In this document: piece after piece, positions 1-64,000 of the stretch
Position numbering within the stretch: the stretch's first letter is position 1
Layout: every line of letters begins with the position of its first letter
IMG/VR virus record: IMGVR_UViG_3300019487_000017
Length of the DNA stretch: 64,000 nt
Reading direction: 5' to 3' (one strand)
From: a virus
The notes under the pieces: model-generated
Told to the model about the DNA's origin: nothing
Databases searched by the model: none
What the model saw: only the letters and a program-made list of their open reading frames with translations
Made by a program: the position numbers and the translations under genes

Positions 1-37
1 CGAATTTCAGCGATGGATTTGGCAAAAGAAAGCTGAA

Positions 38-742
38 ATGCAATATAGTGGTATTTCAATTGGTCATTTTGAAGATGAAGAATCATATCTCAAAATACCT
101 TTTGATTCTGAAAAACCCATTACACATTCATATAAACAATGCCCAGAGGCTGAGTACATCCAAGTAGAAAGACAACTTAGATTTGCTCATGATGCAGGAT
201 TTACTGGAACATTCTACGTTGCTCATGTATCTAATCCTGCAACGGTCCTGTTGTGCGAAGATTACAGGCGAAAACATACGCTTCATAATAAAAGGTTTGA
301 TGTAGTTTTAGAGGCAACATGGCATCATCTTTTTCTTAATACAACTCATTATGATACATATGGAACATATGTAAAAATGAACCCGCCTCTTAGACCAAAG
401 CCATTGCAAGAAATGTTATTACAACATCTTTTAAGGGGAGAGATTGATATTATTGGAACTGATCATGCTCCACATCCTATAGAAAAGAAAACAGGACCAA
501 ATGCTTATTCTGGGATACCAGCAATATTATTCTGGCCCTATGGAATAAAGATGCTTAAAGATTTGGGAATGAAAACAGAACGAATTGAATATATTACTTC
601 GCATAAAGCTAATATTCTCTTTTTCCACAATTCACTAAAAACGAACATTATAAAACTGAACTTTTCGTTTGAAGAGATGAATCCATATTGGAAAAAATAT
701 GATTTTAACCCATTTAGCGCATTTATGCAGGACACAATTTAA
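38..742 (+). CDS. pyrC: Dihydroorotase (amidohydrolase family); probably N-terminally truncated by the window edge
   Basis: Motifs HFED, YVAHVS, EATWHHLFL, KMNPPLR, IGTDHAPH, SGIP. The N-terminal HxH motif is absent, so the true start is likely upstream of base 1. Confidence 0.88.
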   Translation: MQYSGISIGHFEDEESYLKIPFDSEKPITHSYKQCPEAEYIQVERQLRFAHDAGFTGTFYVAHVSNPATVLLCEDYRRKHTLHNKRFDVVLEATWHHLFLNTTHYDTYGTYVKMNPPLRPKPLQEMLLQHLLRGEIDIIGTDHAPHPIEKKTGPNAYSGIPAILFWPYGIKMLKDLGMKTERIEYITSHKANILFFHNSLKTNIIKLNFSFEEMNPYWKKYDFNPFSAFMQDTI

Positions 743-1174
743 ATCGAAAGGATATATGCTATGACTATCGGTGACATACGAAGGGAAATGAAAAAGTTGC
801 GTCATTTGCCAGATGATAGACAAATTATTGTGGAAGTTAAGAAAGATAATGCATATACCTCAACTTTAGTAGGAGAAGTAAAAACCGGAAGAGATATCTT
901 TCAAAGACCAACTTTGCTAATCAAAGCGGATCTCAGTAGTGATGATTTTTAATTATGGAAAAACAAAAATACATAATCAATGTTCATAGAGATAGCTGGG
1001 ATTTTGTAGAATCAGATTGGATAGAAAAACTATCATCAAATATAGAAGTTTTGGAAGTGGGTTCTACATCGTGCATTATATATTGTTATCCAACAGAACT
1101 TCCGTTAGTTAAACAACTACTTGGTTTCACTGAGTCATTTCCTTATTTTTGGATCGAAGAAAAAGATTAAACAA

Positions 1175-1387
1175 ATGGATACATTAAAGAAATATATTGT
1201 TCGTATTCTTCCAAATACAACACTTAATGAAGTTGAAAATTTTCTCATAAATAAACAATGTGTTGTTAAAGTCTTACATAATATGGGAATGTTAATTGTA
1301 GATACAAACTTATCAGAAGCTGAACTATTAGCCGTTCCAGGTATTAAATCTTGTAAAGAAGATAGGATAGTTGCTCAACCAGACTAA
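1175..1387 (+). CDS. Small protein resembling the I9 subtilisin-propeptide (ferredoxin-like) fold
   Basis: KKYIVRI...GMLIVD...ELLAVPGIKSCKEDRIV pattern; ATG at 1175, in frame with track ORF 1121-1387. Confidence 0.4.
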   Translation: MDTLKKYIVRILPNTTLNEVENFLINKQCVVKVLHNMGMLIVDTNLSEAELLAVPGIKSCKEDRIVAQPD

Positions 1388-1402
1388 CAAAGGAACTAGT
1401 TT

Positions 1403-1966
1403 ATGTGTATGAGTTATTCCAAAAATAATACCGAATTACTACTAAAAAGATTTAAGAATAAACCAACTATTACAGCATATAAGGTTTATAATCTTGTCCA
1501 AAAAAAGTCTAGATATTCCAACCAAGCTACCTATGTTTTAGAATCGCCTTTTCATTTTCAGAAACCCATTTGCATTACAGATACAGGATTTATCCATTCT
1601 AATAGAAGAGATACATCACTTACCAAAAATGAGAAACGTTGGCTTTTCGTAGAGAAAGGTGTTCATGTCCTACTTAAAAAACAAGGAGATTATTATAAAA
1701 GAATAAATGAAGGTGGTTTTAGAATATGTTTACCTGTAGAATGTGCTAGAAAAGATTTTGTAGGATGTAGTCCGGATCTCATCAGAGCTGTTTTCAAGAA
1801 AGTAAAAATTCAACAGTCTACAATAAATAAATATGTCATTCCAGCAATAAAGAAAATTGTAAGAAAAAATAGAATTAGTTTTGACACCAATAAAGATTTA
1901 TATTTCATTAATAGTGGTTCTGCAAAATTTAACCGCTATAAATTCAATATCAAGAAAGCTAAATAA
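1403..1966 (+). CDS. Hypothetical phage protein, paralog of 4912-5517
   Basis: AAGGA RBS; shares MC-S, YK, SPF, VE-G-HV, V-C and AVF motifs with 4912-5517. Confidence 0.7.
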   Translation: MCMSYSKNNTELLLKRFKNKPTITAYKVYNLVQKKSRYSNQATYVLESPFHFQKPICITDTGFIHSNRRDTSLTKNEKRWLFVEKGVHVLLKKQGDYYKRINEGGFRICLPVECARKDFVGCSPDLIRAVFKKVKIQQSTINKYVIPAIKKIVRKNRISFDTNKDLYFINSGSAKFNRYKFNIKKAK

Positions 1967-2698
1967 ATGGGAAGCAAAATTCACAAAGTAATCGGATGGG
2001 GATTGACCAATGTTGAAACTCATAAAAATAAAATAAATGATCCTAGATTCACAGATGTTATCCAAAGTAAGGGTTTCGATCCTTATGTAGGCGAAGAAAT
2101 AATTGAATGGATAAAGAAAAAGCCGAACCAAACGAAGATATCTAAACTAATCACAGAAGCAAATGGGGATGAATGGAATAAACACTCTAAAATCAGATAT
2201 ATCCCTTATAGCTTGTTATGGCTTTCAAAAGAATCTAAAAACGAACGTACATTGCCTCCCGTTGTTATTTACGATCCAGAATACGGACTTAAAAACACCA
2301 TTGTCTTTACATCTTTTGATGATAGTGATATCTATAGATTTGATGATTTAATTGACTATTATGAATGTGAAAATACAAAACCTAAAGTTAAAAATTTATC
2401 TAAAAGATGCGGTATATTTCCAAATCTTGGTATAGTACGTATACCAGGCTCACAATCTAAAAATCCTACTTTGCAGAAAACATATACTCCTGCAGGATAT
2501 TCTATGTTAGTGGGAAATTGGGATCCAAAACTTAAGCCATTAGCAAGTTCTGCAGAAGAAATAGAGGATCTAAAAAACAATTACCGTCCAGTAATATCAT
2601 CAACGGTAATGGTTTCCACCTATTATCTTAAAATATTTAAAGATTGGAAGAAAACAATACAGGAATTGCGACCAATGCTTTACACCTACTGGAGCTAA
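1967..2698 (+). CDS. Hypothetical protein
   Basis: 243-aa ORF abutting the upstream stop codon. Confidence 0.75.
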   Translation: MGSKIHKVIGWGLTNVETHKNKINDPRFTDVIQSKGFDPYVGEEIIEWIKKKPNQTKISKLITEANGDEWNKHSKIRYIPYSLLWLSKESKNERTLPPVVIYDPEYGLKNTIVFTSFDDSDIYRFDDLIDYYECENTKPKVKNLSKRCGIFPNLGIVRIPGSQSKNPTLQKTYTPAGYSMLVGNWDPKLKPLASSAEEIEDLKNNYRPVISSTVMVSTYYLKIFKDWKKTIQELRPMLYTYWS

Positions 2699-2810
2699 AT
2701 ATGAGCGTCCTGAAATCAATAATCATCTGCCTTATTGCTTTGGGATTCTTGATTTTTCTTGTTTGGTTGTTTCCATCCCAAATAAATAATATCTACTTTC
2801 TACCATAATT

Positions 2811-3500
2811 ATGAGAAAATTTAGTATAATTATACCTTCTTGTAGTCAAAAACATCTTATATTATGTTTGTCAAGCATTATTAAAACTACAGATTTTCGT
2901 ATTTATGATACTGAAGTTATTGTAGTTTTAAATGGAGCTGGAAAAGAAACAGTAGAATACATCGATTCGTTAGGACCACATTTCTCTTCTATCTACTTTG
3001 AAAACAAAATAGGCGTATGCTCTGCCATGAATGCTGGCGCAAAAGCTGCAACAGGTAAATACATTATCAAGATAGATGATGATTGCGAGATTCTTCCTTG
3101 GGGGAATGAATCACAATGGCTTGAAAGACTTCATCATCCATTTAAAATATCCAGACTCATAGGACAAACGGGAACCGCTATCAATCATCATACTGAGTAC
3201 AAGAAACCTTATCAATCCATCCCTGGTTTTTTGTCTATGACAACTAAAAATATTTGGGAAGAATTAAACGGATTTGATGAAGAATATAATCCAGGCTTTG
3301 GGGAAGATACAGATTTTAGTTTCAGAGTACAGAACTTAGGTTATAAGATAGTTTCTGTAGTAGAAAATCCTATCTTCATGAACCAAATGTATATTAATAC
3401 ATCATACCCGTTATGGCATAAATCTATCTCTAACTATTCATCTGATTTACAAACTTTAATTGCTAAAAATAATCAGATTCTTAAAAGAAAGTTTTCTTAA
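2811..3500 (+). CDS. Glycosyltransferase family 2
   Basis: SIIIP, EVIVVLNG, AMNAG, IDDD (DxD), GFDE, GEDTDFSFR. Confidence 0.9.
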   Translation: MRKFSIIIPSCSQKHLILCLSSIIKTTDFRIYDTEVIVVLNGAGKETVEYIDSLGPHFSSIYFENKIGVCSAMNAGAKAATGKYIIKIDDDCEILPWGNESQWLERLHHPFKISRLIGQTGTAINHHTEYKKPYQSIPGFLSMTTKNIWEELNGFDEEYNPGFGEDTDFSFRVQNLGYKIVSVVENPIFMNQMYINTSYPLWHKSISNYSSDLQTLIAKNNQILKRKFS

Positions 3501-4204
3501 CTTTCTCCAGAATATTACCCCCAGCTTATCATTTAAAATACCAAGGAAGGAAGGATATTCACTATAAGACAGGAGGTCGTATGAAACTGTCTACGTCCCA
3601 AAAAAACTTAGTGCATCAATTAAAACAAGGAAACTTTATCACACAAGATAGTAAGGGCAGATTCTATTTAAATGATCGCTTTTCTGTACACCCTACTACA
3701 GTAAAGACTCTTATAGAAAACGAGATTATTAAACAAATAACAGTAAAAGCAAACTCTTTGTGTAAACCAGAGAGATGGGTAATTAACGATGGATACATTG
3801 GAATTGTGGCTTAAACGCATTATCCTAAATATAGTTATATTTACTATATTTAAATGCACCATTTGGAAAGATAATCCCAATTATCCCTACGAAGTTAATC
3901 AAGTTATTTTCCGTACAAAAATGTTTGGCTCTTTGATATTAATATTAATTCTCTATTTTATCATAGATATCGCGTCCCTTATAGCTACTGTAGCTGCCTT
4001 TCTCCAGTAAAATATCTTGTTTTAATAATACAGAGAATATGGGTAAAACATTTGGACAAAAGCTTATTAAAAGCTGTGAAGAATTCATTCAGCATGTCAA
4101 ACAAGGGAAACCAATTAAACAAACCTTTGTTAGACGAATGACAGTGAAAGGTAAAACAGTTTATACCCATGAATCAATTTTCGCGCCCCTAAAAAAGAAA
4201 TAAT

Positions 4205-4903
4205 ATGGAAATTAAGAAAACAAATCGTGGATTTGAAATAATTGAACACCCGTATTATATAGAGACTGATTCAAATCAACCTCAATCCGGTCTACCACAA
4301 CGATTTATACAACAATCATCCGCAATATCACATGAAGATTCCCTGGATAAGGCAGGTTCATCTTATCTCTGGATCGGACCCTATCATCACTTAAATAGAG
4401 AAGAAGTATCACTACTTATTAAACACCTAAGCCATTGGCTGGGAACAGGATCACTAGATTTTAGGAAGAAAATGGCAGTTGATCCTGATGATTATATCTA
4501 TAATTTAACAGAAGAAAGATTAATGAAAGCAATCTCTGTTGATAAAACAGAAAGACTGCAAATATCTCAAAAGAAAATCATTCATTACCTATCTTCATTA
4601 GCTTGCATTTTACATAAACAAAACATATTGTCAGTAGATAATTTAACTGATTTATTACAATTACATACAGATGAAGCAACGAGCCTAAAAGAAAAAACTG
4701 ATCCAGTAAATGTAGAGCGATTTTGCTTTAAAAGAAATGATGAGGTAATTTATCTTCCAGATAATACAGTTTGTACATTTGGATATTATTCTGCAGATCC
4801 AAACTATGCAGTCATATTTGTACCAAATGTTAAAAAAGGAATGCCGGTTGAAATAAAACATCTCGGACCAACTAATAAAACAAAACAGAAAAATCCTAAT
4901 TGA
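4205..4903 (+). CDS. Hypothetical phage protein
   Basis: 232-aa ORF; N-terminal T-RGF...QSS...LWIG...HLNREEV pattern. Confidence 0.7.
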   Translation: MEIKKTNRGFEIIEHPYYIETDSNQPQSGLPQRFIQQSSAISHEDSLDKAGSSYLWIGPYHHLNREEVSLLIKHLSHWLGTGSLDFRKKMAVDPDDYIYNLTEERLMKAISVDKTERLQISQKKIIHYLSSLACILHKQNILSVDNLTDLLQLHTDEATSLKEKTDPVNVERFCFKRNDEVIYLPDNTVCTFGYYSADPNYAVIFVPNVKKGMPVEIKHLGPTNKTKQKNPN

Positions 4904-4911
4904 GATAAATT

Positions 4912-5517
4912 ATGTGCTTAAGTATATCGAAAGATGTAGAAGAAAAAGTAAACGCTATGTTTACAGACACAGATGAAATAGTATGCTATAAATACTATCT
5001 TGTAGAAAATTATACACTTGTTAGTCCCTTTATGCGTACAAAATATGTTGAGCCAGGTACTATAAACTCAAAAATTAATTCTAAATTAACTTCGTCCGAA
5101 ATTTCGTCATGTAGAGTGGAACATGGCATACATGTTTTTATTAATCCTAACACTACAATTAATGACAATTATAAATCTTTCAATGGTCACTATGCAGAAG
5201 TAAAAGTACGTTGTAAAAAAGAACATCTAAGAGCGGCTGGATATTGGAATAATACTACATCACAAAGCGCAGTATTCTCCCAAATCTTTATTCCTGATGA
5301 AGAATTTTATAAACATATACAAAAAGTAGAATTAAGTAAACTCCCCTTAAAAGAAAATGGAATATATCATACGAATCCCTATCATTATTTTCCAGGCGGT
5401 CCTATCACTATAATTAAAATTACCGAAACTTCAGTCAGATTTAAAACACAAAATGATGCAACCTGGGATTGCGGAAAAACATGCTTCTTAGAAAATCTTC
5501 TTGTCGTAAAGGATTAA
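4912..5517 (+). CDS. Hypothetical phage protein, paralog of 1403-1966
   Basis: Motifs shared with 1403-1966. Confidence 0.7.
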   Translation: MCLSISKDVEEKVNAMFTDTDEIVCYKYYLVENYTLVSPFMRTKYVEPGTINSKINSKLTSSEISSCRVEHGIHVFINPNTTINDNYKSFNGHYAEVKVRCKKEHLRAAGYWNNTTSQSAVFSQIFIPDEEFYKHIQKVELSKLPLKENGIYHTNPYHYFPGGPITIIKITETSVRFKTQNDATWDCGKTCFLENLLVVKD

Positions 5518-5518
5518 C

Positions 5519-5803
5519 ATGAGGTTTACTACTCAACAATACGATAAAGCAATTCAAGCCTTAATTGAAGGCAAAGAACAACTTAATCCCGATGGAAAAT
5601 GCTGCTCAATTTGCGGAGACAGCGGGCATATGGCTTGGGAATGCGGTCATAACCCATTACTCGCAATGGAAATGTGTTCTGTTATAGCTAAATCATCCAA
5701 CGAATTACATGAACATTTGCATTACCTCGCAGGACATGATTGGATGTTCGGAGTCCAACATGGTCCAGCAGCAATCGTACCTCCTGATACACAAAAAGAA
5801 TAA
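5519..5803 (+). CDS. Small protein with a CCHC zinc-knuckle-like motif
   Basis: CSICGDSGHMAWEC. Confidence 0.6.
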   Translation: MRFTTQQYDKAIQALIEGKEQLNPDGKCCSICGDSGHMAWECGHNPLLAMEMCSVIAKSSNELHEHLHYLAGHDWMFGVQHGPAAIVPPDTQKE

Positions 5804-6951
5804 ATATGATAGGTGGAATAGTCATACAAATTTGCGGAAATGCTATAGAAGTCTTAGATACTGTTTACCTCGACAGATGTTGGAGACTCTTAGAAAAACC
5901 ATATGAAGTCAAAGAAGGAGACTCGATTTGGTGGCAAAGTAAAAACGCTTATTTGTCAAGAAAACCAGATTTTTCTGATAAACAAATAGGTAAATGTGTA
6001 CCCTGTAACCCATTTGGTAAATAATATGAAATTCTTTGCTGTTATTGTATTCATATTGTTTATTATAGGAATATATATATAACGTTTTCACAAGTTACAA
6101 GAAAAATATGCAACAACTGTAAAAAAGATATCTATCTTTGGGATAAAGAATGCTTCTTCTGCAAAACTAAAAATTCCAGAGATAACAAATGAAAAAACAG
6201 AAAGTAAAAAACCTCCAACGCAAACTATGGTTTGCTGATAAAAAACTAGGAACCTGCTATCAAGTAGAAGCTACACATTTTTCCTGGTATAAACCAATTC
6301 TGGAAGACAGAACAGAAGATAATAAACGCTATTTTGTAAAACCACATAATGCAACACACGCAACCGTTTTTAAACTCTATGAAGAGCTCCATACAAAAAG
6401 AGAATTAGCCTACCAGTGGCTTATACTTTCCCTCTCTCAAGATGTAGAACATATTGTATCCAGAATTCAAAGAGCTACAAGCGAAATTTAAAAGGTAATA
6501 CTTATGATCCTTTTTCTTGTTGGATATTTATCTTTAGCACTATTGGTAGACCTAAAAGCTAATAACTACTTTGTTACTTTAATAGGTAAAATGTTCTGGC
6601 CTGTTACCCTCATAGGATTAGCTTTTATATTTAAAAAAGAACTAACAAACCCAGTAAGATATTGTATTTTAATTACAATTATGATATCTTCCTTAATTGG
6701 TTGGGGAATCTATTGTTTTAATTAATTTTTTACAGAAAGAGAGAAACCATGCATCCTTTAGCTTTACCCTTCGGAAAATCTGGCGCAATGGGAATGAAAT
6801 CAGGCGACAGAATTATCTATACCATCAATGGTAAACATGGCGTAGCCGATGAATTTCTCCCAGACGGAGAAGCATTTGTAACCTTCGATGATAATACCTA
6901 TGATACAGTCAAATGGAATCATCTTATTCCAGAACCAAAAGAAGAAAAACC

Positions 6952-7317
6952 ATGAACATCAAAGTTATTCATGTTCCAGCAAATCCCAACTTACCTATTG
7001 CTGTAAAAGAACTTTCCGATAACGCAGAAATACAGCATCAACAAATGTACGATCTAGTACAAGGATGGTTGGAAATTGTACCAACCCCAACGCATGAAAT
7101 TACCATCTGGTGCAATGAAGAAGGCAAACTACAAAACCTCCCCATCAACAAAAGAATAAATGAACTGTGGCGTTCTATTATCAATACTCAAATGAAAGTT
7201 CCCTCTTTCCTACAATTAGATGTGATTGTAGGAAATGTATTCATTTCCGGTCCCATCTCTCCAGATGGTGATTTAAGCCCCTTACCAGACAGTGTAATCC
7301 AATTACTAACACAATAA
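6952..7317 (+). CDS. DUF3846-like protein
   Basis: LVQGWLEIV, IWCNEEGKLQNLPIN, DVIVGNVFI; ATG at 6952 overlaps the upstream stop. Confidence 0.7.
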   Translation: MNIKVIHVPANPNLPIAVKELSDNAEIQHQQMYDLVQGWLEIVPTPTHEITIWCNEEGKLQNLPINKRINELWRSIINTQMKVPSFLQLDVIVGNVFISGPISPDGDLSPLPDSVIQLLTQ

Positions 7318-7321
7318 TAAA

Positions 7322-7966
7322 ATGTCACTAGAAGTAGAAGCAAAATTCCGTATCACCCCACAACAAGCAACCCAAATACAATCTTTCTTGCGCAAAGAAA
7401 AAGCCACAAAATTGGGTAATAGATTTGAAACCAATGTCTACTTCGATACTAAAAAATCAGATTTTAAGAAAAAAGGCAAAGCAATACGGTTACGCTCAAT
7501 TCAAAAAACAGATCTAAAAACAAGATATGCTAGACTCCTTGATGAACATATATTAACAGTTAAAACCAATTCAAAACTAAAGTCTAAATATAAAAGCAAA
7601 ATCGAACACGAACTTACCGGATTGCCATATGATACTACACTGAATATCCTGAAGGTTCTTAATCTTCAACCTGTCTTGATATTTCAAAAGAAACGAATAA
7701 GCTATAAATATAAAAATGCCAAAATAGAAATTGACCAAATCCCAATTATTGGCTATTTCTGCGAAATAGAAACAAATAATGAAAAACTCATAAAAGAAAT
7801 ACTTAAAGATATCAAATGCGAAAACGTTAAACTTATTAAAATCGGCTATCCATCCATTATTAATAAATTCAACCACAAAATCAAACAACTTTCGTTTATT
7901 CCACCTTTTTATGATTCATCCACCGAAATGTCATTCCTAAAATCAAAAACACCAGGAATCAAATAA
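7322..7966 (+). CDS. CYTH-domain protein (class IV adenylate cyclase / triphosphate tunnel metalloenzyme)
   Basis: ExExK (EVEAKF), NVYFDT, IRLR, KKRISY, IEID, FCEIE. Confidence 0.88.
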   Translation: MSLEVEAKFRITPQQATQIQSFLRKEKATKLGNRFETNVYFDTKKSDFKKKGKAIRLRSIQKTDLKTRYARLLDEHILTVKTNSKLKSKYKSKIEHELTGLPYDTTLNILKVLNLQPVLIFQKKRISYKYKNAKIEIDQIPIIGYFCEIETNNEKLIKEILKDIKCENVKLIKIGYPSIINKFNHKIKQLSFIPPFYDSSTEMSFLKSKTPGIK

Positions 7967-8299
7967 TATGGAGATCCACCCAAATGACATTACCAGAATC
8001 TATTCTGAGTTTGAAAAATATACTTTCAAACTAGCTACCGTCATCTCTAATCAACAAAAAGAACTAGAACGACTTAAAAACGTTGAACAAGAACTTATTA
8101 CAACAAAAGAAAAACTCCAACTAACTCAAAAACAACAACAAAATACACAACTGCTCGTTAAATATACCAACTACAAAGAATTAGAATAAAGATAACCTAT
8201 ATCTCCTGAAAATAACCACCATATGCATAAAAATTTAGGTAACGATATACTTGGCTCATCAAAGGACTTATGAAAATCACGATTTTCCGGGATTTTCTC

Positions 8300-8327
8300 T
8301 TGACTTTTTCTGAAAATAGACGATAAT
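8300..8327 (+). promoter_or_regulatory. Putative sigma70 promoter at the start of the GC-rich island
   Basis: TTGACT-N16-GATAAT. Confidence 0.5.
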
Positions 8328-8407
8328 TCACCTATCAATCGTATTCGCGATTGACTCGGCGACTGAGTGAGTCGTAGCCGCCCCCGCAAGGGGCGAAAGG
8401 AATTCAG

Positions 8408-8638
8408 ATGCAACACACGACTAAAAAATCCGCCATAGCCGCCGCGAAGGCCGACTATCTCGCCGGTAATTTCGGCGACATCTACAACGGCGACCACACC
8501 GGCCCCGAGACCAGCCTCATCCGCTATATTCCGACGCGGGACGGCGTCCTGAGACACGAGCGCAACGATAATGGCGGGGTCACTGGCATCAGGACTCCAC
8601 AGCGGATCATTTTCCGCAAATCCGAAGAGTGTCGCTGA
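8408..8638 (+). CDS. Small hypothetical protein on a high-GC island
   Basis: AAAGGA RBS; GC-rich codons unlike the flanks; flanked by GC-rich hairpins. Confidence 0.7.
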   Translation: MQHTTKKSAIAAAKADYLAGNFGDIYNGDHTGPETSLIRYIPTRDGVLRHERNDNGGVTGIRTPQRIIFRKSEECR

Positions 8639-9406
8639 TCCTTCGCCCGCCGTCGCGCCCCGCAAGGGCCGAGAAATCGACCCCGACGGCGGGCGGCTTT
8701 CGCGCCCGGCAGGCCGTGCGTTTACCCGACCGTTAAGCGGACTTGCCTTATATAAAAATGAAAAAGCATACTTTTACTTTGATAGAAATACTTATGCCCA
8801 ACCTGTAGCCAAATATCTTCTATATAAACTCTCTAAAAAACAACTTAAAGATAAAGAAAAACAACATGAAATGTTCTTGCGGTATGTAGGAAATAACTCA
8901 GACTATAAGCAAGGCAAATTGTCAAAGAAATTAAAAAGATACACAGACCCACTCTTTCCAACACAAATGTGGGGAAAATTACTCAATACACCTCCAAAAT
9001 TAATCAATAAACGTATTAAAAGAAAAAAGAAAATCGCCCGCAAAAAATACCTAAAAGGTCTACTCTATGGAACTATTACCATCATTACCCTATACACCGT
9101 ACTATATGTAATAAACATCTTATGAACTGCGAACTAACTACAAACAAAAACGATTACAATGTAATCACATCTATTGACCTCCCAATACCTCCAGCAATAG
9201 GAAGCACCATACGTATCATAAATCATGAATATGATAGCCTCTATCTAGTCAAAATGACAGAAATCGTCCATAGAACTATCTATCATTCAGAAACCAACAT
9301 CAAACTAGGATATGATACACAAGCTGTCATAGAAGTTATACTTATTAAAAAAGATCCCAATGAATAATGTAAACCACACGCAAAAGGTAATCAACTTTAA
9401 ATAAAT

Positions 9407-9751
9407 ATGTGCCACAGAATAAATAACAAAAATCAATTTAAGAAAATACAAATTGATAACCAATTTGTTAAAGTAGACCAATGCATGGTTAAACTAATTA
9501 AAGACCTAAATAAAAATGGAATAAAAACCTACTCATGCTGCTGCGGACATTATAGAAAAAATATACCACACATAGGCTATTTCTCCACTAATAAAAATAT
9601 CTGGAATATAACAAAATTTATAAGAAAACATAAACCCCACTGGAATAAATACTATAACGTTATTATAACATTTGATAAAAAAGCAAATAAACATGCAGTT
9701 TATATGTATCAAAACTTACCCACCTCTTTACAAAAAACATTTGTAAAATAA
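9407..9751 (+). CDS. Hypothetical protein with a T-SCCCGH motif (TYW3-like signature)
   Basis: VDQCMVKLIKDLN-GIKTYSCCCGH. Confidence 0.55.
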   Translation: MCHRINNKNQFKKIQIDNQFVKVDQCMVKLIKDLNKNGIKTYSCCCGHYRKNIPHIGYFSTNKNIWNITKFIRKHKPHWNKYYNVIITFDKKANKHAVYMYQNLPTSLQKTFVK

Positions 9752-10134
9752 TATGAAATCATCAAAATCCAATTTCGTAATCCCAACACCCAAACAACGA
9801 GTACGAAAAGGTATTAAACTCCTTAATGCTCTTTGCCCTAATTGGATAAGCAAAATAAACCTGTCTAAACTGAATCTAACTTCATTTAATAACTGCCCGT
9901 TAGGACAAATCTTTAATGGATGGAATAATGGCATAAAACAACTAAATCTTGACTCATATGTAGAAGTAAAATGTAAACAACAATACGATCTAGAACCAAT
10001 ACATAAACCAGCACTATACGGATTCGATATGTTCTCGTTATCCCTATGGCTCCCAAAAGATAACTACAGAGAATTAGAAAATGAATGGATTAAAGCAATT
10101 CAAACAAAACTCAAACAAAGAAAAACTACATAAT

Positions 10135-10677
10135 ATGACTAATACAAAACAAATACTAGCCTCAATTCTATACCAATTACAAGCTGTCAAAAAAGGCAAC
10201 TTTACACTCAAATCAGGCGCTGTATCTGATATCTATGTAGATATCCGTCTCGCTGCACTATCTCCATCCAGCCTAACACTTATTACAGAATGTATTATAT
10301 GCTTAATAATAGATTTTATGAAATCAAATGAACTGTGCATAGGATGCGATGAAGGACCAGGACCATCTACTATTCTCGGAGCTATTATATCTAAATATAA
10401 CGTAAATGGCTTTGTTATACGAAAACAAATAAAAGAACACGGAACACAAAAACCATTTGAAGGCACTTTTACGAAAGATATTGTCTTTATCGAAGATGTA
10501 GCTACCACAGGACAAAGTACTATTAATGCAATTGAAAAAATGCCTAATAAACCTAAATGCGTTGTTGTAGTTGTAGATAGAGAAGCAGAAACTAAAGAAG
10601 CACTAAATAAAATAGGCGTAGAACTACACTCTATCTTTACACTTAATGAATTAAGAAATTTTAATGTTATTAAATAA
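10135..10677 (+). CDS. pyrE: Orotate phosphoribosyltransferase
   Basis: FTLKSG...YVDIR, RKQIKEHG, PRPP-binding VFIEDVATTGQS, VVVDR; likely start ATG at 10135. Confidence 0.9.
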   Translation: MTNTKQILASILYQLQAVKKGNFTLKSGAVSDIYVDIRLAALSPSSLTLITECIICLIIDFMKSNELCIGCDEGPGPSTILGAIISKYNVNGFVIRKQIKEHGTQKPFEGTFTKDIVFIEDVATTGQSTINAIEKMPNKPKCVVVVVDREAETKEALNKIGVELHSIFTLNELRNFNVIK

Positions 10678-11259
10678 TATGCATTTTTTAACTAATTATA
10701 TATGTATTTTTAAAGTGTATTTTTAAATTGGTATCGATGGGCGCGCCATTTACGAGAAATCTCCTGAGCCAAAACTTTTTAGTATTTTTATTTTTGGCAA
10801 AAAGATCTTTATGAAAAATTTATTCCATAATCTCCAGCAACCATAAAGATCATAAAAATTCTCATTTTGGATCTATAAAACAAAATTATAAATAGCCACA
10901 AACGAATTATTTTAATATTTTAAAGCACTTTTTATCTCCGGTTGAGTCAAAAGACATATTAAACCTTATAACTGTTTATTTTTATTAAAATAAGCGGTTG
11001 CACCCATTATTCAAAAATAGGAATTTTTATCGTATGAGATATTTTATCTATTTTAAAGAGTAATAATGATTACGACTTCATGTGAAATGGTTTAAGTTAA
11101 GGATATAACAGGAGAAGGAAATAGAATTTAAGGCACTGTACGTGGTAGTTAACATGCTATGCATGTTAAAGTTATAGTGGCTGTGAATCCTCTCCGGTCA
11201 ACATTTTAACTTTTTTAAGAAAGATGCAAGATTCGTTTTAGATAAGATAGGTAAGGAAC
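10678..11259. other. AT-rich non-coding gap with GC-skew inversion; candidate replication origin
   Basis: The + strand is A/C-rich to the left and G/T-rich to the right, although genes on both sides are on +. Confidence 0.5.
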
Positions 11260-11661
11260 ATGTCTAAAGTGGTGATATTTGGAAGTCGTGGTATGATGGA
11301 CTTTCAGATATTATGTGAAGCAGTAAAAGAGAGTGGATTTGACATTTCTGAGGTTGTTTCAGGTTGTTGTAAGGATAGTCCAGATGAATTAGGTGAGAAA
11401 TGGGGGTTTGAGAATGGAATACCGATAAAATATTTTCCAGCTAAATGGGAAGATCTTGAAGCACCGAATGCAGTAATCCGTGTTAGGAAGAACGGTAGAA
11501 GATATAATGTTCGTGCTGGACATGACAGGAATAAATTGATGGCACTGTATGGGGATAAGGGCATTGGTTTATGGGATGGTACAAGTTCTGGCACTGAAGA
11601 TATGATAAAAGCATTAAGGGGTTTAAATAAGGAGGTATACGTTAAAAGGGTAAGATTGTAG
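11260..11661 (+). CDS. SLOG-family (YspA/DUF2493-like) protein
   Basis: VIFGSR, VVSG, AGHDRNKLM, WDGTSSGTEDMI. Confidence 0.8.
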   Translation: MSKVVIFGSRGMMDFQILCEAVKESGFDISEVVSGCCKDSPDELGEKWGFENGIPIKYFPAKWEDLEAPNAVIRVRKNGRRYNVRAGHDRNKLMALYGDKGIGLWDGTSSGTEDMIKALRGLNKEVYVKRVRL

Positions 11662-11732
11662 CACCGAATTAGATTATGGGCAAAAATTTAGGAATTGGGC
11701 AGGGCACGTTTAAAAGTAACTAGGAGACTTGT

Positions 11733-12728
11733 ATGGTTCGTGTTATTTCTTCAAAAGAATCGGGACAAGATGCTGAAGGAACAGCATCTAAAGAACATAT
11801 TTCATATAATCATTGGCGTACAGAGGCTGAGAAGCCTTTTAAAGATCGTAAGAAGGTTGTTGGTAAGCGTGGAGAGACTATAGTTCGTCGTTATCATTTT
11901 CGCTCTGACCAAATTGCGCAATTGAAGGCAGATGCTGCAGCTACAGGAGGTATTATAAACCCTCTAAAGAACCGTATTGGGGCATATTGGGCATCTGTAG
12001 AGGCATTAATTCTCCTGGGAATTAATGATTGGCATTCTCTTAAGAAGATTGTAGACAAGATGCAGGAAGTAATGTCTGCAATGCCAAAGAAGCGAAAAGT
12101 TAGTGGTAAGATAGCTGATACTGATGCTTGGTCGGATTTTATTTCTAAGCCCAGTCGTGATGGTTCTTCATCTGTAGCAGCTTATTTACGCAAGATTGAA
12201 CAGAATTTTCGTGTTCTCCAGCGTTTACCGCGTCCTAACAAAGAAGAATGCAATCCTTATGGGATTAAGTTAGCGCAGTTTGGTATGTGCATTGATATTG
12301 AATATCGCGTTGTTGAAGGCTGTGGAGATCCTTTGCCCTATTTTCGTTTAAATACGACTTGGACCCCTGATGATACTGGTTTACTTGTAAAGCCATTGTA
12401 CATCAATCCTAATAGTCGCCGTCGTCGTAAGGGGAAGCAGGCGGTAAATAAGGTTGAAACTGACGCAAACAAAGTTACTGATGATACAGAGGTTACGGAC
12501 GGAATGAATTTGGCTCAAGATACTGAGGATATGTCAGAAAACCGTATAGATTCTTCTGACGCATCTGAAACAACTGAGGTAAAGTCGGAAGAAATTGCTA
12601 CACAGGAGATTGCCGAGCAAATTTCTGACTACACAGATGTTGAGGATGATGCTGATGCGTCCAAGATGTTTATAGGGGATGCGTTGAACGATTTTGATAA
12701 GCAGCAAGAAGAGTTTGATTCGGAGTAA
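11733..12728 (+). CDS. Hypothetical protein with basic patch and long acidic tail
   Basis: 331-aa ORF, AGGAG RBS, followed by a terminator. Confidence 0.8.
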   Translation: MVRVISSKESGQDAEGTASKEHISYNHWRTEAEKPFKDRKKVVGKRGETIVRRYHFRSDQIAQLKADAAATGGIINPLKNRIGAYWASVEALILLGINDWHSLKKIVDKMQEVMSAMPKKRKVSGKIADTDAWSDFISKPSRDGSSSVAAYLRKIEQNFRVLQRLPRPNKEECNPYGIKLAQFGMCIDIEYRVVEGCGDPLPYFRLNTTWTPDDTGLLVKPLYINPNSRRRRKGKQAVNKVETDANKVTDDTEVTDGMNLAQDTEDMSENRIDSSDASETTEVKSEEIATQEIAEQISDYTDVEDDADASKMFIGDALNDFDKQQEEFDSE

Positions 12729-12782
12729 TTTTTATATCCCTATGGGATATAATTTTGACTCCTGAGATTAGTTAGTCAACAG

Positions 12783-12834
12783 GACGGTTACTTGTAGAAG
12801 GTACAACTTTCTATGAGTAACCGTTTTTTATTTT
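12783..12834 (+). terminator. Intrinsic terminator
   Basis: GACGGTTAC...GTAACCGTT followed by a T-tract. Confidence 0.7.
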
Positions 12835-12846
12835 GGAGAAGACTAG

Positions 12847-13599
12847 ATGTCAGAGGTATTTAAGTTGAATGAAGTTAGGTCAGAGCCGATTCTTCGTTTA
12901 TCTACTGGTATAGACGAATTGGATTGGTTATTTGGTAGGAAGCAGAATTGGGGTATAGCTAAGGGGAAGATGACTGTTATTGGTGGTGAGAACGGTTCTG
13001 GTAAAACTCGTTTATTGACCAAATTAATGAGAAACTGGGATCAGATGGGATTGCGTTGTATGATGTATCAGGGTGAGGTTACAGCCTCTCAGTTTGCTTC
13101 GGAAAAAATGCCTGGATATAAGGCTAGGGACATATACTTATGTTCTAATATGAGTATATTTAAACAGATTGACATTATACGTGAATATAAGCCTGATATT
13201 GTAATCACGGATAGTGTACAACAGATTGAGCAATGGAATTATGGTAGGGGAGCTAAAGAAATTGTTCGTTCTTTGCGAGCCGTTATTGAATCAATAGGAA
13301 CGCATGTATTCTTTATTTCTCATCTTACGGCTACTGGTACATTAAAGGGTGGCACTGATTTAGCGCATGAAGTAGATGTAAGATGTTTTTTTGGGAGATA
13401 TGCTTTAGAGACAGCTCCTGATTTAGTTTATATGCGAGTAGATAAGAATAGATATGGTCAAGTTGGCAATGAAGCTATTTTTTGTCACTTTGATCATGAT
13501 ATTGAGTGTCAGAGTACAAATAGATTAAGGGATAGAAATTGGGTTAATGACCATCCACAGGCTGAGATAATAAAGAAGAAGAGGTGGTGGATTTTTTGA
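12847..13599 (+). CDS. RadA/Sms-like RecA-fold ATPase lacking the Zn finger and Lon-like domain
   Basis: STGIDELD, Walker A GENGSGKT, DSVQ, HEVD, KNRYG (RadA KNRFG motif). Confidence 0.8.
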   Translation: MSEVFKLNEVRSEPILRLSTGIDELDWLFGRKQNWGIAKGKMTVIGGENGSGKTRLLTKLMRNWDQMGLRCMMYQGEVTASQFASEKMPGYKARDIYLCSNMSIFKQIDIIREYKPDIVITDSVQQIEQWNYGRGAKEIVRSLRAVIESIGTHVFFISHLTATGTLKGGTDLAHEVDVRCFFGRYALETAPDLVYMRVDKNRYGQVGNEAIFCHFDHDIECQSTNRLRDRNWVNDHPQAEIIKKKRWWIF

Positions 13600-13979
13600 T
13601 TCTATGAATCAAATTCTTTTTGTAAGGGATATATTCCTTTAATTTTGGAGAAAAAAATGTATTGGATCTTTAACTTTTTAAAGAAGAAAAATAAAGTTGA
13701 TGTTGTTCAACAAGAATTAGAGCAGGAGGCTAGTAGGATATTGAGATCTCATTCTACTGATGCATTTCGTTTATTGAATGAGATAAAGGCATGTTATAAT
13801 GAGTGTTATACTTTAGCTTATGATAGAGAGAATGAGGATATTGGGGATGATGAGGGGTTAAAGAACGTTTATTTCTCCTGTTTGTTTTCTTCTGAATTTT
13901 CTGTTAGGTGTTCTGTTCCATTGCAGAATTTATTTAAGAAGGTTAATAGAGATTATGAAAGAGAGAAAGGTAGAATAGA

Positions 13980-14462
13980 ATGCATGACGAAATAGGCACA
14001 TTTTTTATTGTTTTACGTCCGCAGATATTTTACACACTAGAAAATATTTTGCTTCAAGTTACTATTTCTGATTTGATTACGAATATTCAGGGAGGTTTGA
14101 AGCTGGAAGATATTCTTGCTGTTTACCCTTTTAATAGGTTAGATGATTCTCGTCAGTATGCGCAGGGTGCGATTGATGCATTGGAGGAAGAATATAAGGG
14201 AGATAATAAGCGATACATATTAGTATCATCTGTTGATAATGAATTACATACAGATGAGGGTAATATATGGGATATGATTATTTTATTGAGGGAATATTTT
14301 CTTTCTGTAGTAAAGAGTGATGAGCATGGTATAATAAATGATTTTACGCAGTTTTTTAATTTATCAAATAAAGGGGATAAGTTGAATATTGCGGGAAGGT
14401 TATTGATTTGTTTGGGTGGAGAAGAAGTTTCTCCAGAGGAAGAGGGATTAAAAATAGGATAG
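13980..14462 (+). CDS. Hypothetical protein
   Basis: 160-aa ORF. Confidence 0.65.
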   Translation: MHDEIGTFFIVLRPQIFYTLENILLQVTISDLITNIQGGLKLEDILAVYPFNRLDDSRQYAQGAIDALEEEYKGDNKRYILVSSVDNELHTDEGNIWDMIILLREYFLSVVKSDEHGIINDFTQFFNLSNKGDKLNIAGRLLICLGGEEVSPEEEGLKIG

Positions 14463-14618
14463 ATGGAAGCACAGCGGTGTGGTGACATACCTACAGTTTC
14501 TGAAAGGCTTGGTTAGATAATAGCAGTACTATGAGCTTGCTAGCCCGCAAGGGTTAATATGACAGGCTCGCCCCCTGGGAGATTGGAGACTCAGGAATTG
14601 ACTTGAGGCTGTGTATCT
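14461..14618 (+). ncRNA. Candidate structured RNA upstream of the tRNA array
   Basis: GCACAGC(14469)/GCTGTGT(14608) closing stem, GAGCTTG/CAGGCTC helix and a TAGCCC-GCAA-GGGTTA tetraloop hairpin; no ORF. Confidence 0.45.
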
Positions 14619-14697
14619 TTTTTCTTTTTAAAAATTAAAGAAGGAAAAAGAGAAAATTCGATTGTATGTGAGTAAGAGGTTGAGTAAGGTAAACAAA

Positions 14698-14805
14698 ATG
14701 TTAGAAGTAAGGAACAACATAGTTTGCAAGACAGCTGCGACAAATAGAATGTTTGCAGTTATTTTTGCGTGGAATAAAACTATGGGGTTCCTTCCTTTAA
14801 GCTGA
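14698..14805 (+). CDS. Putative attenuator leader peptide MLEVRNNIVCKTAATNRMFAVIFAWNKTMGFLPLS
   Basis: 35 codons; its 3' end carries the antiterminator strand; codons match the downstream tRNAs. Confidence 0.7.
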   Translation: MLEVRNNIVCKTAATNRMFAVIFAWNKTMGFLPLS

Positions 14806-14870
14806 TAAGAATCAGCAAAACCTAAAAAAGGAAGTAAACCCCGAAGCCAAAAGGTTATCGGGGTTTTTTA
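14784..14870 (+). promoter_or_regulatory. Mutually exclusive antiterminator/terminator (attenuator) for the tRNA array
   Basis: GGGGTT-C-CTTCCTT (14784-14797) pairs with AAGGAAG-TA-AACCCC (14828-14842). This overlaps the terminator AAACCCCGA...TCGGGGTTTTTT (14836-14869). Confidence 0.75.
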
Positions 14871-14873
14871 TTT

Positions 14874-14945
14874 TCCAGGGTAGCTCAACGGTAGAGCGTT
14901 CGGCTGTTAACCGAATGGTTACAGGTTCGAATCCTGTCCCTGGAG
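14874..14945 (+). tRNA. tRNA-Asn(GTT)
   Basis: Cloverleaf; TTCGG-CTGTTAA-CCGAA. Confidence 0.95.
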
Positions 14946-14956
14946 CTGGGGAATAT

Positions 14957-15029
14957 GTGGATGTAGCTCAGTTGGTAGAGCGCCTGCCTGAAGAGCAGGG
15001 CGTCGTAGGTTCAAGTCCTATCATCCACA
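14957..15029 (+). tRNA. tRNA-Phe(GAA)
   Basis: Cloverleaf; CCTGC-CTGAAGA-GCAGG. Confidence 0.95.
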
Positions 15030-15233
15030 CTTATGCAGGTATTGGAAGAAGATTTTCGTGATAGATGTAAAGTTCTTCCAATAAAAGGTGTTTTTTATTG
15101 TTTAGGTATTAAGGTAGTTCGTTTAGGTAATAATAAGTGGCAGTCTGGTGATTGTAGGGGTAATTGGAAACAGGTTTATCAGGCTGTTATGTTGAAAATA
15201 AACGCTGTTCTTTGACAATTGAATATCATTTAT

Positions 15234-15308
15234 TCCAGGATAGTCATCAGGGTGATGGCGTTCGGCTGTTAACCGAAAATAAGGCTGGTTCGATCCCAGC
15301 TCCTGGAG
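15234..15308 (+). tRNA. tRNA-Asn(GTT), second copy
   Basis: TCCAGGA/TCCTGGA acceptor stem; TTCGG-CTGTTAA-CCGAA. Confidence 0.9.
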
Positions 15309-15309
15309 C

Positions 15310-15364
15310 TGACCTAATATAAATGGGCGTGAGCTGATTTCGGGTTCGACTCCCGTTCGGTCCA
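15310..15364 (+). pseudogene. Truncated tRNA-like element (T-arm and acceptor only)
   Basis: CGGG-TTCGACT-CCCG T-arm and GACC/GGTC ends; no D or anticodon arm. Confidence 0.45.
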
Positions 15365-15380
15365 TTTGATGAGATATAAT

Positions 15381-15461
15381 GTGGGCTGACCCAAGGTGAC
15401 GGGTTAAAGCGATGGTGAAGCACCGACAGGTGTAGTAGGGTTCGAATCCCACTGCGTCCAC
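15381..15461 (+). pseudogene. Atypical tRNA-like element, anticodon not assignable
   Basis: GTGGGC/GTCCAC ends; GGG-TTCGAAT-CCC T-arm. Confidence 0.45.
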
Positions 15462-15489
15462 TGAAGAACGCCTAAAATATATTGTAAAA

Positions 15490-15561
15490 GCCTCCGAAGC
15501 TTTAGCGGATGAGCAACTGGCTCTTAACCAGTGGAAGCCGGATCGTTACCGGACGGGGGCA
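15490..15561 (+). tRNA. tRNA-Lys(CTT), atypical T-loop
   Basis: ACTGG-CTCTTAA-CCAGT; T-loop ATCGTTA. Confidence 0.85.
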
Positions 15562-15613
15562 TAACTGACATGTGCTATAAAACCTTATATCTATAGATAT
15601 AGAGGTAAAGCAT

Positions 15614-16024
15614 ATGTTTGAATCTCATGTTAAAGGAGAATTAGCTCAATTGGAATTCCAAAAACGAGCATTAGAAAAAGGAATTATAGTTAGTCGTCCA
15701 ACAACAGAAAGCCGGTACGACTATATTATAGATGATAAGGGAGAACTATTACGGGCCCAGATAAAATATGCTGGTTCTACAACATCTAATAGTAATGGAT
15801 CAGTTTTAGTTAGATTAGAAAAAGAATGTCGAAGTAATGGGAAACGTAGGTGTTATTCTTCTGATGAAGTAGATGTATTATTTGTTTTTATACCGCAAAT
15901 AAATAAAATATGTCGTTTTGATACAATATTTTTTGTTGATAAATCTACATTAACTATTAGAATCGAAACGGCTAAAAATAGACAAACAAAGAATGTTTAT
16001 TTAGCTCAAGATTTTATATGGTAA
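15614..16024 (+). CDS. PD-(D/E)XK endonuclease (I-Ssp6803I-like homing type)
   Basis: KGELA, SRP, RYDYIID, RAQIK, Y...EVDVLFVF. Confidence 0.85.
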   Translation: MFESHVKGELAQLEFQKRALEKGIIVSRPTTESRYDYIIDDKGELLRAQIKYAGSTTSNSNGSVLVRLEKECRSNGKRRCYSSDEVDVLFVFIPQINKICRFDTIFFVDKSTLTIRIETAKNRQTKNVYLAQDFIW

Positions 16025-16030
16025 TATTGT

Positions 16031-16103
16031 GCCGGAGTAGCTCAGCTGGTAGAGCGCCGTATTTGTAATGCGGATGTCGTGGGTTCGATCCCCTCCTTCG
16101 GCT
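16031..16103 (+). tRNA. tRNA-Thr(TGT)
   Basis: Cloverleaf; CCGTA-TTTGTAA-TGCGG. Confidence 0.93.
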
Positions 16104-16546
16104 TTTAAAAATATGTTAGAAGATAAGACACTTAAAAATTTGCAAAATACATATGAAGAGCGTCAATGTCGTGTAGGTTCTGCTCCTGACTGGGAGTATG
16201 GTATAGTTGAGAAAGTTTATCAGGCAAGAAATAGAATTGATGGACTTTATAAATGTAAAGTAATAATGGATAATAATGTTATAAAGTACATAGACATTAA
16301 TGAGATTCATATTTTTTGAGGAATAAAAATGGTTAATCAATTGCCAATTAAGGTTCAGAAGTTGATTATTGGTTCAAGTGATTTGATGACTATAGCCTAT
16401 GGTAATAAGGTTTATTTTTATTTATCTAAGGAAAACAAACAGACAAGAACAAAGATTGAAGCGATAATGAAGACTCATGTACCTGATCGGGAGTATGAGA
16501 TTAAAGTAGTTGGTAAGATTGTTGCAAGTCCTGCAACATAGCATAT

Positions 16547-16617
16547 AGGTTGTTCGTATAGTGGCATTACCTTCGTCTCCAAAACGAAAGACAGGGGTTC
16601 GATTCCTCTACAACCTG
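16547..16617 (+). tRNA. tRNA-Trp(CCA)
   Basis: AGGTTGT/ACAACCT; TTCGT-CTCCAAA-ACGAA. Confidence 0.9.
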
Positions 16618-16630
16618 TTTCCTCCAGTAT

Positions 16631-16703
16631 AGAACGGTAGCTCAATTGGCAGAGCAGTTCCCCGATTAGGAACTTGTTGTAGGTTCAACTCCTATCCGTT
16701 CTA
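16631..16703 (+). tRNA. tRNA-Ile(GAT)-like with a non-canonical loop (C33, U37)
   Basis: GTTCC-CCGATTA-GGAAC; otherwise a normal cloverleaf. Confidence 0.8.
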
Positions 16704-16720
16704 CTTGAAAGGTAAGTCTT

Positions 16721-17026
16721 ATGAAAAAGATTGCTGGACCCCATACATCGTATGAGGCGAGACGATTAGATACTCCATCTGACCCAGAAAATTCTGGATG
16801 GCAATTGGTTGTTTTTGAGGCTGATTATAACAAAGAAGGGGGTAGAGAAGTATCTTATGATGCTTGTTTAGAAGCTGCTGTATTGGCAACTGATGGGAAG
16901 ATGACAAATGTAGTTATTGTGAAGGTAGAGGTTGAGTACTGTAAACCTTCAAAACAGGAAATTAGGGATTTGATAAAGAAACATAATGCAGACCCTTTTA
17001 CTAATCCTGTTAACATGGCAGAGTGA
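16721..17026 (+). CDS. Hypothetical protein within the tRNA array
   Basis: 101-aa ORF; 3' end overlaps tRNA(CAT). Confidence 0.6.
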   Translation: MKKIAGPHTSYEARRLDTPSDPENSGWQLVVFEADYNKEGGREVSYDACLEAAVLATDGKMTNVVIVKVEVEYCKPSKQEIRDLIKKHNADPFTNPVNMAE

Positions 17027-17089
17027 GTATTGGTTTCTCGGATACGTTTCATAAGCGTGTTTATGTCGGTTCGATTCCGACCTCTGCTA
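17017..17089 (+). tRNA. tRNA(CAT), Met or Ile2
   Basis: GGCAGAG/CTCTGCT; loop TTCATAA. Confidence 0.8.
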
Positions 17090-17405
17090 CTTTATTTGGA
17101 GAAAAAATATGCCTTGTAGTGGTCCATCAATTCCATACGATCAGGCTAAAGAAGCTTATGAGGATGTTTATAAGTATATGAAGGAAAAATATAAGCTTTT
17201 TAGTTCTGATGAGGTTTTAGATAAAATTTCTCCTGCTGGATTCAGGAAGAATTGTTTAGAACAACGAAATAAGGCTGAGGAAAAGTTGAGAGAGGCTGTT
17301 TTAGATTTGTTTACTTGTGATGCGTTTGAGTCATGGTAATTTTTTAGAAAGGAGATTAATCATGCGTTATAAACGTGTTAGCGTTGATGAAGATGATAAA
17401 CGCTA

Positions 17406-17478
17406 GATCCCGAAACCTTTAGTGGATGAGGCTCAGACTTTTAATCTGATTAAGTCGGATCGTTACCGAACGGGATCA
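17406..17478 (+). tRNA. tRNA-Lys(TTT), atypical T-loop
   Basis: TCAGA-CTTTTAA-TCTGA; T-loop ATCGTTA. Confidence 0.85.
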
Positions 17479-17486
17479 TTTTTTAA

Positions 17487-17559
17487 GGGTTCGTAACTCA
17501 ATTGGTAGAGTAACAGCCTTTTAAGCTGTGAGTTGCGGGTTCGAGTCCCGCCGGACCCA
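17487..17559 (+). tRNA. tRNA-Lys(TTT), canonical
   Basis: ACAGC-CTTTTAA-GCTGT. Confidence 0.95.
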
Positions 17560-18269
17560 TTATGAAAATTACTATTACAGCGAGAGAGATTTTGAACAAA
17601 GGTTCTTGGGACAAATTCTGTCATAAGTTTGGAATTAATGAATGGGCAATGAATGAAGGTCGTATGGATCCATCTGAAGAGTTTACAATGACTCTTGAGG
17701 ATGCTAGAGAGATAGGATTAATCAATGATTTATCTGGACCATCCAATTTTCGCAGCAATTAATTCCAGTAACGCAATAGCCTCTTCTCCAGAAGGACCAT
17801 TTATTTCTAACGATAAGGAATCGTTAGAGGGTGAGTTAGAATCGTGGAAATATGATGGTTGTACAGTTGAAGAGATTGTAATTACAAGGAAAAAAGATGC
17901 CAGCCATTCCATTGCGATTGATTAAGGCTGAAGACATCAGTTGCCTTAGTTTAATTTCTAAGGCGTATCCTTATACGAGTGGGCTGATTATTGCCCTCAG
18001 TAATGAAAAAGGAGAGTGTGTTAGATATTGGGATGGGGATATGTTTATGCTCTTTGGAAGTGAAACAAGAGCAGAGGATCCAAAAACATTAAGTTCAAAG
18101 ATGATACCTTTTCAGCTTAAGAAAGCAAAAGAGTACGCATCACAGATTATTGTTGATGAGAAAATAGTGGATTTAGCTTTTTGGCTTCATCCTGAGTTTG
18201 ATTATCAGGCGATAGATAAATATAAGAATTTAAGATATCTATTCCCTGGTTGTCCGAGACAGTAAATAT

Positions 18270-18342
18270 GGGCCTGTAGTGTAATTGGGAACACACTTGG
18301 TTTGCAACCAGGGATTGAGGATTCAAATTCCTCCAGTGTCCA
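18270..18342 (+). tRNA. tRNA-Ala(TGC) with a 1-nt bulge in the acceptor stem
   Basis: CTTGG-TTTGCAA-CCAGG; G3:U70 retained. Confidence 0.75.
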
Positions 18343-18723
18343 CTTTTGAGAGGATATAATGGCTGTCATAGATCCAAATATTTCTCCTATAGATTTAAAA
18401 ATCATGCAAAATCTTCATAAGGTTGTTCGTTTGCGAGAAGAGTGCCTGAAAGAGCAAACGAATCATTATGGAAACAAAGAGAAAATGTTAGAGTATCATA
18501 ATGTATGTGAACAATTGACATCGGAGCATGTAAAGTTATATACTTCTTTGTCTCCGTTGGGCAAGGATCAGTATGATTTATGGAAGGCATATGAATTACC
18601 TTTGCCTGAATTGAATAGGAAAGGTGTTCAGCGTCCTAAGTCAGTATATCAGCGGTTACATGAGACATTGTTGTCTGGTATACCGTTTGAGTGAAAGTGA
18701 GCGCTAGTAGCTCAGAGTATTTC

Positions 18724-18797
18724 GCGCCCGTAGCTTAGCCTGGTAAAGCACTATCCTGATAAGATAGGGATCACAGGTTCAAATCCTGTTGGGCGCA
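18724..18797 (+). tRNA. tRNA-Ile(GAT)
   Basis: CTATC-CTGATAA-GATAG. Confidence 0.93.
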
Positions 18798-18836
18798 TTA
18801 AAGGATAAAAGTGAATAGACTTCTGCTATGTAATAG

Positions 18837-19268
18837 TTGAGTTCTATTATAAATACTAAAGCAAAAGGCGATGTTTCGACGGCGGTTATTTTTGCTGCCT
18901 TAGTAAAAAACGGTTTTACGGTCTTAACTCCTTGGGGAGATAAGAATCGTTATGATTTAGTTGTAGATGATAACGGAAAATTTATTCGCATTCAGTGTAA
19001 AACTGGATGCTTAAATAATAAATGCATAAATTTTAGAACTTATTCATTGACAACGAAAAACGGCAAATCAGTAAAATCAAATTATACAGCGGAAGAAATT
19101 GATCTATTTATGGTTTATTGTCCAGAGATAGACAAAATCTATGTGATAAATCAATTTGAAGTACCAAATAATATTTGTATTCTACGGGTGTCATCGCCGA
19201 AGAATAACCAAAAGACGAATATCAAGATGGCATGTGACTTTGAATTTAATGGGCTTCTGTGTATATGA
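18837..19268 (+). CDS. PD-(D/E)XK endonuclease (I-Ssp6803I-like homing type)
   Basis: KGDVS, PWGDKNRYDLVVD, RIQCKT, Y...EIDLFMVYCP. Confidence 0.88.
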   Translation: MSSIINTKAKGDVSTAVIFAALVKNGFTVLTPWGDKNRYDLVVDDNGKFIRIQCKTGCLNNKCINFRTYSLTTKNGKSVKSNYTAEEIDLFMVYCPEIDKIYVINQFEVPNNICILRVSSPKNNQKTNIKMACDFEFNGLLCI

Positions 19269-19308
19269 CTAAAAATAAAAAATATGAGTGGTGAATTTTA
19301 AGTAATTC

Positions 19309-19381
19309 GGGGCTATAGCTCAATTGGGAGAGCAGCACCTTTGCAAGGTGAAGATTGCAGGTTCGATTCCTGTTAGCTCCA
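19309..19381 (+). tRNA. tRNA-Ala(TGC)
   Basis: GGGGCTA/TAGCTCC; loop TTTGCAA. Confidence 0.93.
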
Positions 19382-20291
19382 TTCTTCTCCAGAAGTTACT
19401 ATCCTTCCATAAGACAGTTTAATCTTATAGAACAATAAGGAAAATATATGCATAAGTTTATGATTCATTTTCAGAGCGCGGCTTATTCAAATGAATTATA
19501 TGATGTTTTTGGAAGAAACATATATTCGCTTGAGAAAGCAATTAAAACAGCGGAAGATATGTATGGGAGTAAGGGTTGGGAAGTATATAACGGAATTGAA
19601 AGCGAAAACAGGTTTAGGTAATGAACAATAAAACGATGATAATTTCAGATCAACAACTAATTGATAAGTTGGCAAATAAACATCAGGTTAACTTGCTAGG
19701 TGCGAATATTATTTGTACAGATGAGAAACCAATTGGAAATGGTATTTTTGGTTGTGCAAGATGCGAACTAATTAATTATTTCCAATTTCAAGAAGAAAGT
19801 GGAGATAATGCATCACCCTAATATTTTCGCAGCACTTTTTCAAGAGATAATTACACAATTATCTAAGGAAGAACAGAATACACTATATAACTTGTGTAAT
19901 TCAAATAATGTGACAGAAACCGAGTTGAACGTATTGCGAGGAAAGATTCAGGTTTTAGCCAATGGAACAACACTCACAATACAAGCAAGAAACTTTTTGT
20001 CTTTTTTATTGAATGGACTTCCTAAGACTCCTGAGAAGAAGTTGAGCATAGATATTGACATAAACCAACGTCCAATATAAGGTTGGTATTAAAATGGAAG
20101 AAGCAGAGGTTCTGAGTTAAGGTTGATATTGTTAGTACTCCTGATGATAAACCTCATTTGCAAGTTTCTTTGTGTACAGAGGGATATCCTTATCTTGTAC
20201 TGATAGAGTCTGATTCTATACTGTTGGATTTAATACAAAACGCCAAGATTATTATGTAGACGTTAAGGGATCGTAGCTCAACTGGATTAAC

Positions 20292-20363
20292 GCGAGCGTA
20301 GCTCAAAGGCGGAGCAAGGAACTCATAATTCCGGGGTTGTAGGTTCGAATCCTACCGTTCGCA
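20292..20363 (+). tRNA. tRNA(CAT), Met or Ile2
   Basis: GCGAGCG/CGTTCGC; loop CTCATAA. Confidence 0.88.
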
Positions 20364-20405
20364 TTAGAAACGACGATATTTAAATTCTTTATTATCTTCA
20401 ACTTC

Positions 20406-20481
20406 AGCATGACAATTTAAACAATGGTAGCATTCCCCCGCGTAGGCTGGGGGAGGTAAGAGTTCAAATCTCTTAATGTTT
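20406..20481 (+). pseudogene. Degenerate tRNA-like element
   Basis: AAGAG-TTCAAAT-CTCTT T-arm, CCCCC/GGGGG stem with an oversized loop, weak acceptor stem. Confidence 0.4.
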
Positions 20482-20493
20482 TTGTGGTTATAT

Positions 20494-20565
20494 GTCCCTG
20501 TAGGCTAACGGATAAACCCACTGCCTTCTAAGCAGTTTTTGCAGGTTCGAATCCTGCCAGGGACA
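20494..20565 (+). tRNA. tRNA-Arg(TCT)
   Basis: ACTGC-CTTCTAA-GCAGT. Confidence 0.95.
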
Positions 20566-20840
20566 CTTGAATAATTTTTCCCTCCTATAAGAAATTCATC
20601 TTTAAATTCAAAAATTCTCTTAAAAACTCTTGATTTCTATAAATATTGTGTTTTTAAGGGTTTAAGATACTAATCTTGTAGCTATAAAGATAGAAATGCG
20701 AAGATAGAAGATTAGAATTGTTGATTATCTCCAGAATTAAGATATCATTCTGTAGTAACTTCGTTGAAGCCAATCATATTCATTCGAATGTTCGAATGAG
20801 ATTAGGCTAAAAGGTATCCATACAATCAAAGGAAACTGTT

Positions 20841-21503
20841 ATGGATCGCAAAGGTACTGCAGTTCTCAATGTTGATGCTGTTGTCGCGGAATTCGCAAAT
20901 CGTTCAAAGCGTTTGCGAGAAATCGTGAAGCAGCAAGGTCTTTTGGCGAAGCAGCGGGCTCAAATCGAACAGCAGCAAAATCAGTTGTCGAATGAAGTTC
21001 AACGGCTGATGGGTACGGCTGAAGAGAATTCGACTATTGCTCCGCGTCGTCGCGGTCGTAAGCCTGGTCGCAAGCCCAAGGCTGAAAAGACTGCAAAGAA
21101 CGCTCGTAAGGCGAATGGTAACGGTGAAAAGACCGTTGCAAAGCGGAATGGTCGCGGTCGTAAGCCTTCCGGTGAAAGTCTTCGCGACGTTCTGTTGACG
21201 GTTCTCCCGTCTGCCTCTGAAGACCCAATTTCGAAGGATGAGATTGTTACTCGTCTGACGAAGAAGGGTTACAAGTCTACGGCGAAGGATCCGAAGGTGG
21301 TTATTGGTCAGGCGCTCGGCAAGCATCGGGATTTCTCGGTTGTTGAACGCGGCAAGTGGCGTTTGAGTGCCACTGGAGTCAAGAATCGGGATAAGATGGT
21401 TGCTCCTGCTACCACGGCTCCGGTTGCTGGCCCGACCCCTGCTCCTGTCGAGGCAGCTGCTGAAACTGCCTCTGCGGAAACGGCTGCAGCGGCTGCTGAG
21501 TAA
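20841..21503 (+). CDS. Basic nucleoid-associated-like protein (coiled coil, RGRKP repeats, probable winged helix, Ala-rich tail)
   Basis: RRGRKPGRKP, GRGRKP, C-terminal F-V-RGKWRL; own promoter-like sequence (TTGATT-N16-TATCAT at 20721) and a downstream hairpin. Confidence 0.65.
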   Translation: MDRKGTAVLNVDAVVAEFANRSKRLREIVKQQGLLAKQRAQIEQQQNQLSNEVQRLMGTAEENSTIAPRRRGRKPGRKPKAEKTAKNARKANGNGEKTVAKRNGRGRKPSGESLRDVLLTVLPSASEDPISKDEIVTRLTKKGYKSTAKDPKVVIGQALGKHRDFSVVERGKWRLSATGVKNRDKMVAPATTAPVAGPTPAPVEAAAETASAETAAAAAE

Positions 21504-21528
21504 GCAGTAAAGTTTAGATGTAGAAATA

Positions 21529-21569
21529 ATAAGTACAGCTATCTTCAATTGTGAGATAGCTGTACTTAT
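21529..21569 (+). terminator. Long hairpin / terminator
   Basis: TAAGTACAGCTATCT...AGATAGCTGTACTTA. Confidence 0.6.
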
Positions 21570-21577
21570 ATTCTTAC

Positions 21578-21650
21578 GCTTGCGTAGCCTAACGGATAAG
21601 GCATCACTTTCCTAAAGTGAGATATGGAGGTTCGAATCCTCCCGTGAGCA
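21578..21650 (+). tRNA. tRNA-Arg(CCT)
   Basis: TCACT-TTCCTAA-AGTGA. Confidence 0.93.
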
Positions 21651-21686
21651 TAATTTTACGATATTAGATTATTAACGGAGATATTT

Positions 21687-21824
21687 ATGTCATATATTTA
21701 TTCTGGTCCAGAACAAGAAGAAGATGATGAAGACTTTGAAGAAGACGAAGATGATTTTGATTGGGATGAGGATGACGACGATTGGGAAGATGACGAAGAT
21801 GATGACGAATTTGATGATGAGTAA
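21687..21824 (+). CDS. Very acidic 45-aa peptide
   Basis: GGAG RBS; MSYIYSGPEQEEDDEDFEEDEDD...DDE. Confidence 0.6.
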   Translation: MSYIYSGPEQEEDDEDFEEDEDDFDWDEDDDDWEDDEDDDEFDDE

Positions 21825-21832
21825 GTAAAAAC

Positions 21833-21936
21833 GCACCCCTAGCTCAATTGGTAGAGCAGCGGGCTTATACCCCGCCCCCGGAAACGGGAGTTCCCAGATT
21901 AGGAAACGGTTGTAGGTTCGAGTCCTACGGGGTGTA
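21833..21936 (+). tRNA. 104-nt tRNA-Ile-like gene with two anticodon-like arms (TAT and GAT)
   Basis: 7-bp acceptor, normal D and T arms; GCGGG-CTTATAC-CCCGC, CCCG-GAAA-CGGG, TTCC-CAGATTA-GGAA. Confidence 0.8.
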
Positions 21937-22401
21937 TTAAAAGGGATAAATATCTAATTTAAAAAGGAGATGTTTATGTCGGAATATTATTTTGCAGTTT
22001 TGCCACAGTTCCCTGGAACCCCAATTAAAGGTGGGAAAAGGGCTGCGAAGCAGCGTGATAAGATTGCGAAAAATATTGATCCCAAGGGGGATATACATAT
22101 TATTTTGATTCTGCTGAAAAACGTTGGCGTGGTTGGGGTTATTGTCTAAATCTTGGACATCCATTTGATAGAGCAACTGCTAAGGCTATTGAAGAAGCGT
22201 GGGAAGCTGCGGGTATATAATAATGAATAAAAAGGTAGTCTTGACAATTATTTGTAGTTTGGTAGGTATAGGACTACTTTTATTTCTAATATACATTTTA
22301 TTTGGGCAAAGTATATTGGGAATTGCTGCTTGTATCCTTGTAGGAATGTTTTTAGCGTTTGTATTGTATGTTTTGGCTAGTGGCATGGGTGAATAACTTT
22401 T

Positions 22402-22473
22402 GGGGATATAGATTAACGGGAAATCGTCTCAATGGCATTGAGAAAAGTAAGGGTTCGACTCCCTTTATCTCCA
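22402..22473 (+). tRNA. tRNA-Ala(GGC)
   Basis: TCTCA-ATGGCAT-TGAGA; G3:U70. Confidence 0.9.
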
Positions 22474-22834
22474 CTGAAAGAATATGTAGTAAGAATATAT
22501 GCCTGCAAATATAGATTTTGCATTAATAGAACGTTCACTTACACTATTTTCCACTGGACAATTTGATTCCCGTCAGGATGCATTAAAGGCTGCAATTGAA
22601 GAAAGAAAAAAAGAACAGCGTAAAAAGCAAGATAAAGAAATAGAAAAAAGACAGCAAGAAATTGATGATTGGGCTTAACACATCTAGAAGACTCTCCGGT
22701 ACTTAGAATTATTAACATAGCCTTTGAATAAGAGGCTATGTTATGAATAAAAAAGAAACAAAGACATTAGTACTCCCGTCTGGTTTATCATTAGATGAAA
22801 AAAGAGTGCTTTAAAGCTTCTTAGTTCACTTCCC

Positions 22835-23668
22835 ATGCGTTTCATAGATGATAAACGTTTACACACCAGTTTAGCGCACATAACACTATTTAAAGAGAAA
22901 TTGGATTTAAGTGATGCTGAGTTAGCTTGGCATAAGATGTTGGTTGTAGAAAATTCATATGATTCTGCGCCCAGAGTTTTACGCAAATCTGAAGAACAAA
23001 TTTTATTCTTGCAATTCAATTATGCGCGTTATGTTTGTTCAACAATTCAAACAAAAGCTCAAAAGAAAAAGCTTACTTTAAAAGAAGTTAGACACATAAT
23101 TTTATGGAGTCAAATTGTAGATAAGCTTAAAAGTAATATTGTGGTAGCTAATTTAGGTTTGATTTATAAGATGTTGAAATATACTGGATATTCTAATAGT
23201 CCAGACTTTGATAATTTAGTGACAGAAGGACAAATGTGTTTACTACGGTGCTTAGACACATTTGATGTTTCAAAGGGATTTAAATTCTCCACATATGTTT
23301 GTGGTTCATTACATAAGAGCTATAGGAGATATTCTCAAAGATTAAAATTCAGGCAAATAAAAGAAATATCTTATGATGGAGCTCTAGATATATTTGAGGA
23401 TCACAGAGCTTTTTCTGTGAAAGCTGATGAAAGATTAGAAAACGATGATATGTTTAAATATGTAAGGAAAGTTTTAAAAGATAATGATGCTGATTTGACT
23501 CCGGTAGAAAAGACCGTAGTGAAGCACCGTTATGGATTTTCACAGGATCCTAAAACTTTAGATGAAGTGGGTGATATAATTGGAGTAACTAAAGAAAGAG
23601 TGCGTCAAATACAGATTAAAGCACTTGGTAAATTAAAGAAGGCTATGGTGGCAACTGTTGAAGTGTGA
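22835..23668 (+). CDS. Sigma-70 family RNA polymerase sigma factor
   Basis: Region 2 ANLGLI...EG...FDVSKGFKFSTY; region 4 TLDEVG-IIGVTKERVRQIQIKALGKL. Confidence 0.92.
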   Translation: MRFIDDKRLHTSLAHITLFKEKLDLSDAELAWHKMLVVENSYDSAPRVLRKSEEQILFLQFNYARYVCSTIQTKAQKKKLTLKEVRHIILWSQIVDKLKSNIVVANLGLIYKMLKYTGYSNSPDFDNLVTEGQMCLLRCLDTFDVSKGFKFSTYVCGSLHKSYRRYSQRLKFRQIKEISYDGALDIFEDHRAFSVKADERLENDDMFKYVRKVLKDNDADLTPVEKTVVKHRYGFSQDPKTLDEVGDIIGVTKERVRQIQIKALGKLKKAMVATVEV

Positions 23669-24003
23669 AGATTTTACAGATACAGTTGTTTTGAATGTTG
23701 AAGACAAATAAATCTGTTGAAAAGATACAGGCACAAGCTCCTATTTCATTAAAAGAAGTCTTAAAATCTATAGCTTTTTCTAATATAGAACGTTATAAAA
23801 CAGGGATCATATCACTATTCTTCTGTCACGTTTCTGCTAATTGTAATTTGCCTGAACTAAAAAAGTACAGGAATCCAATTCGTATAACCATTGACAGCAA
23901 ATCAAAAACAATTAAAATATGGAGATTAATGTATAATGCCAGAAAACCAGATATAACAATAACTAATGCTTTAACAGGTTCATAAGATAAAATGGAGTAA
24001 TAT

Positions 24004-24780
24004 ATGTTACCAAAGTATGCTTTGATACTTATCCCGCTTAATAACGATTATTCAGATTTGTCCGGTAGAATTTACAAAGAAAATAATCTAATAGAAGCAA
24101 AAGAATACAAGAACAATGCTGATATTAGATATGGACTTTATGGCACACTCTGGGGAAAAACCACAACCAATAAATGGTTAAATCTTGATAAAAACGCTAC
24201 TTATGCAGTAGTAAGAATAGTATTAAATAATGATATTGTTTATTTGGATGAGCTTGAAAACCTGATTAAATTCAAATCAGGTATGGTTGTTAAGATTAGT
24301 GATCTTAATAATTGTGCTAAGTACATATCAGAAAATTGTCCTCCAGCAATCAAGGAATCTTTGGCTGGTTTGCATGTCCAATCAGAAACAGAAGACCTTG
24401 TTGTTAAAGGATTTCTTTCTTCTGCTATTTCTAAGCACGATAAGTCACACGCAGTTAATTTTGGAGACATGGGAGTAGCTGAAACACTGTGTGATGTGGC
24501 ACACGCTATTTCACTGGGTAAAAATGGTAAAGCTATTTCCCAGGGAATGGAAAGTTGTTCTTTTGCAGCTGGTAATAATGCTGAAATTATCAGTGGAAAA
24601 GAAGGTGTGTCCGTGGGAATAGGTATTAAAAGCATTGGTAAAGCTGGTGATAATGGTATGCTAATTTTAGCATATAATGATGGATACAGAAAAAGAGTGA
24701 AAGTCGGATATGTTGGGGAGAATATTGAATCTAATGTCATGTATAATGTTAATCCACAAGGAGAATTTGAGAAAGTTTAG
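24004..24780 (+). CDS. Phage protein with small-residue repeats and a C-terminal VGYVGE-I...Y motif
   Basis: GLYG-LWG N-terminus; G/A/S-rich stretch; KVGYVGENIESNVMY. Confidence 0.6.
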   Translation: MLPKYALILIPLNNDYSDLSGRIYKENNLIEAKEYKNNADIRYGLYGTLWGKTTTNKWLNLDKNATYAVVRIVLNNDIVYLDELENLIKFKSGMVVKISDLNNCAKYISENCPPAIKESLAGLHVQSETEDLVVKGFLSSAISKHDKSHAVNFGDMGVAETLCDVAHAISLGKNGKAISQGMESCSFAAGNNAEIISGKEGVSVGIGIKSIGKAGDNGMLILAYNDGYRKRVKVGYVGENIESNVMYNVNPQGEFEKV

Positions 24781-24831
24781 ATTCTCCTGATTACATGACA
24801 AATTTGAATTTCAGTTGAAAGGAAATTTGTC

Positions 24832-25296
24832 ATGAATAAGTCTGGTGGTTTAAAGGTATTTATTTCGTTAGCACTATTAGCAAGTGTAATAACTACCATT
24901 GTTTTCACTATTACTTCTGGTATTCCAGGATTTGTTGCTGGAATAATCACATCTGCCTTTTTTATCTTTGGGGCATCTGGAATCTTTTTTGGAAGAGGAT
25001 TAACTGGTGGATTAGGTGGTATTTTCGTTTGGTTTATAGGCGTAGTTATCTTATTGGTAACTATGTTTTTATGTGAAATGTATATCATTGATGGGGGGAG
25101 TAAGAAAGGTAAGGTTTACGGACCTGGCGGTGATTATTTTGCAGATAAAGTAATAGATACGTTAGGTATGGGAATGGATTGGATGTTTTCTTTTCTTTCA
25201 AAACCTAATGAAATTCCAAAATATACACCTTTGCTAGTGTTTGTATTCATCTTTATTTTTGTCATTATTGGAAAATTAAAGAATCGTAATTCTTAA
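24832..25296 (+). CDS. Membrane protein (about 4 TM helices)
   Basis: Multiple hydrophobic segments. Confidence 0.75.
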   Translation: MNKSGGLKVFISLALLASVITTIVFTITSGIPGFVAGIITSAFFIFGASGIFFGRGLTGGLGGIFVWFIGVVILLVTMFLCEMYIIDGGSKKGKVYGPGGDYFADKVIDTLGMGMDWMFSFLSKPNEIPKYTPLLVFVFIFIFVIIGKLKNRNS

Positions 25297-25346
25297 TTCT
25301 CCAGCTAAAACAGAATTTTCTGCAAGTAGAAAAGTAGTTTTCAACT

Positions 25347-25379
25347 AAAGACGGTCCTTTTATAGGGCTGTCTTTTTTT
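25347..25379 (+). terminator. Intrinsic terminator
   Basis: AAAGACGGTCC/GGGCTGTCTTT plus T-tract. Confidence 0.7.
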
Positions 25380-25443
25380 ATTATCCAGTTGTAAAGCATA
25401 CAGCAAAAATAAATATCGCTTTTATTATAAGGAGATATAAAGC

Positions 25444-26259
25444 ATGTCTAGTCTCGTTTTGAATTTGCCGGTTGTTGATGAAAAAGTTAATGGAGTAGTT
25501 TTATATGATGGTCCATCCCTTTTTGATGGAAAACGTATTGTAGTTATTGCAACTGGATTAGATCCGAATAAGTCTAAGAATGAAAAGACTGGGAAAATGG
25601 TCCAAACCTGGATTATGGTAGCTGGTACTCCTCCAGTTGAAGCTTTAGACAAAGGTAAAGATAGTTCGGTTTGTGGTAGTTGTAAACATCGTCATTTTCG
25701 TTCTTGCTATGTAAATCTTGGTATTGGCGGTCCTTATCAAGTTTATGAAGCATGGAAAAACAATAAATATCCTACTTTGGATATGAGTGATCCGCTTGCA
25801 ATGCTGGTTTTTAAAGATAAGCATGTGCGGTTGGGATCGTATGGAGATCCAGCGTGTGTCCCTATTGATATTTGGAACACTATTACGCACTGGTGTGCTG
25901 GACATACTGGTTACACTCATGCATGGAAACGTATTAGTACAGAATATCGTAAGTTTTGCATGGCATCATGCGATACTTTAGATGAAGTAAATCAAGCAAA
26001 GGCAAGGGGTTGGAAACCGTTTTATGTTCGGCAACCTGAAGACCCTATTCCTGATAAGTTTTTTACTTGTCCTGCCTCAAAGGAAGATGGATATCGTTTA
26101 AGTTGTCAGGAATGTATGGTATGTTCTGGTGGTAATTATAAGGTAGGTAAGGGAGTTCCTACGATTGTTGTTCATGGTCCATCTTGGAAGCGAAGTTTCT
26201 TCCTCCGGGGAATGAAACTTATGCGGAATAAGAAAAAATACGTTGGACAATTTAACTAA
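25444..26259 (+). CDS. Cys-rich conserved phage protein, possibly Fe-S binding (DUF7227/gp88-like)
   Basis: NEKTG-MVQTWI, CGSC...CY, RLGSYGDP, GYTH-W, CPAS...CQECMVC. Confidence 0.6.
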   Translation: MSSLVLNLPVVDEKVNGVVLYDGPSLFDGKRIVVIATGLDPNKSKNEKTGKMVQTWIMVAGTPPVEALDKGKDSSVCGSCKHRHFRSCYVNLGIGGPYQVYEAWKNNKYPTLDMSDPLAMLVFKDKHVRLGSYGDPACVPIDIWNTITHWCAGHTGYTHAWKRISTEYRKFCMASCDTLDEVNQAKARGWKPFYVRQPEDPIPDKFFTCPASKEDGYRLSCQECMVCSGGNYKVGKGVPTIVVHGPSWKRSFFLRGMKLMRNKKKYVGQFN

Positions 26260-26679
26260 GGATGAAACTATGAGAAAAGATGATGTTTATAATCGTTGTA
26301 GAGTAATTGAATTAGAACATATTTTACGTCTTGCTTTCAATGCGAATAATCTTACTGAAGATATCCGTAAGAAAATGGATATAGTGTTGAATAACGTTAA
26401 ATTGTTTGAATCATCTGAGCAATTATATTGGAGTGGAGAGATTTATTATCCTACTGGAAAAAATGGCAATCGTCTAAGTGATGGTTTAATGGGTAGGGAG
26501 TTTGCTTCAGAGAAAAATTCAGCAAATAGAGTTTGGTTATATCGTGATGGTACGGTTGCGCCTGTTTGAGAATATTCTCCAGGCAAATAGAAAATTTGAT
26601 TAGAAATGTTGTTCTTGAATCTTTTTGCTGGCTCTACCACTCAGGTTCAGCAAGTTCAAGAACTCATTCCCCATTTTTG

Positions 26680-26714
26680 ACCCCAGGTTATCCCCGCCTG
26701 GGGTTTTTTATTTT
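26680..26714 (+). terminator. Intrinsic terminator
   Basis: ACCCCAGG/CCTGGGGT plus T-tract. Confidence 0.75.
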
Positions 26715-26724
26715 ACGAGAAAAT

Positions 26725-27060
26725 ATGAAAAACACAGAAGCACACAAAAGAGCTATTCGTGCAGCAGGAAAAGCACTGTTTGATAATTTGCTACAACTAA
26801 GAAAGGAGTATGATTCAGAAACTCCTGGATGGTTAACTGGTGCTAATATTCTTGTTGATTTGCTGGTGAATAAAGAAGCTTGGGCAAATAGCAATGATTT
26901 TATTGCACTTGTTCAAACCGCTGTTTCTGATCTGGATAAGGCTTCCGTAAAGTATAAGGATTCACTCCAATACGATATTTTGCAGGATTTAAAAAAGCAT
27001 TTGGTAACATGGTTGAATGACAATAAAATTCCACTTACTTTTAATCCAACATCAAATTAA
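26725..27060 (+). CDS. Hypothetical protein
   Basis: Start re-assigned to the ATG at 26725, after the terminator. Confidence 0.6.
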   Translation: MKNTEAHKRAIRAAGKALFDNLLQLRKEYDSETPGWLTGANILVDLLVNKEAWANSNDFIALVQTAVSDLDKASVKYKDSLQYDILQDLKKHLVTWLNDNKIPLTFNPTSN

Positions 27061-27156
27061 AGATGTTGATAAGATTTTTAATTTTCGTAAGTATATTATT
27101 TGTAGAAGAGTACGCTGTGGATAACTCCTGGATAAATAAATCTTTGAGAAAAGAGC

Positions 27157-27184
27157 TTGCAATCTTTTCAATCTCTGATAAGAT
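27157..27184 (+). promoter_or_regulatory. Putative sigma70 promoter for the large ncRNA
   Basis: TTGCAA-N16-TAAGAT with an extended -10 TG. Confidence 0.55.
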
Positions 27185-27190
27185 ACTTGC

Positions 27191-27690
27191 ATAGTCGTCA
27201 TCGAGAGCAACAAAAACGTAACGTTGTTCAAGATAATGATTACGAGTGAAGTATCACAGAGAAGATCGAGAAATTACTTATCGAAAGATGAGGAAATAAA
27301 TCGGTTGGAGTGATGCGGACGCTGGGTAATAGTAGTCGTATGTTTGGAAACTAATTATGTGGTAGCAAGTTCCAACATTACAATTACAGCAGCTTTTTAC
27401 GCAAACTAAAAAGCGGTAGGTAGTTGGAATAAGGGACAGCCAAAACATAATAGCCTTGTAATCTCTGAATTAAACAGTCAGAGAACAATAGGTAGAAATG
27501 CCTTAGAGCCAGAATAAAGGTAACACTGAAAACTGGTGCTAAAACAAGGTAAATATAACGGCTAACGGAAACCTGAAAAGACTATTATCAGCAATTGATT
27601 CTCAAAACTCCTGAACCAATAAGGGAGTACATGAGACAGCAATATGAGCCAACTTGGTTGAAGGCTCATATGAAATCAATTACTTCACTC
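27191..27690 (+). ncRNA. Large ornate ncRNA (~500 nt), possibly ROOL-like
   Basis: No ORF; nested long-range helices 27244-53/27681-90 and 27321-33/27581-92; many hairpins; own promoter and terminator. Confidence 0.75.
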
Positions 27691-27703
27691 TATTTTAACT
27701 ATA

Positions 27704-27738
27704 AAAACACCCTGCCCTAAAAAGCAGGGTGTTTTCTT
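27704..27738 (+). terminator. Intrinsic terminator after the large ncRNA
   Basis: AAAACACCCTGC/GCAGGGTGTTTT. Confidence 0.8.
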
Positions 27739-28271
27739 GCGCTTCTCCTGAGATTTCACATTATTACAAGGATAAATATGAAAATTATTATTCGAACATA
27801 CCAAGGATTGATACATGACATTATCGCTGAATCTGATTGCGATGTTGTCGTTACTGAAATCGATGAAAAAGAACAAGTTGTAGAAACTTTATGGCGGAAA
27901 AATTTCCCCGCTAATAACCTAGCTACATCCTTACATGAAGCATTAACTCTTGAAACAAAGGAATAAATAATGAAGATGTACTATACTGAGACTCCTGATT
28001 ATAGAGAATCTCTTATGCTGGAATGTTCTAAAGAGCTTGCTTATAGAACTGGTGAAGGCGCTGGTAGTTGGCGCAATGGTTTGCCCGATTGTTTTCGTAA
28101 ACTTGCAGAACTTGCATGTATTGATACTGAATCTATTAATTGGTTAAGTGTAGTTGAAGGAATAGTTCATCGTTGGGCTATTCTTCAAATATCTGAAATG
28201 ACTTTTAAGCTTTAAAAATCATCTCCCGATAAAATTCTATCCAAATTATAAACATAAAAGGAGAATAATTT

Positions 28272-29654
28272 ATGGCGGTCAAAGTAAAAGGTGATAAAGT
28301 TAAGGAACCAACAAAGGCGCAACTAGATACCGCAGTTGCAAAAGAACGCCTTATTTGTGTAGATGTTGATGATAACAACTGTAAGTTTTGGCACGGATTT
28401 GCCTTAGCAAATGGTGACGGTTTCTGCGAATGGGGAAGAGTTGATAAAACGCGACAACATGAATATTACAATTTTGGCAATGTAAGTGATGCTCAAAATT
28501 GGCTTGAAAGTAAAACCCAGGAAAAATTGAATAAGCGTGGTAAGGCTTCTTACACTCGACAGAAGACAATCGATAATACTGGAACTGTCAATCGTACTTC
28601 TGTTGGTGGCGGTTCTGTTCGCTCTTCTGATTTAAAGAATATTGCAGCGCAACAGATTAAGGGTGATAGCGAGACAACAAAGCTTGTAACTTGGCTTGCA
28701 GAAGTCAATGTACATCAAATTACTAAGAATACTCAAATTACATATAACGTTCAAACTGGATCATTCAGTACGCCATTAGGTTTAGTTACTCCTGATGGTA
28801 TTACTGAGGCTCGTGATATTCTGAATGGCATTTGCGATTATGTTCAGAATAGGGATTGGAATAACGCAAAATATAAGAAACTATTAAGTGATTATTTGCG
28901 TATTATTCCGCAGAACGTAGGTATGGTTCGAGGTTGGCATGAGACTATTTTTGCTCCTGCCGATTCCTTGCAAAAGCAGAATGATATTCTTGATTCGTTG
29001 TCGGCGTCTTTACAGGCACCGTCTACAGGAAAAAAGTCATCTGCTGGAAACGTAACGGAAAGCGTTTTCAACGTTTCTCTCGAAACCGTTTCAGATCCAG
29101 CAATTATTTCTCGCATTCGAGCAAAATACAACAGCGAAAAGGGAAGTCATTACGACGTAAAGGACTTCGATGTAAGGAAAGTTTGGACTGTTCATATTAC
29201 AACAGTCAGAAGTGCTTTCCAAGGTGACGGTATTAAGGTAGGCGGTATGATGCAACTTTGGCATGGAACAAAGGCATCTAATGTTTTGTCTATCTTAAAG
29301 GGAGGATTGGTTATTCCTCCTGCCAGTGCATCGCACGTTTGTGGACGTATGTTTGGTAATGGATTGTATTTCTCTGACCAATCGACTAAGAGCATTCGTT
29401 ATGCTACAGGCGCTTGGACAGGCGGTGGGAATACAGAACGAGTATTTATGTTTATTGCTGATGTTGCAATGGGCAAATACTATACGCCGCAAGGTTATCA
29501 GAGTGGTTCATTCCGCGTACCGTCTGGCTATGACTCCTGTTTTGCTAAAGGCGGTAAGTCTGGGGTACAGAATAACGAAATGATTGTTTATCGCGTATCT
29601 CAGGCAGATTTGACTTATTTGGTTGAATTTGGACGTAACAAGACTGGATGGTAA
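28272..29654 (+). CDS. WGR-domain PARP-family ADP-ribosyltransferase
   Basis: EWGRV (WGR), helical middle domain, LWHGT, SILKGGL, GRMFGNGLYF, KS-RY, NNEMIVY (H-Y-E triad). Confidence 0.92.
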   Translation: MAVKVKGDKVKEPTKAQLDTAVAKERLICVDVDDNNCKFWHGFALANGDGFCEWGRVDKTRQHEYYNFGNVSDAQNWLESKTQEKLNKRGKASYTRQKTIDNTGTVNRTSVGGGSVRSSDLKNIAAQQIKGDSETTKLVTWLAEVNVHQITKNTQITYNVQTGSFSTPLGLVTPDGITEARDILNGICDYVQNRDWNNAKYKKLLSDYLRIIPQNVGMVRGWHETIFAPADSLQKQNDILDSLSASLQAPSTGKKSSAGNVTESVFNVSLETVSDPAIISRIRAKYNSEKGSHYDVKDFDVRKVWTVHITTVRSAFQGDGIKVGGMMQLWHGTKASNVLSILKGGLVIPPASASHVCGRMFGNGLYFSDQSTKSIRYATGAWTGGGNTERVFMFIADVAMGKYYTPQGYQSGSFRVPSGYDSCFAKGGKSGVQNNEMIVYRVSQADLTYLVEFGRNKTGW

Positions 29655-31118
29655 TACATAATTATTTGTAATATTTAACTCCGGGAAAGATAAGATGAAC
29701 TTCTTATTTGCGGGCAAGAGGTAAATACTATTATCTTGCTTATAATAGGTTGTCTCAGGATGCGACAGCATTTGAAGATTTCATTGAAAGACGTAAAGCA
29801 AACAAGGAGTCAACATGAGAGATACTTCTATGCGGGAAAAGAAATTTCAAGAAGCCCAAAATGACTTAAAATCTCTGTTTGACTTATGGGAGAAAGTAAA
29901 TGAAAGTATTACTTTTTTGCAAGGGGATTATGACAGAGAATTGATTAAAGAGCCAGAAGTTATTGTAAACGCTATGAGCGATTATGTAAATAACTATGGT
30001 TTTGAACCTCATAAATTTGTAGAACTAATGAGTAGGCAACATAGGAGCTTACAGCAATCTTTTACCAGACTTGTTCTTATGTGGCTCCTGCATCTGTCTC
30101 AATTGGAGGAAGGATATTACGACGGTCGTAATGAGGTTGCCGTAAATATCGCCAAAAAGATTATGAAGGGGCTGGATAAGCACGATGTCAATTTGCCTCT
30201 AATTTAATTTTCTCCTGTCCAAATAATCTGATAAGGAAGAATATCATGAAATTACTTTGGATTCACAATATCACAGTTCAGGTCATTGTTTCAGACGATG
30301 AAGTTGCTACTGAAGAAAAAGCAATTGAAACAGCCAGGACTGTAATAACAGATTTAAGATCGTATGTATCTAGGGCTTATGATTTGAAAGATGCAACTAT
30401 TGCAACTGACCCTAATGAGGTCAAAGAAGTTGAAATTCTTAAGGCGAGATAAATCATGCAGACACTTTGTCCTATTACTGATTGGCAAACATCCATTGTT
30501 GAGAAGGGTCCGTTTAAGGGCAATGAAACTAAGCAACGTTATGTTGCGGCTGCTGATAATTGGTGCTGGATTATCGGGTTACAGCGTAATAAAGAAGATG
30601 CAAATGTAGTTGGTGAAAAGTTTTATGGCAATATGAGACACTTTTTGCCTGCATTGTTTAAGCAAATCTCTCCTGTTGCACCAATTACAGTCGTTAAAGC
30701 ACTCTTGAATAGGATTGGGGTCAAGCAAGAAGTTCCAACAGAATTCACCAGCGAAGCAGAATGCGAGAAGTACGGCAAGAGTTTGGACGACTCATATGGC
30801 ACGAGCTATATGAGAGAGTACCCCCCTACTGTTATGAAGAGAATTTTTAAGTCTGAAGAAAAGGATGAGACATAAGGGGAATACAGGGAAGAGAATGGTG
30901 TGTATGGATTCTTTACTGGAAAATGATCTTAACAAAATATTCGCAGCAGACTGGACAGAGACTCAGTGGAAAGATTATTTAACTGATTTAGATAATCGTC
31001 TAAATGATACTAATAAACCTTTATTAGCCCGTGTAAGGGTTAATGATGCGCTTATTCTTTATCTCCGGCTCCAAAAGTAACTGCAAGACTCAAAAGAGAC
31101 ATTAATTTGGATTAAATC

Positions 31119-31697
31119 ATGTATAGAATTATACCTGGCGATGCAACTAACCCGCAACCTTTGAACAAAGATTCAGAAATCTGGATCCCACACGTTTGTA
31201 ATGATTTGGGATTATGGGGTAGCGGATTTGTAAATGCTATTACTGCACGTTGGGGAGAAAGTGCTAGGACTGCATATATTATGTGGTCTAAAGCATTTAA
31301 GAATACTTCTATCACTCTTTCTGCAACAGATACAGAAATAGTCGGTAATTCATATTTTGTCTTAGGTGGGCATCAAGCTTTAAGAGTTTTAAACTCTCCT
31401 GATAAGATTCATATCTACAATATGATTGCCCAACATGGAGTAAGAGGTGATGATTCTCTCCGTCCACCGATCAGGTATGCAGCATTAGCGGAGTCTATGG
31501 CGTCATTAACGCCACTGCTTAGATCTAACTCTGAAATTCATTGTCCAAAGTTTGGTTCGGACTTGGCTGGTGGCAAATGGGAAGTAATTGAAGCACTAAT
31601 TCATGAATTGTGGGTAGATGAAGGTTACAATGTAACCGTTTACGAATTTCAACCAAAAGTTTCTCCTGAAAATAAAGAAATGCCAAGTTTAGATTAA
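31119..31697 (+). CDS. Macrodomain ADP-ribosylhydrolase (TARG1/DarG-like clade)
   Basis: GDAT, HVCND-G-WGSGF, NMIAQ, HCPKFGSDLAGGKW-IE-LI. Confidence 0.88.
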   Translation: MYRIIPGDATNPQPLNKDSEIWIPHVCNDLGLWGSGFVNAITARWGESARTAYIMWSKAFKNTSITLSATDTEIVGNSYFVLGGHQALRVLNSPDKIHIYNMIAQHGVRGDDSLRPPIRYAALAESMASLTPLLRSNSEIHCPKFGSDLAGGKWEVIEALIHELWVDEGYNVTVYEFQPKVSPENKEMPSLD

Positions 31698-31721
31698 CCT
31701 CAAACAAAAGGAACATAACAT

Positions 31722-32405
31722 ATGTGTACGTCAGCAAATGCACTGCTTATTAGCGAAGTTATTGATGAAATGGTCAATGCAGGTAAGTGTTTTACTGCAT
31801 ATGATGTCACGAAAGAAGCAAAGACTCGTGGCGCAAATGAAAATCACTACCATATGAAAGGTAGTGTTCATTCTCGCTACAGTGATTTGCAGAATTTGGG
31901 ATATGACCGTAGCCTTGTTCAATCCCCAACCGGCAATACTTTTCTTTATCATCCTACTGGCGCTGATATCCAAGCCGAAATCGACCGTATCAACGGTAAT
32001 GCTTCAGCATCTACTGTTCTCCCGTCTCCTAATGCCCCTCAGTCTTCTAATGTAGCTACGCTGTCTAGCAATACGACAACTGTTACCACAGCAAAAACCA
32101 AGAAGAACCAGCCTGTAGATGCAGAAGGACGATTGCCTATTTATGCACCGTTTATCAGCGCATTAGGGTTGAAGACTGGGGATATGGTTGCGGTTTATTC
32201 ACAAGATGGTGTATTGACTGATACTTATCTTTCAGTTGAAAAGTATGATGCTTCTGCAACGTCTACGCCTGTTGCAACTTATACAGTCAACCTAGATGGT
32301 CGAATTAGAATTGGTGAAGAAATTCTTTCAACTTTTCTTCCTAGTTCTAATGGTGTCTATGTTGTCTCAATTGAGAAAAACGAGATTCAAGTTAAATCCA
32401 ATTAA
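31722..32405 (+). CDS. Putative DNA-binding protein with a duplicated AbrB/MraZ-like motif
   Basis: VDAEGRLPI and VNLDGRIRI; S/T-rich linker. Confidence 0.55.
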   Translation: MCTSANALLISEVIDEMVNAGKCFTAYDVTKEAKTRGANENHYHMKGSVHSRYSDLQNLGYDRSLVQSPTGNTFLYHPTGADIQAEIDRINGNASASTVLPSPNAPQSSNVATLSSNTTTVTTAKTKKNQPVDAEGRLPIYAPFISALGLKTGDMVAVYSQDGVLTDTYLSVEKYDASATSTPVATYTVNLDGRIRIGEEILSTFLPSSNGVYVVSIEKNEIQVKSN

Positions 32406-32430
32406 AGAAGTAAAATTGTAAAAATCTCCT

Positions 32431-32475
32431 GCCACTGTGTTTAAGCGAAACTAAACACAGTGGCTTTCTTCTTTT
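32431..32475 (+). terminator. Intrinsic terminator
   Basis: GCCACTGTGTTTA/TAAACACAGTGGC plus T-rich tail. Confidence 0.75.
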
Positions 32476-32794
32476 ATAAGGAAAAACTATGCAATCGCGT
32501 TATAATAAGCGAGTGGCAGAAATTAAGAAGTTGCTTCGTGATAATAACATAGATTTCAAATATAAATCATCTGCAAACAATGATATTGAAGACGATACTG
32601 CATCATTAACTGATGGAAGCGATATTCATTTGCAAATCGACTCTAGAAATGGTGATTGTATTGCTGTAAATCGTTGTTATAATTTAAATACCCCAAAGTT
32701 TTACATGCGTTCTTGGGATATTAATGATAATAGCGAAATTCTTTCTGCAATTGCTCAAGCACGATTAGCAACAACGTAAATAAGGAATAACATT

Positions 32795-33421
32795 ATGGGT
32801 TGGCTTTTTACGGATGGTATTCGGCGTTCTCAACTTATCATGGATCGTGTCCGACCTTGGAAAAATGCTATTAGTTTTAACACCGAAACTAATAGCATTG
32901 GCTATTTAAATAAGGATGATACTCCTGAATATGAAATTCATACAACCTTCCCAAAGTATTGTTATAGGGGCGGGATTCGGGGTGGTTGCCTTTGGAAGAT
33001 TACAGAACAAAAAGTTATTCGTATAGCAACTCAAGAAGTTGTTCATACTGAGCAATTCATTGCATTGGATTTGTTGCGATACTCTAATTATGAGAATAGG
33101 AAGAGTTGGGGATATAAGGATATGACAGAACATAGCGGACCATACTATTATTCTTGTCCTCTATCCTATTTGAAAGAAGTTCCTTGTCCAGAAAATAAAT
33201 ATGCTAAAGATTGGAGAGAAAAAGTTCTCCAGTTAGCAGAAGAAAAGAAAAATGTCTATAAGCCTCATTTAGGCGAAAAGGTTGAGCTTATAGCAGGATG
33301 CAAAATCCGTTGGGTACAGATTCGTTCTGCAAATAGAAAATTGCTTGGCGTTGGTCCTGATGGAGTCTTGTATCGTGTTAAAAAGACACATATTGTTGGT
33401 CCTTGGAAAGAGATAGCATAG
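32795..33421 (+). CDS. DUF6927-like mobile-element protein
   Basis: MGWLF, WGYKDMTE-SGPYYY-CP, A-DWR. Confidence 0.65.
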   Translation: MGWLFTDGIRRSQLIMDRVRPWKNAISFNTETNSIGYLNKDDTPEYEIHTTFPKYCYRGGIRGGCLWKITEQKVIRIATQEVVHTEQFIALDLLRYSNYENRKSWGYKDMTEHSGPYYYSCPLSYLKEVPCPENKYAKDWREKVLQLAEEKKNVYKPHLGEKVELIAGCKIRWVQIRSANRKLLGVGPDGVLYRVKKTHIVGPWKEIA

Positions 33422-34367
33422 GAAAAACAATATATGTCAGAAGAGAATAATATAGATAGGATGATCGCTGTATTATTAGACAATAACATCCCATCTATAA
33501 CAATTCAGGTGACTCCAGAAACTGCAAAGATAGATTACAATTTAAGCAAAGGAATTTCAGTTCAAGCGTTAGCTGAATTAGCGGCTACCTTAATGAAAGT
33601 TTCTCGCGATGCTTTGCAGTTTATGGAAAAAGATGCAGAAGCTGTTAGCGTATCCAAAGAAGATTTTCAACGTCTTGTTGCTGGATTTCTAAACACAGAA
33701 TCTCCAGAACCACCAGAACGTTAAAATATTCTCAAAATAAAACTATTGTGGTTTTATTTATATGTGACAAATTATCACTTTATATGAAAGAGGATTTACT
33801 GTGATTAATGCAATTGCTCCAGAAAATTTGGCTGTTTGCACTGAATTCTCTAAGGATGGAAAGCCTTTGTTTGTATATGCGGCAGAATTTAATTTGCCGT
33901 ATGGGTTGATTTCTGACTCCAGCTGCACTCCGTTACGATGCAATTTGGATGATGAAACAGAAGAACCCTATTGGAGTGGATTTTCTGATGAAGAAGGGGA
34001 TAATCACATCATTATTAACACACCTGAAACAATAGAATCGGATCAGGATTGGATTCGTTTTAGCAGCGTTAACCCTCAGCGCGTTCAAGATTTTATCAAT
34101 GGCATTTGCGCTGTTTTGCATACTTTAAAGGCTCTTACTCCCAAGGAGTAATATGTGGTACGGTCTTTTGTGCGAAAACGTTATTGTTGCCACTCGCTTC
34201 TCTAATCAAGAACCTTTGTTGTTTGAATTCGATTATAATTTAGAATCTGGCTATCAATATTCTGTTTGTAAGATTCAAATTATTGTAACAGAAATATTAC
34301 CGCCTCGTGATTAATTTTTCTCCAGAGCATAAAGTAAAATAAAACTCTCTGTAAAGGAGATATAATA

Positions 34368-35132
34368 ATGTCTACGCCATGCTTTGTTGCTATTCAACGA
34401 GATAATGGGGAATATGGTTCTGTAGTTATTCATTCCGATGGCTATGGAACATATATGGGACCAATGCTTTTGAAGCATTATATAGATCCTGATAAAATTG
34501 AACGTCTTATTGAATTGAAAGATGTTTCAGTTTTTCGAGAACATATCGGACGTAAACATTACTTCCATGATATTATGATGCAGCATAAAATTCCCTGGGA
34601 TATCCAACCACAGAATATTTTTGGTTGGACTACCTTCTATGGAAGGGATAGGGGAGAAAATGTTTCAAACATGAATGAATCCAAATGGAACTCATATACT
34701 GAGTTGATGCGGTTTGCTATGAGCTGGCATACATGGATTTATGTTTTTACTTTGCAGAATGAATGGAAGTTTATCAAGATTGATAATAATATTCCAATTC
34801 CTGCCTTATCATCTTTTAAGAAGTTGAATTTTGAAAACATCTTAAAGGATGAAATTAACCGCGTGACCCCTGAATATAAAAATAGCGTCATTGTATCTTT
34901 ATCTATTGAACTAGGAATTGATAAGAAATCAGTTCTAAAATATGTCAATAGTTCTGATTATAATAAGGAATTAAAGAAGATAAATGATGGACAAAAGCGG
35001 AGAGATAAGGAACAAAAAAAGGAACTAAAGAAAGCGAAAACAGAGGTTGATTATGACCCATCGAATATGCCTTTTATCTTATATGAAACTTTGGAGCAAA
35101 CCAAAGTTGCTTATGCTAAGAGTGGATTCTAA
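34368..35132 (+). CDS. Conserved phage hypothetical protein
   Basis: MST, HSDGY...G-ML-HY, FYGRDRGE. Confidence 0.7.
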   Translation: MSTPCFVAIQRDNGEYGSVVIHSDGYGTYMGPMLLKHYIDPDKIERLIELKDVSVFREHIGRKHYFHDIMMQHKIPWDIQPQNIFGWTTFYGRDRGENVSNMNESKWNSYTELMRFAMSWHTWIYVFTLQNEWKFIKIDNNIPIPALSSFKKLNFENILKDEINRVTPEYKNSVIVSLSIELGIDKKSVLKYVNSSDYNKELKKINDGQKRRDKEQKKELKKAKTEVDYDPSNMPFILYETLEQTKVAYAKSGF

Positions 35133-35199
35133 CTCCTGAAATTTTTGCTGACGAAAAGAATTGATGTAATAAACAAATCTCTTACACAAGGAGTTACTT

Positions 35200-35922
35200 A
35201 TGTCTCTGGCAACAGAGTTGGAAGTTCGTTCCATGCAAATCCCGTCAGAATATAAGGCAACGGATACATTCCGTCCTTTGTCTCACGGCGAAGTTTTGGA
35301 CCTTATCCAAAATGCGTTGTTTGCTTGCGGTCTTGATATCGCTCGCGATGACAATGGAACGTTGCGAAAGCGGTTTACGATTATCGATGGTGGCGCAAAG
35401 ATGTACGGAACTCTTCCGCTGACACAGCGCATTGACAACGATTCTCGTCTCATGGTTGGCTTTGCCAATTCTTGGAACAAGACTCTTGCACTGCGACTTG
35501 GTTTCGGTAGCGAAGTGTTTGTTTGTACCAATGGCTGTTTCTTTGCTGAAAAGGTTATTGGTCGAAAGCATACGCAGAACATTATTGACGACCTCCCGAA
35601 CCTTATCGCTACCGCATTGTCTCAAACGAAGACTTATGTTGAACAGCAAGGTAAGTTCTTCGGTCGCTTGCGAGACGTTCAGTTGAATGATAAGGATGTT
35701 TCGCATTTTGTTGTCCAGTCTGCAATGAAGTATGAATGCATTACTGGCGGCGAAATTATTGACGTTATCTCTGAATGGCGAACTCCGCGATTTGCTGAAT
35801 TTGAACCGCGTACCGCTTGGTCGCTTCATAATGCTTACACTGAGGTTGGCAAGCGAATTCAGGCAAAGAATGGTACAATCCATTCAGAACGTATGGTTCG
35901 TATGTCAACCATGTTTGTTTAG
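35200..35922 (+). CDS. DUF932/DUF945-like phage or plasmid protein
   Basis: PLSH, GFANS, G-EVFVCTNG, RKHT, TAWSLHNAYTE. Confidence 0.75.
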   Translation: MSLATELEVRSMQIPSEYKATDTFRPLSHGEVLDLIQNALFACGLDIARDDNGTLRKRFTIIDGGAKMYGTLPLTQRIDNDSRLMVGFANSWNKTLALRLGFGSEVFVCTNGCFFAEKVIGRKHTQNIIDDLPNLIATALSQTKTYVEQQGKFFGRLRDVQLNDKDVSHFVVQSAMKYECITGGEIIDVISEWRTPRFAEFEPRTAWSLHNAYTEVGKRIQAKNGTIHSERMVRMSTMFV

Positions 35923-37915
35923 ACTTTTGCTACTGACCTCCAGTTGGCAACAAGTTTGAACCAACCTGTTGTTGATGCAGCAGTTGTTCAGTAAATTTAA
36001 CATCGAGGGACAGGGGCTGGGGATTGCTTCACCCAGCTTCTGTCCTTTAAGGAGTATAGTATGATAATTTCTGAACTACCCCATGTTGAAGAATTCTCCA
36101 GGATTGATGGTATAAAACTTTGGGGTAGGGGGATTTACTGGAGGATTAGATACATTATATACCGCACATGGGCTTTTGAATTTGAACAATCAACATGTGC
36201 TGCTTATGATGCCTTCAATGACCCAGAATGGGAAAAAGGCAGAAGAATGCAGGGCAACGTTTAAGAGAAGCTGTTTAGATTTGCCAAAAAATACGGCAGA
36301 TAAAATTTATGCTGTTGTTGAAATTCGTCCATCTGTATCTTTTGAAAAACATGCCGGGGGAGCATGTACAATGCCTGATGAGCAGAATTTTTACGCATGA
36401 TGAAGTTTTGATTAATATGTACCAGCTTGATTTTGATAATAGGGAACCAATTGTAGGTTCTGTAATAGAACATTATCATTTCCCGTTAGAGGGAAGAATT
36501 CACGAATATATCGATATTTTTAGGAAGATGAAATGAAACAGATTACTACAGCAAAGGATCTGGTCGATCTCCTGTTTTTACGCAAGTATTCTGTTGAACT
36601 CCAAAACCTCATTTTCAAAATCAAAAATCTAGCAGAAAATTTGCAAGATGATGAAGTTGTAAGTCAATGCTGGAAACTTGATGAAGAGTTTGCTCAAATT
36701 GGCAAACGTTATAGAAACGCTATGCCTAAAGAACATATTAGTGGAGTGGAAGAAGAAAAGAAACGTCGGGGATATTAAAAAAAACTCCAAAAAGAAAAGT
36801 GTATAATCATGCAATTTGATGTTTTGATTATTGCTCGTGATGGTAAGTGTTTTGTTACTAAACGAGTTACCTCCAGCAATGAGGCAGACTTAGACATGGC
36901 ATTGAACGATTTAACCAATAGTGGTTACGTTATTTTTACAGTTGTCAAGGCTTAAAGGAGATACTATGAGCCAGTTTGCAAGAGAACAACGGGAAAAGTT
37001 TTTGAATCGAAAGAAAAATAACAGTCAAACTGGCGCTGTTTTAGTTTTTAAGCCTGATATTTCTGTTGAGGAAGCAAAGCGTGTTATCGAGGTAATTGCA
37101 CCTTATTTGGATTCGGGAACAATAAAAGAGTTTGACCCTGATATCGGTTATCCAGTTTTCTATGTTCCATAGGAAAGTATTGTCATGCTTAATACAGTAA
37201 GGGAAATCCGTAAGGCTATTAGAGATAATTTGAATTGTAGAGGGGGTGGGGTTTATCTTGCATATCGTAATCTTTCTGAAGATTATTTTAAGCCTTTAAC
37301 AGCATCAAGACTAATGGATGCGAAAACGGTTAAAGGGCAACTTAAAGTACAACTCCTGGAAACTGGTTGTTGGGAAACAATAAGAGAAGGGGATAAAATA
37401 GAGGTAAGATAATGAAAATCAAACTTATCCAACCTGATAATGCTCCTAACTTTTGTTTTGTAGTTCTGAAACAAGTGACTATTGGTAAAAAAGGGAATTT
37501 ACTTAAAAAACCTTTCTTTCCAGATTACAATCATTCTGAATATGAAGAACACTCTACATTCATTCAATCTGACTGGGAGTATCCAGGAACGGCTAGTAAA
37601 TTTGGTTGGGTAGGGGAAGATTCTGATTTATCTGGCGCATATCAGTTTCTATGCGATAATGTTGGTAAAATTGTTGAAGAGTAGATATTATGACAAAAAT
37701 TAAACAATTGATGCAGATTGAGGGATTTGAGAATCTGAACGATTTCATTGAGGAACGAGCAGATGATTCCATTGTTCCTGGTATTTGCACGAATGTTGAA
37801 TGTAATTATACTACCGAAGTTGAACCAGACTGTAGGGAAGGCTATTGTGAAGAGTGTAAAACACAATCGGTTAAATCAGCACTTGTCCTATTAGGCATAA
37901 TGTAGAGGTATTAAA

Positions 37916-38242
37916 ATGAAATCTTTAGATACCATTTATCAAGGTGTTCGTCTTGGCGAAACAACTGCTGATGAAAATGAAATTACGGTAAATGGTAAAG
38001 AACTAAAACTTAAGCCTTCACTAAAATTGCGTAATCATTCTCCCACTGGATTTAATTGGGGATATGAAGGTTCCGGTTGCGCGCAGTTAGCATTAGCAAT
38101 TCTGTATGATTTTACAGGGGACAAAGAATTGTCTCTCCAGCACTATCAAGATTTCAAAAGAGCATTCATTGCTCCAATTTCAAAGAGCATCTGGCATATT
38201 ACTGGTAATCAAATAACCCATTGGCTTGAATCTCAAAAGTAG
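37916..38242 (+). CDS. DUF6166-like protein
   Basis: NHSPTGFNWGYEGSG-AQLALAIL...YQDFK. Confidence 0.75.
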   Translation: MKSLDTIYQGVRLGETTADENEITVNGKELKLKPSLKLRNHSPTGFNWGYEGSGCAQLALAILYDFTGDKELSLQHYQDFKRAFIAPISKSIWHITGNQITHWLESQK

Positions 38243-38579
38243 GTAACATGGCTAAGAAAATTCCTGTTTGCGGTAATCCTGATTGCGCTTGTTCTACTGG
38301 AATTCATGATGGTTTAACGTTTGGATCAGGGGAACTTGATTCTAATGGTTATTGGGAATTCCCTTGTAGAGTTTGTGCTGAAGCATGGGATAAACTTTTG
38401 CCAGAGAGAAAACAAAAAGAAATAGATGAATATAAGGCTAAACATCCTAATGCTACTCCAGAAGAAATTGCAGAACATATGAGATGGCATGCAGATTATT
38501 TACAGCCTGCTTGGCCTTATGCCAAGAAAGAAAAACTTCAAAACACATAAGTTTATCAGAACAAAATATAATAGCATTA

Positions 38580-38612
38580 ATGCTTCCCTAAAAAAGGGAA
38601 GCATTTTTATTT
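38580..38612 (+). terminator. Intrinsic terminator
   Basis: ATGCTTCCC/GGGAAGCAT plus T-tract. Confidence 0.75.
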
Positions 38613-38660
38613 CTCCTGCAAAAACAACTGAATAGAAAGACAATTGAAAGGAAATTAGAT

Positions 38661-39020
38661 ATGTTGATTAAAGATAGTACAAACACTTTTCGAGAATGCG
38701 GTAGGTTTTTTGACTGTAGTACAAGTCATATTACTGAAGAGGATAACCGCCTTCTGATGAATGAATCTTGGGCGCAAGATACGTCTTCACCAGACCATAC
38801 AACTTTCACAATTATATCTTATGGGTATAAAGGTGGATTTTTCATTTATGTTTCAGCAAGTATCCCCTTTGTTGAATCCCTGCAAGAGGATATGCAGAAA
38901 ATGGGATACAGTGATAATCTCTATAAATTGATGCTGAAAGCGGCAGAGCTTGAATGCACATTCCTGCGTTTAGATGCCGATGGCATGAAATATGATGATT
39001 TTGAGCGATTTAATTGGTAA
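38661..39020 (+). CDS. DUF5983-like protein
   Basis: DCSTSHIT-ED, G-FIYV, LRLDADG, F-W end. Confidence 0.6.
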   Translation: MLIKDSTNTFRECGRFFDCSTSHITEEDNRLLMNESWAQDTSSPDHTTFTIISYGYKGGFFIYVSASIPFVESLQEDMQKMGYSDNLYKLMLKAAELECTFLRLDADGMKYDDFERFNW

Positions 39021-39118
39021 TTTAGAGATACATACACAATAATGTATGTTATCTCCTGATTTATTTCTTTCAGTAAACGTAATCATACAATTTAATCTCA
39101 TAGAAAGGAGATTGTTAT

Positions 39119-39877
39119 ATGCGTAAGAGTAAGGGTTTTTCACTTGTAGAATTGCTTGTTGTGATGGGAATCATCTCATTGCTTATTTCCATCCTCCTGC
39201 CCAGTATTTCTCGATCACGAGAATCAGCACGATCCGTTAAGTGCCTGAGTAACCTGCGACAAATTGGACAGGCAACTCAGATGTACTTGCATGAAAATAA
39301 GGGTAGTTTCTTCCTTCGAGCGTTGAATGATGGTCCCAATCCTGATGATAATTATGCAACACTATTCAGGTTTGTTGGGTCTCCAGGTGAAAATCCTTAT
39401 AATGGTAACGCAAACCCTTATAAGTTCGGGGGTAACAAACGATATCTTAACCAGTATTTGAATACCAGCGATACTAACGATCAGGCTGTTTGGATTTGTC
39501 CTACTGACCCTGGTTTGTATAAGTTTACTGGTACATCATATGGTGCCAATCTTTTTGTCAAGAAGACTGCCACTGAACCTGATGTTAAAGGTCTTGCCTT
39601 AGATGATTTGCAGTCTATTAAAGTGACACAAATTAAGAACTCTTCGTCGTTTGTAGTTGCTGCTGAACATGGCGCTAATCAGCTTGCTTGGCTTAATGGT
39701 GGTAGTACGAATGAGCTGGGTAAGATTTCTGGGGTTCAGGTATTAACTCCCGCTGCTATGTTTTGGCACTCTAAGAGTCGTACATGGAATGTGCTTTTTG
39801 CAGATGGTCATTGTGGTGCTGTCGATATTAAAGCAAGCACTTTGTCAACATCTGAATATACTTATAACCGAGAATAA
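39119..39877 (+). CDS. Prepilin-type N-terminal cleavage/methylation protein, DUF1559-type with an H-X(n)-DG C-terminal motif
   Basis: KGFSLVELLVVMGIISLLISILLPS...RESAR-VKC-SNLRQIG, WICP-D, SYG-N, H...NVLFADGH. Confidence 0.92.
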   Translation: MRKSKGFSLVELLVVMGIISLLISILLPSISRSRESARSVKCLSNLRQIGQATQMYLHENKGSFFLRALNDGPNPDDNYATLFRFVGSPGENPYNGNANPYKFGGNKRYLNQYLNTSDTNDQAVWICPTDPGLYKFTGTSYGANLFVKKTATEPDVKGLALDDLQSIKVTQIKNSSSFVVAAEHGANQLAWLNGGSTNELGKISGVQVLTPAAMFWHSKSRTWNVLFADGHCGAVDIKASTLSTSEYTYNRE

Positions 39878-40648
39878 ATATGGAAACGATAAAATATTGG
39901 TTTGATATGATAATCCTATTCTTTTCTTCTGTCTTTGAAGAAATTGCAAAGAAATTAGGATTAGAAGAGAAATACGAAAATTTTAAGTATTGGCTTGATG
40001 GGGATCCCTCCAGAAAGCGTATTGTTGCGGCTGTAATATTGTTCTTTATTTCTCTTTTAGTTTGGATATGGTATTGGTTCTCTGAAATGCCAGACTTATA
40101 AGGGTATATAATGAACAAGTATGTTTGTCGAGCTGAAGCGAGCATTGACGCTGTAAACCTATTTACACAGCTTATTGCAGTTGTACCTCATAGTTTTTCT
40201 TATAAAGCACTTAGTCATCCTATCCCAGGTGGTGGTAAGGTTGAGTTTGAAACAAAAGCTACCTTGGAACAAGTGCGAGAGCTGGTTGCTAATGTAATTG
40301 ATGGTCATGTGATGGTTGAAACATTGCAACCAGCTCACAAATATACAGGCGAACGTATTTCCTCCTGAAGATAATTTCTAGGTATAAATTTTAGAAAGGA
40401 TATTTTATGACCATTAAGATTCTGTCTGATTTAGAATGGGAAGTTGTTGATTCTTTTGATGAAGATAATGAAGTTGCTTTCTCCCATAATGAAGTTATTA
40501 AAGCGAGTGAAGTTTTTGATGTTGATTTAATCCATAATAACGATGATACTGTAAATTTGCAATTTGAGGATGGTTCTATGGTATTTAATATTCCCAAGTC
40601 TGCATATGAAGTTTGCTCCTGAAAATAATCTGCAAATAAAGAGCAAAC

Positions 40649-41074
40649 ATGAATACCAAACAATTCATCTTTGCTGGTAATGCCATTTGGACCATTGACA
40701 ACGGTAAAGGTGAGCATTTCACCTTTAAGGTTATCAAACCCGATGAAGGTACTCCTTTTGAGAGACTTGGCATTTACTTTGTATATGTTTTGAATGGACC
40801 TGATAATACAAAGAATTACGCCTATATGGGCGTTTTTGACACAGTAAATATGTCGCTTAGTACGACAAAAGGTAGCAAAGTTTTTGAGTCTGCTAAATCT
40901 TGGAAAGTTGCGTACTGGGCATTAAATATGGTTTCAAGAGAAATGCCATTTCCTCCTGGATATAGAATTCATCATGAAGGTAAATGCGGAAGATGTGGAA
41001 GAAAATTAACTGTTCCATCTTCTGTCATTTCAGGAATTGGTCCTGAATGTGCCTCAATAATGGGTATCGCATAA
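40649..41074 (+). CDS. Protein with a DUF6011-like zinc finger
   Basis: CGRCGRKLT-P-S...GIGPECA. Confidence 0.75.
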   Translation: MNTKQFIFAGNAIWTIDNGKGEHFTFKVIKPDEGTPFERLGIYFVYVLNGPDNTKNYAYMGVFDTVNMSLSTTKGSKVFESAKSWKVAYWALNMVSREMPFPPGYRIHHEGKCGRCGRKLTVPSSVISGIGPECASIMGIA

Positions 41075-42513
41075 TAGGAATAAAAATATGGAAGATACAT
41101 TTGGGGAATTCCGTAAAACACTTGAATTAGCTCTTGCGGCAGCAAAAATTTCTCCCGCAGAAATAAAAGAAGATCGAGAATCCTACTCGCTTAGCGTAGG
41201 AGAATATTCAATCTGTAGAACAGAACAGATTGTTGAAACATCAACTGGCTCATCTGTTTTATACAAATGGCTTGTATCCAAGGAAATCTATTATCCTGGG
41301 GTTCGCTATTACAAGGATGGTTCTGGTGAACCACCGTCAACTGATGTAGCAGATATTGAACAATATGATTTCTATGGTCAAGCAATTGTTAGAATGATTC
41401 AAGAGATAGTTTCAGATTATGTGAATGTGGCTCTTGAAAACTATGCTTTAGAGAAAGAATTTACTTCCACTGCAATCTCTCCAGAACAAGTGGAAATCTG
41501 ACACATAAGTGTCAATAATAGATAACAGTTAGTAGCATAATGTATTGCTGCTTTGTAATATAACTTCTTAATATAGGAGAATTTAGATGTCGTCCCTTCA
41601 TACCCAAGGTAATTATTTTCCAGCACGTTATAGTTCTGAACCACCTTATATCTCTTTTCTTAAAGAGGTTTGCAATAATTTGGTGAATGAATTGCAACGG
41701 TCGGAAATTGATGGTCATATTTCTTGGGAAGTTAAGCAACTGCATAATACGTTTACTTGTGTTGAATTGCGGTACATTGACAATCATGAGCCTGACAATG
41801 TTTCCGTTTTTCAGTTTTATGCTGTCCCTCGTTATTTCAATAAGTTTGAAGAGCCTCGTAACATGATTAAGTTCAAGAGAATGGATTCAGAAGCAACCTT
41901 TGTTGTTGAAGCGAATCCAGCTGTTCTCCTGGCTATTGTTACATTTTAATCCGTATATTATGAAAAAGCATAAAATTGAGAAGGCTTTGCCCTTTGATAG
42001 TAATCAATTATGGGGCGATAGGGATTACTCTGTACAGAATATGCTAATGAGGCAGGTTAATTTTCCTGCCTTCTTTTATAAAGAGAAAGGCGATATTTTT
42101 CATCGTATTTGGTCTGATCAATGTCGTACAGTATGGTCCACAGCATCTGATTACATGATTGAAAGATACCCAAATGTTAATTTTTTGGGTTGGATGCGTA
42201 ACTCAACTTCTGATGATTTTCTCGCTTTTGGACAGTTTTTTGCTAATGAATATCTTCCTTCCGGGGAAAATAAACTAACAGGTATTTGCCTTGTTCGCTA
42301 TACAAATACGATGACACTTTATGCTACTTATGCCATTGATTTATTTGTAAAGAACAATAAATCTCCTGCCATGCCTTTGTATAGCGATGATTTTGCACCT
42401 AATGTTGAACATGATGATCTCCCGTTTGCGGACGATGAAGAAGGTCTGATGATTGAACATATGGGTGAATTACAATTTGTTAGGCGTAGGAAATACTAAA
42501 CACAGGACAATAT

Positions 42514-42900
42514 ATGAAACTGATAACGAAAGAAATTGAAAAGAATATGCCGGGTCCACGAGCAATGGAAAATGTTGAAGACCCGGTTTGTGTCGTTAAG
42601 TTTTTTCATCCTGCAACCAGTTGGACTTGGTTTGCTTATGAAGCCTGGCGCGTAATTGTTGACGCAGTTACTGGGGATTTTATTGATGAACGGAAGTTAT
42701 CAGAGCCTTTGAAGCCTAACGAAAAAGAAGAAGATATTATCTTCTTTGGTATGGTTCATGGTTTTGAAAAAGAACTTGGTACTTTTAGTCTCAATGAACT
42801 CCAGAGCCTTCATCATGGGCAAAGTGGTTTCAGAGCGTTACCTGTTGAACGAGACTTACATTGGAAACCCAAACGAGTAAGCGAGGTAGATAATGATTGA
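42514..42900 (+). CDS. DUF2958-like protein
   Basis: VVKFFHP-TSWTW, FFG-V-G-E-ELG-FSL-EL, VERDLHW. Confidence 0.75.
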   Translation: MKLITKEIEKNMPGPRAMENVEDPVCVVKFFHPATSWTWFAYEAWRVIVDAVTGDFIDERKLSEPLKPNEKEEDIIFFGMVHGFEKELGTFSLNELQSLHHGQSGFRALPVERDLHWKPKRVSEVDND

Positions 42901-43023
42901 TGCAAAAGAAATTGTTGATTTTATTCTTGCATCTGATTTGGACAGTTCCGAACAAGAGGGATCGATTGATGCAAAAGTAATATGAAGATAGCACTGATGA
43001 AGACGAAGATGAATAGTATTTGT

Positions 43024-43244
43024 TAAACTTTGATTCAGGCTGGCAGAACGTTGATCGCGTTCTGTAATTATCAGGGTTCTGAATTGTCATACGCTGTATC
43101 ATAGGGTCACACTTTCAGAGCCTAGCCGAGGGTAGCTCCCAGACGCTAATCATTCAGTTCTTGAACTTATGTATCCGTCACTGTCATCCGAGCTAGACGG
43201 AAAGTAAGAAACTCCTGATAATAAACAGCCTGAATCAAAGTTTA
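43024..43244. ncRNA. 221-nt structured element closed by a perfect 19-bp inverted repeat
   Basis: TAAACTTTGATTCAGGCTG / CAGCCTGAATCAAAGTTTA plus nested helices; no ORF. Confidence 0.65.
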
Positions 43245-44077
43245 TAAGGAGAAATAATTATGCGTATTCAAGTTTCTGATCTAAAACCAGAAGAGTGGCT
43301 TTGTTGGCGCGTACCTGTAAAAGCAGAAGGTGAAGATACACGCTTACTTCTACCTCACGCTAATCCTCATCTTCATGAATTCCCATTAGATGGATTATTT
43401 AAGACTCCAGAACAAGCCATAGAGTATCTTCATAATTTCGGAGCTTGCGTTGATGAAGAGTTCGTTCTTTGTAAGATATCTATTACTCCTTTAGAAGCAG
43501 TAAAGTGTGATGATCCCACTGCTGATTCTGCTGAGGATATGAACATTATTCGCAATCAATCAGATATTGAACTCCTGGAATGCGATTGGGAAGACGTATA
43601 GTTAGGAGAATATAATATGCGAGTATACGAAGAATACGAAAGTGCCAAAGAAAAGCGTAAAGCACAGCGAGAATCTGCCCCACTTGGTCGGCGTCGGATT
43701 ACCGGCAAAGCAAAAGGTTATGTACTCATCTTTAATGAAGATGGTAATTCTATTACAAGTGGTTTTGCATACGGCGGGTATGGTAGTATCATTTCATTAG
43801 ACGCTGGCGATAAACCTCATGGGGGCGTTGGTAGCGTTAATGCTACTCCCGAATATTTGCGAGAAAATTGTAGGCTTGTTGGATTTGAATATATTCCTAA
43901 AGAATGGCAAAAAGTCTTTGCCTATAAACTTCAACATTGGCTTACAATGGATGAAGACTCTGCAAAAAGTCCGTCAAGCGATAAGTATCGACGATTGATG
44001 AAAATTGCTAGAATATAAGTAAAGTCTAAATCTCCAGAGATAAAAATAATTCTTCCTATAAAAGAAAGGATAACCAT

Positions 44078-44449
44078 ATGCCACGCAATTATAGCCTTCT
44101 TGGTCCTACTGGAAGCCTTACCAACAATATCTATGCAAATTCAAAGCAAATTATTCCTGTAATTGGTATGGGCGCAACCGAATTGATGCACACTGACCGT
44201 CACGCTTTTACAATTGTTGAAGTTATTAGCCCAAAAGAAATTGTTGTACAGCGAGATAATGCTATTCGCACCGACAACAATGGTATGAGCGATTCTCAGG
44301 GTTATCGTTATGAACCAAATCCTGAAGGGGAAAAGATTACTGTTACTCTTCGTAAAAATGGGCGATGGGTGACGAAGGGAGGCGGATTGTGGAACGGAAC
44401 CTCCTGGGCGATTGATAGGCGAGATGAACATTACGATTATTCTTTCTAA
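44078..44449 (+). CDS. Conserved phage hypothetical protein
   Basis: GMGAT...TDRH-FTI; ends YDYSF; AAGGA RBS. Confidence 0.7.
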   Translation: MPRNYSLLGPTGSLTNNIYANSKQIIPVIGMGATELMHTDRHAFTIVEVISPKEIVVQRDNAIRTDNNGMSDSQGYRYEPNPEGEKITVTLRKNGRWVTKGGGLWNGTSWAIDRRDEHYDYSF

Positions 44450-44721
44450 GGCATAAAATGCACGAAGATTACGAACCTCAACCTTCCCCTTGGCTGGCAG
44501 ATGAAGATGGTTTTACTTTTACCGCTGAAATGAGCGAATTGGAAGCAAAGGGATATTTGAGGGGTCGTACTGTAGATTTACCCCAAAAAGGTACTAAGTT
44601 GATTGATACTCAGCCTATTTGGGTGTTTGAAAAGAAATTCTCTCCAGATGGAGACCTGGAATCACTTGAGGCTAACATTGGAGGCGTAAAATACATCATT
44701 TTCAATGATTAGGAGCATAAT

Positions 44722-45135
44722 ATGGATATCGATTCGCTTGATAGCTTTACTCGCCAATATATCGAAACTGCTTTATGGGCAGAAAACGATAATTCAGATC
44801 CTTCTGGCGGTGAACCTTTAGATAAGAATTACAGCATTGAAGACATTGATGAAGATGATATTAAGAAGATGATTGCTGATGCTCAAAAGTTCCAACATGA
44901 TAATGCCAAACTTCTTAATAAAGCATATGAACTGTATCATGTTACGGATGGAAGTAATCCTCAGAGTTATGCCGGACATGATTTTTGGCTTACACGCACT
45001 GGACATGGTACAGGATTTTGGGACCGCGATGAATTAGAGGCAAATAATATCGGAGAAAAATTGACTAAAGCCTCTGAGAAATTCAAAGCACAAAATTTAT
45101 ATGTAGGGGATGATAATAAAATTTATATTCTCTAA
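44722..45135 (+). CDS. Conserved phage hypothetical protein
   Basis: YIETALW, AGHDFWLTR-GHG-GFWDR. Confidence 0.75.
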   Translation: MDIDSLDSFTRQYIETALWAENDNSDPSGGEPLDKNYSIEDIDEDDIKKMIADAQKFQHDNAKLLNKAYELYHVTDGSNPQSYAGHDFWLTRTGHGTGFWDRDELEANNIGEKLTKASEKFKAQNLYVGDDNKIYIL

Positions 45136-45180
45136 ACCTCCTGAATATAAATATATTTTTGCCATATAAAAAGGAGACAT

Positions 45181-45561
45181 ATGGCATCACGTTACACTCA
45201 AATCTCTATTGAAGAAATGCGGGAAGCTTTCAGCAAAAAGAATGCTGGCGGCAAAGGATGGGTTGAAAACATTGCAGGGTATTCTGAGATTGTTTTTGAT
45301 TTCCAAATCTCTCCTGTATGTACATTACGAGTTTGGAGTTCATTGTCAACTAATACTGATACTTCACGAGATTGTGGTAAAGATGCAATTCGTGTTACAG
45401 CATTTGACCCACGACCTGGGGGTAAAGGAATTGTAAAAGCCTCCAGAGTTTATCGGGTTGCTGGTTGGAAAGAAAACCTTCGTAAACGTATTAACTCAGT
45501 ATTTTATACTGCAAAAGAACGTCTCGCTTGGGTTGAAAAGAGGAACAATGACAACCATTAA
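45181..45561 (+). CDS. Conserved phage hypothetical protein
   Basis: R-CGKDAIRV, RVYR-GW. Confidence 0.7.
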   Translation: MASRYTQISIEEMREAFSKKNAGGKGWVENIAGYSEIVFDFQISPVCTLRVWSSLSTNTDTSRDCGKDAIRVTAFDPRPGGKGIVKASRVYRVAGWKENLRKRINSVFYTAKERLAWVEKRNNDNH

Positions 45562-46275
45562 ATATCCTGTTCTTACTTTAATGGAAACACCTATTTAAGA
45601 GAATGATATGGACTATCAAAAACTTTTAGAAGATATCAGAAATGAGATTGCGGCAGGTGCTTCAAACACTGAAATCTTAGATGAGATTTATGCTTTTTGC
45701 AATGTCAAGGCAGATTTAATTCAAATCATTCGGATGCTTTTAGAACAACAAAAAGAAATCCCATTCTCTCCTGATTAGAATGTCAAAATCTTTTACACGT
45801 CATCCTCGATTTGATGAGATCTTTTGGGTAATAGGATACGTTGATTCTCATAGTAAAGTACATGCGAAGATTATTTTCAAAGAGGATGATAAAAGTCAAG
45901 ATCATGGGTCCATTTTCCCCAATGCACTAAAATACAAAACTTGGCGTTGGACAAAATCAAATGGCATAGATGATTATAATGCAATACATAATTGGCTTTA
46001 TAATCATGGTTGTTTGAGTTCATGGGAAATTAAAGAGGAATAAAATATGCTTGCAATTGCAATCCATTCTCACGAATTTGGTAACGATGGATATATCTTC
46101 ATTGTTGATGATTCAAAGCCTCTCCCGACAGAAGAAGAGGTGGCACAACAACTGGGAATTGATTTTGATTCTGACAGAGAAGAATTGATGATTTCCAGCG
46201 TTTCAGGTACAGTAGAGGGAGGCGTACCAACTGCCAATTCTTTTTCTAACCTTTTGACTGTAAAGAGTTAATGTT

Positions 46276-46845
46276 ATGAACAAGATTACACGTTTTCAAG
46301 ATATTAAGTTATTTACAGCAAATGGGTCATGGGAATGTGATTATCGTCCACATGAAATGCTGAATTTTCTTGATGAACTGAAAAAGACAGATAAGCTCCA
46401 GATGGATCCTGATTTCCAACGGGCTCATGTTTGGACAGTTGAACAACAGCAAAAATATCTTGAATTCTTTTTTCGCGGCGGAAAAAGCGCAAGAGTCATC
46501 TATATTAACCATCCCGGTTGGCAAGATAATTATAAAGGGGAATGTGTTCTCCTGGATGGTAAACAACGAGTAGAAGCATTCAGACGCTTCTACAATAATG
46601 AAATTACTATCTTTGGCTCTTATCTAAAAGATTTTACAGATAAGCCAGATAATGTAATGCACACACTGAGAATTAACGTCAATAACCTTAAAACTCGCGC
46701 TGAGGTTTTGCAATGGTATATTGACTTTAACTCCGGCGGTACTGTTCATACAACAGAGGAAATCGATAAGGTTCGTAATCTTCTGGAAAAAGAAGAAGAT
46801 CACGAAGATTTGCGTCGGAATAATGCTCTTGATTTGAATGGATAA
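46276..46845 (+). CDS. DUF262 (ParB/Srx-like, GmrS-type) domain protein
   Basis: PDFQRAHVW, LDGKQR, F-N-GGT. Confidence 0.82.
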   Translation: MNKITRFQDIKLFTANGSWECDYRPHEMLNFLDELKKTDKLQMDPDFQRAHVWTVEQQQKYLEFFFRGGKSARVIYINHPGWQDNYKGECVLLDGKQRVEAFRRFYNNEITIFGSYLKDFTDKPDNVMHTLRINVNNLKTRAEVLQWYIDFNSGGTVHTTEEIDKVRNLLEKEEDHEDLRRNNALDLNG

Positions 46846-47447
46846 TTATGAAACAGTCACTCATGCGACAACTTGCAATTCTTCTCCTGGATGATGAACA
46901 GGGAATTCAATACGAAGCCTGGTCATTTCTTGCAGATATGCTTGATGCAGGCGATGAAGACAATTTAGATATAATCAATGCTGTCAAAGTAACTGAAGGA
47001 CGAGCATATCTACCAGAAGGATGGAATAAATAATGCAACCTATTCCTTTTAATTTTCTCGGTTCAAAAGGGAAAATTATCGGTATCTGGTCAAGCAATTA
47101 TCGTAATAACAATGCCTTCTGTCTCCTGGTCAAATTGGCATATGAAGACCTTGAAGACGGATACGAAAACGAATCCGTCCAAATAAGTATCAATCTTTCA
47201 CATGATATTAACGGATTTGTTACAGACAAACTCCCGTCAAATACGTTTTTCGCAAAAGAATATGATGGCTTGGATACATTTGTAAAGGCATTGGTTGACA
47301 ATGGTTATATCAAACCATGCCCTGAAATCCCAGTTGCTACCTCCGGTTATTGCACATATAATGCTTATTGCATGACGGATAAGGGTTTGCTAACATTAGC
47401 AGAATAAAAAGTCTCTCCAGAGCCAAAACTTTTCATAAGGAAAGAAT

Positions 47448-48185
47448 ATGAGCAACTTCAATACACTTTTGTCGGAAACTTCTATCGCAAGGTTTTTCAG
47501 CAACCCCATCGATTTCGGTCTTTGGCTTGCTGGACTTCGCGGACACCAGTTTATGTCATTCTATGCTATCTATGATATGGATGGCGATGGAAAGATGAAT
47601 AAGAATAAGAGGGGAACACGCGGCAAGAATACCATTCCAAACCCCTATCTTGGTAAGGGTTTGTGTAAGGTTTCTCATACGGAAGTTACTTGCTGTTTTG
47701 ATTATGAAAGCAAGGTTGAACGTCGCGGCGGCGATGAACCCATTGAAAAGGGTAATTGGATGCAAGCGGTTATTGTCAATGGCAAGATTACGCCGCTTTC
47801 AACGCATAAGGGCGATATTGTTGTCGATAATACCGAACTCCCGATTGCCGAGCAAAAGGCAATTCTCGACAGTAATGGAACGGTGCAATTTAATACGGAC
47901 AATCCGAGATTATATTTGCGGTATGAAATTGTCCGAGATAGCGGTAATGGCGAACGTTCCGAACGTCGGATGCGTTGCGAATCTAAGTTTGTTTTTGCTG
48001 ACGGTACGGAAATCGATAAGAAGGAATTGGAAGATTATCTCCCGCCAGTACAGCCTCGCAAGGATGAAACTGATGTTCAATGTACTTCGCTTGCGAATAT
48101 CGTTGAACTGAAAGCCGCCGGGGAAATTTGGCGCAAGCGAACTGTCCCTGTTCCTGTTCTCCCGAAACAGACCGTTAAGGTCTGA
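47448..48185 (+). CDS. Hypothetical protein
   Basis: 245-aa ORF, AAGGA RBS, higher-GC codons. Confidence 0.8.
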   Translation: MSNFNTLLSETSIARFFSNPIDFGLWLAGLRGHQFMSFYAIYDMDGDGKMNKNKRGTRGKNTIPNPYLGKGLCKVSHTEVTCCFDYESKVERRGGDEPIEKGNWMQAVIVNGKITPLSTHKGDIVVDNTELPIAEQKAILDSNGTVQFNTDNPRLYLRYEIVRDSGNGERSERRMRCESKFVFADGTEIDKKELEDYLPPVQPRKDETDVQCTSLANIVELKAAGEIWRKRTVPVPVLPKQTVKV

Positions 48186-49482
48186 GGATTATAACAATGA
48201 GCGATACCAATATTGGATATAGTACGCAAACTAAGGATATGGGGTGTTGTTTTGTTAATACCCTTAATCCGCCTCTTAGTATCAAGGGTCTTGGATTTTT
48301 CAAATACGGTAAGCATGAGGATGAATATCGTTTTTCAGAACTTTGCGAATTGACATACCCGCACCCTGATGCCCCAATGGAAGTTAATATAACTCTCCTG
48401 TCATGGGAACCTGTTAATTTTCCCAGAGGTTTTGAAAAAACGGCTGTTGCTGCTATTGATGCTATGCAAGGTTTAGCAGTAATTAAGCAGTTTTAATAGG
48501 TTTTTCTGTAATACAAGGATGTATTATGAGATATTTTGCTATGTTGTTAATTTGTTTATCTCTTATTTCATCCTACAAATTGCGTAAACTGCACCTCTCC
48601 AGACCTGACTTGATTCCATATCCTATGATGTCGGAAGTTTACGCATAAAGGAGCGATACCAATGGAAGCAACTCGTAAAAAAGTCACCAGAACTGTTGAT
48701 GAAAGTTCTGTCAGTGGTTATCTTGATGGTTGTACACTTGACCAAGCCATTGAAGTTTTGCAGAAGATTAAGAATGATGCCGCCAAAAGATATCCAAACT
48801 TTACCAATTTAAGATTGGATTATCGTTCAGATCTTTATGACGGAGACACCTACCGCCTTTATTTAATTGGCGATAGGGATGAGACTGATCACGAAATGAA
48901 TAAACGTCTCCAGGATGAATCTCAGGCACAAGCATATCGTCGCCAGCAATATGAAAATTTGAAGAAAGAGTTTGAAAGGAGCGAATAGTGTTTCCCCCAA
49001 GCGAAATTTATCCTTCGGAAACTGCAAACGTTTTAGCGCGTATCAACGAAGTTCTCCAGCAATTCGGAGATAGGGTTGGTATTGAGGAAGCAAGTTTTTC
49101 TTTCAGCGATGAAGATGGCGAATTAGTCTTTAATTTCAACGGAAAAACTTGGGTTATCAAAGATAATGCCTTAACAGAATTGGTATTATAATGGAATCAA
49201 AACGTTTTAACAGAACTGGTGCTGTAATGGAAGCACAAAATGCAATTTTGCCAGACGGTCATATTCTTGAAGTTCTCTTTAGCGATGAAACGGCTGGAAA
49301 TTACTATTCTGTACAAGAGGCAGAGGATGCAATTGAAATGGCTGTTACAGGGAATGCTATGGGACCACATGGTAGCCCAGCAACTCCTGTGAGTATGGTA
49401 GAAGTAGATTCTAATCGTAATCCTGTACGAAAGTTACACCTTAGAGCCAAAGTTCAAATTGTAGATTATAATAGGTAGGAAC

Positions 49483-49565
49483 GTCCCAGTGGCGGAACGG
49501 CAGACGCTTCGGACTTAAAATCCGATGATCGAAAGATCGTGAGGGTTCGATTCCCTCCTGGGGCA
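49483..49565 (+). tRNA. tRNA-Leu(TAA)
   Basis: TCGGA-CTTAAAA-TCCGA; variable arm GATC-GAAA-GATC. Confidence 0.95.
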
Positions 49566-51416
49566 TCAAAAAAGAAAGGTTTAAGATATGAAAGCCGAAA
49601 AACCTGCCCTTTTGAAACCTTCTGATATTGCCTTGTTATCAATACCTTTTGAAAAAAGAAATGGGCAATTCTTTTTGGAAAAAACTGAATATAAGGAAAT
49701 TCCAAAATCTATTAAGATTGGAATTGCAACTTTTAATCTTGAGGAAATTCAACAAGACGATGAAGAAAGTTGTTGGGGGCATTACGTTCAAGGATTTTGA
49801 CAATGGGATATAATACAACTATTCTCCTGCTTAACGATGGTCTTGGACAAATTGAGCAAGATAAGGAAATAGGACAGAATATTTCCGATGCAGTTGCAGC
49901 CCATTTTAGCAATCGTTTCTCAACTTCAACTCTTGCAGCAAGAGGACATATAATTGTATTCTCCGGTAATCATGGTAATCCGATAGCAATTGTTGAACAA
50001 CAACATTCTTCTGATACTTCTATTATTGCAGTTGGACAAAATACAGCACAAACAATTGCTGTATTGTATAACGAACCTTCTGTAAAATACAATGAAACAA
50101 AAGAAGAAGGTCAGGAACGACTCCTGATGGCGCTAGCTAAGCACTTAGGGTACACAGTAACAAAGGATTAAATAATGTTCTTTCTTTTTGCAATTGTTGT
50201 TCTTTTTCTTCCTTATGGGAAGCGAAAGAATAATAGATGGCTAAATGAAAGAGTTTATATCCTTTTTAGTCAATCTCCATATAAAAACTTTTTATTAGAG
50301 AGACTGGAAAGAGGTTATAGACCTTTCGGTTAGTTATCTAAAAAGATACTCAATTAAAAGAAAAATTGTTACGGTTGATTGTTTTCATAACTGGCGCTGG
50401 TATGGAATGGCACCTCCTGCCAGCGCCAGTTTAATAGAAAGAGATATCATGCTTTCAGACTCAGAATATAATGATATCGTTTCTCGTATTTGTAGCGACG
50501 AAAACCAACGGAAAGTTTATGAGAATAATCGTTTTCGACGTTTCATTAGCGATATGATTGATGCTGAGTTGGAAGATAATATCCGTCATTACAACGGACG
50601 TTTCTTTTATTCTGGTCCAGCAGTCTCCTGCGAAAGCGTTCAAGATGTTTTATCTAACACAAAGGTAAAATGTCAATGGGATAACTTGGGTCTAGGTTAT
50701 ATCGTATATCCAAGGACTTAAAATGCTGACTTTTCATGATACGATGGACGAAAATTCCAGGGATGTCAAGCGAGATAATAAAATCATCGGTTATATTCTT
50801 GTTGGCGACAAGTCTGGATTTTACAATCTGACCGATGAACGATTCCTCCCTCTTAATGAACTCCAGGAAATTGTTGAGCATATAAAAGAATGCAGAAACA
50901 AATAAGGAGTAATGATGAGCAAAAAGAGCGAGCCTCAAACCATTGAAACCTTGATTGAACGGTGTCATGACAATTGGGTAAACGGCAATAGGAAGGATGT
51001 AATGAACATCCTTGGCAGTCTTGACCCATATACATCGGCTTTGGTTTCTATCTATGTTTGGCGTAGATTGCCAGAAGATGAGAGACCATTTTTTACAAAC
51101 CGATTAGAAGATAAAACGAATATGGCATTCGCATAAGGAGTAAAACATGACTGGAAGATGGATTATTTATCCTGAAACCAAATTCGTTCCAGAAACGAAA
51201 CTCCGGGTTATGCTGACCGATGCCATAGATAATGGTGAGGTGAGCAACGATATCTCAGTAAATGAAGTTTATGCTATGCCATTGTATGAAGTGTGCAATA
51301 TTTTATCCGATATTGGCAGCGTTACATTTGTCGATGTTACAGAAGATGAATCTCTCCTGAAACAAACGGCTTTGACAGAAAAGTTGTTAGAGCAAATGGA
51401 ACGAGAATAAAATTAT

Positions 51417-51576
51417 GCCCCTGTAGCTCAGCGGACTAGAGCGTTCACAAGCTTCAGATATGCTTTTTTGTAGTTGGAAGCGCTTCTTGCTACAAAATAG
51501 ATAGTTTCTAGGGCTATCTAAAATAGTGTTAATGAATCTAAGTGAAAGGTCGTTGGTTCGAATCCTTCCAGGGGCT
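51417..51576 (+). tRNA. tRNA-Arg(TCT)-like gene interrupted by a ~85-nt insertion in the anticodon loop
   Basis: GCCCCTG/CAGGGGC acceptor, D-arm with A20, TTCAC...TCTAA-GTGAA, T-loop TTCGAAT. Confidence 0.7.
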
Positions 51577-51587
51577 TTTTGATATAC

Positions 51588-51762
51588 GGGTGGTTGGTGA
51601 GCCGAAAGGTTCGCTGCAAGGCTTCTGAAAAGTTCTCAAAACGACTGTAGAACTATTAAGTCTCCAGGATTAGAATCGACTACGAAAGTAGAGACGCCTA
51701 ATATTTGAAAGACAATAGGATGTAACAGAGACGCTTGATTACAAAGTAAGAGCCAACCGCCC
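51588..51762 (+). ncRNA. Candidate structured RNA
   Basis: GGGTGGTTGG/CCAACCGCCC closing helix; two GAAA tetraloop hairpins; AGTTCT/AGAACT. Confidence 0.55.
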
Positions 51763-51790
51763 AAACGTACAACAAAGAAAGGTTTCTACA

Positions 51791-51994
51791 ATGGCAGCAA
51801 ATGTTATTAAGGGTTTGAAAGATGCTCTGCGAGTAGCAAAGAATAGTTCTGAAATTGCTGATTTGCTTGCAAGAGGCGAGACATATAAGGATGCCTCTAC
51901 CGAAACCCGTCGAGATTGGCAACGTATTGCTGAAAAGCGTACTGTTGAATTGGATACACCAAAGACAAAGAAATCTCCAGACAAAAAGAAGTAA
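51791..51994 (+). CDS. Small basic hypothetical protein
   Basis: 67-aa ORF. Confidence 0.6.
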   Translation: MAANVIKGLKDALRVAKNSSEIADLLARGETYKDASTETRRDWQRIAEKRTVELDTPKTKKSPDKKK

Positions 51995-52030
51995 ACATAA
52001 GTAACGTCTATTAGATAAGAAGGAGAAACA

Positions 52031-52201
52031 ATGGCTTCAAAGATGATGGATCATGACTGCGTAAATGTACAGCAAGATGCCATTCATGGTCGTATGCGAA
52101 GGGTTATGAATAAGACCATGAAAGATAATGAATGGCGCTGTACCGCTTGCGGAAAGACAGTGACAAAGGGCGGTCCCCCGCCTAAGAAGTCAGCAAAGTA
52201 A
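52031..52201 (+). CDS. Small Cys/His protein (HDC...CTACG), not in the ORF track
   Basis: AAGGAG RBS; 56 aa. Confidence 0.6.
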   Translation: MASKMMDHDCVNVQQDAIHGRMRRVMNKTMKDNEWRCTACGKTVTKGGPPPKKSAK

Positions 52202-52596
52202 CTTAAATTGCCTATATTAGCTTTGCCTAAGACATAACCTGTAGGCTAAGGCAAGGGTCATCAATTCAGGGTTTAGGCTGTCTACAGAGCTCCTGAACCT
52301 GAGAATTGCTAATTCGGTAATATAAGTTAGCACTTGTTTAATGATTACAGAAAAGGAATGTAAAATGAAACTAAATTGAAGAATCTTGTTGTGTACCTAA
52401 TAACTATTTTCTCCGCAAGAGAATAGTTATGCAACAAGAAAAAATGCGGAATGTTTATTTAATCGAGAGCTTCGGGTTAAATAAACAAAAAGAAAACTAT
52501 GAAGCAATCCCGATGATAGACTGAGGTAGTAACTAATCGGGAAAAGCTAGCAAACATATCCAGCAAAGGTCGCTCCTTTGTTGGATATGTTATTTT

Positions 52597-52690
52597 GGAG
52601 CGGTACGCAAATTGGAAAAGCGGACTATATAGCGATATACTAGTTAAGTTGTTATATAGTTGTTTGCAAGTTCGACTCCTGCCCGCTCCG
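52597..52690 (+). ncRNA. tRNA-like RNA whose anticodon arm is a 13-bp hairpin
   Basis: GGAGCGG/CCGCTCC acceptor, D-arm, TTCGACT T-loop; ACTATATAGCGAT/GTTGTTATATAGT stem. Confidence 0.7.
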
Positions 52691-53851
52691 CTTCCCATTA
52701 AACAAAATCATGACAAGACGAGAATTTAACCACATCCTGACCCAGGAACGAAATACGCTGCTTGAAAGAATCGCTAATGAAGGTTTTTATTATCGCAAAG
52801 AAAAGCGATATGACGCCACAACCTGGGATATTAACAACGGTTATTGTGATGAATTTGCACAATCCGTTTTTGATAGATTAGGTGGCGAAACCGATAAAAT
52901 GTACGGTATTTGGCTACATGATATCGGTGAATTTCAAAAACAAATGGAAGGATGCGGAGAACACTATGTAATTTTCTACAACCAAAAATACTATGATGCT
53001 GAATGTATTGGGGGTGTAGATAATCCGTTATTTCTCCCGTTTTACCTTAACAAATATAAAACCCGCGAACAAGTAATAAAGGAGCGTCAAAATGATTCAA
53101 ATCGATAACTATGATTCTCAGTTTTTCCGCTATGCCAAGGGGTGGTTTGTTACGTCAGACAATGTAATTGAAGATCTACGCCAAATTTGCGCTTGGCGAT
53201 GGATGATGAATGTTACAGATATTGCTGACTCAACAATCCTGGAAGTACTCCTGATTGTTTTGAATAAAGCAAATCTGTTACAAGAATTGTCACGTACAAG
53301 GAATATCTTGACAATCGTTATGGGCGATCCTTATGGAAAACCCTTTGTAGGAATGCCGCAACGTTCTGTGTATGAACGAACGATTGATATTATTCTTGAT
53401 ATCTTTCGGCATTCTCGTGCCAGCGAAGTCTCTATCACAACTCCTGATCCAAAAACTGGATTGCAATTAACTGAAAATGCTAAACAGCAAATTGCAACCA
53501 GCGGAGCATAACTATGGAACGTAACTGGCTCTCAATTGGTAAAGAAGTTGTTGATCAAATTGGACAGGACAAAATCCTACACGCTATTAGTAACATCCAA
53601 TTTAGCAGCGATAGGAAGAAACAATATAGTTTTACAGAAGGATACGCACTGAGAGGCATTATTGATAATTATTTTCATCAAAATGTCTTGTCAATTGGTA
53701 TCGGTTATGATGTTGCCCCGTATTCTTTGCTTGCTATTGAAGCAAGTTATGCAAACGGCACAAGTAAAACGTATTTTGTTGAAATCAATGATGTTGTAAC
53801 TCCTGTTGTCAGCGATTTCTTTCCAAAATGCTGAAGAAAGGACAAAACAAA

Positions 53852-54187
53852 ATGGATATGAAGGCATTTTTGAAAGAAGTAGTTTTGTTGACTAGCGATT
53901 CTGGATTGAGCCACGATTCTCGTGTTTTTGCACTCGATGAACTGTTGAAATTTAATTCTGTTCAACCTAATGGGATTACGGCGGTTGTTAATAACAATGA
54001 GTACATAATTCCTTATCCGAATTATATTACAATCCGCGAGCTCCTGCTACGAGATAGGCTAATCCAAGCTATCAAGGAATTCAGGACAGTTACAGGCTTG
54101 GGCCTGAAGGAAAGCAAGGACTGGGTTGAAAATTTACGAGACAAGGAAAATCTGCGTATTATCCCTGACGACAGACGAACTTACTAA
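53852..54187 (+). CDS. Protein with a ribosomal bL12 (L7/L12) C-terminal-like motif
   Basis: IQAIKEFRTVTGLGLKESKDWVE. Confidence 0.75.
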   Translation: MDMKAFLKEVVLLTSDSGLSHDSRVFALDELLKFNSVQPNGITAVVNNNEYIIPYPNYITIRELLLRDRLIQAIKEFRTVTGLGLKESKDWVENLRDKENLRIIPDDRRTY

Positions 54188-54194
54188 TCCTCAC

Positions 54195-54305
54195 GGCGGC
54201 TGCTCCCCGCCAATCCCCTGTTTGTAACGGTCGGCTCCCCGTTATAAACACAATTAAGCATAGCGCTATCGTAGTTGCTCCCTACGGTAGCGCTATGCTT
54301 TTTTT
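54195..54305 (+). ncRNA. Triple-hairpin sRNA candidate with GCTCC loops; the last hairpin is a terminator
   Basis: Three stems with loops CTGCTCC, TCGGCTCC and TTGCTCC, then a T-tract. Confidence 0.65.
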
Positions 54306-54572
54306 CTCCCGATAAAACCCCTTTCATGGTATATCCACTATGAACGATAATACATGCACACCGTACAAAAACCGCTATGTTACCCTAAAGGGAGAACCTT
54401 TTCCTATCGGTAAACTCGGTTTGATACTCCAGACAAGGGGAGTCCTGGATTTCAAATATGAAACGGATGATACTGTTTATTATGAGGTTAATCCTAATCA
54501 TTCAGAAGAAAAAGTATTATCCTTGATATCCAGTTTGGCAGCGGATCTAACTAACATTTAGTAGGAGCATAA

Positions 54573-54800
54573 ATGAGTAGAGCCAATTTGCCAGATGTTG
54601 GCAATAAAGAAAACCCTATTCCATTTGTGAAACGTGGTTCACTTGTGGGATATCGTGAAAATGGTTTTTGGTATTTGAAAAACCCTGAAATAAAAAGCGG
54701 TTTCTTCTCCGGCTGGATTCGTCAAACCGACCCATATTCGGCAGTCGAGTTTGATAACGAATATTTAGAACGGAGCAAAAATGAGCCAGACACGCAATGA
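54573..54800 (+). CDS. Hypothetical protein, paralog of the C-terminal half of 54781-55185
   Basis: PDVG--NP...YR--G-WY...DNEY shared. Confidence 0.7.
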   Translation: MSRANLPDVGNKENPIPFVKRGSLVGYRENGFWYLKNPEIKSGFFSGWIRQTDPYSAVEFDNEYLERSKNEPDTQ

Positions 54801-55185
54801 AATCGGTCAGCAAATTATAATCGAGGGGCAATACGAGGAATTCTACCAAAAGGGTGATGCAAGGGGTAATGGTAAGAATTCATACATGCAAGGTTGGCAC
54901 AAAAATCGCCGCCTTGAGATCCAGAGGGTCTATGATCGTCTGGTTGAAGAATGTATTCAACGGAATTTAGACCGTAGAAACATTCCAGATGTTGGTTCGG
55001 AAACGAATCCCGTATTGTTTCATCCTGTTTGTCCAATTGATTTGTCATTTTTCTATTATCGGAAAGACGGTAATTGGTATCGGAAAAGTGCATATCAAAC
55101 CAACTCCAGTTGGCTTTGTATCACCTATGGTCCTGCATTAGAGGACTTGGATAACGAATACTCAAGACAACGGAGCATAGCATGA
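54781..55185 (+). CDS. Hypothetical protein, paralog of 54573-54800
   Basis: Same shared motif. Confidence 0.7.
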   Translation: MSQTRNEIGQQIIIEGQYEEFYQKGDARGNGKNSYMQGWHKNRRLEIQRVYDRLVEECIQRNLDRRNIPDVGSETNPVLFHPVCPIDLSFFYYRKDGNWYRKSAYQTNSSWLCITYGPALEDLDNEYSRQRSIA

Positions 55186-55959
55186 GCCAGCGTATTCTTA
55201 AGAACTATCTGTTTTATTACAATGGTTCATTCGTCACGGAACAATTCGGATACGATGCAAACCATGCTAGGCGTATCATACGATATAATATTGATTCTGT
55301 TCCTGGCATAGTTTGCGGTAATCATTTACCTTGTGACTTCAGAAGAAAAGTGTATTTTTCTGATGCAAAAGAAATGGTTATGCCTGATGCTGAAGGCGTA
55401 GAACGCCGCACCAGAGAATGCGTTGATAAACTCAATGCAGAGAAAATCGAACGAGCAAAGCATTGTCGCAATGAAGCGGCTCTCCTGAGAGTATTCGGTT
55501 TTGTACAATGCTGCCTGGATCTTTAATTGGAGCAAAAAATGGAATTACCAGAATACCTACCTGATGAAACAAGTGGAGACTATCGTGTGCGGAATAATCT
55601 CCCCTATGTTTACACTCCATTCTTTCCATATCCATCATATGGAAGGCACACAGATGTTTTGACAGGACCAGGCACTGGACAAATTGACTGGCAAAAAGAA
55701 CTCCAGGATAAATTCCCCACTGTTATCCTATATCCATACGAATCATTGCAAGTCAGTCTCTCAAATGAATCTTTATTTATTTTATTCCAAAATGAAACAC
55801 AGGTTCACGAACTGGCACGACAATGGATAGTGCAACACTGTCTTGCGTATGGTAAAAATCATGCAGAAAAAGTGACGCCTACGGTAGATGAACTCCTGAG
55901 CTATTATCTTAGCGCAAAAAACATATTCAGAATCGATCATCCTTGAGCTTGGAGCAATA

Positions 55960-56568
55960 ATGTCAATCTATGCAATCGGTGATATTCATAGAAATATCCC
56001 TACTTATGAAAAGATTTGTAAGAATCTTCATAAAGTAGATGAGAATGTCATTACGATTCAGGTTGGCGATGTTGGCATTGGCTTTGAAGGTGTTGAAATG
56101 CCTAGCCTTCATGCTAATGATTATTTTATTGCGGGCAATCATGATGATGCTGAAAAATGCAAGTTACACCCTAATTGTTTAGGCGATTACGGTGTTAAAG
56201 AATTTGACGGGAAAACAGTCTTCTACCTCCGGGGCGCATACAGTACAGACAGAGATATGCGAATCCCTGGTATTAGTTGGTGGGAATATGAAGAACTGAA
56301 CTATGAACAACTTTGTAATGCTATCAAATTATATGATGAAAGCCGTCCAGACATTGTAATTACTCACGATTGTCCAACAATTGCGAGAACTAAAATGTTT
56401 GGTTATAGGCACAGCGGACGAACAGTGCCAGCATTGCAAAATATGTTTGAAATCCATCAACCTCCTGTTTGGGCGTTTGGACATCATCATCGTCAACTGC
56501 ATACGAGCATTTACGGGACTTATTTTTATTGCATTGGCGAAATGCAGAATAAAAAGATTTCCCCTTAA
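55960..56568 (+). CDS. Calcineurin-like metallophosphoesterase
   Basis: GDIH, GDVG, GNHD, ITHDCP, FGHHH. Confidence 0.92.
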   Translation: MSIYAIGDIHRNIPTYEKICKNLHKVDENVITIQVGDVGIGFEGVEMPSLHANDYFIAGNHDDAEKCKLHPNCLGDYGVKEFDGKTVFYLRGAYSTDRDMRIPGISWWEYEELNYEQLCNAIKLYDESRPDIVITHDCPTIARTKMFGYRHSGRTVPALQNMFEIHQPPVWAFGHHHRQLHTSIYGTYFYCIGEMQNKKISP

Positions 56569-58320
56569 AGGAGCATACTAATGACAGAGGCGATTGTTTT
56601 TGTTCGTAAACGCGGTGCGATTGGTATCTTTGAACGTCAAACCTTCCCTATCAAGGAAATTTTGCCTGGCGAAAATATTTGTCAAGCATTCATTCGTCAA
56701 TACGGTGAGCAATGGGAACTTGGTCGCTTTTGTCAATTGTCGATGAAAGACAACCCATATTTCCAGGCTTATCAAGCCGAATTGAAAGGGTAAAATATGA
56801 AATTGTGGAGCGTCAACGCGAAATTAGGAACGATGCGAAAGGTTGTTGATTGGAGCGTTTACCCTAAGCCAACAAATGTTGGCGATGATTATCATTATGT
56901 ATTGATTCAATCTGACAATCGTATTTGTAGGATTGATTTGAATACTAAGAAGGGAATTTTAAGCGCTCATTGCCCGAATGGTGCTTATCATTATCACCTC
57001 CTGCAAAATACAACCGAAGTTGATATTCCACAGGACTTGATGGATCAAATCCTTCAAGTAAGACCGAAAAGCGGCGATAGTATGGTTGTCAATGGAACAA
57101 CTGTCATGCGTATAGGATAAGGAAATAACAATGTTTTCCCCTAAAACGTTTTCGGCTGGGGCATTTACTTTGCTGGGTATAATCTGGGGCAAGAGCAATT
57201 GGATTAACGTTTTTATTAAGGCAGGATTCTTTGGAATGGCTGTCTGGGGTGTTTATATCATCCTACATAACTAGCTCCTGAATACCAGAAAAGCAAAAGA
57301 GGGTATATGAGTCAACATACCATTACCATCTCTGAACAACAATTCTATCGAGAGGTTGTTGAATTTCGTAAAATTATGTGCAGCAAAAAGTATTGGAATA
57401 ATGGAGAACCTATTCCCATACTTGAAAAAGCCTTTCAAACCCTCACCTCCTGCTATTTTGCCTGTACCAACAGTCAAAAAGTAGAACCTGTCTATCAAGC
57501 AACTGTAAATGAATTTAGCAGACGACAAATAATGCTAAGTTTGAAACAGCATTAAGAAAATTACAAGCCTCCTGATTTTTTCGCGCTCCAAAAATAAACA
57601 TGAAAGGAGCAAAATCATGTTTGAAGATGATGAATTTGACCAGTCTTCACCAGATGAACCAAAAACCGGGCTACTAAGTAAAATTGTCTTTTATCCACAT
57701 GATATGTACACCGCAGATTATGTAATCGGGTATATCATTGGCGCAAATGAACATCATTGCGATATTCTGGTAGACCACGATTTCCGAGTTATTCGCGGTG
57801 TTCCTATCCATAAAGTCCAACGGATAAAAGTATGAACGGTAAACCGGAACATTGGAAACAGCAAAATGCTATTGACCAATTTACAGTATTACGTTTTGCG
57901 CTTGATGGTCATTTAATCAATTTTGAAATGAACATCATTGATAAAAAGACTTTCATCGAAAAAGCACAAACGTTAATTGATGAAATGCACCTTTTAGACC
58001 CTTATCTAAAAGGTAAAAAGTGGTAAATCTCCCAACCCCAAAAAGAAAGATACAATAATGAGTCAACCCTACGTTAATAACGGGCCTGTCACAACGTATC
58101 GTCAACTTAGGGATGCGATCAACCTAATGAATGATGAACAGATGGATTCAAACATAACTGTTCAAGAAGCGCAAGAAGATGATTTAGATGAGTTTTATCC
58201 AGCAGAACTCCGAATTATTAGGGAAACTGATGTGCTGGATGAAAATCATCCAGTTATCTATATCCCGTTGTAACCTCCTGATTAACAACACAAAACAAAT
58301 AAAAACAAAGGAGCAAAACA

Positions 58321-58533
58321 ATGGCATACACCGAAACGAATTTCAAGACGAAAAAGGCACTCAAAGAAGCTGTCGCAAAGGGCGAAGAAGTCCGATGCTT
58401 CCAACCAGGACTTGGACCTGATCTCTCCAATTTCTCCGGCAGAGTCTCACTCGAAGGACCACACTTCCCCAAACCGCATACTTGGTATGCAAGCGCGACA
58501 CTCGAAAATGGCAAGGTTGTAAAGGTTTCGTAA
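58321..58533 (+). CDS. Small conserved phage protein
   Basis: KTKKALKEAV...GPHFPKPHTWYA; AAGGAG RBS. Confidence 0.7.
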   Translation: MAYTETNFKTKKALKEAVAKGEEVRCFQPGLGPDLSNFSGRVSLEGPHFPKPHTWYASATLENGKVVKVS

Positions 58534-59737
58534 CATGATAGAGCAAGCCGTAATAGAGCGAAGGATTAAAGAAAAAGCACGAGAATTGGCACTTGAACAT
58601 TATCATAATCCAACGTCACAGGATTTACTCCTGATTGAAATCATCCTTCGTCATGGTTGGATAATGGCAGTCAACGAATACAACAGCGAAACAATCGAAT
58701 TGGAGCAAAATCATGAAGAAATGGAATCGTTACAACCAGGCAACCCGTTGACCCAGGATATGTATCATATGGCAACAAACATCGGCTCAAATGTTTGTAT
58801 ACTGTCCGCAAAACGGCAAGCGTATCAAGGTCCACCTCCAGGACTAATTATTTCTTCAAATAACAACGTCTAACAAACGGAGTAAGTTATATGAAGAATC
58901 GCGGGATATACGGAACAAACGACGGTTCATACAATCGCGGCGGAAAAGATGGCGGAGCAGCCATTGCTACCGAACGATTTGCAGATGCCGCTGTCGATGA
59001 TGGCGAAAATATCAAAACCTTCCAGCGAATGCTGAAAGAAAAAGACTGGGCAAACCTTGAAAAATTCTCCCAGAAACTTCGACAACAAGGTTATGCTCAA
59101 TTCCGCGTCGAAAGCATGATGCGAAGCGCAACAGTAGGAGTAAGATTCTAAGCCTCCTGACCTTGCCTTAAACAAAAACACCAGCATGATGAATACAACG
59201 TTACAAACAGCGTTTCTTGATTACTTCAACAATTATCTGACGGTCGAAAAGTATGCGGAGCATAATCAACTTACAGTTGAACAAGCCCAAAAACTGATCG
59301 ACCTGGGGCGAGAGGTTCACGAAGATATTGTGAAATTGCACAAAGAAATTGCTGCAATTCCAAAAATATAGTCTCCTGAACCCACGACAGTCTCAATGAA
59401 GGTTGTTGCCAATGGGGGCAACAAAACAATGGAGCCAGTCATGAGCCTTACTGTTGCGGACTATATCGAAATCAACGAACGTCGCGCCCAACTCGAAGCG
59501 GCAATGGAAGCCGAATGCGACCATCTTGTATCAACCCAAACACGAGTGCGTAGGGAATGCGGTTCGCCCCTCCTGAACTCCAAGGGGTTTGGACATCGTA
59601 CCATCGGCGCAAAGCAACATGGCAAAGTAGCGATGCCAGTTCGGGGCAGCGGATATGGACGCTACGATGCCGAACGCCTATGGCGGCGACAGACTGCCGC
59701 AGTTTAAGCCTGACACTTTACAATTGAATAGCAAGAC

Positions 59738-59770
59738 AACCTCTCCTGAGAAGGGAGAGGTTTTTTATTT
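59738..59770 (+). terminator. Terminator ending the long + strand cluster
   Basis: AACCTCTCC/GGAGAGGTT plus T-tract. Confidence 0.75.
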
Positions 59771-60121
59771 TCTATGAAAGGATCTTTTATTCAGATGGAA
59801 TAGATCTTTCTCTCCTGAATAGAGCAGTACCCCAATTAAGGGATTCCTTAAATGCATACCCCACTACCCCTCGGCGGGTTTTTATAAATAACCCTTGGAG
59901 TCCCAAAAAGGTACACCGCCGTGACGGGGGCCTTCCCCCAACGTGATTCTTTCCTATAAAGTAACGTCCCTAAAAATCATAAAGATCTATAATATGGGTT
60001 CCCTAAAAGGATACCCCTTTTTGTGTAAAAATATATGCGCAGGAAAACGACCCTTAAAAAAGACCCCCTATGTTTTAAAATGTCTAAAAAAGGATACCCT
60101 TTTCCAGAAGCCATATATACG

Positions 60122-60496
60122 CTAGCCCTGCATCAAAGCTAATCCCCATGTTACTTTAAGATCTTCTTTATACAATCGTTCAGCAAGCCATTTATATATG
60201 TTCGTTTCTTGAATGGCTAGAACATCTGCTGCAAAGGTAGATGGGACATCAAAAGGTTTATCGTGCATATTGTCCCATAATTCTTCGCGACTGATAGGGC
60301 AACGATAATCGACTCTAAATGGTCCTGTCATTTGCCAGAAAGAGATAACATCAGTTTCGCTAGAGTTCCAAATCATCCAGTCTTTGCCTGGAAGGGAGTC
60401 TATGGATATGCTGTCTTCCATTTCATTGCATAACTCAAATGCATTTTTATCACATTTTGCATCAATTCGATAACCAATAACATACATGTTGTCCAT
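60122..60496 (-). CDS. Hypothetical protein
   Basis: 124-aa ORF with a GAGGA RBS on the minus strand. Confidence 0.7.
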   Translation of the reverse strand: MDNMYVIGYRIDAKCDKNAFELCNEMEDSISIDSLPGKDWMIWNSSETDVISFWQMTGPFRVDYRCPISREELWDNMHDKPFDVPSTFAADVLAIQETNIYKWLAERLYKEDLKVTWGLALMQG

Positions 60497-60508
60497 AACG
60501 ATCCTCGT

Positions 60509-60811
60509 TTATAGGTATTCTTTTGCTTCGTCTGTTGTGAGAAGTTGGAGATTTTCAAGGTTACGGTGTCTGAATAGATCTTTGACATCTGTTAAGGTTA
60601 GTTCGTCTCCATTGTTTGCGATTGCATGGTTGATGATGCATTTCGTTTGCATGTCAATGAGTAGGATTTGGGTGCGGTAATCTCTACGGTTAGCGTATCC
60701 GTATGAGGCTATCATATAAAGTTTTTTCTGTTTTGTATCATAGACATAGTTGCCTACGCTCATTGACGTTCTATAAAACTCTGTGACTTGTCTCATAAGA
60801 TGGTTCCACAA
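60509..60811 (-). CDS. Hypothetical protein
   Basis: 100-aa ORF co-oriented with 60122-60496. Confidence 0.55.
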   Translation of the reverse strand: MWNHLMRQVTEFYRTSMSVGNYVYDTKQKKLYMIASYGYANRRDYRTQILLIDMQTKCIINHAIANNGDELTLTDVKDLFRHRNLENLQLLTTDEAKEYL

Positions 60812-60920
60812 GGCTATAAAATAAAGAAATAAAGCATTTATACTGTTTTAATGAGTCAGAAGGCATTTCTGGAGGGATAAGCGTTAAATCCTATTTAGAA
60901 TGGATGACGAATGATAATAT

Positions 60921-61316
60921 ATGAAAGAGATTAAGGAATACATTCACATGAAAAATGACATATACTTTTTAGATGATGAGACGTTACGGACAATCATTTT
61001 TTTGAGAGCATACCCAGACGCAAAGACTGCAGAAACAGCGGATCAGATGATAGAATTGCTTGCAAACGCTGAGCAGCCAATCAAATACATTTTTTTAGAT
61101 CACGATCTGGATCATGATGGATATGATGAGAAGCAGATTAAGGGTACAGGGATGGAAGTTGTTGAATGGTTAGAGCAACACAAACCGCAAGTGTACAAAA
61201 TAATTGTTCATTCCAGAAATGGGTATGCAGGTCCAAAAATGGCACAACGTCTTGCTAATGCGGGGTTTAACGTTTGGCTAATGCCGTTCTTCGATATCAA
61301 ACTACCATTAGAATAA
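60921..61316 (+). CDS. Stand-alone receiver-like domain (cyclic-phosphate-processing type)
   Basis: FLDD...R, FLDHDL, GTGMEVVEWL, IVHSRN. Confidence 0.75.
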   Translation: MKEIKEYIHMKNDIYFLDDETLRTIIFLRAYPDAKTAETADQMIELLANAEQPIKYIFLDHDLDHDGYDEKQIKGTGMEVVEWLEQHKPQVYKIIVHSRNGYAGPKMAQRLANAGFNVWLMPFFDIKLPLE

Positions 61317-61350
61317 TGAGAGTGTGAAATATTTCACTAAGTCTATAGAT

Positions 61351-61899
61351 TTATGTGTGTTTCTTTTTGAGGGAACCGCATTTACAGCCTTGAGTGAAGA
61401 TGGTTTGTTTGCTGCAAATACATTGAGCATTTTGAGGTGTATTATTGTGGAGTTTTGCATATTGAAAGTATGCTGCATGTAGGAAGTAATGATCTGGATG
61501 TTCATGTTGAAGTATATGTATAAGTTCATCATTTTCATTAACAGCAAACCAAGTATACAATTGATTGAATGAATCAAACTTTTGTTGTACATTTTGCATT
61601 TCTTTAAGATAATCGCCTTCAAACCAAAACGCTTCCTTTTGTAATATCTGTAATGATGGAACAACTTTATGCAATTGCCACGGATCACCGCAGAGGAATA
61701 GATGATCCGGGTCTGCATGAAAGGATGAAGCCTCATACCCATAACTGAGTTGTTTTACGCAACGATATAGATACCATGCCGTAGGACTAATATAAGATGA
61801 AGATGCATAAGACGCTACAAAACCAGCATTACAATCTTTCATGCTAGGGTACATCTGTAATGCCAAATCAGTAGTTTCATAGCGTATCGCAAATTTCAT
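61351..61899 (-). CDS. Hypothetical protein with a C-terminal CxC...CxC
   Basis: 182-aa ORF. Confidence 0.6.
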   Translation of the reverse strand: MKFAIRYETTDLALQMYPSMKDCNAGFVASYASSSYISPTAWYLYRCVKQLSYGYEASSFHADPDHLFLCGDPWQLHKVVPSLQILQKEAFWFEGDYLKEMQNVQQKFDSFNQLYTWFAVNENDELIHILQHEHPDHYFLHAAYFQYAKLHNNTPQNAQCICSKQTIFTQGCKCGSLKKKHT

Positions 61900-61949
61900 A
61901 ATATCTCAACTTAATTTATAAACATTGTGAAATATTTCACTGACCCATG

Positions 61950-62351
61950 TTATTTTTGTTTGACGATTCGGATCATTCTGGTAGCGACATTTGTTCCGCT
62001 TTCTTTAAACGTTCCTGCTTCTATGGATTCGTTGTCGCACATATGTTGTTTGAGGAAGTTTTGGAAGGCAACTGCTTTTTTGTCGCTTCTTGTATAGCTA
62101 CCTTCGCCGATGATAGCCACGAGAATACCGTTTGTTTTGAGGAACTTGTAAGCATGTATTACATGTTCGGCATCTTGCCCTGCAGTAAAGGGTGGATTCA
62201 TTAAGACACGATCAATTGTAGGTTTAGGCTCAATTGACAAGAAGTCTTTAGGGCAATCTACTTTTATATTGGGTGTGAGGCTTTCCAAGGTTGTTTTATG
62301 TTCGGGGTCAATCGTAACAAACTTTTGTTTCAATGGGGTTGCAGTTGGCAT
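61950..62351 (-). CDS. N6-adenine methyltransferase fragment (NPPF), apparently lacking motif I
   Basis: DFL, DRVLMNPPF, HV-HAYKFLK-NG-LVAI, FKESGT-V-T. Confidence 0.7.
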   Translation of the reverse strand: MPTATPLKQKFVTIDPEHKTTLESLTPNIKVDCPKDFLSIEPKPTIDRVLMNPPFTAGQDAEHVIHAYKFLKTNGILVAIIGEGSYTRSDKKAVAFQNFLKQHMCDNESIEAGTFKESGTNVATRMIRIVKQK

Positions 62352-62983
62352 TATCGATGTTTTCCTTTTGCTTTGGAGTCTGTTTCATCTATTCCAGTGT
62401 ATTCTAGCCATGCACAGATATCTTCATATTCTGTTGTTATCCCGTCGATGGTTTTCTTTCGTTTGATGGGGCCATTCCAGGCTTTGAAGCGGTAAGGTCC
62501 AAATCCAAGGATATATTTACCATCATCTGTTTTCTCTAGTAGTTTATATGGGCATTGGGCGATATAAACTCTGTCGTCACGTCCTTCTTCCTTTGAAACA
62601 CGTATGTGTTCAAAGGAATCATGTGGTCCTGGTACTTCTATGATTTCATACCAAGGACAGGAGAAAGCGGTTGGTGGTGGATAGGGGAGCGGGTCTTTAC
62701 CGGCGCGGAGTCGCCAGAAGAGACGTGATTTAAGCCAATCAATGTCATTTGGCATGAATAATGTTTTATTTTTATTCTCTAAGAACAGGTTTCTGTATTG
62801 GTCTTCTTCAAATAGTATATAAACCCATGCATTATAGGCTTTTAGGAGGGACAAATCGTGTCGGGTCAGAATTGGATCGCCGTGGTGAGAGCCAACTGGT
62901 TTAGCATCTAATTCTTGCAGTCTTTTTTCTGCATCAAGTGCGCGTGCTTTCCAGTCTTCTAGTGTAAGGTTTTCATCTGTCAT
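62351..62983 (-). CDS. Hypothetical protein
   Basis: 210-aa ORF. Confidence 0.7.
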   Translation of the reverse strand: MTDENLTLEDWKARALDAEKRLQELDAKPVGSHHGDPILTRHDLSLLKAYNAWVYILFEEDQYRNLFLENKNKTLFMPNDIDWLKSRLFWRLRAGKDPLPYPPPTAFSCPWYEIIEVPGPHDSFEHIRVSKEEGRDDRVYIAQCPYKLLEKTDDGKYILGFGPYRFKAWNGPIKRKKTIDGITTEYEDICAWLEYTGIDETDSKAKGKHR

Positions 62984-63063
62984 ATGGATATGCCTATAGG
63001 GAGTAAAAGGGTCTGAACAAAGAAAATATTTTTGCGCGGGGCAAATAAAACTGTTTTAGTTGT

Positions 63064-63801
63064 TTATAGTTCTAAGTCTCCTACAACAAGATTTTTCGTA
63101 CTATTCCAGTCTTTGTCTAATTTGTTTCGTTCTTCAGAAGAGAATTGGTTTGCCTGGTTTTTGAAGTATTCTTGGATTAGTTGATCTTTAATGGGTACAG
63201 AGCAATTAAATTTTTTGCGTGTTAGTTCCCACGGTGTACCAGGTTCATGAGACATATTCGATAATTGAATTGCTGTATAATCTGACAAGACATCCCATAC
63301 TCTATCAACAATCGCTTTTGATTGAATAAATTCATTAAATGTTGTAAAATCTTTGGGTTGACAATGCATGGATGGAATATATGTATTTACTACTTTTTCA
63401 GTAATCTCTTCATTTCCGTAGGGTTTTAGTGCATGATAAAGTGATGGTATAACGGGACCAAAATCCCAAGCTTCCACACATTCATTAATAAGGGGTCTTT
63501 TAGTAACTGCAAGATGCCAACCATGAGCATAATAAACAAGTCTATGCAGTTTCATGGGGGTAAGAGGTTTGTTTTGAGATATACTCAAAACTATTAAATA
63601 GTTTGCTACAGCGGTAGCTTCAAATTTTTCATATGGTGGTATTTTTATCATTTGTTTTAATGTAGATTTTTCTGATACGAGTATATCGTATTGTCTACGT
63701 AGCATAATAACTTTTATTCCTTCATTATGTAGCTGCACTGCTAGATATATTATGAATACAATACAGAAAACGATGATTGATAAGAGTATGATTGTTAACA
63801 T
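63064..63801 (-). CDS. Panacea-domain (DUF4065/SocA/GepA) antitoxin-like protein with an N-terminal TM segment
   Basis: VANYL, LTPMKLHRLVYYAHGW, EAWDFGPVIP-LY, LS-MSH---PW. Confidence 0.85.
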   Translation of the reverse strand: MLTIILLSIIVFCIVFIIYLAVQLHNEGIKVIMLRRQYDILVSEKSTLKQMIKIPPYEKFEATAVANYLIVLSISQNKPLTPMKLHRLVYYAHGWHLAVTKRPLINECVEAWDFGPVIPSLYHALKPYGNEEITEKVVNTYIPSMHCQPKDFTTFNEFIQSKAIVDRVWDVLSDYTAIQLSNMSHEPGTPWELTRKKFNCSVPIKDQLIQEYFKNQANQFSSEERNKLDKDWNSTKNLVVGDLEL

Positions 63802-64000
63802 TTTTAAGAAGTGATATCTGAATCACTTATTGGGAATTGTGACATTGACTTAGCGGGTTCTGTTCTGGCAGTCTTGCTAATGAAACGGCTTAGTTTACCT
63901 TCTGTAAACCTTATGACATAATCAAATGATTTTGCATCTTCGCCATTTTCTGTGTATCGATCATATCCGCCATCAGGATTGGGTGAGCCTCCCACTATAT

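Follow-up and report, generated by a model that had tools for sequence, protein, structure and literature searches.

What decides when a viral tRNA array is transcribed, if a terminator stands directly before it? Within the 64,000-nt stretch of viral DNA analysed here (the window), a predicted intrinsic terminator precedes an array of 18 tRNA genes, and a short reading frame lies just upstream (Table 1). An earlier note on this sequence had proposed a leader-peptide attenuator, in which a ribosome stalled on codons matched to the array would turn the tRNA genes on and completed translation would turn them off. Re-analysis confirmed the 35-codon reading frame with its TGA stop, the complementarity of regions 2 and 3, and the distance of 4 nt between the terminator and the tRNA-Asn gene. 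The switch itself is a prediction, supported by two relatives, by the geometry of the leader, by two control sets and by cross-matching of leaders and arrays. We put the probability that the leader (14698-14869) acts as a ribosome-dependent transcription attenuator gating the downstream array at about 0.8.

The tRNA array and its leader

Sixteen of the array tRNAs were called by ARAGORN and two by Rfam only, at 17017 (CAT) and 21833. The latter, previously described as a TAT tRNA-like gene, does have a TAT anticodon and also contains two additional hairpins. Small ORFs and two PD-(D/E)XK endonuclease genes are interspersed among the tRNAs. The source genome is likely that of a large phage, and its host is likely not a cyanobacterium. 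The window belongs to a contig of 233,620 bases, whose other 170 kb are predicted to hold more tRNA blocks, each behind a leader. A permuted tmRNA called by ARAGORN at 15273-15822 is doubted (Rfam fragments of 13.2 and 9.7 bits vs 47). The boxA-like motif in Table 1 was found with a pattern shaped on the very sites reported, using consensus forms from PMC13753749; it likely protects the long untranslated transcript.

Table 1. Features of the leader and the array (window coordinates; L010 and L013 are two related loci)
Feature	Position	Strand	Basis
Shine-Dalgarno-like hexamer, 7 nt 5' of leader ATG	14685..14690	+	sequence
Leader ORF, 35 codons + TGA	14698..14805	+	sequence; homologues L010 8131-8241, L013 14145-14249
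Long ORF-spanning hairpin, region 1 (14704-14725) with region 2 (14777-14798), predicted anti-antiterminator / pause helix	14704..14798	+	fold z −6.21, 0/200 shuffles
Region 2, predicted antiterminator 5' strand, within final ORF codons	14784..14798	+	folds; six-core-pair comparison
Small hairpin spanning stop codon, inside antiterminator loop	14801..14816	+	folds; same-place hairpin in L010, L013
Region 3, antiterminator 3' strand, overlapping terminator 5' arm	14827..14842	+	sequence complementarity, folds
Predicted intrinsic terminator (3:4), six-U tract, about −19 kcal/mol	14836..14869	+	folds; 4 nt before first tRNA
tRNA array, 18 genes, 13 anticodon types, 9 amino acids (Asn, Phe, Lys, Thr, Trp, Ile, Met, Ala, Arg)	14874..22474	+	ARAGORN, Rfam
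boxA-like motif, sole + strand match in 64-kb window	15207..15218	+	pattern search; once each in L010 (8760), L013 (15385)
Possible internal sigma-70 promoter, 11/12, inside small ORF	18515..18544	+	promoter scan
Two weak promoter-like sites before 220-aa gene; last three tRNAs (CCT, TAT, GGC) downstream	20691..20748	+	promoter scan

Mutually exclusive 1:2, 2:3 and 3:4 helices, with a U-tract terminator before the first gene, are present in the predicted folds. The 1:2 helix is supplied by a long hairpin over the ORF, absent from the first reading and predicted to sequester the antiterminator strand; with it the predicted attenuator is complete. The segment 14770-14875 has a fold z of −3.72. 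The terminator was overlooked by a simple terminator scan because its stem is bulged. An identity with Rfam BTnc005 was rejected (22.1 bits against a cut-off of 174.8, the match resting on the terminator).

Three states may be envisaged. Without a ribosome, region 1 would pair with region 2 and the terminator would form, leaving the array off. If a ribosome were slowed within codons 2-26, region 1 would be covered and region 2 free; region 2 would then capture the 5' arm of the terminator before the 3' arm had been made, and read-through would turn the array on. A ribosome at the stop codon would cover region 2, and the terminator would form again. Since the product is the very tRNA whose shortage caused the stall, such a switch would provide self-limiting feedback on tRNA supply.

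The geometry agrees with this scheme in a masking model in which the ribosome is assumed to cover the RNA to 12 nt from the first A-site base: a stall on the control codons leaves region 2 free, and a ribosome at the stop covers it. The agreement is confined to nascent RNA and is lost for the window at full-length equilibrium. When the leader was folded with and without masking, as the earlier note had advised, no equilibrium switch appeared, the terminator forming whether region 2 was free (−32.5) or masked (−28.6); forcing the antiterminator gave −28.4. Full-length RNA with region 2 free still prefers the terminator (−34.3 vs −28.0), which counts against the attenuator. As the terminator wins at full-length equilibrium, the switch needs folding order during transcription. 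Also counted against it is a report, itself disputed, that the likely host phylum keeps transcription and translation apart in space (PMC5394234).

The same preference for the terminator, together with the great stability of the ORF hairpin, would suit a different explanation, namely that the ORF is untranslated and the hairpins act, constitutively or under the control of a protein, as an RNA element (a leaky terminator, a processing signal or a small RNA), the tRNAs arising by read-through or from internal promoters. It is also favoured by the lack of a clear promoter before the window leader (no site of at least 9/12 between 13977 and the leader), itself a point against the attenuator, and by the possible internal promoters. 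Promoter-like sites are overall no commoner than in shuffles (32 vs 44.1); in L013 a 9/12 site precedes a gene placed like the 220-aa gene of the window. Such internal promoters may drive the distal tRNAs (those after 18.5 or 20.7 kb) and so uncouple them from the leader. Against an untranslated element, three diverged genomes have conserved the reading frame along with its start, the place of its stop and the ribosome-binding box, and the codon enrichment described below is confined to the ORF frame and tracks each array. We regard such an element as improbable, and infer that the leader is translated.

Codon content of the leader in the window and in two relatives

As the earlier note had counted, 24/35 residues of the ORF (N, K, T, A, R, M, F, I or W) are covered by the array. 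The codons it had singled out are present, the Arg codons AGG (codon 5) and AGA (codon 17) and the Ile codon ATA (codon 8), but they are weak indications by themselves, AGR making up 37% of the Arg codons and ATA 23% of the Ile codons in window genes. Enrichment above chance was found in the predicted stall-sensing zone, codons 2-26, which ends at the conserved F-A-W-N. Nineteen of these 25 codons are read by the array, compared with 16/9,745 stretches of equal length from window genes and 2/5,000 dinucleotide shuffles. The zone meets 12/13 anticodon types (as does 1/9,745 gene windows), and codons 2-27 meet all 13 (0/9,676). The other two frames score low in all three leaders (9 and 5 of 25 codons in the window, 4 and 3 of 23 and 5 and 3 of 22 in the relatives), so the enrichment is tied to the ORF frame only. 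Six zone codons (three Val, Leu, Glu and Cys) are without any matching array tRNA, a point counted against the attenuator. The leader peptide had no match in Pfam, and a search of cultured phages gave no match of note with the window leader and none with two further leaders, so that no ready model phage emerged.

Could chance account for the match? AT-rich DNA yields N, K, I and F codons, and any G/C-run terminator might find an upstream partner. Indeed, the 9-amino-acid set covers 41.5% of window codons and ranks only 304 among 167,960 sets, and under a weaker criterion (P>0.5) an upstream partner of some kind was predicted for 39/112 control terminators. A strong antiterminator (P>0.9, at least 6 kcal/mol) was predicted in 6/7 leaders vs 0/112 control terminators. 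Chance is rejected by composition-matched nulls, by two out-of-sample relatives, and by the control-hexamer scan and the permutation test given below, and we find it hardly credible.

The two relatives come from seven related loci, of which five (L007-L009, L011 and L012) end before any tRNA. L010 and L013 are distant relatives, found via a neighbouring protein and thus independently of the leader. Both have a homologous ORF (36 and 34 codons respectively, 35 in the window), an antiterminator and a terminator directly before tRNAs, with an AAGGA box and an 11/12 sigma-70 site directly upstream of the leader. In the comparison of related leaders that had been suggested, the codon/anticodon match was found and significant covariation was not (137/500 shuffles, three sequences); the six core pairs of region 2:3 are kept in 18/18 cells, with one two-sided change. 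Counting the six shared amino acids, the arrays read 19/23 and 18/22 zone codons of the two relatives. As a set, the residues N, K, I, A, F and W, which both fully seen arrays have in common, come first and third among 38,760 sets in these leaders. Between L010 and L013, 5/6 substitutions in the matched tract stay within the amino-acid set despite being chemically radical. The Arg(CCT) and Met tRNAs of L013 are without an internal leader codon, which counts against the attenuator.

In the masking model, all three leaders retain the antiterminator up to F-A-W-(N/I) and lose it one codon later, about where the array-matched codons end. L010 and L013, folded at full length without translation, have a helix equivalent to 1:2 of the window. 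Their ribosome-free nascent RNA is predicted to form the antiterminator, and the rule that no ribosome means off is therefore firm for the window only.

No relatives were found in viral_contigs via neighbour proteins. The exact antiterminator-terminator pattern occurred at six viral loci (0/6 with tRNAs) and the F-A-W-coded pattern at two (0/2 with tRNAs). With one mismatch, the latter was found in 12/401 genomes of the phylum of genome G001, near the reversed-pattern control, and 0/11 of those other than G001 had tRNAs.

Other viral leaders and known control systems

Viral contigs were also scanned by leader structure only. A tRNA lay within 300 nt downstream in 16/111 viral loci vs 1/110 control-hexamer loci; by clusters, the counts were 8/58 vs 1/50 within 300 nt (p 0.027) and 9/42 vs 0/40 within 550 nt (p 0.0015). 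For 16 of 17 leader-array pairs (G406 was left out because its array spans all 20 amino acids), the mean z of a leader with its own array was 2.35 vs 0.01, a value reached by 0/200,000 permutations. With the window and L013 taken out, likewise no permutation reached it. Some dependence remains among the pairs, and a number of the arrays are truncated where the flank or the contig stops. Swap matrices of G402 and G403 indicate that leaders fit their own blocks even where these share a genome, and a further contig, outside the permutation test, has two more blocks with matching leaders. Counting against the attenuator, broad arrays are without enrichment (z of 0.3 for L041, 0.4 for L103, −0.5 for L105 and −0.6 for L062). 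In two G403 leaders, the antiterminator partners lie at or just after the stop, outside the ORF.

These data also bear on the invariant F-A-W, which in all three homologues stands at the last stall-permissive codons. The leader might be a general sensor of translation stress or of nascent-peptide arrest, responding to antibiotics or to F-A-W itself, with the codon match incidental. Leaders of broad arrays do use most amino acids (array breadth vs leader amino-acid diversity, rho 0.77, n=17), and the trn array of Anabaena is reported to be induced by general translational stress (PMC10272220). Nevertheless, no peptide motif is visible across unrelated leaders, yet each fits its own block, and the radical substitutions noted above remain within the codon set. 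We consider an arrest sensor quite unlikely.

Leader-peptide attenuators are known from the thr, ilvGMEDA and pheST leaders of E. coli. Others control amino-acid operons such as trp, his and the multivalent ilvBNC of Corynebacterium glutamicum (PMC11857589). Like them, the window has a short leader ORF with control codons at which a stall would give read-through; a predicted anti-antiterminator, antiterminator and terminator that are mutually exclusive; and a stop so placed that a finished ribosome would cover region 2. Unlike them, it would control tRNAs rather than biosynthetic enzymes or synthetases, so that output and sensed molecule are the same. It covers nine amino acids and 13 anticodon types instead of one to three amino acids, and sits in a likely phage genome, its function here being predicted. 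Trp-type attenuation is itself well known; no account of tRNA genes as its target was found in the literature searched.

T-box riboswitches bind tRNA directly at a specifier loop, by means of Stem I and the bulge of the T-box antiterminator. They resemble the window in that tRNA status sets the choice between terminator and antiterminator. In the window, by contrast, sensing is predicted to proceed via a translated ORF and many codons, and no T-box was matched: only tRNA families reached the Rfam gathering score in the window, and none of the 22 matches (E of 10 or less) in 14300-15500 was a T-box.

An array of similar build is the L-array (trn operon) of Anabaena PCC 7120, reported as a long tRNA array with endonuclease genes, on a mobile replicon and silent until translation is stressed (PMC8421152, PMC10272220). 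Its control differs from the predicted cis-acting, codon-specific control of the window, being by the ribbon-helix-helix repressor TrcR and general stress (PMC8421152). The words 'attenuat', 'leader' and 'terminator' have 0 occurrences in the main text of PMC8421152.

A possible trigger and its meaning

The attenuator may have evolved specifically as counter-defence against host nucleases or modifiers that destroy these tRNAs, a reading we hold only tentatively. Phage tRNAs are reported to counteract host tRNA depletion and to evade anticodon nucleases (PMC10264068), and those of T5 to counter PARIS AriB (PMC12409363); each of its three reported targets, Lys(UUU), Thr(UGU) and Asn(GUU), is represented in the array. 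The Lys, Thr and Asn tRNAs of the window could likewise refill a depleted pool. In addition, 9/13 array anticodons read A-starting codons, and several isoacceptors are duplicated with differing anticodon stems. A by-eye comparison of the anticodon stems with the AriB motif was mixed: U36-A-A-U, a reported need of AriB (PMC12409363), is kept in one of the two Lys(UUU) and in the Thr(UGU) genes, which counts against counter-defence. The leader, moreover, would be blind to whether tRNA is short through cleavage, general tRNA decay or high demand. Separate tRNA blocks in G402, G403 and G021 jointly span most amino acids. Because the blocks of these other phages together cover most of the genetic code, general feedback on tRNA supply fits at least as well. 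The portions of PMC12409363 and PMC10264068 consulted describe no conditional control by codon sensing over the transcription of phage tRNAs.

The reason for the presence of tRNA genes in phages has been a matter of debate for over 50 years (PMC10264068). If the attenuator is real, the genes would be expressed only during slow decoding of their own codons, as an on-demand supplement, and codon compensation, general tRNA decay and targeted host nucleases would become testable with a 200-nt reporter. Non-coding outputs, and about nine amino acids together, would come within the scope of trp-type attenuation, and a sequence rule would be gained that predicts scarce tRNAs in uncultured phage-host pairs. 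A bolder possibility, doubtful for the present, is that large phages use modular codon-indexed feedback, in which every tRNA block has a leader peptide of its own that turns it on once the matching tRNAs of the host are destroyed or disabled. In that case the leader would serve the phage as a sensor of immunity directed at tRNAs, and leader codon lists would reveal the tRNAs attacked by an uncultured host, here mostly those for A-starting codons, together with Ala, Phe and Trp.

Leader structure and predicted switching

A real, conserved feature lies at 14698-14869. It was claimed in the earlier note that a strong terminator stands just ahead of the first tRNA, that 24 of the 35 leader residues belong to the amino-acid set of the array, and that the leader contains AGG and AGA (Arg) and ATA (Ile) codons. 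All of this is found in the DNA, with tRNA-Asn starting at 14874; the AGR and ATA matches are weak one by one (background 37% and 23%). In an Rfam search of the window only tRNA families scored above the cut-off, and no T-box was seen. A doubtful ARAGORN call of a permuted tmRNA is underlain by the tRNA-like fragments listed in the table.

Coordinates of the leader, the tRNA array and other features in the window and in the related loci L010 and L013
Record	Feature	Position	Strand	Remarks
Window	Leader ORF	14698-14805	+	MLEVRNNIVCKTAATNRMFAVIFAWNKTMGFLPLS
Window	Terminator	14836-14869
Window	tRNA array	14874-22474	+	18 genes, 13 anticodon types; 16 by ARAGORN, 2 more via Rfam
Window	TAT-anticodon tRNA gene	21833-21936		Two extra hairpins in variable region; Rfam
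Window	GAT tRNA gene	16631-16704		Odd C33 and U37 in anticodon loop
Window	Two tRNA-like fragments	15322-15366, 15381-15462		T-loop, no normal anticodon arm; possibly degenerate tRNAs or decoys
Window	Isolated tRNA-like gene	51417-51576		~85-nt insertion in anticodon region; by eye, no leader ahead of it or of tRNA-Leu 49483
Window	Stretch after isolated tRNA-like gene	~51585-51770		Ends look complementary
Window	Multibranch RNA-like fold directly upstream of leader	14462-14615		G+C-rich, z -2.88; closed by end-to-end pairing, then U-rich run; no Rfam family found; could be separate small RNA or 5' part of leader transcript
Window	Strong terminator-like hairpin	12782-12826		20 nt 5' of RadA/KaiC-like ATPase gene; no upstream partner predicted
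Window	G+C-rich, hairpin-rich island	~8300-8745		3' of sigma-70-like site, in AT-rich DNA, base-composition change nearby; possible origin or small RNA
Window	WGR-PARP gene	28272-29654		L013 contig has one too
Window	Prepilin-type DUF1559 gene	39119-39877
L010, L013	Conserved hairpin-rich non-tRNA stretch	~8390-8500 (L010), ~15060-15165 (L013)		Between first tRNAs; absent from window; no Rfam match found
L010, L013	tRNA-like genes	8501-8586 (L010), 15167-15251 and 20224-20354 (L013)		Lengthened or branched anticodon arms, Ala-like loop
L013	Apparently broken first tRNA-Asn	14303-14965		5' half after terminator, then 197-aa ORF instead, HNH-like by eye
L013	Second antiterminator/terminator-like arrangement	~12210-12300		Ahead of protein gene; no tRNA
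L010	Tandem of about six ORFs of 63-74 aa	6705-7911		Shared starts and ends; rich in Ser, Arg, Gly, Met, Trp; also at ends of L009, L012

The leader ORF is predicted to form one long hairpin (z -6.21; 0/200 shuffles), in which 14777-14798 pairs with 14704-14725. The alternative predicted partner of 14777-14798 is 14827-14842, which contains the 5' arm of the terminator. As modelled, the leader has the anti-antiterminator, antiterminator and terminator set that PMC11857589 gives for classical attenuators. The masking fold of 14770-14875 put forward earlier shows no switch at equilibrium, since the terminator forms both with the segment free (-32.5) and with it masked (-28.6); the same stretch with the antiterminator forced gives -28.4. 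On full-length RNA with the 5' part masked, the terminator is again favoured over the antiterminator (-34.3 vs -28.0). We also modelled the nascent RNA, ending before the 3' arm of the terminator, with ribosome cover assumed to 12 nt from the first A-site base. Antiterminator probability was 0.93-1.0 for ribosome positions in codons 2-25 and 0.73 for codon 26; it was 0 for all positions from codon 27 onward and for RNA free of ribosomes. Because the terminator wins at equilibrium and the antiterminator forms on the nascent RNA, the modelled switch depends on folding order.

We propose, with a probability of about 0.8, that the leader is a codon-matched attenuator on the phage tRNA array, translated while it is transcribed. 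Fast decoding would bring the ribosome to the stop codon, where it would cover 14784-14798, and transcription would terminate 4 nt short of tRNA-Asn. If any matched codon were decoded slowly, this segment would stay free, so that the terminator would be blocked and the array released; the array tRNAs would then relieve the stall. Two points weaken the proposal: no promoter of at least 9/12 was found near the leader of the window, and possible internal promoters occur at 18515 and near 20.7 kb.

Codon match in the window and its relatives

Codon zones for the match test were defined by structure. In the window zone 19 of 25 codons are read by its own array (background 41.5%; binomial 0.0005), the others being three Val, one Leu, one Glu and one Cys. 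The earlier note named shuffled or random short ORFs as the null; here 16/9,745 gene windows and 2/5,000 shuffles were as high. Codons 2-27 cover 13/13 anticodon types (0/9,676 windows), no enrichment was found in the other two reading frames, and the nine-member amino-acid set of the window ranks only 304 of 167,960.

A profile search with the 331-aa gene at 11733 gave six metagenome loci and one genome locus, and tRNAs were reached in two of these seven, L010 and L013. Both have a sigma-70 site scoring 11/12 and an AAGGA box, together with an antiterminator and terminator, and A-I-A-N-F-A-W occurs in both leader ORFs (36 codons in L010, 34 in L013). The L013 array consists of Asn, Lys, Ile, Ala, Phe, Trp, Arg(CCT) and Met; that of L010 has Asn, an Ala-like gene and Lys before it is cut off. 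Codons for N, K, I, A, F and W make up 19/23 (0/1,037 windows) and 18/22 (0/11,690) of the relatives' zones, and in neither case did any of 5,000 shuffles do as well (0/5,000). In their leaders the set ranks 1 and 3 of 38,760, the two relatives being so close that they count as roughly one test. The L013 leader covers 9/11 anticodon types (43/11,690 windows), Arg(CCT) and Met being missing. Thr and Arg(TCT) tRNAs are extra in the window array, and three Thr and two AGR codons are extra in its leader; the L013 leader has neither Thr nor AGR codons.

Under the masking model all three leaders share the position of the stall boundary. The earlier note proposed comparing related leaders for covariation as well as codon matching; the six core antiterminator pairs are kept in 18/18 cells with one two-sided change, which is not significant for three rows (137/500 shuffles). 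A single boxA-like motif occurs close to the beginning of each array (consensus forms from PMC13753749), which is weakly in line with one long transcript, the search pattern having been shaped on these sites.

Leaders before other tRNA blocks

A structure-only pattern, antiterminator hexamer plus terminator without codon or tRNA information, occurred at at least 120 viral loci (~160 estimated), and a control pattern with a non-complementary hexamer at 113. Among the matches listed, a same-strand tRNA lay within 300 nt downstream at 16/111 loci with enough flank vs 1/110 for the control (by cluster 8/58 vs 1/50, p 0.027), and within 550 nt at 15/70 vs 0/76 (by cluster 9/42 vs 0/40, p 0.0015). 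L242, the only control locus with tRNAs downstream, likewise carries a short ORF ahead of its terminator and could itself be a leader of this kind. A strong antiterminator was predicted for 6/7 leaders vs 0/112 control terminators; four of these leaders had been identified with no antiterminator requirement.

Wider regions of five records were examined for tRNA blocks. Record G402 contains three (Pro/His/Gln; Asp/Glu/Val/Leu/Ala/Trp; Lys/Tyr, truncated). In G403 a leader was detected for three blocks (Glu/Met/Arg/Gly; Asn/Pro/Gln; Phe/Asp/Met/Ile/Ser). In both records the leader ahead of each of these blocks is rich in the block's own residues. One G402 block reads only codons that begin with C (Pro, His, Gln), another mainly codons that begin with G (Asp, Glu, Val, Ala), and 9/13 anticodon types of the window array read A-starting codons; tRNA genes may be grouped into blocks by anticodon position 36.

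One fixed rule gave 17 leader-array pairs, and 16 were scored, G406 being left out with an array for all 20 amino acids. The own-array z averaged 2.35 vs 0.01 off-diagonal, reached by 0/200,000 permutations, also with the window and L013 removed, and the own array ranked first in 9/16 leaders; shared descent makes the pairs non-independent, several arrays are incomplete, and the rule picked an upstream ATG for L013. No codon enrichment was found in the leaders of broad arrays, and leader diversity rises with array breadth (rho 0.77, n=17). Ahead of broad arrays at L041, L053, L062, L103, L105 and G406 stand leaders of 34-55 codons using most amino acids, apparently 'whole-code' versions of the same switch.

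In the phylum of genome G001 the structure-only pattern matched 5/301 genomes. A 14-kb contig, G021:C47, carries two tRNA blocks, both outside the permutation test. In one, the leader stretch L-L-H-S-R-Y-S-L-P-P is followed by tRNA genes for Pro, Ser, Tyr, Leu, Arg and His. In the other, K-Y-P-N-I-G-R-V-G-T-M-T is followed by those for Thr, Met, Ile, Gly, Val, Lys and Arg, and beyond them lie genes for Glu, Asp, Cys and Gln. Of three other new matches in the phylum, two lack tRNAs and L276 has two on opposite strands.

Host, trigger and relation to known attenuators

The window belongs to a contig of 233,620 bases with small, mostly co-oriented genes. PHROG families matched 21/36 tested window proteins, none of these matches being a virion protein, and the genome is likely that of a phage. 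The DUF1559 family is one that we take to be associated with the phylum Planctomycetota; because such a gene is present and a contig syntenic with the window was found in a Planctomycetaceae bin, the host is probably a member of this phylum. A weak point for the leader model is a disputed report (PMC5394234) that a planctomycete keeps transcription and translation apart.

The switch logic would fit a shortage of functional tRNA, because extra tRNA does not cure amino-acid starvation. The earlier note attributed the shortage to targeted host nucleases, a cause we consider possible but rather doubtful: all three AriB targets are represented in the array, but the motif that AriB reportedly needs is still present in the Thr(UGU) gene and in one gene for Lys(UUU) (PMC12409363). 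General tRNA decay or high demand is the alternative, and sequence alone does not separate these causes.

Functionally, the closest precedent is the Anabaena trn array, which translational stress induces through the TrcR repressor (PMC10272220, PMC8421152). Among the papers listed by full-text literature searches that covered few subscription journals, none described a leader-peptide attenuator on tRNA genes in its title or abstract start. The leader would work as trp/his/ilv attenuators do, and it shows the other sequence-checkable features of that class; as to a promoter, 11/12 sites stand before the L010 and L013 leaders, and no site of at least 9/12 was seen near that of the window. Unlike them, it would control tRNA genes, sense about nine amino acids and sit in a likely phage. 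The leader is thus probably a codon-matched attenuator on a phage tRNA array, a variation on the known mechanism of trp/his/ilv-type attenuation.

Follow-up and report, generated by a model that had tools for sequence, protein, structure and literature searches.

For synthetases that read the anticodon, the textbook tRNA is an adaptor in which one triplet serves both identity and decoding. Class II tRNAs carry a long variable arm, which is joined to the T arm by 1 to 2 nt, and have no class-I G46 core. The tRNA-Ile(UAU) genes of archaea and of viruses of eukaryotes with an intron at 37/38 form a known class, and the tRNA-like structures of plant viruses use an anticodon-like loop for charging and not for decoding. 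Single-arm tRNA-Ile(UAU) is described as tRNA-Ile2 of Mycoplasma mobile (PMC3575796) and as "Ile3(UAU)" in Bifidobacterium, Mycoplasma, and Neorickettsia (PMC8450103). UAU tRNAs are mentioned in both PMC8450103 and PMC11571807, none of them with a second arm in the portions of these articles available. Two reports with similar wording are unrelated: the accessible part of PMC10228390 ("two anticodon arms", chloroplast tRNA-Ser) concerns a predicted refolding, and that of PMC10583094 an engineered double anticodon within one loop. No description of a two-arm tRNA-Ile(UAU/GAU) was found in the full-text literature searched, the coverage of which excludes most subscription journals and bioRxiv supplements.

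The gene described herein belongs to a viral stretch of 64,000 nucleotides (IMG/VR record IMGVR_UViG_3300019487_000017), which as a whole is called the window. Going from 5' to 3', a D arm, a UAU arm, a GAAA hairpin, a GAU arm, and a T arm follow each other (Table 1), and the sequence confirms this layout as given in the original prediction. The branch is of the 7/5 type. Its earlier separation from the 8/4 or 9/3 allo-tRNAs was right, since 7/5 goes together with A73 both here and in the family. A26 stands between the D stem and the UAU arm, and A73 is located at 21936. The UAU arm is closed with five of five pairs, meaning that the insert does not split the anticodon arm after position 37, and it is separated from the T arm by 36 nt with two hairpins. 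The Rfam tRNA model (RF00005) matches the gene with 58.8 bits (gathering threshold 29) over exactly 21833 to 21936; ARAGORN misses it. The fold has a z value of -3.35, with 1 of 200 shuffles being equally good. The minimum free energy structure of the single sequence contains all six helices but shifts the register of the GAU arm, leaving it a loop of 6 nt; a loop of 7 nt is used here because family comparison, and not this single-sequence structure, gives it. One DNA run contains the stretch in one contig, with no variant and no joint that deletes the insert; this run may be the window's own source. The middle GNRA hairpin of the window copy is likely a spacer.

Table 1 Features of the three-arm tRNA gene, its sibling, and the surrounding tRNA array (positions refer to the window).
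Feature	Position	Strand	Description
Whole three-arm tRNA-Ile(UAU/GAU) gene	21833..21936	+	104 nt up to discriminator A73; CCA not encoded; matched by Rfam and family model R1
Acceptor stem, 5' strand	21833..21839	+	pairs with 21929-21935; G1.U72, C4-G69
D arm	21842..21857	+	4 bp (21842-45/21854-57); 8-nt D loop; A15 at 21847 matches U48 at 21911
First anticodon arm	21859..21875	+	5 bp; loop CTTATAC; UAU at 21866-21868; U33 and A37; putative decoding arm
Middle hairpin with GNRA (GAAA) loop	21877..21888	+	optional in family; from fold
Second anticodon-like arm	21891..21905	+	4 bp; loop CAGATTA; GAU at 21897-21899; A33, U37; putative IleRS identity arm
Class-I-type connector	21906..21911	+	6 nt; equivalents of 43-48; G45, G46, U48
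T arm	21912..21928	+	5 bp; from sequence and fold
Single-arm sibling	16631..16703	+	loop CCGATTA (C33, U37)
Ordinary tRNA-Ile(GAU)	18724..18797	+	loop CTGATAA; in same array as three-arm gene
tRNA array	14874..22474	+	17 ARAGORN tRNA calls, Rfam-only 17017-17089, and three-arm gene

The gene belongs to a family. Among 215 candidates from phages, plasmids, and bacteria, 198 are distinct UAU+GAU genes with a paired second arm, most of the scans behind these totals having required GA or GAT. The remaining 17 comprise four GAC and one GAA variants, two genes with GAT on an imperfect stem, two with unrelated long arms, and eight misparsed or non-family sequences. The constancy of the triplet is better seen in a scan for tRNA genes with UAU and a long region ahead of the T arm, in which GAT was not required and which covered 120 loci among ~670 estimated stretches of viral contigs and 120 among ~530 of GTDB. 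The matches listed contain 101 viral and 113 GTDB distinct genes, of which 75 and 68 are of the 37/38-intron type and 25 and 45 have a closed UAU arm, with one unclassified. Six closed-UAU genes were set aside as genes of ordinary length, the pattern having extended in them to a T loop further downstream. GAT is found in the long region of 22/23 viral and 37/41 GTDB closed-UAU genes (59/64 among the matches listed; the GTDB count includes L265 from the unpublished genome G010), and of the five genes without it, three have GAC loops and two have unrelated arms. The original prediction had named homologs lacking the second GAT loop as evidence against it; the loop is conserved, even where the search left it free. 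In the reverse scan, GAT had to stand at its canonical spacing from the T arm, and the first anticodon was left free (120 of ~200 loci listed); 57 of its 91 distinct matches have both arms paired, and UAU is the first anticodon in 57/57 among the matches listed. When neither a D arm nor the third base was required, a loose scan of 4 of the 64 parts into which the viral collection is divided yielded, among 120 loci listed, 47 tRNA-like genes; every one has GAT and A73, and one has a mismatched stem.

Throughout the family the branch is 7/5, and A73 is present in 196/198 genes. Quite a different body, with a tetraloop D arm, underlies 32 of the 47 loose-scan genes; in this subfamily (L457, L464, L478, and 29 more), a single base links the D arm to the acceptor stem, and the anticodon stem is longer. 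Since it was found with only 4/64 parts of the collection scanned, it is possibly the commonest form. The GAAA/GNRA hairpin is optional and absent from most members: six three-arm genes were found (the window gene, L061, L197, L247, L294, and L925), and a scan for this form gave nine tRNA-like genes in the 120 loci listed, only two of them three-armed. A metagenome scan with a mis-spaced pattern, which excluded two-arm forms, gave 19 matches, seemingly due to chance. Among the carrier genomes are those of Actinomyces, Xanthomonas, Pseudoxanthomonas, Stenotrophomonas, Blastocatellia, Nitrospirales, Obscuribacterales, and Planctomycetota. The genes often lie inside tRNA arrays and occur also on Xanthomonas plasmids and in cultured phages, namely Vibrio phage Thalassa and, unannotated, Pectobacterium phage Arno162 and the E. 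coli phages ESCO41 and ETEP102. Annotation tools hide the family, ARAGORN missing the window copy and labelling other copies plain Ile(TAT) or Ile(GAT). Second loops with GAC (a valine anticodon) or GAA occur in L098, L334, L357, L962, and L454; these could be products of decay or could load another amino acid at AUA. In Acidobacteriota arrays, the two-arm gene adjoins a second long-armed tRNA-like gene (L264:5097-5187 and L277:5095-5185, minus), the first loop of which is degenerate and the extra region of which contains CAT. The three-arm gene of L925 has a single-arm tRNA-Ile(UAU) as its neighbor (111-186), and tRNA-Ile(UAU) with a 37/38 intron is found in many Woesearchaeota, Micrarchaeota, and Pacearchaeota genomes (GTDB loci such as L244, L252, and L257).

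From 97 members, 43 diverse two-arm genes with <88% identity were drawn for alignment, and RNAalifold returned the five-helix structure from them unprompted. Compensatory changes occur in all variable helices. In the second arm, double changes are found in 4/4 pairs, in 36 cells compared with 7.3 in shuffles, which ignore kinship, and with at most 12 in slid controls; as pairing of this arm was a selection criterion, its percentage of paired positions is not independent. Covariation in both arms, the check proposed along with the original prediction, is thus present across the family alignment. The family model R1, built from this alignment, ranks the three-arm gene, absent from its training set, first in the window with 78 bits versus 61. 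G1.U72 is found in 50/97 members, positions 15 and 48 are complementary in 95/97, and G46 is present in 89/97. The connector after the second arm measures 5 to 6 nt in 97/97 and, to judge from the sequences, behaves as a class-I variable loop. Hence, between positions 26 and 44, two arms take the place of the one anticodon arm of an ordinary tRNA. The D stem continues into the UAU arm, and the GAU arm runs on into the connector; measured from the D stem, UAU has canonical spacing, and the spacing of GAU from the T stem is canonical or differs by one base.

The two loops are unequal. Where it was not required, U33 is found in 57/58 UAU loops and a purine at position 37 in 58/58. The GAU loops (n = 198) have A33 in 153 and U33 in 33 cases, A38 in 172, and at position 37 A in 106, U in 71, C in 11, and G in 10, meaning a pyrimidine in 82/198. 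The single-arm GAU genes of the same loci (n = 76, counted after removal of five partial two-arm matches) show U33 in 66, C33 in 10, and A33 in none. Only the UAU loop keeps the U33 and the purine 37 that a decoding loop needs, and the GAU loop would fit a recognition loop.

We consider it rather probable that the GAU arm serves charging by IleRS and the UAU arm decoding of AUA, the RNA toggling between the two, with neither lysidine nor TilS needed. In this mechanism, two covarying arms with coupled UAU and GAU triplets are carried on a class-I tRNA body with A73, and either arm could stack under the D stem, so that the RNA would toggle between a charging and a decoding shape. With the GAU arm stacked, the isoleucyl-tRNA synthetase of the host would read GAU and load Ile; once the arms swap, the ribosome would read AUA via UAU. 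A phage would thereby be supplied with AUA decoding independently of the TilS or the scarce tRNA-Ile2 of its host, and in Actinomyces the two-arm tRNA, which co-occurs with loss of tilS and of the third CAU tRNA, would be the working AUA decoder. The original prediction had already suggested decoding for one arm and identity for the other, and it is partly supported, with the GAT loop kept, both arms covarying, and tilS apparently replaced in Actinomyces; the splicing that it offered as an alternative finds no support.

A subfamily provides the best evidence for the toggle, as far as sequences can suggest one. The 5' D strand of some members can pair with either of two partners, one ahead of each arm, and each partner is followed by one base and a 5-bp arm. 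Both partners are perfect in L312, L316, L356, and L456, the two folds of which differ by ~3 kcal/mol and two of which ARAGORN labels Ile(GAT). A scan that required the AGC of the second partner gave 47 distinct genes in the 120 loci listed; the pairing of the second partner is better in 36 and equal in 11, and the second loop has A33 in 47/47. Five genes from another scan, the pattern of which did not require it, show a compensatory 12:23 change in both registers together, probably from one event. A conformational switch, which the original prediction had listed as an alternative, gains support from this 47-member subfamily, but the window copy stands outside it. In the main family, a second D partner in the canonical register reaches four pairs in only 2/97 members, so that the toggle of the main family, window copy included, rests on topology.

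According to the part of PMC3575796 available, IleRS of E. coli charges UAU poorly and is rescued by exchange of Trp905 to Arg, hence the need for a second arm with an IleRS of this type. Two of the carriers are phages of E. coli (ESCO41 and ETEP102), and IleRS1 of 5/5 cellular carriers has Trp in the motif matched to R888-C889-W890; as Trp is the norm at this site, its presence lends weak support. Actinomyces IleRS is devoid of the C-terminal motif that holds the wobble-contact site. Hosts of the genus Lactobacillus have Arg there (PMC3575796, available part), and of four Lactobacillus phages, two have second loops drifted to GAA and GAC, which fits a relaxed need for GAU in a tiny sample. 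Several points count against the split of functions. The second loop usually has A33 and often U37, as does that of the window copy, which has neither the U33 nor the A37 that IleRS may use: reading of U36 by S. aureus IleRS1 involves the tRNA's own U33 (bioRxiv 10.64898/2026.02.03.703510, accessible part), and the portion of PMC9976931 available ranks t6A37 among the strong determinants for IleRS of the bacterial type, although a later sentence says the contrary. The GAC and GAA second loops and the two long arms without GAT weigh in the same direction. As single-arm tRNA-Ile(UAU) genes are common (L319, L331, L344, L350, L577, L973, and L974), a second arm is no general need. In addition, the gene is redundant in most cellular carriers outside Actinomyces, since 37/39 of them keep TilS and 4/4 Xanthomonadales keep three CAU types.

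Actinomyces is different in this respect. Among 45 carrier genomes (including G010; two of the 45 carry GAC variants), all six Actinomyces have no TilS match over the cut-off, whereas 37 of the 39 others have one. In 251 genomes of the Actinomycetaceae, the family of G018, a TilS match was found in 209 and none in 42, 22 of the latter identified by subtraction. A pattern for any tRNA with UAU, short or long, gave 40 matches in these 251 genomes, namely 37 two-arm genes and three non-tRNA sequences. All 37 carriers are TilS-negative, and 0/209 TilS-positive genomes carry the gene. With CAU gene types assigned by sequence motifs, the five TilS-negative noncarriers have three CAU tRNA matches in three cases, two in one, and one in one fragmented genome. 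Each of three carriers has two CAU tRNAs compared with three in each of two controls. The tilS gene is missing beside hpt in 3/3 carriers and present there in G123, and the two-arm gene lies near tRNA-Leu(UAA) in 8/8 Actinomyces regions. A pattern scan across the order (301 genomes) gave only the seven known Actinomyces carriers and two single-arm UAU genes, both in TilS-positive genomes. The two-arm gene thus appears to replace tilS and the third CAU tRNA in Actinomyces and, in genomes of this genus without tilS, is the only candidate AUA reader found. As the genes are near-identical, the association with tilS probably reflects one replacement event.

The codon itself is rare in Actinomyces but not depleted relative to AUU: ATA makes up 31 of 92,215 codons, in 27/243 predicted genes, with an ATA:ATT ratio of 0.25 versus 0.23 and 0.14. 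Distant relatives offered no ATA site in ~10,400 aligned codons, and hence closer genomes were used. Here, 20 aligned ATA sites of tilS-less genomes match Ile in ten, Val in five, Met in three, Thr in one, Leu in one, and Ser in no case; Met at 3/20 compares with 2% for ATC/ATT. The Actinomyces association suggests that the design is likely sufficient for AUA decoding and, taken by itself, does not show that the GAU arm drives charging.

Alternatively, the UAU arm could both decode and set identity, leaving the GAU arm as an anticodon-nuclease decoy, a T-box specifier ligand, or a dock for a modifying enzyme. Such a role would suit the predominance of phages, plasmids, and tRNA arrays among the carriers, the deviation of the second loop from U33/A37, and the survival of an insert-free GAU/U37 form alongside normal Ile tRNAs (in the window, L577, and L578). 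It is nevertheless unlikely, because the exact Ile triplet is conserved across many phyla and three D-arm types with UAU as the first anticodon in 57/57, because the gene is fixed in Actinomyces chromosomes with loss of tilS, and because a decoy needs no restriction to UAU tRNAs. That both arms decode, one reading AUA and the other AUU/AUC, is decidedly improbable. The second loop of Actinomyces is the canonical CTGATAA, and the GAU arm of the two-register subfamily sits in a fully canonical position, but A33 is found in 153/198 second loops and in 47/47 of that subfamily, and position 37 is a pyrimidine in 82/198. A normal tRNA-Ile(GAU) is moreover kept in 5/5 Actinomyces tested and in the window.

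The window contains a relative of the three-arm gene in which the UAU arm and hairpin are absent. Removal of the 31 nt at 21859-21889 was said in the original prediction to leave a body like 16631-16703, and this is borne out: identity is 56/73, with 15/17 in the arm, making it the closest tRNA of the window. The runner-up among the 15 window tRNAs compared reaches 47/73 and 9/17. The 5' acceptor strands of the sibling and the three-arm gene share only 2/7 positions; the stems of the sibling still pair despite the changed acceptor. Its loop reappears as the second loop of L547 and L556. The insert-free U37 form was found only in the window, L577, and L578, each time with a normal Ile(GAU) gene beside it; a tight scan for the sibling pattern gave one match, judged to be chance. 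The sibling likely derives from a two-arm gene via loss of the UAU arm and, given its intact pairing, may persist as an RNA that is charged but decodes poorly.

This pair raises the question whether the long form is a precursor from which one arm is excised like an intron, yielding an ordinary tRNA of which the sibling would be a copy. The 73-nt body near the sibling and the AG found on both flanks of the insert would fit, as would the fact that intron-type tRNA-Ile(UAU) genes are the majority of listed matches in both scans for UAU genes with a long region. Known introns, however, interrupt the anticodon arm at 37/38, and here the arm is closed. Removal of the UAU arm would leave a poor, redundant decoder, would not explain U33/A37 in the removed loop, and would deprive Actinomyces of its only candidate AUA reader; removal of the GAU arm would leave the invariant GAU unexplained. 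No ligase or splicing nuclease family was found among the 95 window proteins scanned, the window being only part of a genome. Splicing is thus very unlikely and, with each arm conserved as a functional loop and the insert-free form rare, is not supported as the alternative originally offered. The sibling is real but rare, with two other cases, and does not show splicing.

As a further possibility, the long arm could be a class II identity element, with charging with Ser or Leu and mistranslation or reassignment of AUA as in allo-tRNAs. A73 fits Leu as well as Ile. UAU is, in the available part of PMC5389517, a predominant allo-tRNA anticodon. With the 7/5 branch, A73 in 196/198, and a class-I core with G46 and the 15:48 pair, with ATA sites of tilS-less genomes aligned to Ile and Val (Ser none, Leu 1/20), and with a GAU loop that SerRS and LeuRS would not select, this reading is extremely unlikely. 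Equally hard to credit is that the gene is nonfunctional, left over from a tandem duplication or a fusion and spread by mobile elements, for although two-register forms resemble a duplication of positions 22-43 and copies serve mobile arrays, all variable helices show compensatory changes, the triplets are invariant on very different bodies, and 37 tilS-less genomes retain the gene.

In its short unknown ORFs and its tRNA array (14.9-22.5 kb), the window resembles a portion of a large phage or similar element. ATA accounts for 118/491 Ile codons in 30 window ORFs, and the element thus uses AUA heavily. Proteins of the window include a sigma-70 factor (22835-23668), a PARP-domain protein (28272-29654), a DUF1559 pilin-like protein (39119-39877), which we take to hint at a Planctomycetota host, a weak match to ribosomal L7/L12 (53828-54187), and a Panacea antitoxin domain (63064-63801). 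Two PD-(D/E)XK endonuclease genes (15614-16024 and 18837-19268) lie within the tRNA array, each adjoining tRNA genes, and a 45-codon ORF of nearly all Asp/Glu (21687-21824) stops eight bases upstream of the three-arm gene. Two CAU tRNA genes are located at 17017-17089, which is odd and missed by ARAGORN, and at 20292-20363, the connector and T arm of which have 20/22 bases in common with the three-arm gene. A tRNA-shaped gene at 51417-51576 (Rfam 38.6 bits, fold z -3.85) has ~95 nt with two internal hairpins in place of the anticodon loop, and may contain an intron or be a tRNA-like RNA. A tRNA-like gene with a long AT-rich anticodon region (52597-52690) is matched only by model R1 with 26 bits, and two tRNA-like pieces with T arms and acceptor-like ends lie inside a doubtful permuted-tmRNA call of ARAGORN (15317-15461).

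The two-arm family is real and conserved and was not found in print; its mechanism we infer. The architecture is a variant of tRNA, and the toggle, if proven, would be a new mechanism. We lean, though only slightly, toward a natural switchable adaptor that would swap the arm stacked under its D stem between synthetase and ribosome. If true, it would be a third bacterial solution for AUA that is essential in Actinomyces and can travel from host to host with phages and plasmids, and it would offer a ready-made scaffold for codon reassignment, giving a codon an amino acid without a change in the synthetase. A division of identity and decoding over two arms would, if true, be unexpected to experts on tRNA structure and the genetic code; next to lysidine/agmatidine and adaptation of the synthetase, it would be a further answer to the AUA problem, which has long been studied. 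With unannotated copies in cultured E. coli phages and a cultured bacterial genus that appears dependent on the gene, it is directly testable.

The tRNA-like structures of plant viruses are not free tRNAs, and a second anticodon for decoding is absent from them. The 37/38-intron tRNA-Ile(UAU) genes are also UAU genes longer than 76 nt, but their intron splits the anticodon stem-loop, whereas in the two-arm family this stem is closed and the extra sequence is conserved. As in class II tRNAs (Ser, Leu, and Tyr), an extra helix that can serve identity lies between the anticodon and T arms (PMC7609411, available part); unlike in these, the extra arm has seven nucleotides in its loop, among them the invariant cognate triplet, and a full class-I connector (5 to 6 nt) comes after it. 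UAU, a long extra arm, the occurrence in phages and Acidobacteria, and, in one subfamily, a tetraloop D arm are shared with allo-tRNA(UAU), as far as the accessible parts of PMC5389517 and PMC7609411 describe it. Those parts give allo-tRNAs as 8/4 or 9/3, mostly with G73/U73 and with Ser or Ala identity, whereas the two-arm family is 7/5 with A73. The window gene differs from the tetraloop form by its 8-nt D loop, and CAGATTA had no match in the supplement of PMC5389517. With single-arm tRNA-Ile(UAU), the family shares UAU in a 7-nt loop with U33 and a purine 37, a class-I body, and the link to loss of tilS in some lineages; unlike it, the window gene has a second GAU arm and no short variable loop. 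The synthetase of M. mobile is changed (Arg865) to accept U34 on its one-arm tRNA, whereas IleRS1 of the five carriers keeps Trp (PMC3575796, available part, for M. mobile). The same problem, reading AUA with Ile charging, is met by tRNA-Ile2(CAU) with the lysidine of TilS (PMC3575796, available part). There, one modified base switches identity and decoding; in the two-arm tRNA, two loops likely divide them, with no TilS.

Follow-up and report, generated by a model that had tools for sequence, protein, structure and literature searches.

The window analysed here, a 64-kb stretch of the 233,620-bp contig of a phage whose likely host group is the Phycisphaerae, contains a region of tRNA genes and small ORFs in which the hexamer CTCCNG recurs on the sense strand. 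This motif zone extends from 10761 to 59817 on the plus strand and holds 153 of the window's 161 plus-strand copies (10.7-59.9 kb). Nearly all of its genes face one way. On the plus strand they include genes for a clade-specific protein of 331 aa (11733..12728), a RecA/DnaB-like ATPase (12847..13599), a coiled-coil, basic protein with a HARE-HTH-like domain (20841..21503), a sigma-70-family factor (22835..23668), a PARP (28272..29654), and a protein that combines a winged helix with an AbrB-like barrel (31722..32405). The first, third, and last of these proteins are referred to below by their start coordinates.

The left edge of the zone falls in an AT-rich non-coding gap (10678..11259), which contains forward copies at 10761, 10832, about 10936, and 11192, together with one reverse copy at 11109-11114. 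At the right edge, a terminator-like hairpin of the intrinsic type (59738..59770, plus strand) carries a motif copy at 59743 in its stem. Beyond 60.1 kb, most genes run in the opposite direction. A minus-strand copy (60869..60874) lies there, 78 nt upstream of a minus-strand gene starting at 60796, and the minus-strand part of the window at 60-64 kb has two sense copies and no antisense copy. A DNA sequencing run compared with 46-64 kb shows no break at 60 kb; contig depths are 14.4 and 12.3, values that do not equate to copy number and are compatible with a long terminal repeat or with none.

Across the whole window, CTCCNG occurs 161 times on the plus strand and 15 times on the minus strand, so that the strands are far from equal. 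All four variants are biased toward the plus strand (CTCCTG 80/6, CTCCAG 47/6, CTCCCG 19/2, and CTCCGG 15/1), and the true motif is thus CTCCNG with a free fifth base. Words that differ from it by one base at positions 1-4 or 6 are not enriched. Plus/minus counts by zone are 8/2 at 1-10.7 kb, 29/10 at 10.7-24 kb, 124/1 at 24-59.9 kb, and 0/2 beyond 59.9 kb, with zone densities of 2.2 per kb up to 24 kb and 3.5 per kb thereafter. A preliminary description of this DNA had called the motif sparse at 1-10 kb and past the right edge; it had placed the start at 24.8 kb, and the zone begins at about 10.7 kb. The motif is present at all 13 positions that it listed (57276 being 57275). Its estimate of about 20 copies at 53-59.9 kb, against one or two expected, agrees with 22 CTCCWG, where base composition predicts 1.8. 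The same segment contains 27 CTCCNG and no reverse form, in line with the near absence already described. The phenomenon is real and larger than that first count suggested.

Enrichment persists under codon-aware null models. In 114 genes (38,979 bp), CTCCWG occurs 79 times. Shuffling synonymous codons with the protein kept gave 18.2±3.8 (at most 35 in 1,000), and shuffling the codon order gave 12.4±3.5. For CTCCNG, 102 copies were observed against 24.7±4.4 in the codon-aware null. All three reading frames are used (32/34/13), and CNG comes directly after 45 of 84 CTC codons. The motif is denser outside genes (4.8 per kb) than inside (2.6 per kb). About half of the copies (78 of 150) are genic; the preliminary description had noted that the motif often occurs inside genes. 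No other CTCCNG skew of such size was present among 78 stretches compared, which come mostly from unrelated phages collected via the 25444 protein and include the window and seven from a related 82-kb fragment (G001).

Spacing is also ordered. The core lattice (24341..59817, plus strand) comprises 124 forward copies and one reverse copy, with gaps mostly of 100-500 bp, three under 100 bp, and a largest gap of 813 bp against 1466±300 expected. At 24-60 kb, the mean spacing is 288 bp with a CV of 0.485, compared with 0.987±0.086. In the 89 genes of this segment, the reverse form occurs once against 15.5±3.3. Control words in the same genes are mildly low (ANGGAG 20 vs 29.1, GNGGAG 14 vs 16.5, and TNGGAG 19 vs 22.5), and the loss of the reverse form at 24-60 kb is specific. 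Reverse copies at 11-24 kb are not depleted (5 vs 5.0).

Close relatives conserve the motif with turnover of sites, and one relative with 60% GC retains it. The PARP gene illustrates this pattern. It contains copies at 28789, 28954, 29317, and 29534, with a further copy at 28223, 49 nt upstream, and its comparison among relatives indicates that copy density is kept while individual sites move. Several PARP relatives at 53-57% identity lack a clear bias (plus/minus: L141 3/1, L147 4/4, L149 4/5, L151 2/1). A nucleotide search of cultured phages returned only short PARP matches.

Copies near gene starts display a weak preference in geometry. For example, the intergenic copy at 24784..24789 predicts a start at 24817, where the GAAAGG ribosome site of gene 24832 begins. 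Another copy, of leaderless type (59154..59159), lies 32 nt before the ATG at 59186, which has no ribosome site upstream. A pyrimidine-purine step at +30/+31 follows 51 of 150 window copies against 35.0 expected and ranks first of 54 offsets (p 0.002, or about 0.004 given that two initiator offsets were allowed beforehand). Among deep in-gene copies, the step occurs in 26 of 74 against a frame-aware 18.2 (z 2.1), and YRW at the predicted initiator offset occurs in 19 of 74 against 10.8, this offset again ranking first. Of 51 near-start copies, 10 have a start codon at +29..33 (3.5 expected, p 0.002) and only one at +34..39 (4.2 expected, p 0.07). At 42-60 kb, 30 of 51 genes have a copy 20-90 nt upstream, compared with 12.5. 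In 7 of 51 near-start copies, an SD-like run begins at +16..+22, ahead of the predicted start site, which speaks against the promoter reading.

No -10 element, AT-rich patch, or low-stability patch follows the window copies, whether intergenic or in-gene. Some 42,000 pattern-offset tests and stability profiles yielded no fixed second element in the window, except for a weak A-rich patch near starts. The two-part sigma-70 consensus (TTGACA-like -35 and TATAAT-like -10, 16-18 bp apart) occurs 50 times at 44-64 kb against 60.2±7.7 in shuffled sequence. Helical phasing of motif-to-ATG distances was dropped, since p was about 0.005 at 10.5-11 bp and equally at 15-16 bp. In 50 pooled copies from the six closest relatives, the pyrimidine-purine step occurs at +30 in 9, at +31 in 15, and at +32 in 17, and the +30 initiator signal of the window was not reproduced. 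For in-gene copies of the G001 fragment, the initiator signal is borderline (12 of 33 vs 7.5, p 0.054).

Related jumbo phages provide a stronger version of this arrangement. Four of them, G006 (461 kb), G010 (488 kb), G011 (548 kb), and G012 (298 kb), each have a zone of 32-60 kb in which the motif keeps to one strand; the zone begins at the homologue of 11733, which the ATPase gene follows. The G001 fragment has a syntenic zone with YCCCTG and no 11733 match. The CC core recurs in longer boxes of relatives: CTCCAGAGGTG in L139, CTCCAGAGGTC in L135, TCACCAGACAC in L143, TTCCAGACAAGT in L125 (the same genome as G012), TTCCAGGTAAGT in L138, and TTGCCAGAGTG in G006. In the four jumbo phages, the box stands upstream, at a fixed 31-32 nt, of ATGs of leaderless type, of ribosome sites, and of an initiator formed by a pyrimidine-purine step. 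An ORF-opening ATG stands at +32 in 12 of 77 copies in G006 and 19 of 61 in G010, and at +31 in 9 of 31 in G011 and 9 of 60 in G012. The pyrimidine-purine step is present in 73 of 77, 54 of 61, 24 of 31, and 40 of 47 copies, respectively. G010 places GAAAGG starting at +32 in 12 of 61 copies, and its copies have no -10 consensus. A TAT-type second element accompanies the box in G006, L139, L135, and L143. By sequence, the geometry of the window appears to be that of the relatives, weakly expressed.

The number of in-gene copies sets the window apart, with 78 of 150 against 1-12 in the relatives with long boxes. In G006, one complete promoter element on the minus strand lies 61 nt ahead of a 486-codon ORF on that strand. 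Back-to-back inverted boxes with a 92-93 bp period precede the 11733 homologue in G006, G011, and G012; no such array stands directly before 11733 in the window. The putative homology of the five-base word to the long boxes is suggested by position and the CCWG core, and CCACATA of G010 shares only CCA. The motif zone is missing from the complete 177-kb genome G013 and from 150 kb of LR756511.1. Among 70 G006 proteins or pieces (69 of the 89 large ones plus the sigma factor), none had an RNA-polymerase Pfam match. A check of 522 ORFs found no full catalytic motif of RNA polymerase, with DFDGD present in one protein of 1,761 aa.

Several proteins were considered as readers of the box. The 11733 protein has a predicted winged-helix core at about residues 72-212, a basic patch, and an acidic tail. 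Its fold search returned winged-helix proteins in the top rows (Z 4.2-5.9, the range of a common fold), including the OmpR/PhoB and AfsR activators. Foldseek libraries gave nothing at E <= 0.001, solved sequences and the protein atlas gave no significant match, and a species-genome scan found no copy. Of the six searched genomes with a motif zone, five have the family; neither of the two motif-free genomes does. Among 113 aligned family members, 22 belong to the long, acidic-tailed class. The fold model and the distribution across genomes make 11733 a tentative candidate for the reader or activator, at slightly less than even odds, and a better fit than 31722 or the sigma factor, both named in the preliminary description.

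The 31722 protein is the weaker candidate because it also occurs in phages without a motif zone: homologues in G013 and LR756511.1 rule it out as sole reader. The sigma factor is closest to Phycisphaerae proteins. A reader role for it is unlikely, since its recognition helix in region 4.2 is host-like, G006 is without a close orthologue, and a homologue occurs in G013, which has no zone. The 20841 protein resembles Planctomycete proteins and is a weak candidate binder, its feature score of 0.87-0.90 being a lead only. A PHROGs scan of 27 proteins from the 64-kb window detected no likeness to MotA/AsiA, and none appears among the fold matches listed for 11733 and 31722.

The best explanation is that CTCCNG represents a shortened upstream box of the clade's own promoter, possibly read by 11733, and we give this reading a probability of roughly 0.6. 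The box, at about -33..-28, would set the transcription start some 33 bases downstream with no -10 element, and the winged-helix 11733 protein would read it, working with the host RNA polymerase. Near-start copies in the window are rather likely to be promoters. In-gene copies may also bind and fire, a proposal a little short of an even chance; they would load polymerase every 300 bp or so along one long same-direction block. Copies closer than the polymerase footprint would add nothing, and reverse copies would be purged since they would fire antisense. Gene content suggests that the block is expressed early. Polarity appears to follow transcription in the few cases that allow a check, namely the sense copies at 60-64 kb of the window and the minus-strand gene of G006. 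The earlier interpretation is partly supported: its oriented signal, recognised by a protein of the phage, stands, and the promoter, which is the reading drawn from the relatives, was not among the options given then.

A bolder extension, which we consider rather improbable, is that this lineage cut its promoter to one five-base box that alone sets position and direction through a new winged-helix reader, the long, acidic-tailed form of the 11733 family. The box would then be written into synonymous codons and tRNA stems at about three per kb over 50 kb, with copies no closer than the polymerase footprint and purged from the opposite strand. The block would form a lattice of polymerase loading sites that out-competes the host for RNA polymerase or drives DNA entry.

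Other explanations divide the evidence differently. In the strongest of these, itself unlikely, near-start copies are promoters and in-gene copies are loading sites for an antitermination or anti-silencing factor, or sites from which a phage DNA-binding protein coats the block, aiding long transcripts. It draws on the upper bound on gap length, the weak initiator signal and missing melting region of in-gene copies, and the kept copy density of PARP with moving sites. Against it, the YRW signal of in-gene copies in the window peaks at the predicted offset, and in-gene copies in G001 retain a -10-like element (A/T at +19..21 from the motif start in 40, 39, and 35 of 43).

Somewhat less probable again is a directional DNA-tracking signal, either Chi/KOPS-like or a site where a motor re-loads as it draws the first 50 kb to enter into the cell, and either unrelated to starts or co-opted from a promoter box. 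Tracking signals such as Chi and KOPS are short, over-represented words that lack a second element, keep one orientation, avoid the reverse form, and also occur in genes. The zone shares the single strand, the purged reverse form, and even spacing, and its density rises to a sharp end at 59.8 kb, as it likewise does in G001 and G006. The zone differs in being confined to one gene block and in having no mirror arm across the 60-kb boundary (0/2 in the window and none in G001 or G006), although such an arm could be concealed by a linear genome end. Start codons and initiators lie at fixed distances in the relatives and, weakly, in the window, and the full minus-strand element of G006 heads a minus-strand gene. 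The earlier Chi/KOPS or modification proposal predicts no such fixed distance and could apply to the in-gene copies.

An RNA element on transcripts, acting as an anti-SD hairpin partner or RNase site, is very improbable. The motif keeps to the sense strand throughout and commonly follows closely on a stop codon, and GGAG precedes the start in 24 of 51 genes with a near copy against 16 of 63 others. However, perfect anti-SD words are rare (CTCCTT 5, CTCCTA 6, and CTCCTC 1, vs 77 CTCCTG), the last G is required while the fifth base is free, and none of 51 near-start copies has its full complement before the start codon. In the leaderless genes of relatives, the box would precede the first base of the RNA. 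With half of the copies deep in genes as well, the anti-SD pairing first proposed does not hold. Slightly more improbable still is a methylation or restriction site that is not palindromic (Type III, Type ISP, or BREX-like), with one orientation maintained to avoid head-to-head cutting, or a phage modification site. CNGGAG resembles asymmetric recognition sites of six bases, and its specific absence at 24-60 kb would suit avoidance; such avoidance does not account for the 4-5-fold enrichment, the even spacing, the single zone, the placement before genes, or the long two-part versions in relatives. Codon or dipeptide usage as the source of the excess is refuted: although frame 1 (xCT-CCN-G) supplies most of the null expectation, the excess persists with protein fixed and in all three frames, is denser outside genes, and is kept in the relative with 60% GC.

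The one-box promoter reading finds its nearest parallel in T4. According to the parts of PMC2988021 that treat T4 middle promoters, these number nearly 60, serve tRNA and prereplicative genes, combine a phage activator with host RNA polymerase, carry a MotA box centred near -30 in place of the -35 element, and depend on a strong sigma-70 -10 element 12±1 bp further downstream. The likely shared features are a box predicted near -30 (strong by sequence in G006, G010, G011, and G012 and modest in the window), a candidate activator-type reader, and a tRNA-gene region. The CTCCNG copies differ in having no -10 element, only five fixed bases, and about 150 copies in 49 kb, half of them in genes.

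Early promoters of the phiKZ type are AT-rich and intergenic. Like CTCCNG, they are short conserved sense-strand motifs before small early genes; they differ in being few and in their polymerase, of which none was detected among the G006 proteins scanned. The relevant parts of PMC13282480 give 28 such promoters per genome, read by a virion RNA polymerase, and assign specificity in jumbo phages without their own RNA polymerase to phage sigma factors. The present clade resembles the latter phages in its sigma homologue, predicted phage-specific promoter, and lack of RNA-polymerase family matches in the 70 G006 proteins, and differs in that the zone tracks the winged-helix family better than the sigma gene. 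A one-box, gene-invading promoter is absent from those parts of the PMC13282480 account that cover jumbo-phage promoters. A literature search covering few subscription journals and no supplements found no description of this element. What is new here is a five-base box kept at about three per kb in genes while its sites turn over.

If the in-gene copies are inert or otherwise used, what remains would be an early promoter of an unusual kind in a phage clade without cultured members. Opening of DNA by bacterial RNA polymerase ordinarily depends on a -10 element, which the activator-box promoters of T4 retain. Should a five-base upstream box suffice, its reader must open or position DNA in a novel way, and G010, without a -10 consensus, would be the cleaner case for a one-box promoter. 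The clade offers a natural series from the 11-base two-part intergenic promoters of G006 to the five-base in-gene box of the window, along which the sequence of the candidate factor 11733 can be compared with the box of each phage. Within genes, the motif may constitute a second code in coding sequence that is held by density, not position.

CTCCTG and CTCCAG, the strand-polarised pair of the preliminary description, occur 127 times on the + strand and 12 times on the − strand of the window, and every site listed there proved real. Since CTCCCG (19/2) and CTCCGG (15/1) are likewise skewed, the full motif is CTCCNG, with 161 + strand and 15 − strand copies; enrichment is lost when position 1-4 or 6 is altered. 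Counts by zone (+/−) are 8/2 at 1-10.7 kb, 29/10 at 10.7-24 kb, 124/1 at 24-59.9 kb and 0/2 beyond. The excess withstood a codon-aware null with proteins fixed (102 copies against 24.7±4.4 expected in 114 window genes; reading frames 45/39/18). The reverse form is depleted at 24-60 kb (1 against 15.5±3.3 in 89 genes), where control words fall only mildly below expectation, so that the loss is specific to reverse CTCCNG; between 11 and 24 kb the reverse count equals expectation (5 against 5.0). Density is 4.8 per kb outside genes and 2.6 within. Several tRNA genes have a copy in their 3' stem, and another copy lies in the stem of the last terminator. Two tRNA-like T-arm remnants, at 52676 and 59570, were not called as tRNAs and each carry a motif.

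The window covers 64 kb of a 233,620-bp contig from a cave metagenome. Its approximately 150 genes are mostly small, occupy the + strand as far as 59.7 kb and chiefly the − strand past 60.1 kb, and include PARP (28272..29654, +), a sigma-70-family factor and a DUF1559 prepilin-type gene. The named relatives of the sigma factor come from Phycisphaerae and other Planctomycetota, which points to a Phycisphaerae bacterium as the likely host. Seventeen tRNAs and, doubtfully, one tmRNA were called, and two PD-(D/E)XK endonuclease genes sit among the tRNA genes (15614-16024, 18837-19268). Despite genes facing the + direction, GC skew is low and AT skew high at 1-10700 and 52000-60000; G001 and G006, related phages with motif zones, show a comparable drop ahead of the left edge of the zone and again where the zone ends on the right. 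A multi-copy family of small genes whose products start MC(L/M)x(I/L) adjoins the zone on the left in both the window (1403-1966, 4912-5517) and G001 (12.6-21 kb).

Close relatives were compared through 80 metagenome loci collected via PARP. The closest two, L132 (71% identity) and L133 (69%; 60% GC), carry 13/0 copies in 2.9 kb and 14/0 in 3.7 kb, with 11 against 2.9 and 10 against 4.6 under codon nulls. Four further loci are skewed (L131 8/0, L144 4/0, L145 5/1, L154 6/1), and the bias is not seen in four loci at 53-57% identity (L141 3/1, L147 4/4, L149 4/5, L151 2/1). PARP itself holds 4 copies in the window, 6 in L132 and 4 in L133; one site is common to all three, two are common to pairs and the others differ, while the remaining 25 PARP sequences carry 0-2. 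The conserved property is motif density, not site position. On L174, a 525-kb PARP contig, a long element that does not resemble the clade's box, GGTACAGGCTCAAGAAAAACTTGAGC..TGTGAC, recurs approximately 29 times; it includes an internal hairpin.

Longer boxes in distant relatives indicate, as far as sequence can tell, what CTCCNG descends from. In G001, an 82-kb fragment syntenic with the window, YCCCTG increases up to 65.4 kb and then ends; its copies, in-gene ones included, are followed by A/T at +19..21 and G at +23. The box of G006 (461 kb, complete) is TTGCCAGAGTG-N14-TTATAG, with 79 of 87 forward copies (at most one mismatch) within 355-445 kb; one full copy on its minus strand lies 61 nt upstream of a 486-codon minus-strand ORF. 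G010 uses CCACATA (50-kb zone), G011 and G012 use TCCAGAC (32 and 42 kb), loci L139 and L135 share CTCCAGAGGT, which opens with the window's own hexamer, and a CCAG core is common to L143, L138 and L183. The CTCCNG signal is real, under selection and clade-wide.

Shorter boxes go with more copies inside genes. Deep in-gene copies number 1/77 in G006, 2/47 in G012, 3/31 in G011, 12/61 in G010, 45/123 in G001 and 78/150 in the window. Overall motif density is 1.0-1.3 copies per kb where the box is long, against 2.8 in G001 and 3.1 in the window; short-box in-gene copies reach four times the codon-use expectation. G010 and G001 carry further features. In G010 (162-213 kb, L217-L220), AAGATGGGTGC occurs 36 times forward and never in reverse, 22 of these copies 13-66 nt upstream of a CCACATA box at variable distance and two directly preceding the homologue of window gene 11733; it is possibly the site of a second regulator. 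G001 has a one-strand hexamer, CACCGA, evenly spaced at about 1 per 2 kb over 20-56 kb (21 forward and 3 reverse on the whole contig), and approximately 14 tandem genes at 69.5-77.4 kb (L011) whose products start MNWY(K/R), many continuing with xIKxALP.

Offsets, numbered from the first C of CC in each box, reveal a fixed, promoter-like geometry in the relatives. An ORF-opening ATG falls at +32 in 12/77 G006 and 19/61 G010 copies and at +31 in 9/31 G011 and 9/60 G012 copies, and that base closes a pyrimidine-purine step in 73/77, 54/61, 24/31 and 40/47, respectively. In 12 further G010 copies GAAAGG begins at +32, and no -10 consensus follows the G010 boxes, only a C near +24, which suggests, at the level of sequence, that in this clade a box near -30 can set the start point without a -10. 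The six positive PARP loci, picked for pooling after their counts were known, give 9, 15 and 17 pyrimidine-purine steps at +30, +31 and +32 in 50 copies.

By analogy with the relatives, window copies should have an initiator that ends at +31 or +32. Pyrimidine-purine at +30/+31 occurs in 51 of 150 copies against 35.0 expected, which ranks first among 54 offsets (p 0.002). The deep in-gene copies have it in 26 of 74 cases against 18.2 under a frame-aware expectation (z 2.1). Of the 51 near-start copies, 10 have a start codon at +29..33 (3.5 expected), 1 has one at +34..39 (4.2) and 11 have one at +43..47 (3.5), a range picked after looking; seven ATGs and the first base of 10 ribosome sites lie at +31. 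Counting against the geometry, an SD-like run occupies +16..22, ahead of the predicted start, in 7 near-start copies, no -10 element or low-stability patch was found downstream of window copies, and the pooled PARP loci give the counts at +30 to +32 stated above. Support for the promoter geometry in the window is real, yet modest.

The candidate reader is 11733, a 331-aa predicted winged-helix protein. Its 144-member family falls into two size classes, with 22 of the 113 aligned members in the long, window-type class, and occurs in the window, G006, G010, G011 and G012; in the latter four the dense zone begins at the homologue, with several full copies also in the preceding 45 kb of G012. It was not found in two phages without a zone, G013 (complete) and LR756511.1 (150 of 595 kb); the G001 fragment has a zone, yet no match. 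In the predicted model (mean pLDDT 79, pTM 0.69), residues 72-212 align to winged-helix domains, including OmpR/PhoB and AfsR activators (Z 4.2-5.9), although the predicted winged helix is a common fold that by itself indicates no function. Back-to-back inverted boxes with a 92-93 bp period lie upstream of the homologue in G006, G011 and G012, and in G011 a TTGACA-N17-TATGAT, read by eye, lies between them; this suggests a host-transcribed, self-regulating activator gene. The repeated inverted pairs, which lie at 368.25-368.46 kb in G006, just ahead of the homologue in G011 and G012 and about 1.2 kb ahead of it in G010, may represent either an autoregulatory operator or an origin of replication. 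The window has no such array before 11733; the gap at 10.7-11.2 kb holds five copies. The 31722 protein (31722-32405) is a winged helix joined to an AbrB/MraZ-like barrel; its phage family is large (1,141 representatives) and unnamed. It was rejected as sole reader, and the sigma factor is an unlikely one, both also occurring in phages without motif zones. No RNA-polymerase family match appeared among 70 G006 proteins or pieces.

Spacing at 24-60 kb is even (CV 0.485 against 0.987±0.086). With 45 near-start copies held in place and the remaining 79 re-placed randomly, 3 gaps below 100 bp were observed against 29.7±4.0, and the largest gap was 813 bp against 1466±300. Three roughly matches the short gaps expected from neutral background sites (about 8 by our own estimate), and redundancy can therefore explain the lower limit without active repulsion.

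In the most likely reading, host polymerase would first produce 11733, which would bind the box at about -33..-28, with transcription starting about 33 bases downstream. Having only five fixed bases, the box could be accommodated by synonymous codon choice. Across a 49-kb same-direction block, each added forward site would feed polymerase to downstream genes or divert the host's, a further site less than about 100 bp away would contribute little, and a reverse site would cost antisense RNA. We give this reading as a whole a probability of roughly 0.6. That in-gene copies are elongation or coating sites we regard as unlikely, if worth keeping in mind. A DNA-tracking or entry signal of the Chi or KOPS kind would share the strand bias but not the fixed distance to starts, and seems improbable. 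An RNA element is very unlikely, and a restriction or modification site, such as those of Type III or BREX systems, slightly more so. A codon artefact is scarcely credible against the fixed-protein null.

T4 middle promoters, of which PMC2988021 describes nearly 60, offer a partial likeness, as their MotA box, centred at -30, stands in for a -35 element much as CTCCNG would act near -30. According to the same source, they stringently require a -10 element; none was found after window copies, and the CTCCNG box is therefore not a member of that class. According to PMC13282480, jumbo phages that lack a polymerase of their own rely on sigma homologues at phage-specific promoters, and phiKZ has 28 early promoters. 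Our literature search found no published account of a CTCCNG element. The boldest reading, a single five-base promoter box without a -10 that forms an in-gene polymerase-loading lattice read by a new winged-helix factor, is tentative and may well prove wrong. Repeated early promoters are ordinary; what would be unusual is a five-base box without a -10, evenly spaced inside genes.

Follow-up and report, generated by a model that had tools for sequence, protein, structure and literature searches.

A predicted large structured RNA of an uncatalogued family in a phage-like contig and its homologs at metagenomic PARP loci

A stretch of 64,000 nt from the virus record IMGVR_UViG_3300019487_000017 (hereafter the window, meaning the whole stretch of DNA analysed) harbours what is very probably a real and conserved RNA gene. 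The RNA measures about 550 nt including its terminator, with a core of 447 nt, and together with two distinct homologous sequences from metagenomes it appears to represent a real, conserved and uncatalogued family of large ornate phage RNAs, a verdict that rests on these three sequences. Its length of more than 400 nt, the freedom from open reading frames (ORFs) and a multi-junction fold with covariation (in three sequences) are the features by which large ornate noncoding RNAs of phages are recognised.

The function of the cages formed by ROOL and GOLLD RNAs is described as not known, and Kretsch et al. ask whether cages are common among large natural RNAs (PMC12286853). An unrelated family of ROOL/GOLLD size with a natural loop-swap pair, AACCAA/UUGGUU versus CUGAUU/AAUCAG, offers a direct test of kissing within versus between molecules, and its RNA, at about 550 nt, is a compact target for cryo-EM. 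Furthermore, if the link to the neighbouring gene of a PARP-family ADP-ribosyltransferase proves true, it would be the first functional handle on large ornate phage RNAs.

The RNA gene and its outer signals

The longest stop-free runs in the RNA-bearing stretch are 41 codons on the + strand and 65 codons on the - strand, which bears out an earlier sequence-only reading of this DNA that had called the stretch ORF-free. The stretch was spanned, as a single contig without variants, by one DNA sequencing run, which may be its source. The same reading had proposed a stand-alone RNA of about 500 nt with its own promoter and terminator: the terminator is indeed in place (Table 1), as are the promoter-like site and the ORF-free sequence between them, and the length is to be corrected to about 550 nt with the terminator. 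Both homologs also end in terminators of their own.

The promoter-like site consists of the -35 hexamer TTGCAA (27157-27162), a spacer of 16 nt with TG at 27176-27177, and the -10 hexamer TAAGAT (27179-27184). It agrees with the consensus at 8 of 12 positions and was found by our own pattern scan, and transcription would start near 27191. Homologs L248 and L251 have TTGCAA-16 nt-TATTAT ahead of the RNA, i.e. the same -35 hexamer and spacer as the window. The claim of an own promoter hence stands as a candidate site with a -35 hexamer and spacer shared by the homologs, but the consensus promoter scan did not list it, its score being below the threshold of that scan. Transcription from a sigma70-like promoter is probable from the sequence.

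Table 1. Coordinates of the RNA gene, its parts and its neighbours in the window (for the last row, in the homolog loci).
Feature	Position	Strand	Basis and remarks
tRNA island	14874..22474	+	17 Rfam tRNA matches; ends 4.7 kb upstream of RNA
Sigma-70 factor, Planctomycetota type	22835..23668	+	Pfam; host clue
111-aa ORF upstream of RNA	26725..27060	+	tblastn E 1e-9 to L233
Sigma70-type promoter-like site	27157..27184	+	Sequence, pattern scan, homologs
5' hairpin with internal loops	27192..27242	+	Fold, pair probability 0.97; z -3.9
Conserved core closed by P1 (27244-53 with 27681-90)	27244..27690	+	z -11
Kink-turn-shaped arm	27254..27313	+	Fold; homolog loop
Junction motif ATGCGGA	27313..27319	+	Identical in window, L248 and L251
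Central domain	27321..27592	+	Fold, R2 model match, per-helix tally
3' domain: closing helix and two hairpins with complementary loops	27593..27681	+	Fold, homologs
Intrinsic terminator	27704..27740	+	12-bp stem and T tract; hairpin 27704-27735
PARP-family ADP-ribosyltransferase gene	28272..29654	+	Pfam PARP E 9e-24
CCGGAAAAT...AAAAAGGTTATATG motif	L248 9320-9400, 9650-9700; L249; L251 2915-2950		

Folding signal

The stretch 27190-27740 folds at -167.6 kcal/mol (z -8.8, none of 100 shuffles being as good), and the core alone, without the terminator and the 5' hairpin, has z of -11.0 on the + strand and -3.7 on the - strand. Among 447-nt segments of the 64 kb, the core ranks 2 of 566 after adjustment for base composition. 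By a fit to GC content only it ranks 13 of 283; as the RNA is rich in A, this measure understates the folding signal. The sequence-only reading had named seven arm pairs, all of which were recovered at their coordinates, six of them as exact reverse complements and one, GCTGGGTAATAGT/ACTATTATCAGC, with one G-U pair and one bulge. For another of these pairs, TTCCAAC/GTTGGAA, there is a competitor, GTTCC/GGGAC, which is favoured in the fold and at whose position the homologs have GTCC/GGAC (by eye, not tallied).

Other stretches of the window are also structured. The top-ranked folding segment of the 64 kb is 50170-50445 (+), where a single multiloop joins three long hairpins (-97.6 kcal/mol, z -9.4) and no Rfam family matches; it is a candidate for a separate noncoding or antitoxin-like RNA. 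The ORF-poor stretch 52200-52700 (+; z -6.6) has long hairpins and ends in a tRNA-shaped element with a long extra arm (approx. 52598-52692), called neither by ARAGORN nor by Rfam. Just 5' of the first tRNA, about 400 nt of nested hairpins with a terminator-like stem at their end (14460-14870, +) rank 4 of 566 in adjusted folding energy. A long irregular hairpin with a terminator lies at 26560-26710 (+), upstream of the 111-aa ORF, and two long hairpins similar to it occupy 35900-36050.

Predicted structure

The fold of the window RNA was made before any homolog was known. A 5' hairpin is followed by the closing helix P1, which encloses a kinked arm, a central domain and a 3' domain. The loop of the 5' hairpin contains the 4-nt palindrome ACGT; in the fold of the homologs, this hairpin of about 50 nt is replaced by a larger 5' domain of about 150 nt. 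The inner seven pairs of P1 are kept in both homologs, with two compensatory columns, and its outer three are mostly broken.

The kinked arm has a 3-nt bulge followed by G-A, A-G and A-G (27258-63 / 27307-09); beyond these come an internal loop rich in A and then a GAAA hairpin. Both homologs retain the 6x3 kink loop, with G-A, A-U and U-U. This geometry, kept in all three sequences, fits the k-turn consensus or its A-U (Kt-23) variant (PMC2790904) and suggests a kink turn. A double T-loop (tRNA elbow clamp) was also considered in this arm and rejected, the second GAAAU being absent from the homologs.

The central domain comprises a long helix P4/P5, a three-way junction with GGCTAA-x-GGAAA, a long arm (27354-27451) and a four-way junction (27453-27550), in which an ATAA / GAAA internal loop is situated under a small hairpin (27509-27536). 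The homologs keep this AUAA/GAAA loop, which we take to be a UAA/GAN docking motif; a literature search on the term of that motif gave no match. In the 3' domain, the loops of the two hairpins are complementary, AACCAA (27614-19) with TTGGTT (27654-59), predicting a kissing-loop pseudoknot. The pair had been picked as the top unpaired complement before the homologs were known, and the kissing loop may serve as a tertiary contact. GNRA loops number two in the window RNA, six in L248 and four in L251.

Homologs and compensatory changes

The homologs were reached through alignment of the PARP protein, by which 23 metagenomic PARP loci were fetched. Four of them, L248-L251, carry an RNA homolog of approx. 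690 nt in two distinct sequences, which were matched by nhmmer (E 6.1e-9 for L250/L251 and 1.3e-5 to 1.7e-5 for L248/L249) and by the single-sequence model R2 (19.9 and 31.1 bits, respectively). The two sequences share 564 of 665 aligned positions (85% identity). When aligned to the window core, each agrees with it at about 66% of the positions aligned; the scores were 207 and 191, where shuffles reached 140 +/- 12. Both fold well on their own (z -7.6 and -6.9) and have, relative to the window RNA, the larger 5' domain and extra 3' hairpins.

The structure predicted from the window only was transferred to a blind MAFFT alignment. Of its 149 pairs, 26 had changed on both sides and were still paired; shuffles gave 11.1 +/- 2.4 such pairs, none of 500 reaching that count, and slid partners gave 2-11. 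The covariation among homologs by which the sequence-only reading had proposed to judge the RNA is thus present, on the thin basis of three distinct sequences, of which two are 85% identical, and relatedness can inflate such pair-count measures. Helices anchored on invariant motifs gave 45 columns, of which 26 are invariant. Among the others, both sides have changed in 14 columns, with pairing preserved in 11 and lost in 3, and one side has changed in 5, with pairing preserved in 4 and lost in 1. For each of the 14 double changes, the chance of staying paired is about 0.43 (binomial P 0.008). For the kiss, P2, P3, P13 and P14, the register was chosen by structure once the homologs had been seen, and in the 27 columns with a register of this sort all 18 double changes are kept, a count that is partly circular. 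The kiss reads AACCAA/UUGGUU in the window and CUGAUU/AAUCAG in both homologs, so that six of six pairs are complementary with five of the six changed; in the MAFFT alignment, however, the kiss is out of register (helix 20, with 67% of cells paired).

Genomic setting and host

The source contig has 233,620 bp and is phage-like, with several genes of PHROG families in the window; no structural phage gene was seen among the 36-38 ORFs scanned, and we presume a jumbo phage. The sigma factor has best relatives of 33-43% identity, of which the named ones are Planctomycetota and the GTDB loci mostly Phycisphaerae, so the host is likely a planctomycete, in keeping with the previous guess of a phage of PVC bacteria. 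A DUF1559 gene (Pfam) is also present in the window; the family is, we assume, linked to Planctomycetes.

The window has 19 Rfam tRNA matches in total, 17 of them in the island, outside which the RNA lies; in L248/L249, three tRNAs are found 4-7 kb upstream of the RNA. Several tRNA-like genes of the window are unusual. At 51417-51760 (+), a gene missed by ARAGORN (Rfam 38.6 bits) has a structured insertion of about 85 nt in the anticodon arm, followed by some 180 nt of further hairpins, and is possibly an intron-bearing or split tRNA. Another, at 21833-21936, with an enlarged anticodon region, scores 58.8 bits with Rfam and is uncalled by ARAGORN, and a third, with an odd start (20292-20363), has a short second copy of a tRNA 5' end upstream of 20292. 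A permuted tmRNA called by ARAGORN at 15273-15822 overlaps two tRNA genes, lacks an Rfam tmRNA match and is probably spurious. Inside the island there are two related phrog_5018 ORFs (15614-16024 and 18837-19268), which presumably resemble PD-(D/E)XK endonucleases and are perhaps homing nucleases of tRNA genes.

The PARP neighbourhood and patchy distribution

The PARP gene of the window begins about 530 nt downstream of the RNA terminator, with two small ORFs in between. Neither these adjoining small ORFs nor the 111-aa ORF on the upstream side match Pfam or PHROG. In the window and in all four homolog loci, the RNA is placed 0.3-1.0 kb upstream of PARP on the same strand, a nearness selected by the search, as homologs were sought at PARP loci. 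The PARPs of the carriers are only about 47% identical to that of the window, and upstream and intervening ORFs differ among the window, L248, L249 and L251.

Of the 12 metagenomic PARP loci that extend 1700 nt or more upstream, 3 carry the RNA, as does L250 (1397 nt upstream); it is absent from the other nine and from all seven PARP loci that a PARP-led scan of viral contigs had yielded. In L233, whose PARP is 71% identical, a homolog of the 111-aa ORF precedes PARP, and the DNA separating the two genes lacks the RNA. The sigma factor and flanking genes also occur in L244-L246, but no RNA was found there in the 10 kb upstream or in the downstream DNA examined. Given this patchy presence among syntenic relatives, the RNA resembles a self-contained cassette of promoter, RNA and terminator that has been gained or lost at the junction.

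Near PARP, within 28272-31697, lies a phrog_335 gene (31119-31697) that we take to encode a macrodomain. The pair recurs in L247, which suggests a writer and an eraser of ADP-ribosylation. In addition, a motif CCGGAAAAT...AAAAAGGTTATATG is repeated ahead of each small ORF between RNA and PARP, and probably represents a phage promoter that marks gene cassettes open to exchange.

Searches for further relatives

Blastn of the window RNA gave one chance match of 25 nt in phages and none in plasmids; with the homologs as queries against these two sets, it returned 1, 2 and 0 short matches. Motif scans of viral contigs returned 1, 42, 3, 5 and 0 loci, none homologous, and the metagenome motif scan returned none; these collection scans preceded knowledge of the conserved motifs. 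Scans led by the sigma factor and by a RadA-like ATPase revealed no relative of the RNA. Models R1, R2 and R3, run over 48, 42 and 42 viral records, produced one 19-bit match, situated inside an ORF; the blanks of R1 and R3 show little, because both also missed the true homologs. A consensus motif with two mismatches allowed had no match in 40 viral records, 401 Planctomycetota genomes gave two short chance matches in one search and none in a second, and a three-sequence profile over 255 loci retrieved nothing beyond L248-L251.

Two RNA motifs of 14-15 nt were absent from the paper texts searched, a scope outside which most subscription papers lie, and RNA motifs were also absent from seven of the nine supplementary files of a catalogue of viral structured RNAs (PMC10690425). 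The IMG/VR candidates of that catalogue are of at most 151 nt.

Possible roles of the RNA

The reading that we prefer, tentatively and aware that as a whole it may well fail, is that of an RNA gene acting as a self-assembling structural RNA in the manner of ROOL and GOLLD. The stretch would be transcribed as a stand-alone RNA of about 550 nt belonging to an uncatalogued family; the predicted fold of the transcript includes a kink turn and a kissing loop as well as GNRA and A-rich loops; and, by analogy with ROOL and GOLLD, it might self-assemble via kissing loops and A-rich docking motifs. We consider self-assembly the likeliest role because the size, the large phage-like contig, the nearby tRNA island and the own promoter and terminator match those RNAs. 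ROOL and GOLLD are reported to form RNA-only cages via kissing loops and A-minor contacts (bioRxiv 10.1101/2024.12.08.627333; PMC12286853; PMC5737381), and their kissing loops, first predicted by covariation, proved intermolecular (bioRxiv 10.1101/2024.12.08.627333). Against self-assembly it counts that the two kissing hairpins leave one junction and so could pair intramolecularly, and that no self-complementary loop is conserved in register: ACGT in the 5' loop of the window and GTAC in the 5'-domain loop of the homologs are not alignable and are common by chance. The analogy itself is weakened by the lack of any shared ROOL or GOLLD motif and by the distance of 4.7 kb to the last tRNA.

An intramolecular kiss would suit a monomeric scaffold or decoy RNA, which, similarly to OLE, would bind proteins of the host or the phage, the kink turn being the protein site. 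Such a role is possible, albeit unlikely. The kink-turn geometry shared by the three sequences argues for it, as K-turns bind proteins of the L7Ae family (PMC5061560) and the kink turn of OLE is the site of OapC (bioRxiv 10.1101/2024.12.08.627333), and invariant unpaired motifs such as ATGCGGA could be binding sites. However, PARP aside, no conserved partner gene adjoins the RNA, and the neighbouring ORFs vary.

PARP itself might be the partner, with the RNA as, for example, a nucleic-acid activator or inhibitor of ADP-ribosylation, and the position of the RNA upstream of PARP in four of four homolog loci and the window, despite PARP identity of about 47%, points in that direction. The homologs were nevertheless found solely because PARP loci had been fetched, 9 of 12 metagenomic and 7 of 7 viral PARP loci do without the RNA, L233 keeps the upstream ORF without it, L244-L246 lack it likewise, and the RNA carries a terminator of its own; we regard this partnership as improbable.

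Patchy presence at one gene junction among relatives, together with a large core rich in invariant positions, would also be expected of a ribozyme or a selfish mobile RNA cassette, e.g. an intron-derived promoter-RNA-terminator insert. Such an origin seems quite improbable, as the RNA has no Rfam match, introns and ribozymes included, no gene is interrupted, no flanking direct repeat was seen and the adjoining small ORFs match neither Pfam nor PHROG. A cis-acting leader of downstream genes, a DNA-level structure or chance folding, to which the folding of other stretches (50170-50445, z -9.4; 52200-52700, z -6.6) and the modest GC-only rank of 13 of 283 might point, is very improbable in view of the strand asymmetry with G-U pairs, the compensatory changes, the constitutive-looking terminator in all versions and the fact that the window, L248, L249 and L251 differ in the genes that directly follow the RNA.

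Going further than the self-assembling structural RNA that we prefer, one may picture the RNA as belonging to a third class of phage RNAs that form cages, unrelated to the other two and the first to come from jumbo phages of Planctomycetes, and as functionally coupled to PARP in an RNA-controlled ADP-ribosylation module for phage-host or phage-phage conflict; this picture we hold to be very improbable.

Comparison with known large RNAs

At gathering score, the window RNA had no match among all 4227 families of Rfam 15. At E<=10 there were nine weak matches, eight of them on the terminator region and one to a 17-bit fragment of a human lncRNA; the homologs matched no family at E<=5. In particular, the ROOL, GOLLD and OLE models gave no match, by which the alternative of a new large RNA left open in the sequence-only reading gains support, and its other suggestion, ROOL-like, fails in the sense of family membership, RF03087 being unmatched by the window (E<=10) and by the homologs (E<=5). 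Group I and II introns, RNase P RNA and tmRNA were likewise without Rfam match, and the flanking ORFs are whole. With the same tool, ROOL on a Ligilactobacillus plasmid scored 130 bits and a GOLLD locus 149.7 bits. The latter (L149, 1501-1916) lies just below the Rfam cut-off of 150 and belongs to G006, a complete jumbo phage record of 340 kb that carries both GOLLD and a PARP gene. A distant ROOL or GOLLD was rejected as well, the model tests being negative and no ordered set of motifs being shared (by eye).

With ROOL (RF03087), which averages 581 nt (PMC5737381), the RNA has in common the size, multistem junctions closed by a terminal helix, pseudoknots or kissing loops, and an unexplained role. 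It also shares a phage location near tRNAs, on a phage-like contig with the tRNA island 4.7 kb upstream. The consensus order of the six multistem junctions of ROOL is nonetheless unlike that of this RNA (by eye), and the two consensuses have only short likenesses at chance level, e.g. ACAAUAG; when a true ROOL locus was searched with the window RNA by nhmmer, the best E was 0.81, for a match partly outside ROOL.

GOLLD (RF02032) is similar as a phage RNA near tRNAs with GNRA loops and a covarying kissing loop, and in that the 3' part is conserved and the 5' part variable (50 nt in the window versus about 150 nt in the homologs), this division being a general trait and not a sign of membership. 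Many GOLLD RNAs exceed 800 nt, whereas the window RNA is shorter. The 3'-domain consensus of GOLLD (a GGGAA...AUAAUCC hairpin and a terminal GUAAUCUCA loop) is absent as such here, and the RF02032 model, which covers that conserved 3' domain, matched neither the window RNA nor the homologs.

OLE is known mainly from extremophilic bacteria, where it binds several proteins, with its kink turn as the site of OapC (bioRxiv 10.1101/2024.12.08.627333). Its length is similar and a kink turn is common to both, but the RNA described here has no Rfam match to OLE, resides in a phage-like contig and has no evident partner gene. By model test, the RNA is therefore not ROOL, GOLLD or OLE, yet it is of their kind.
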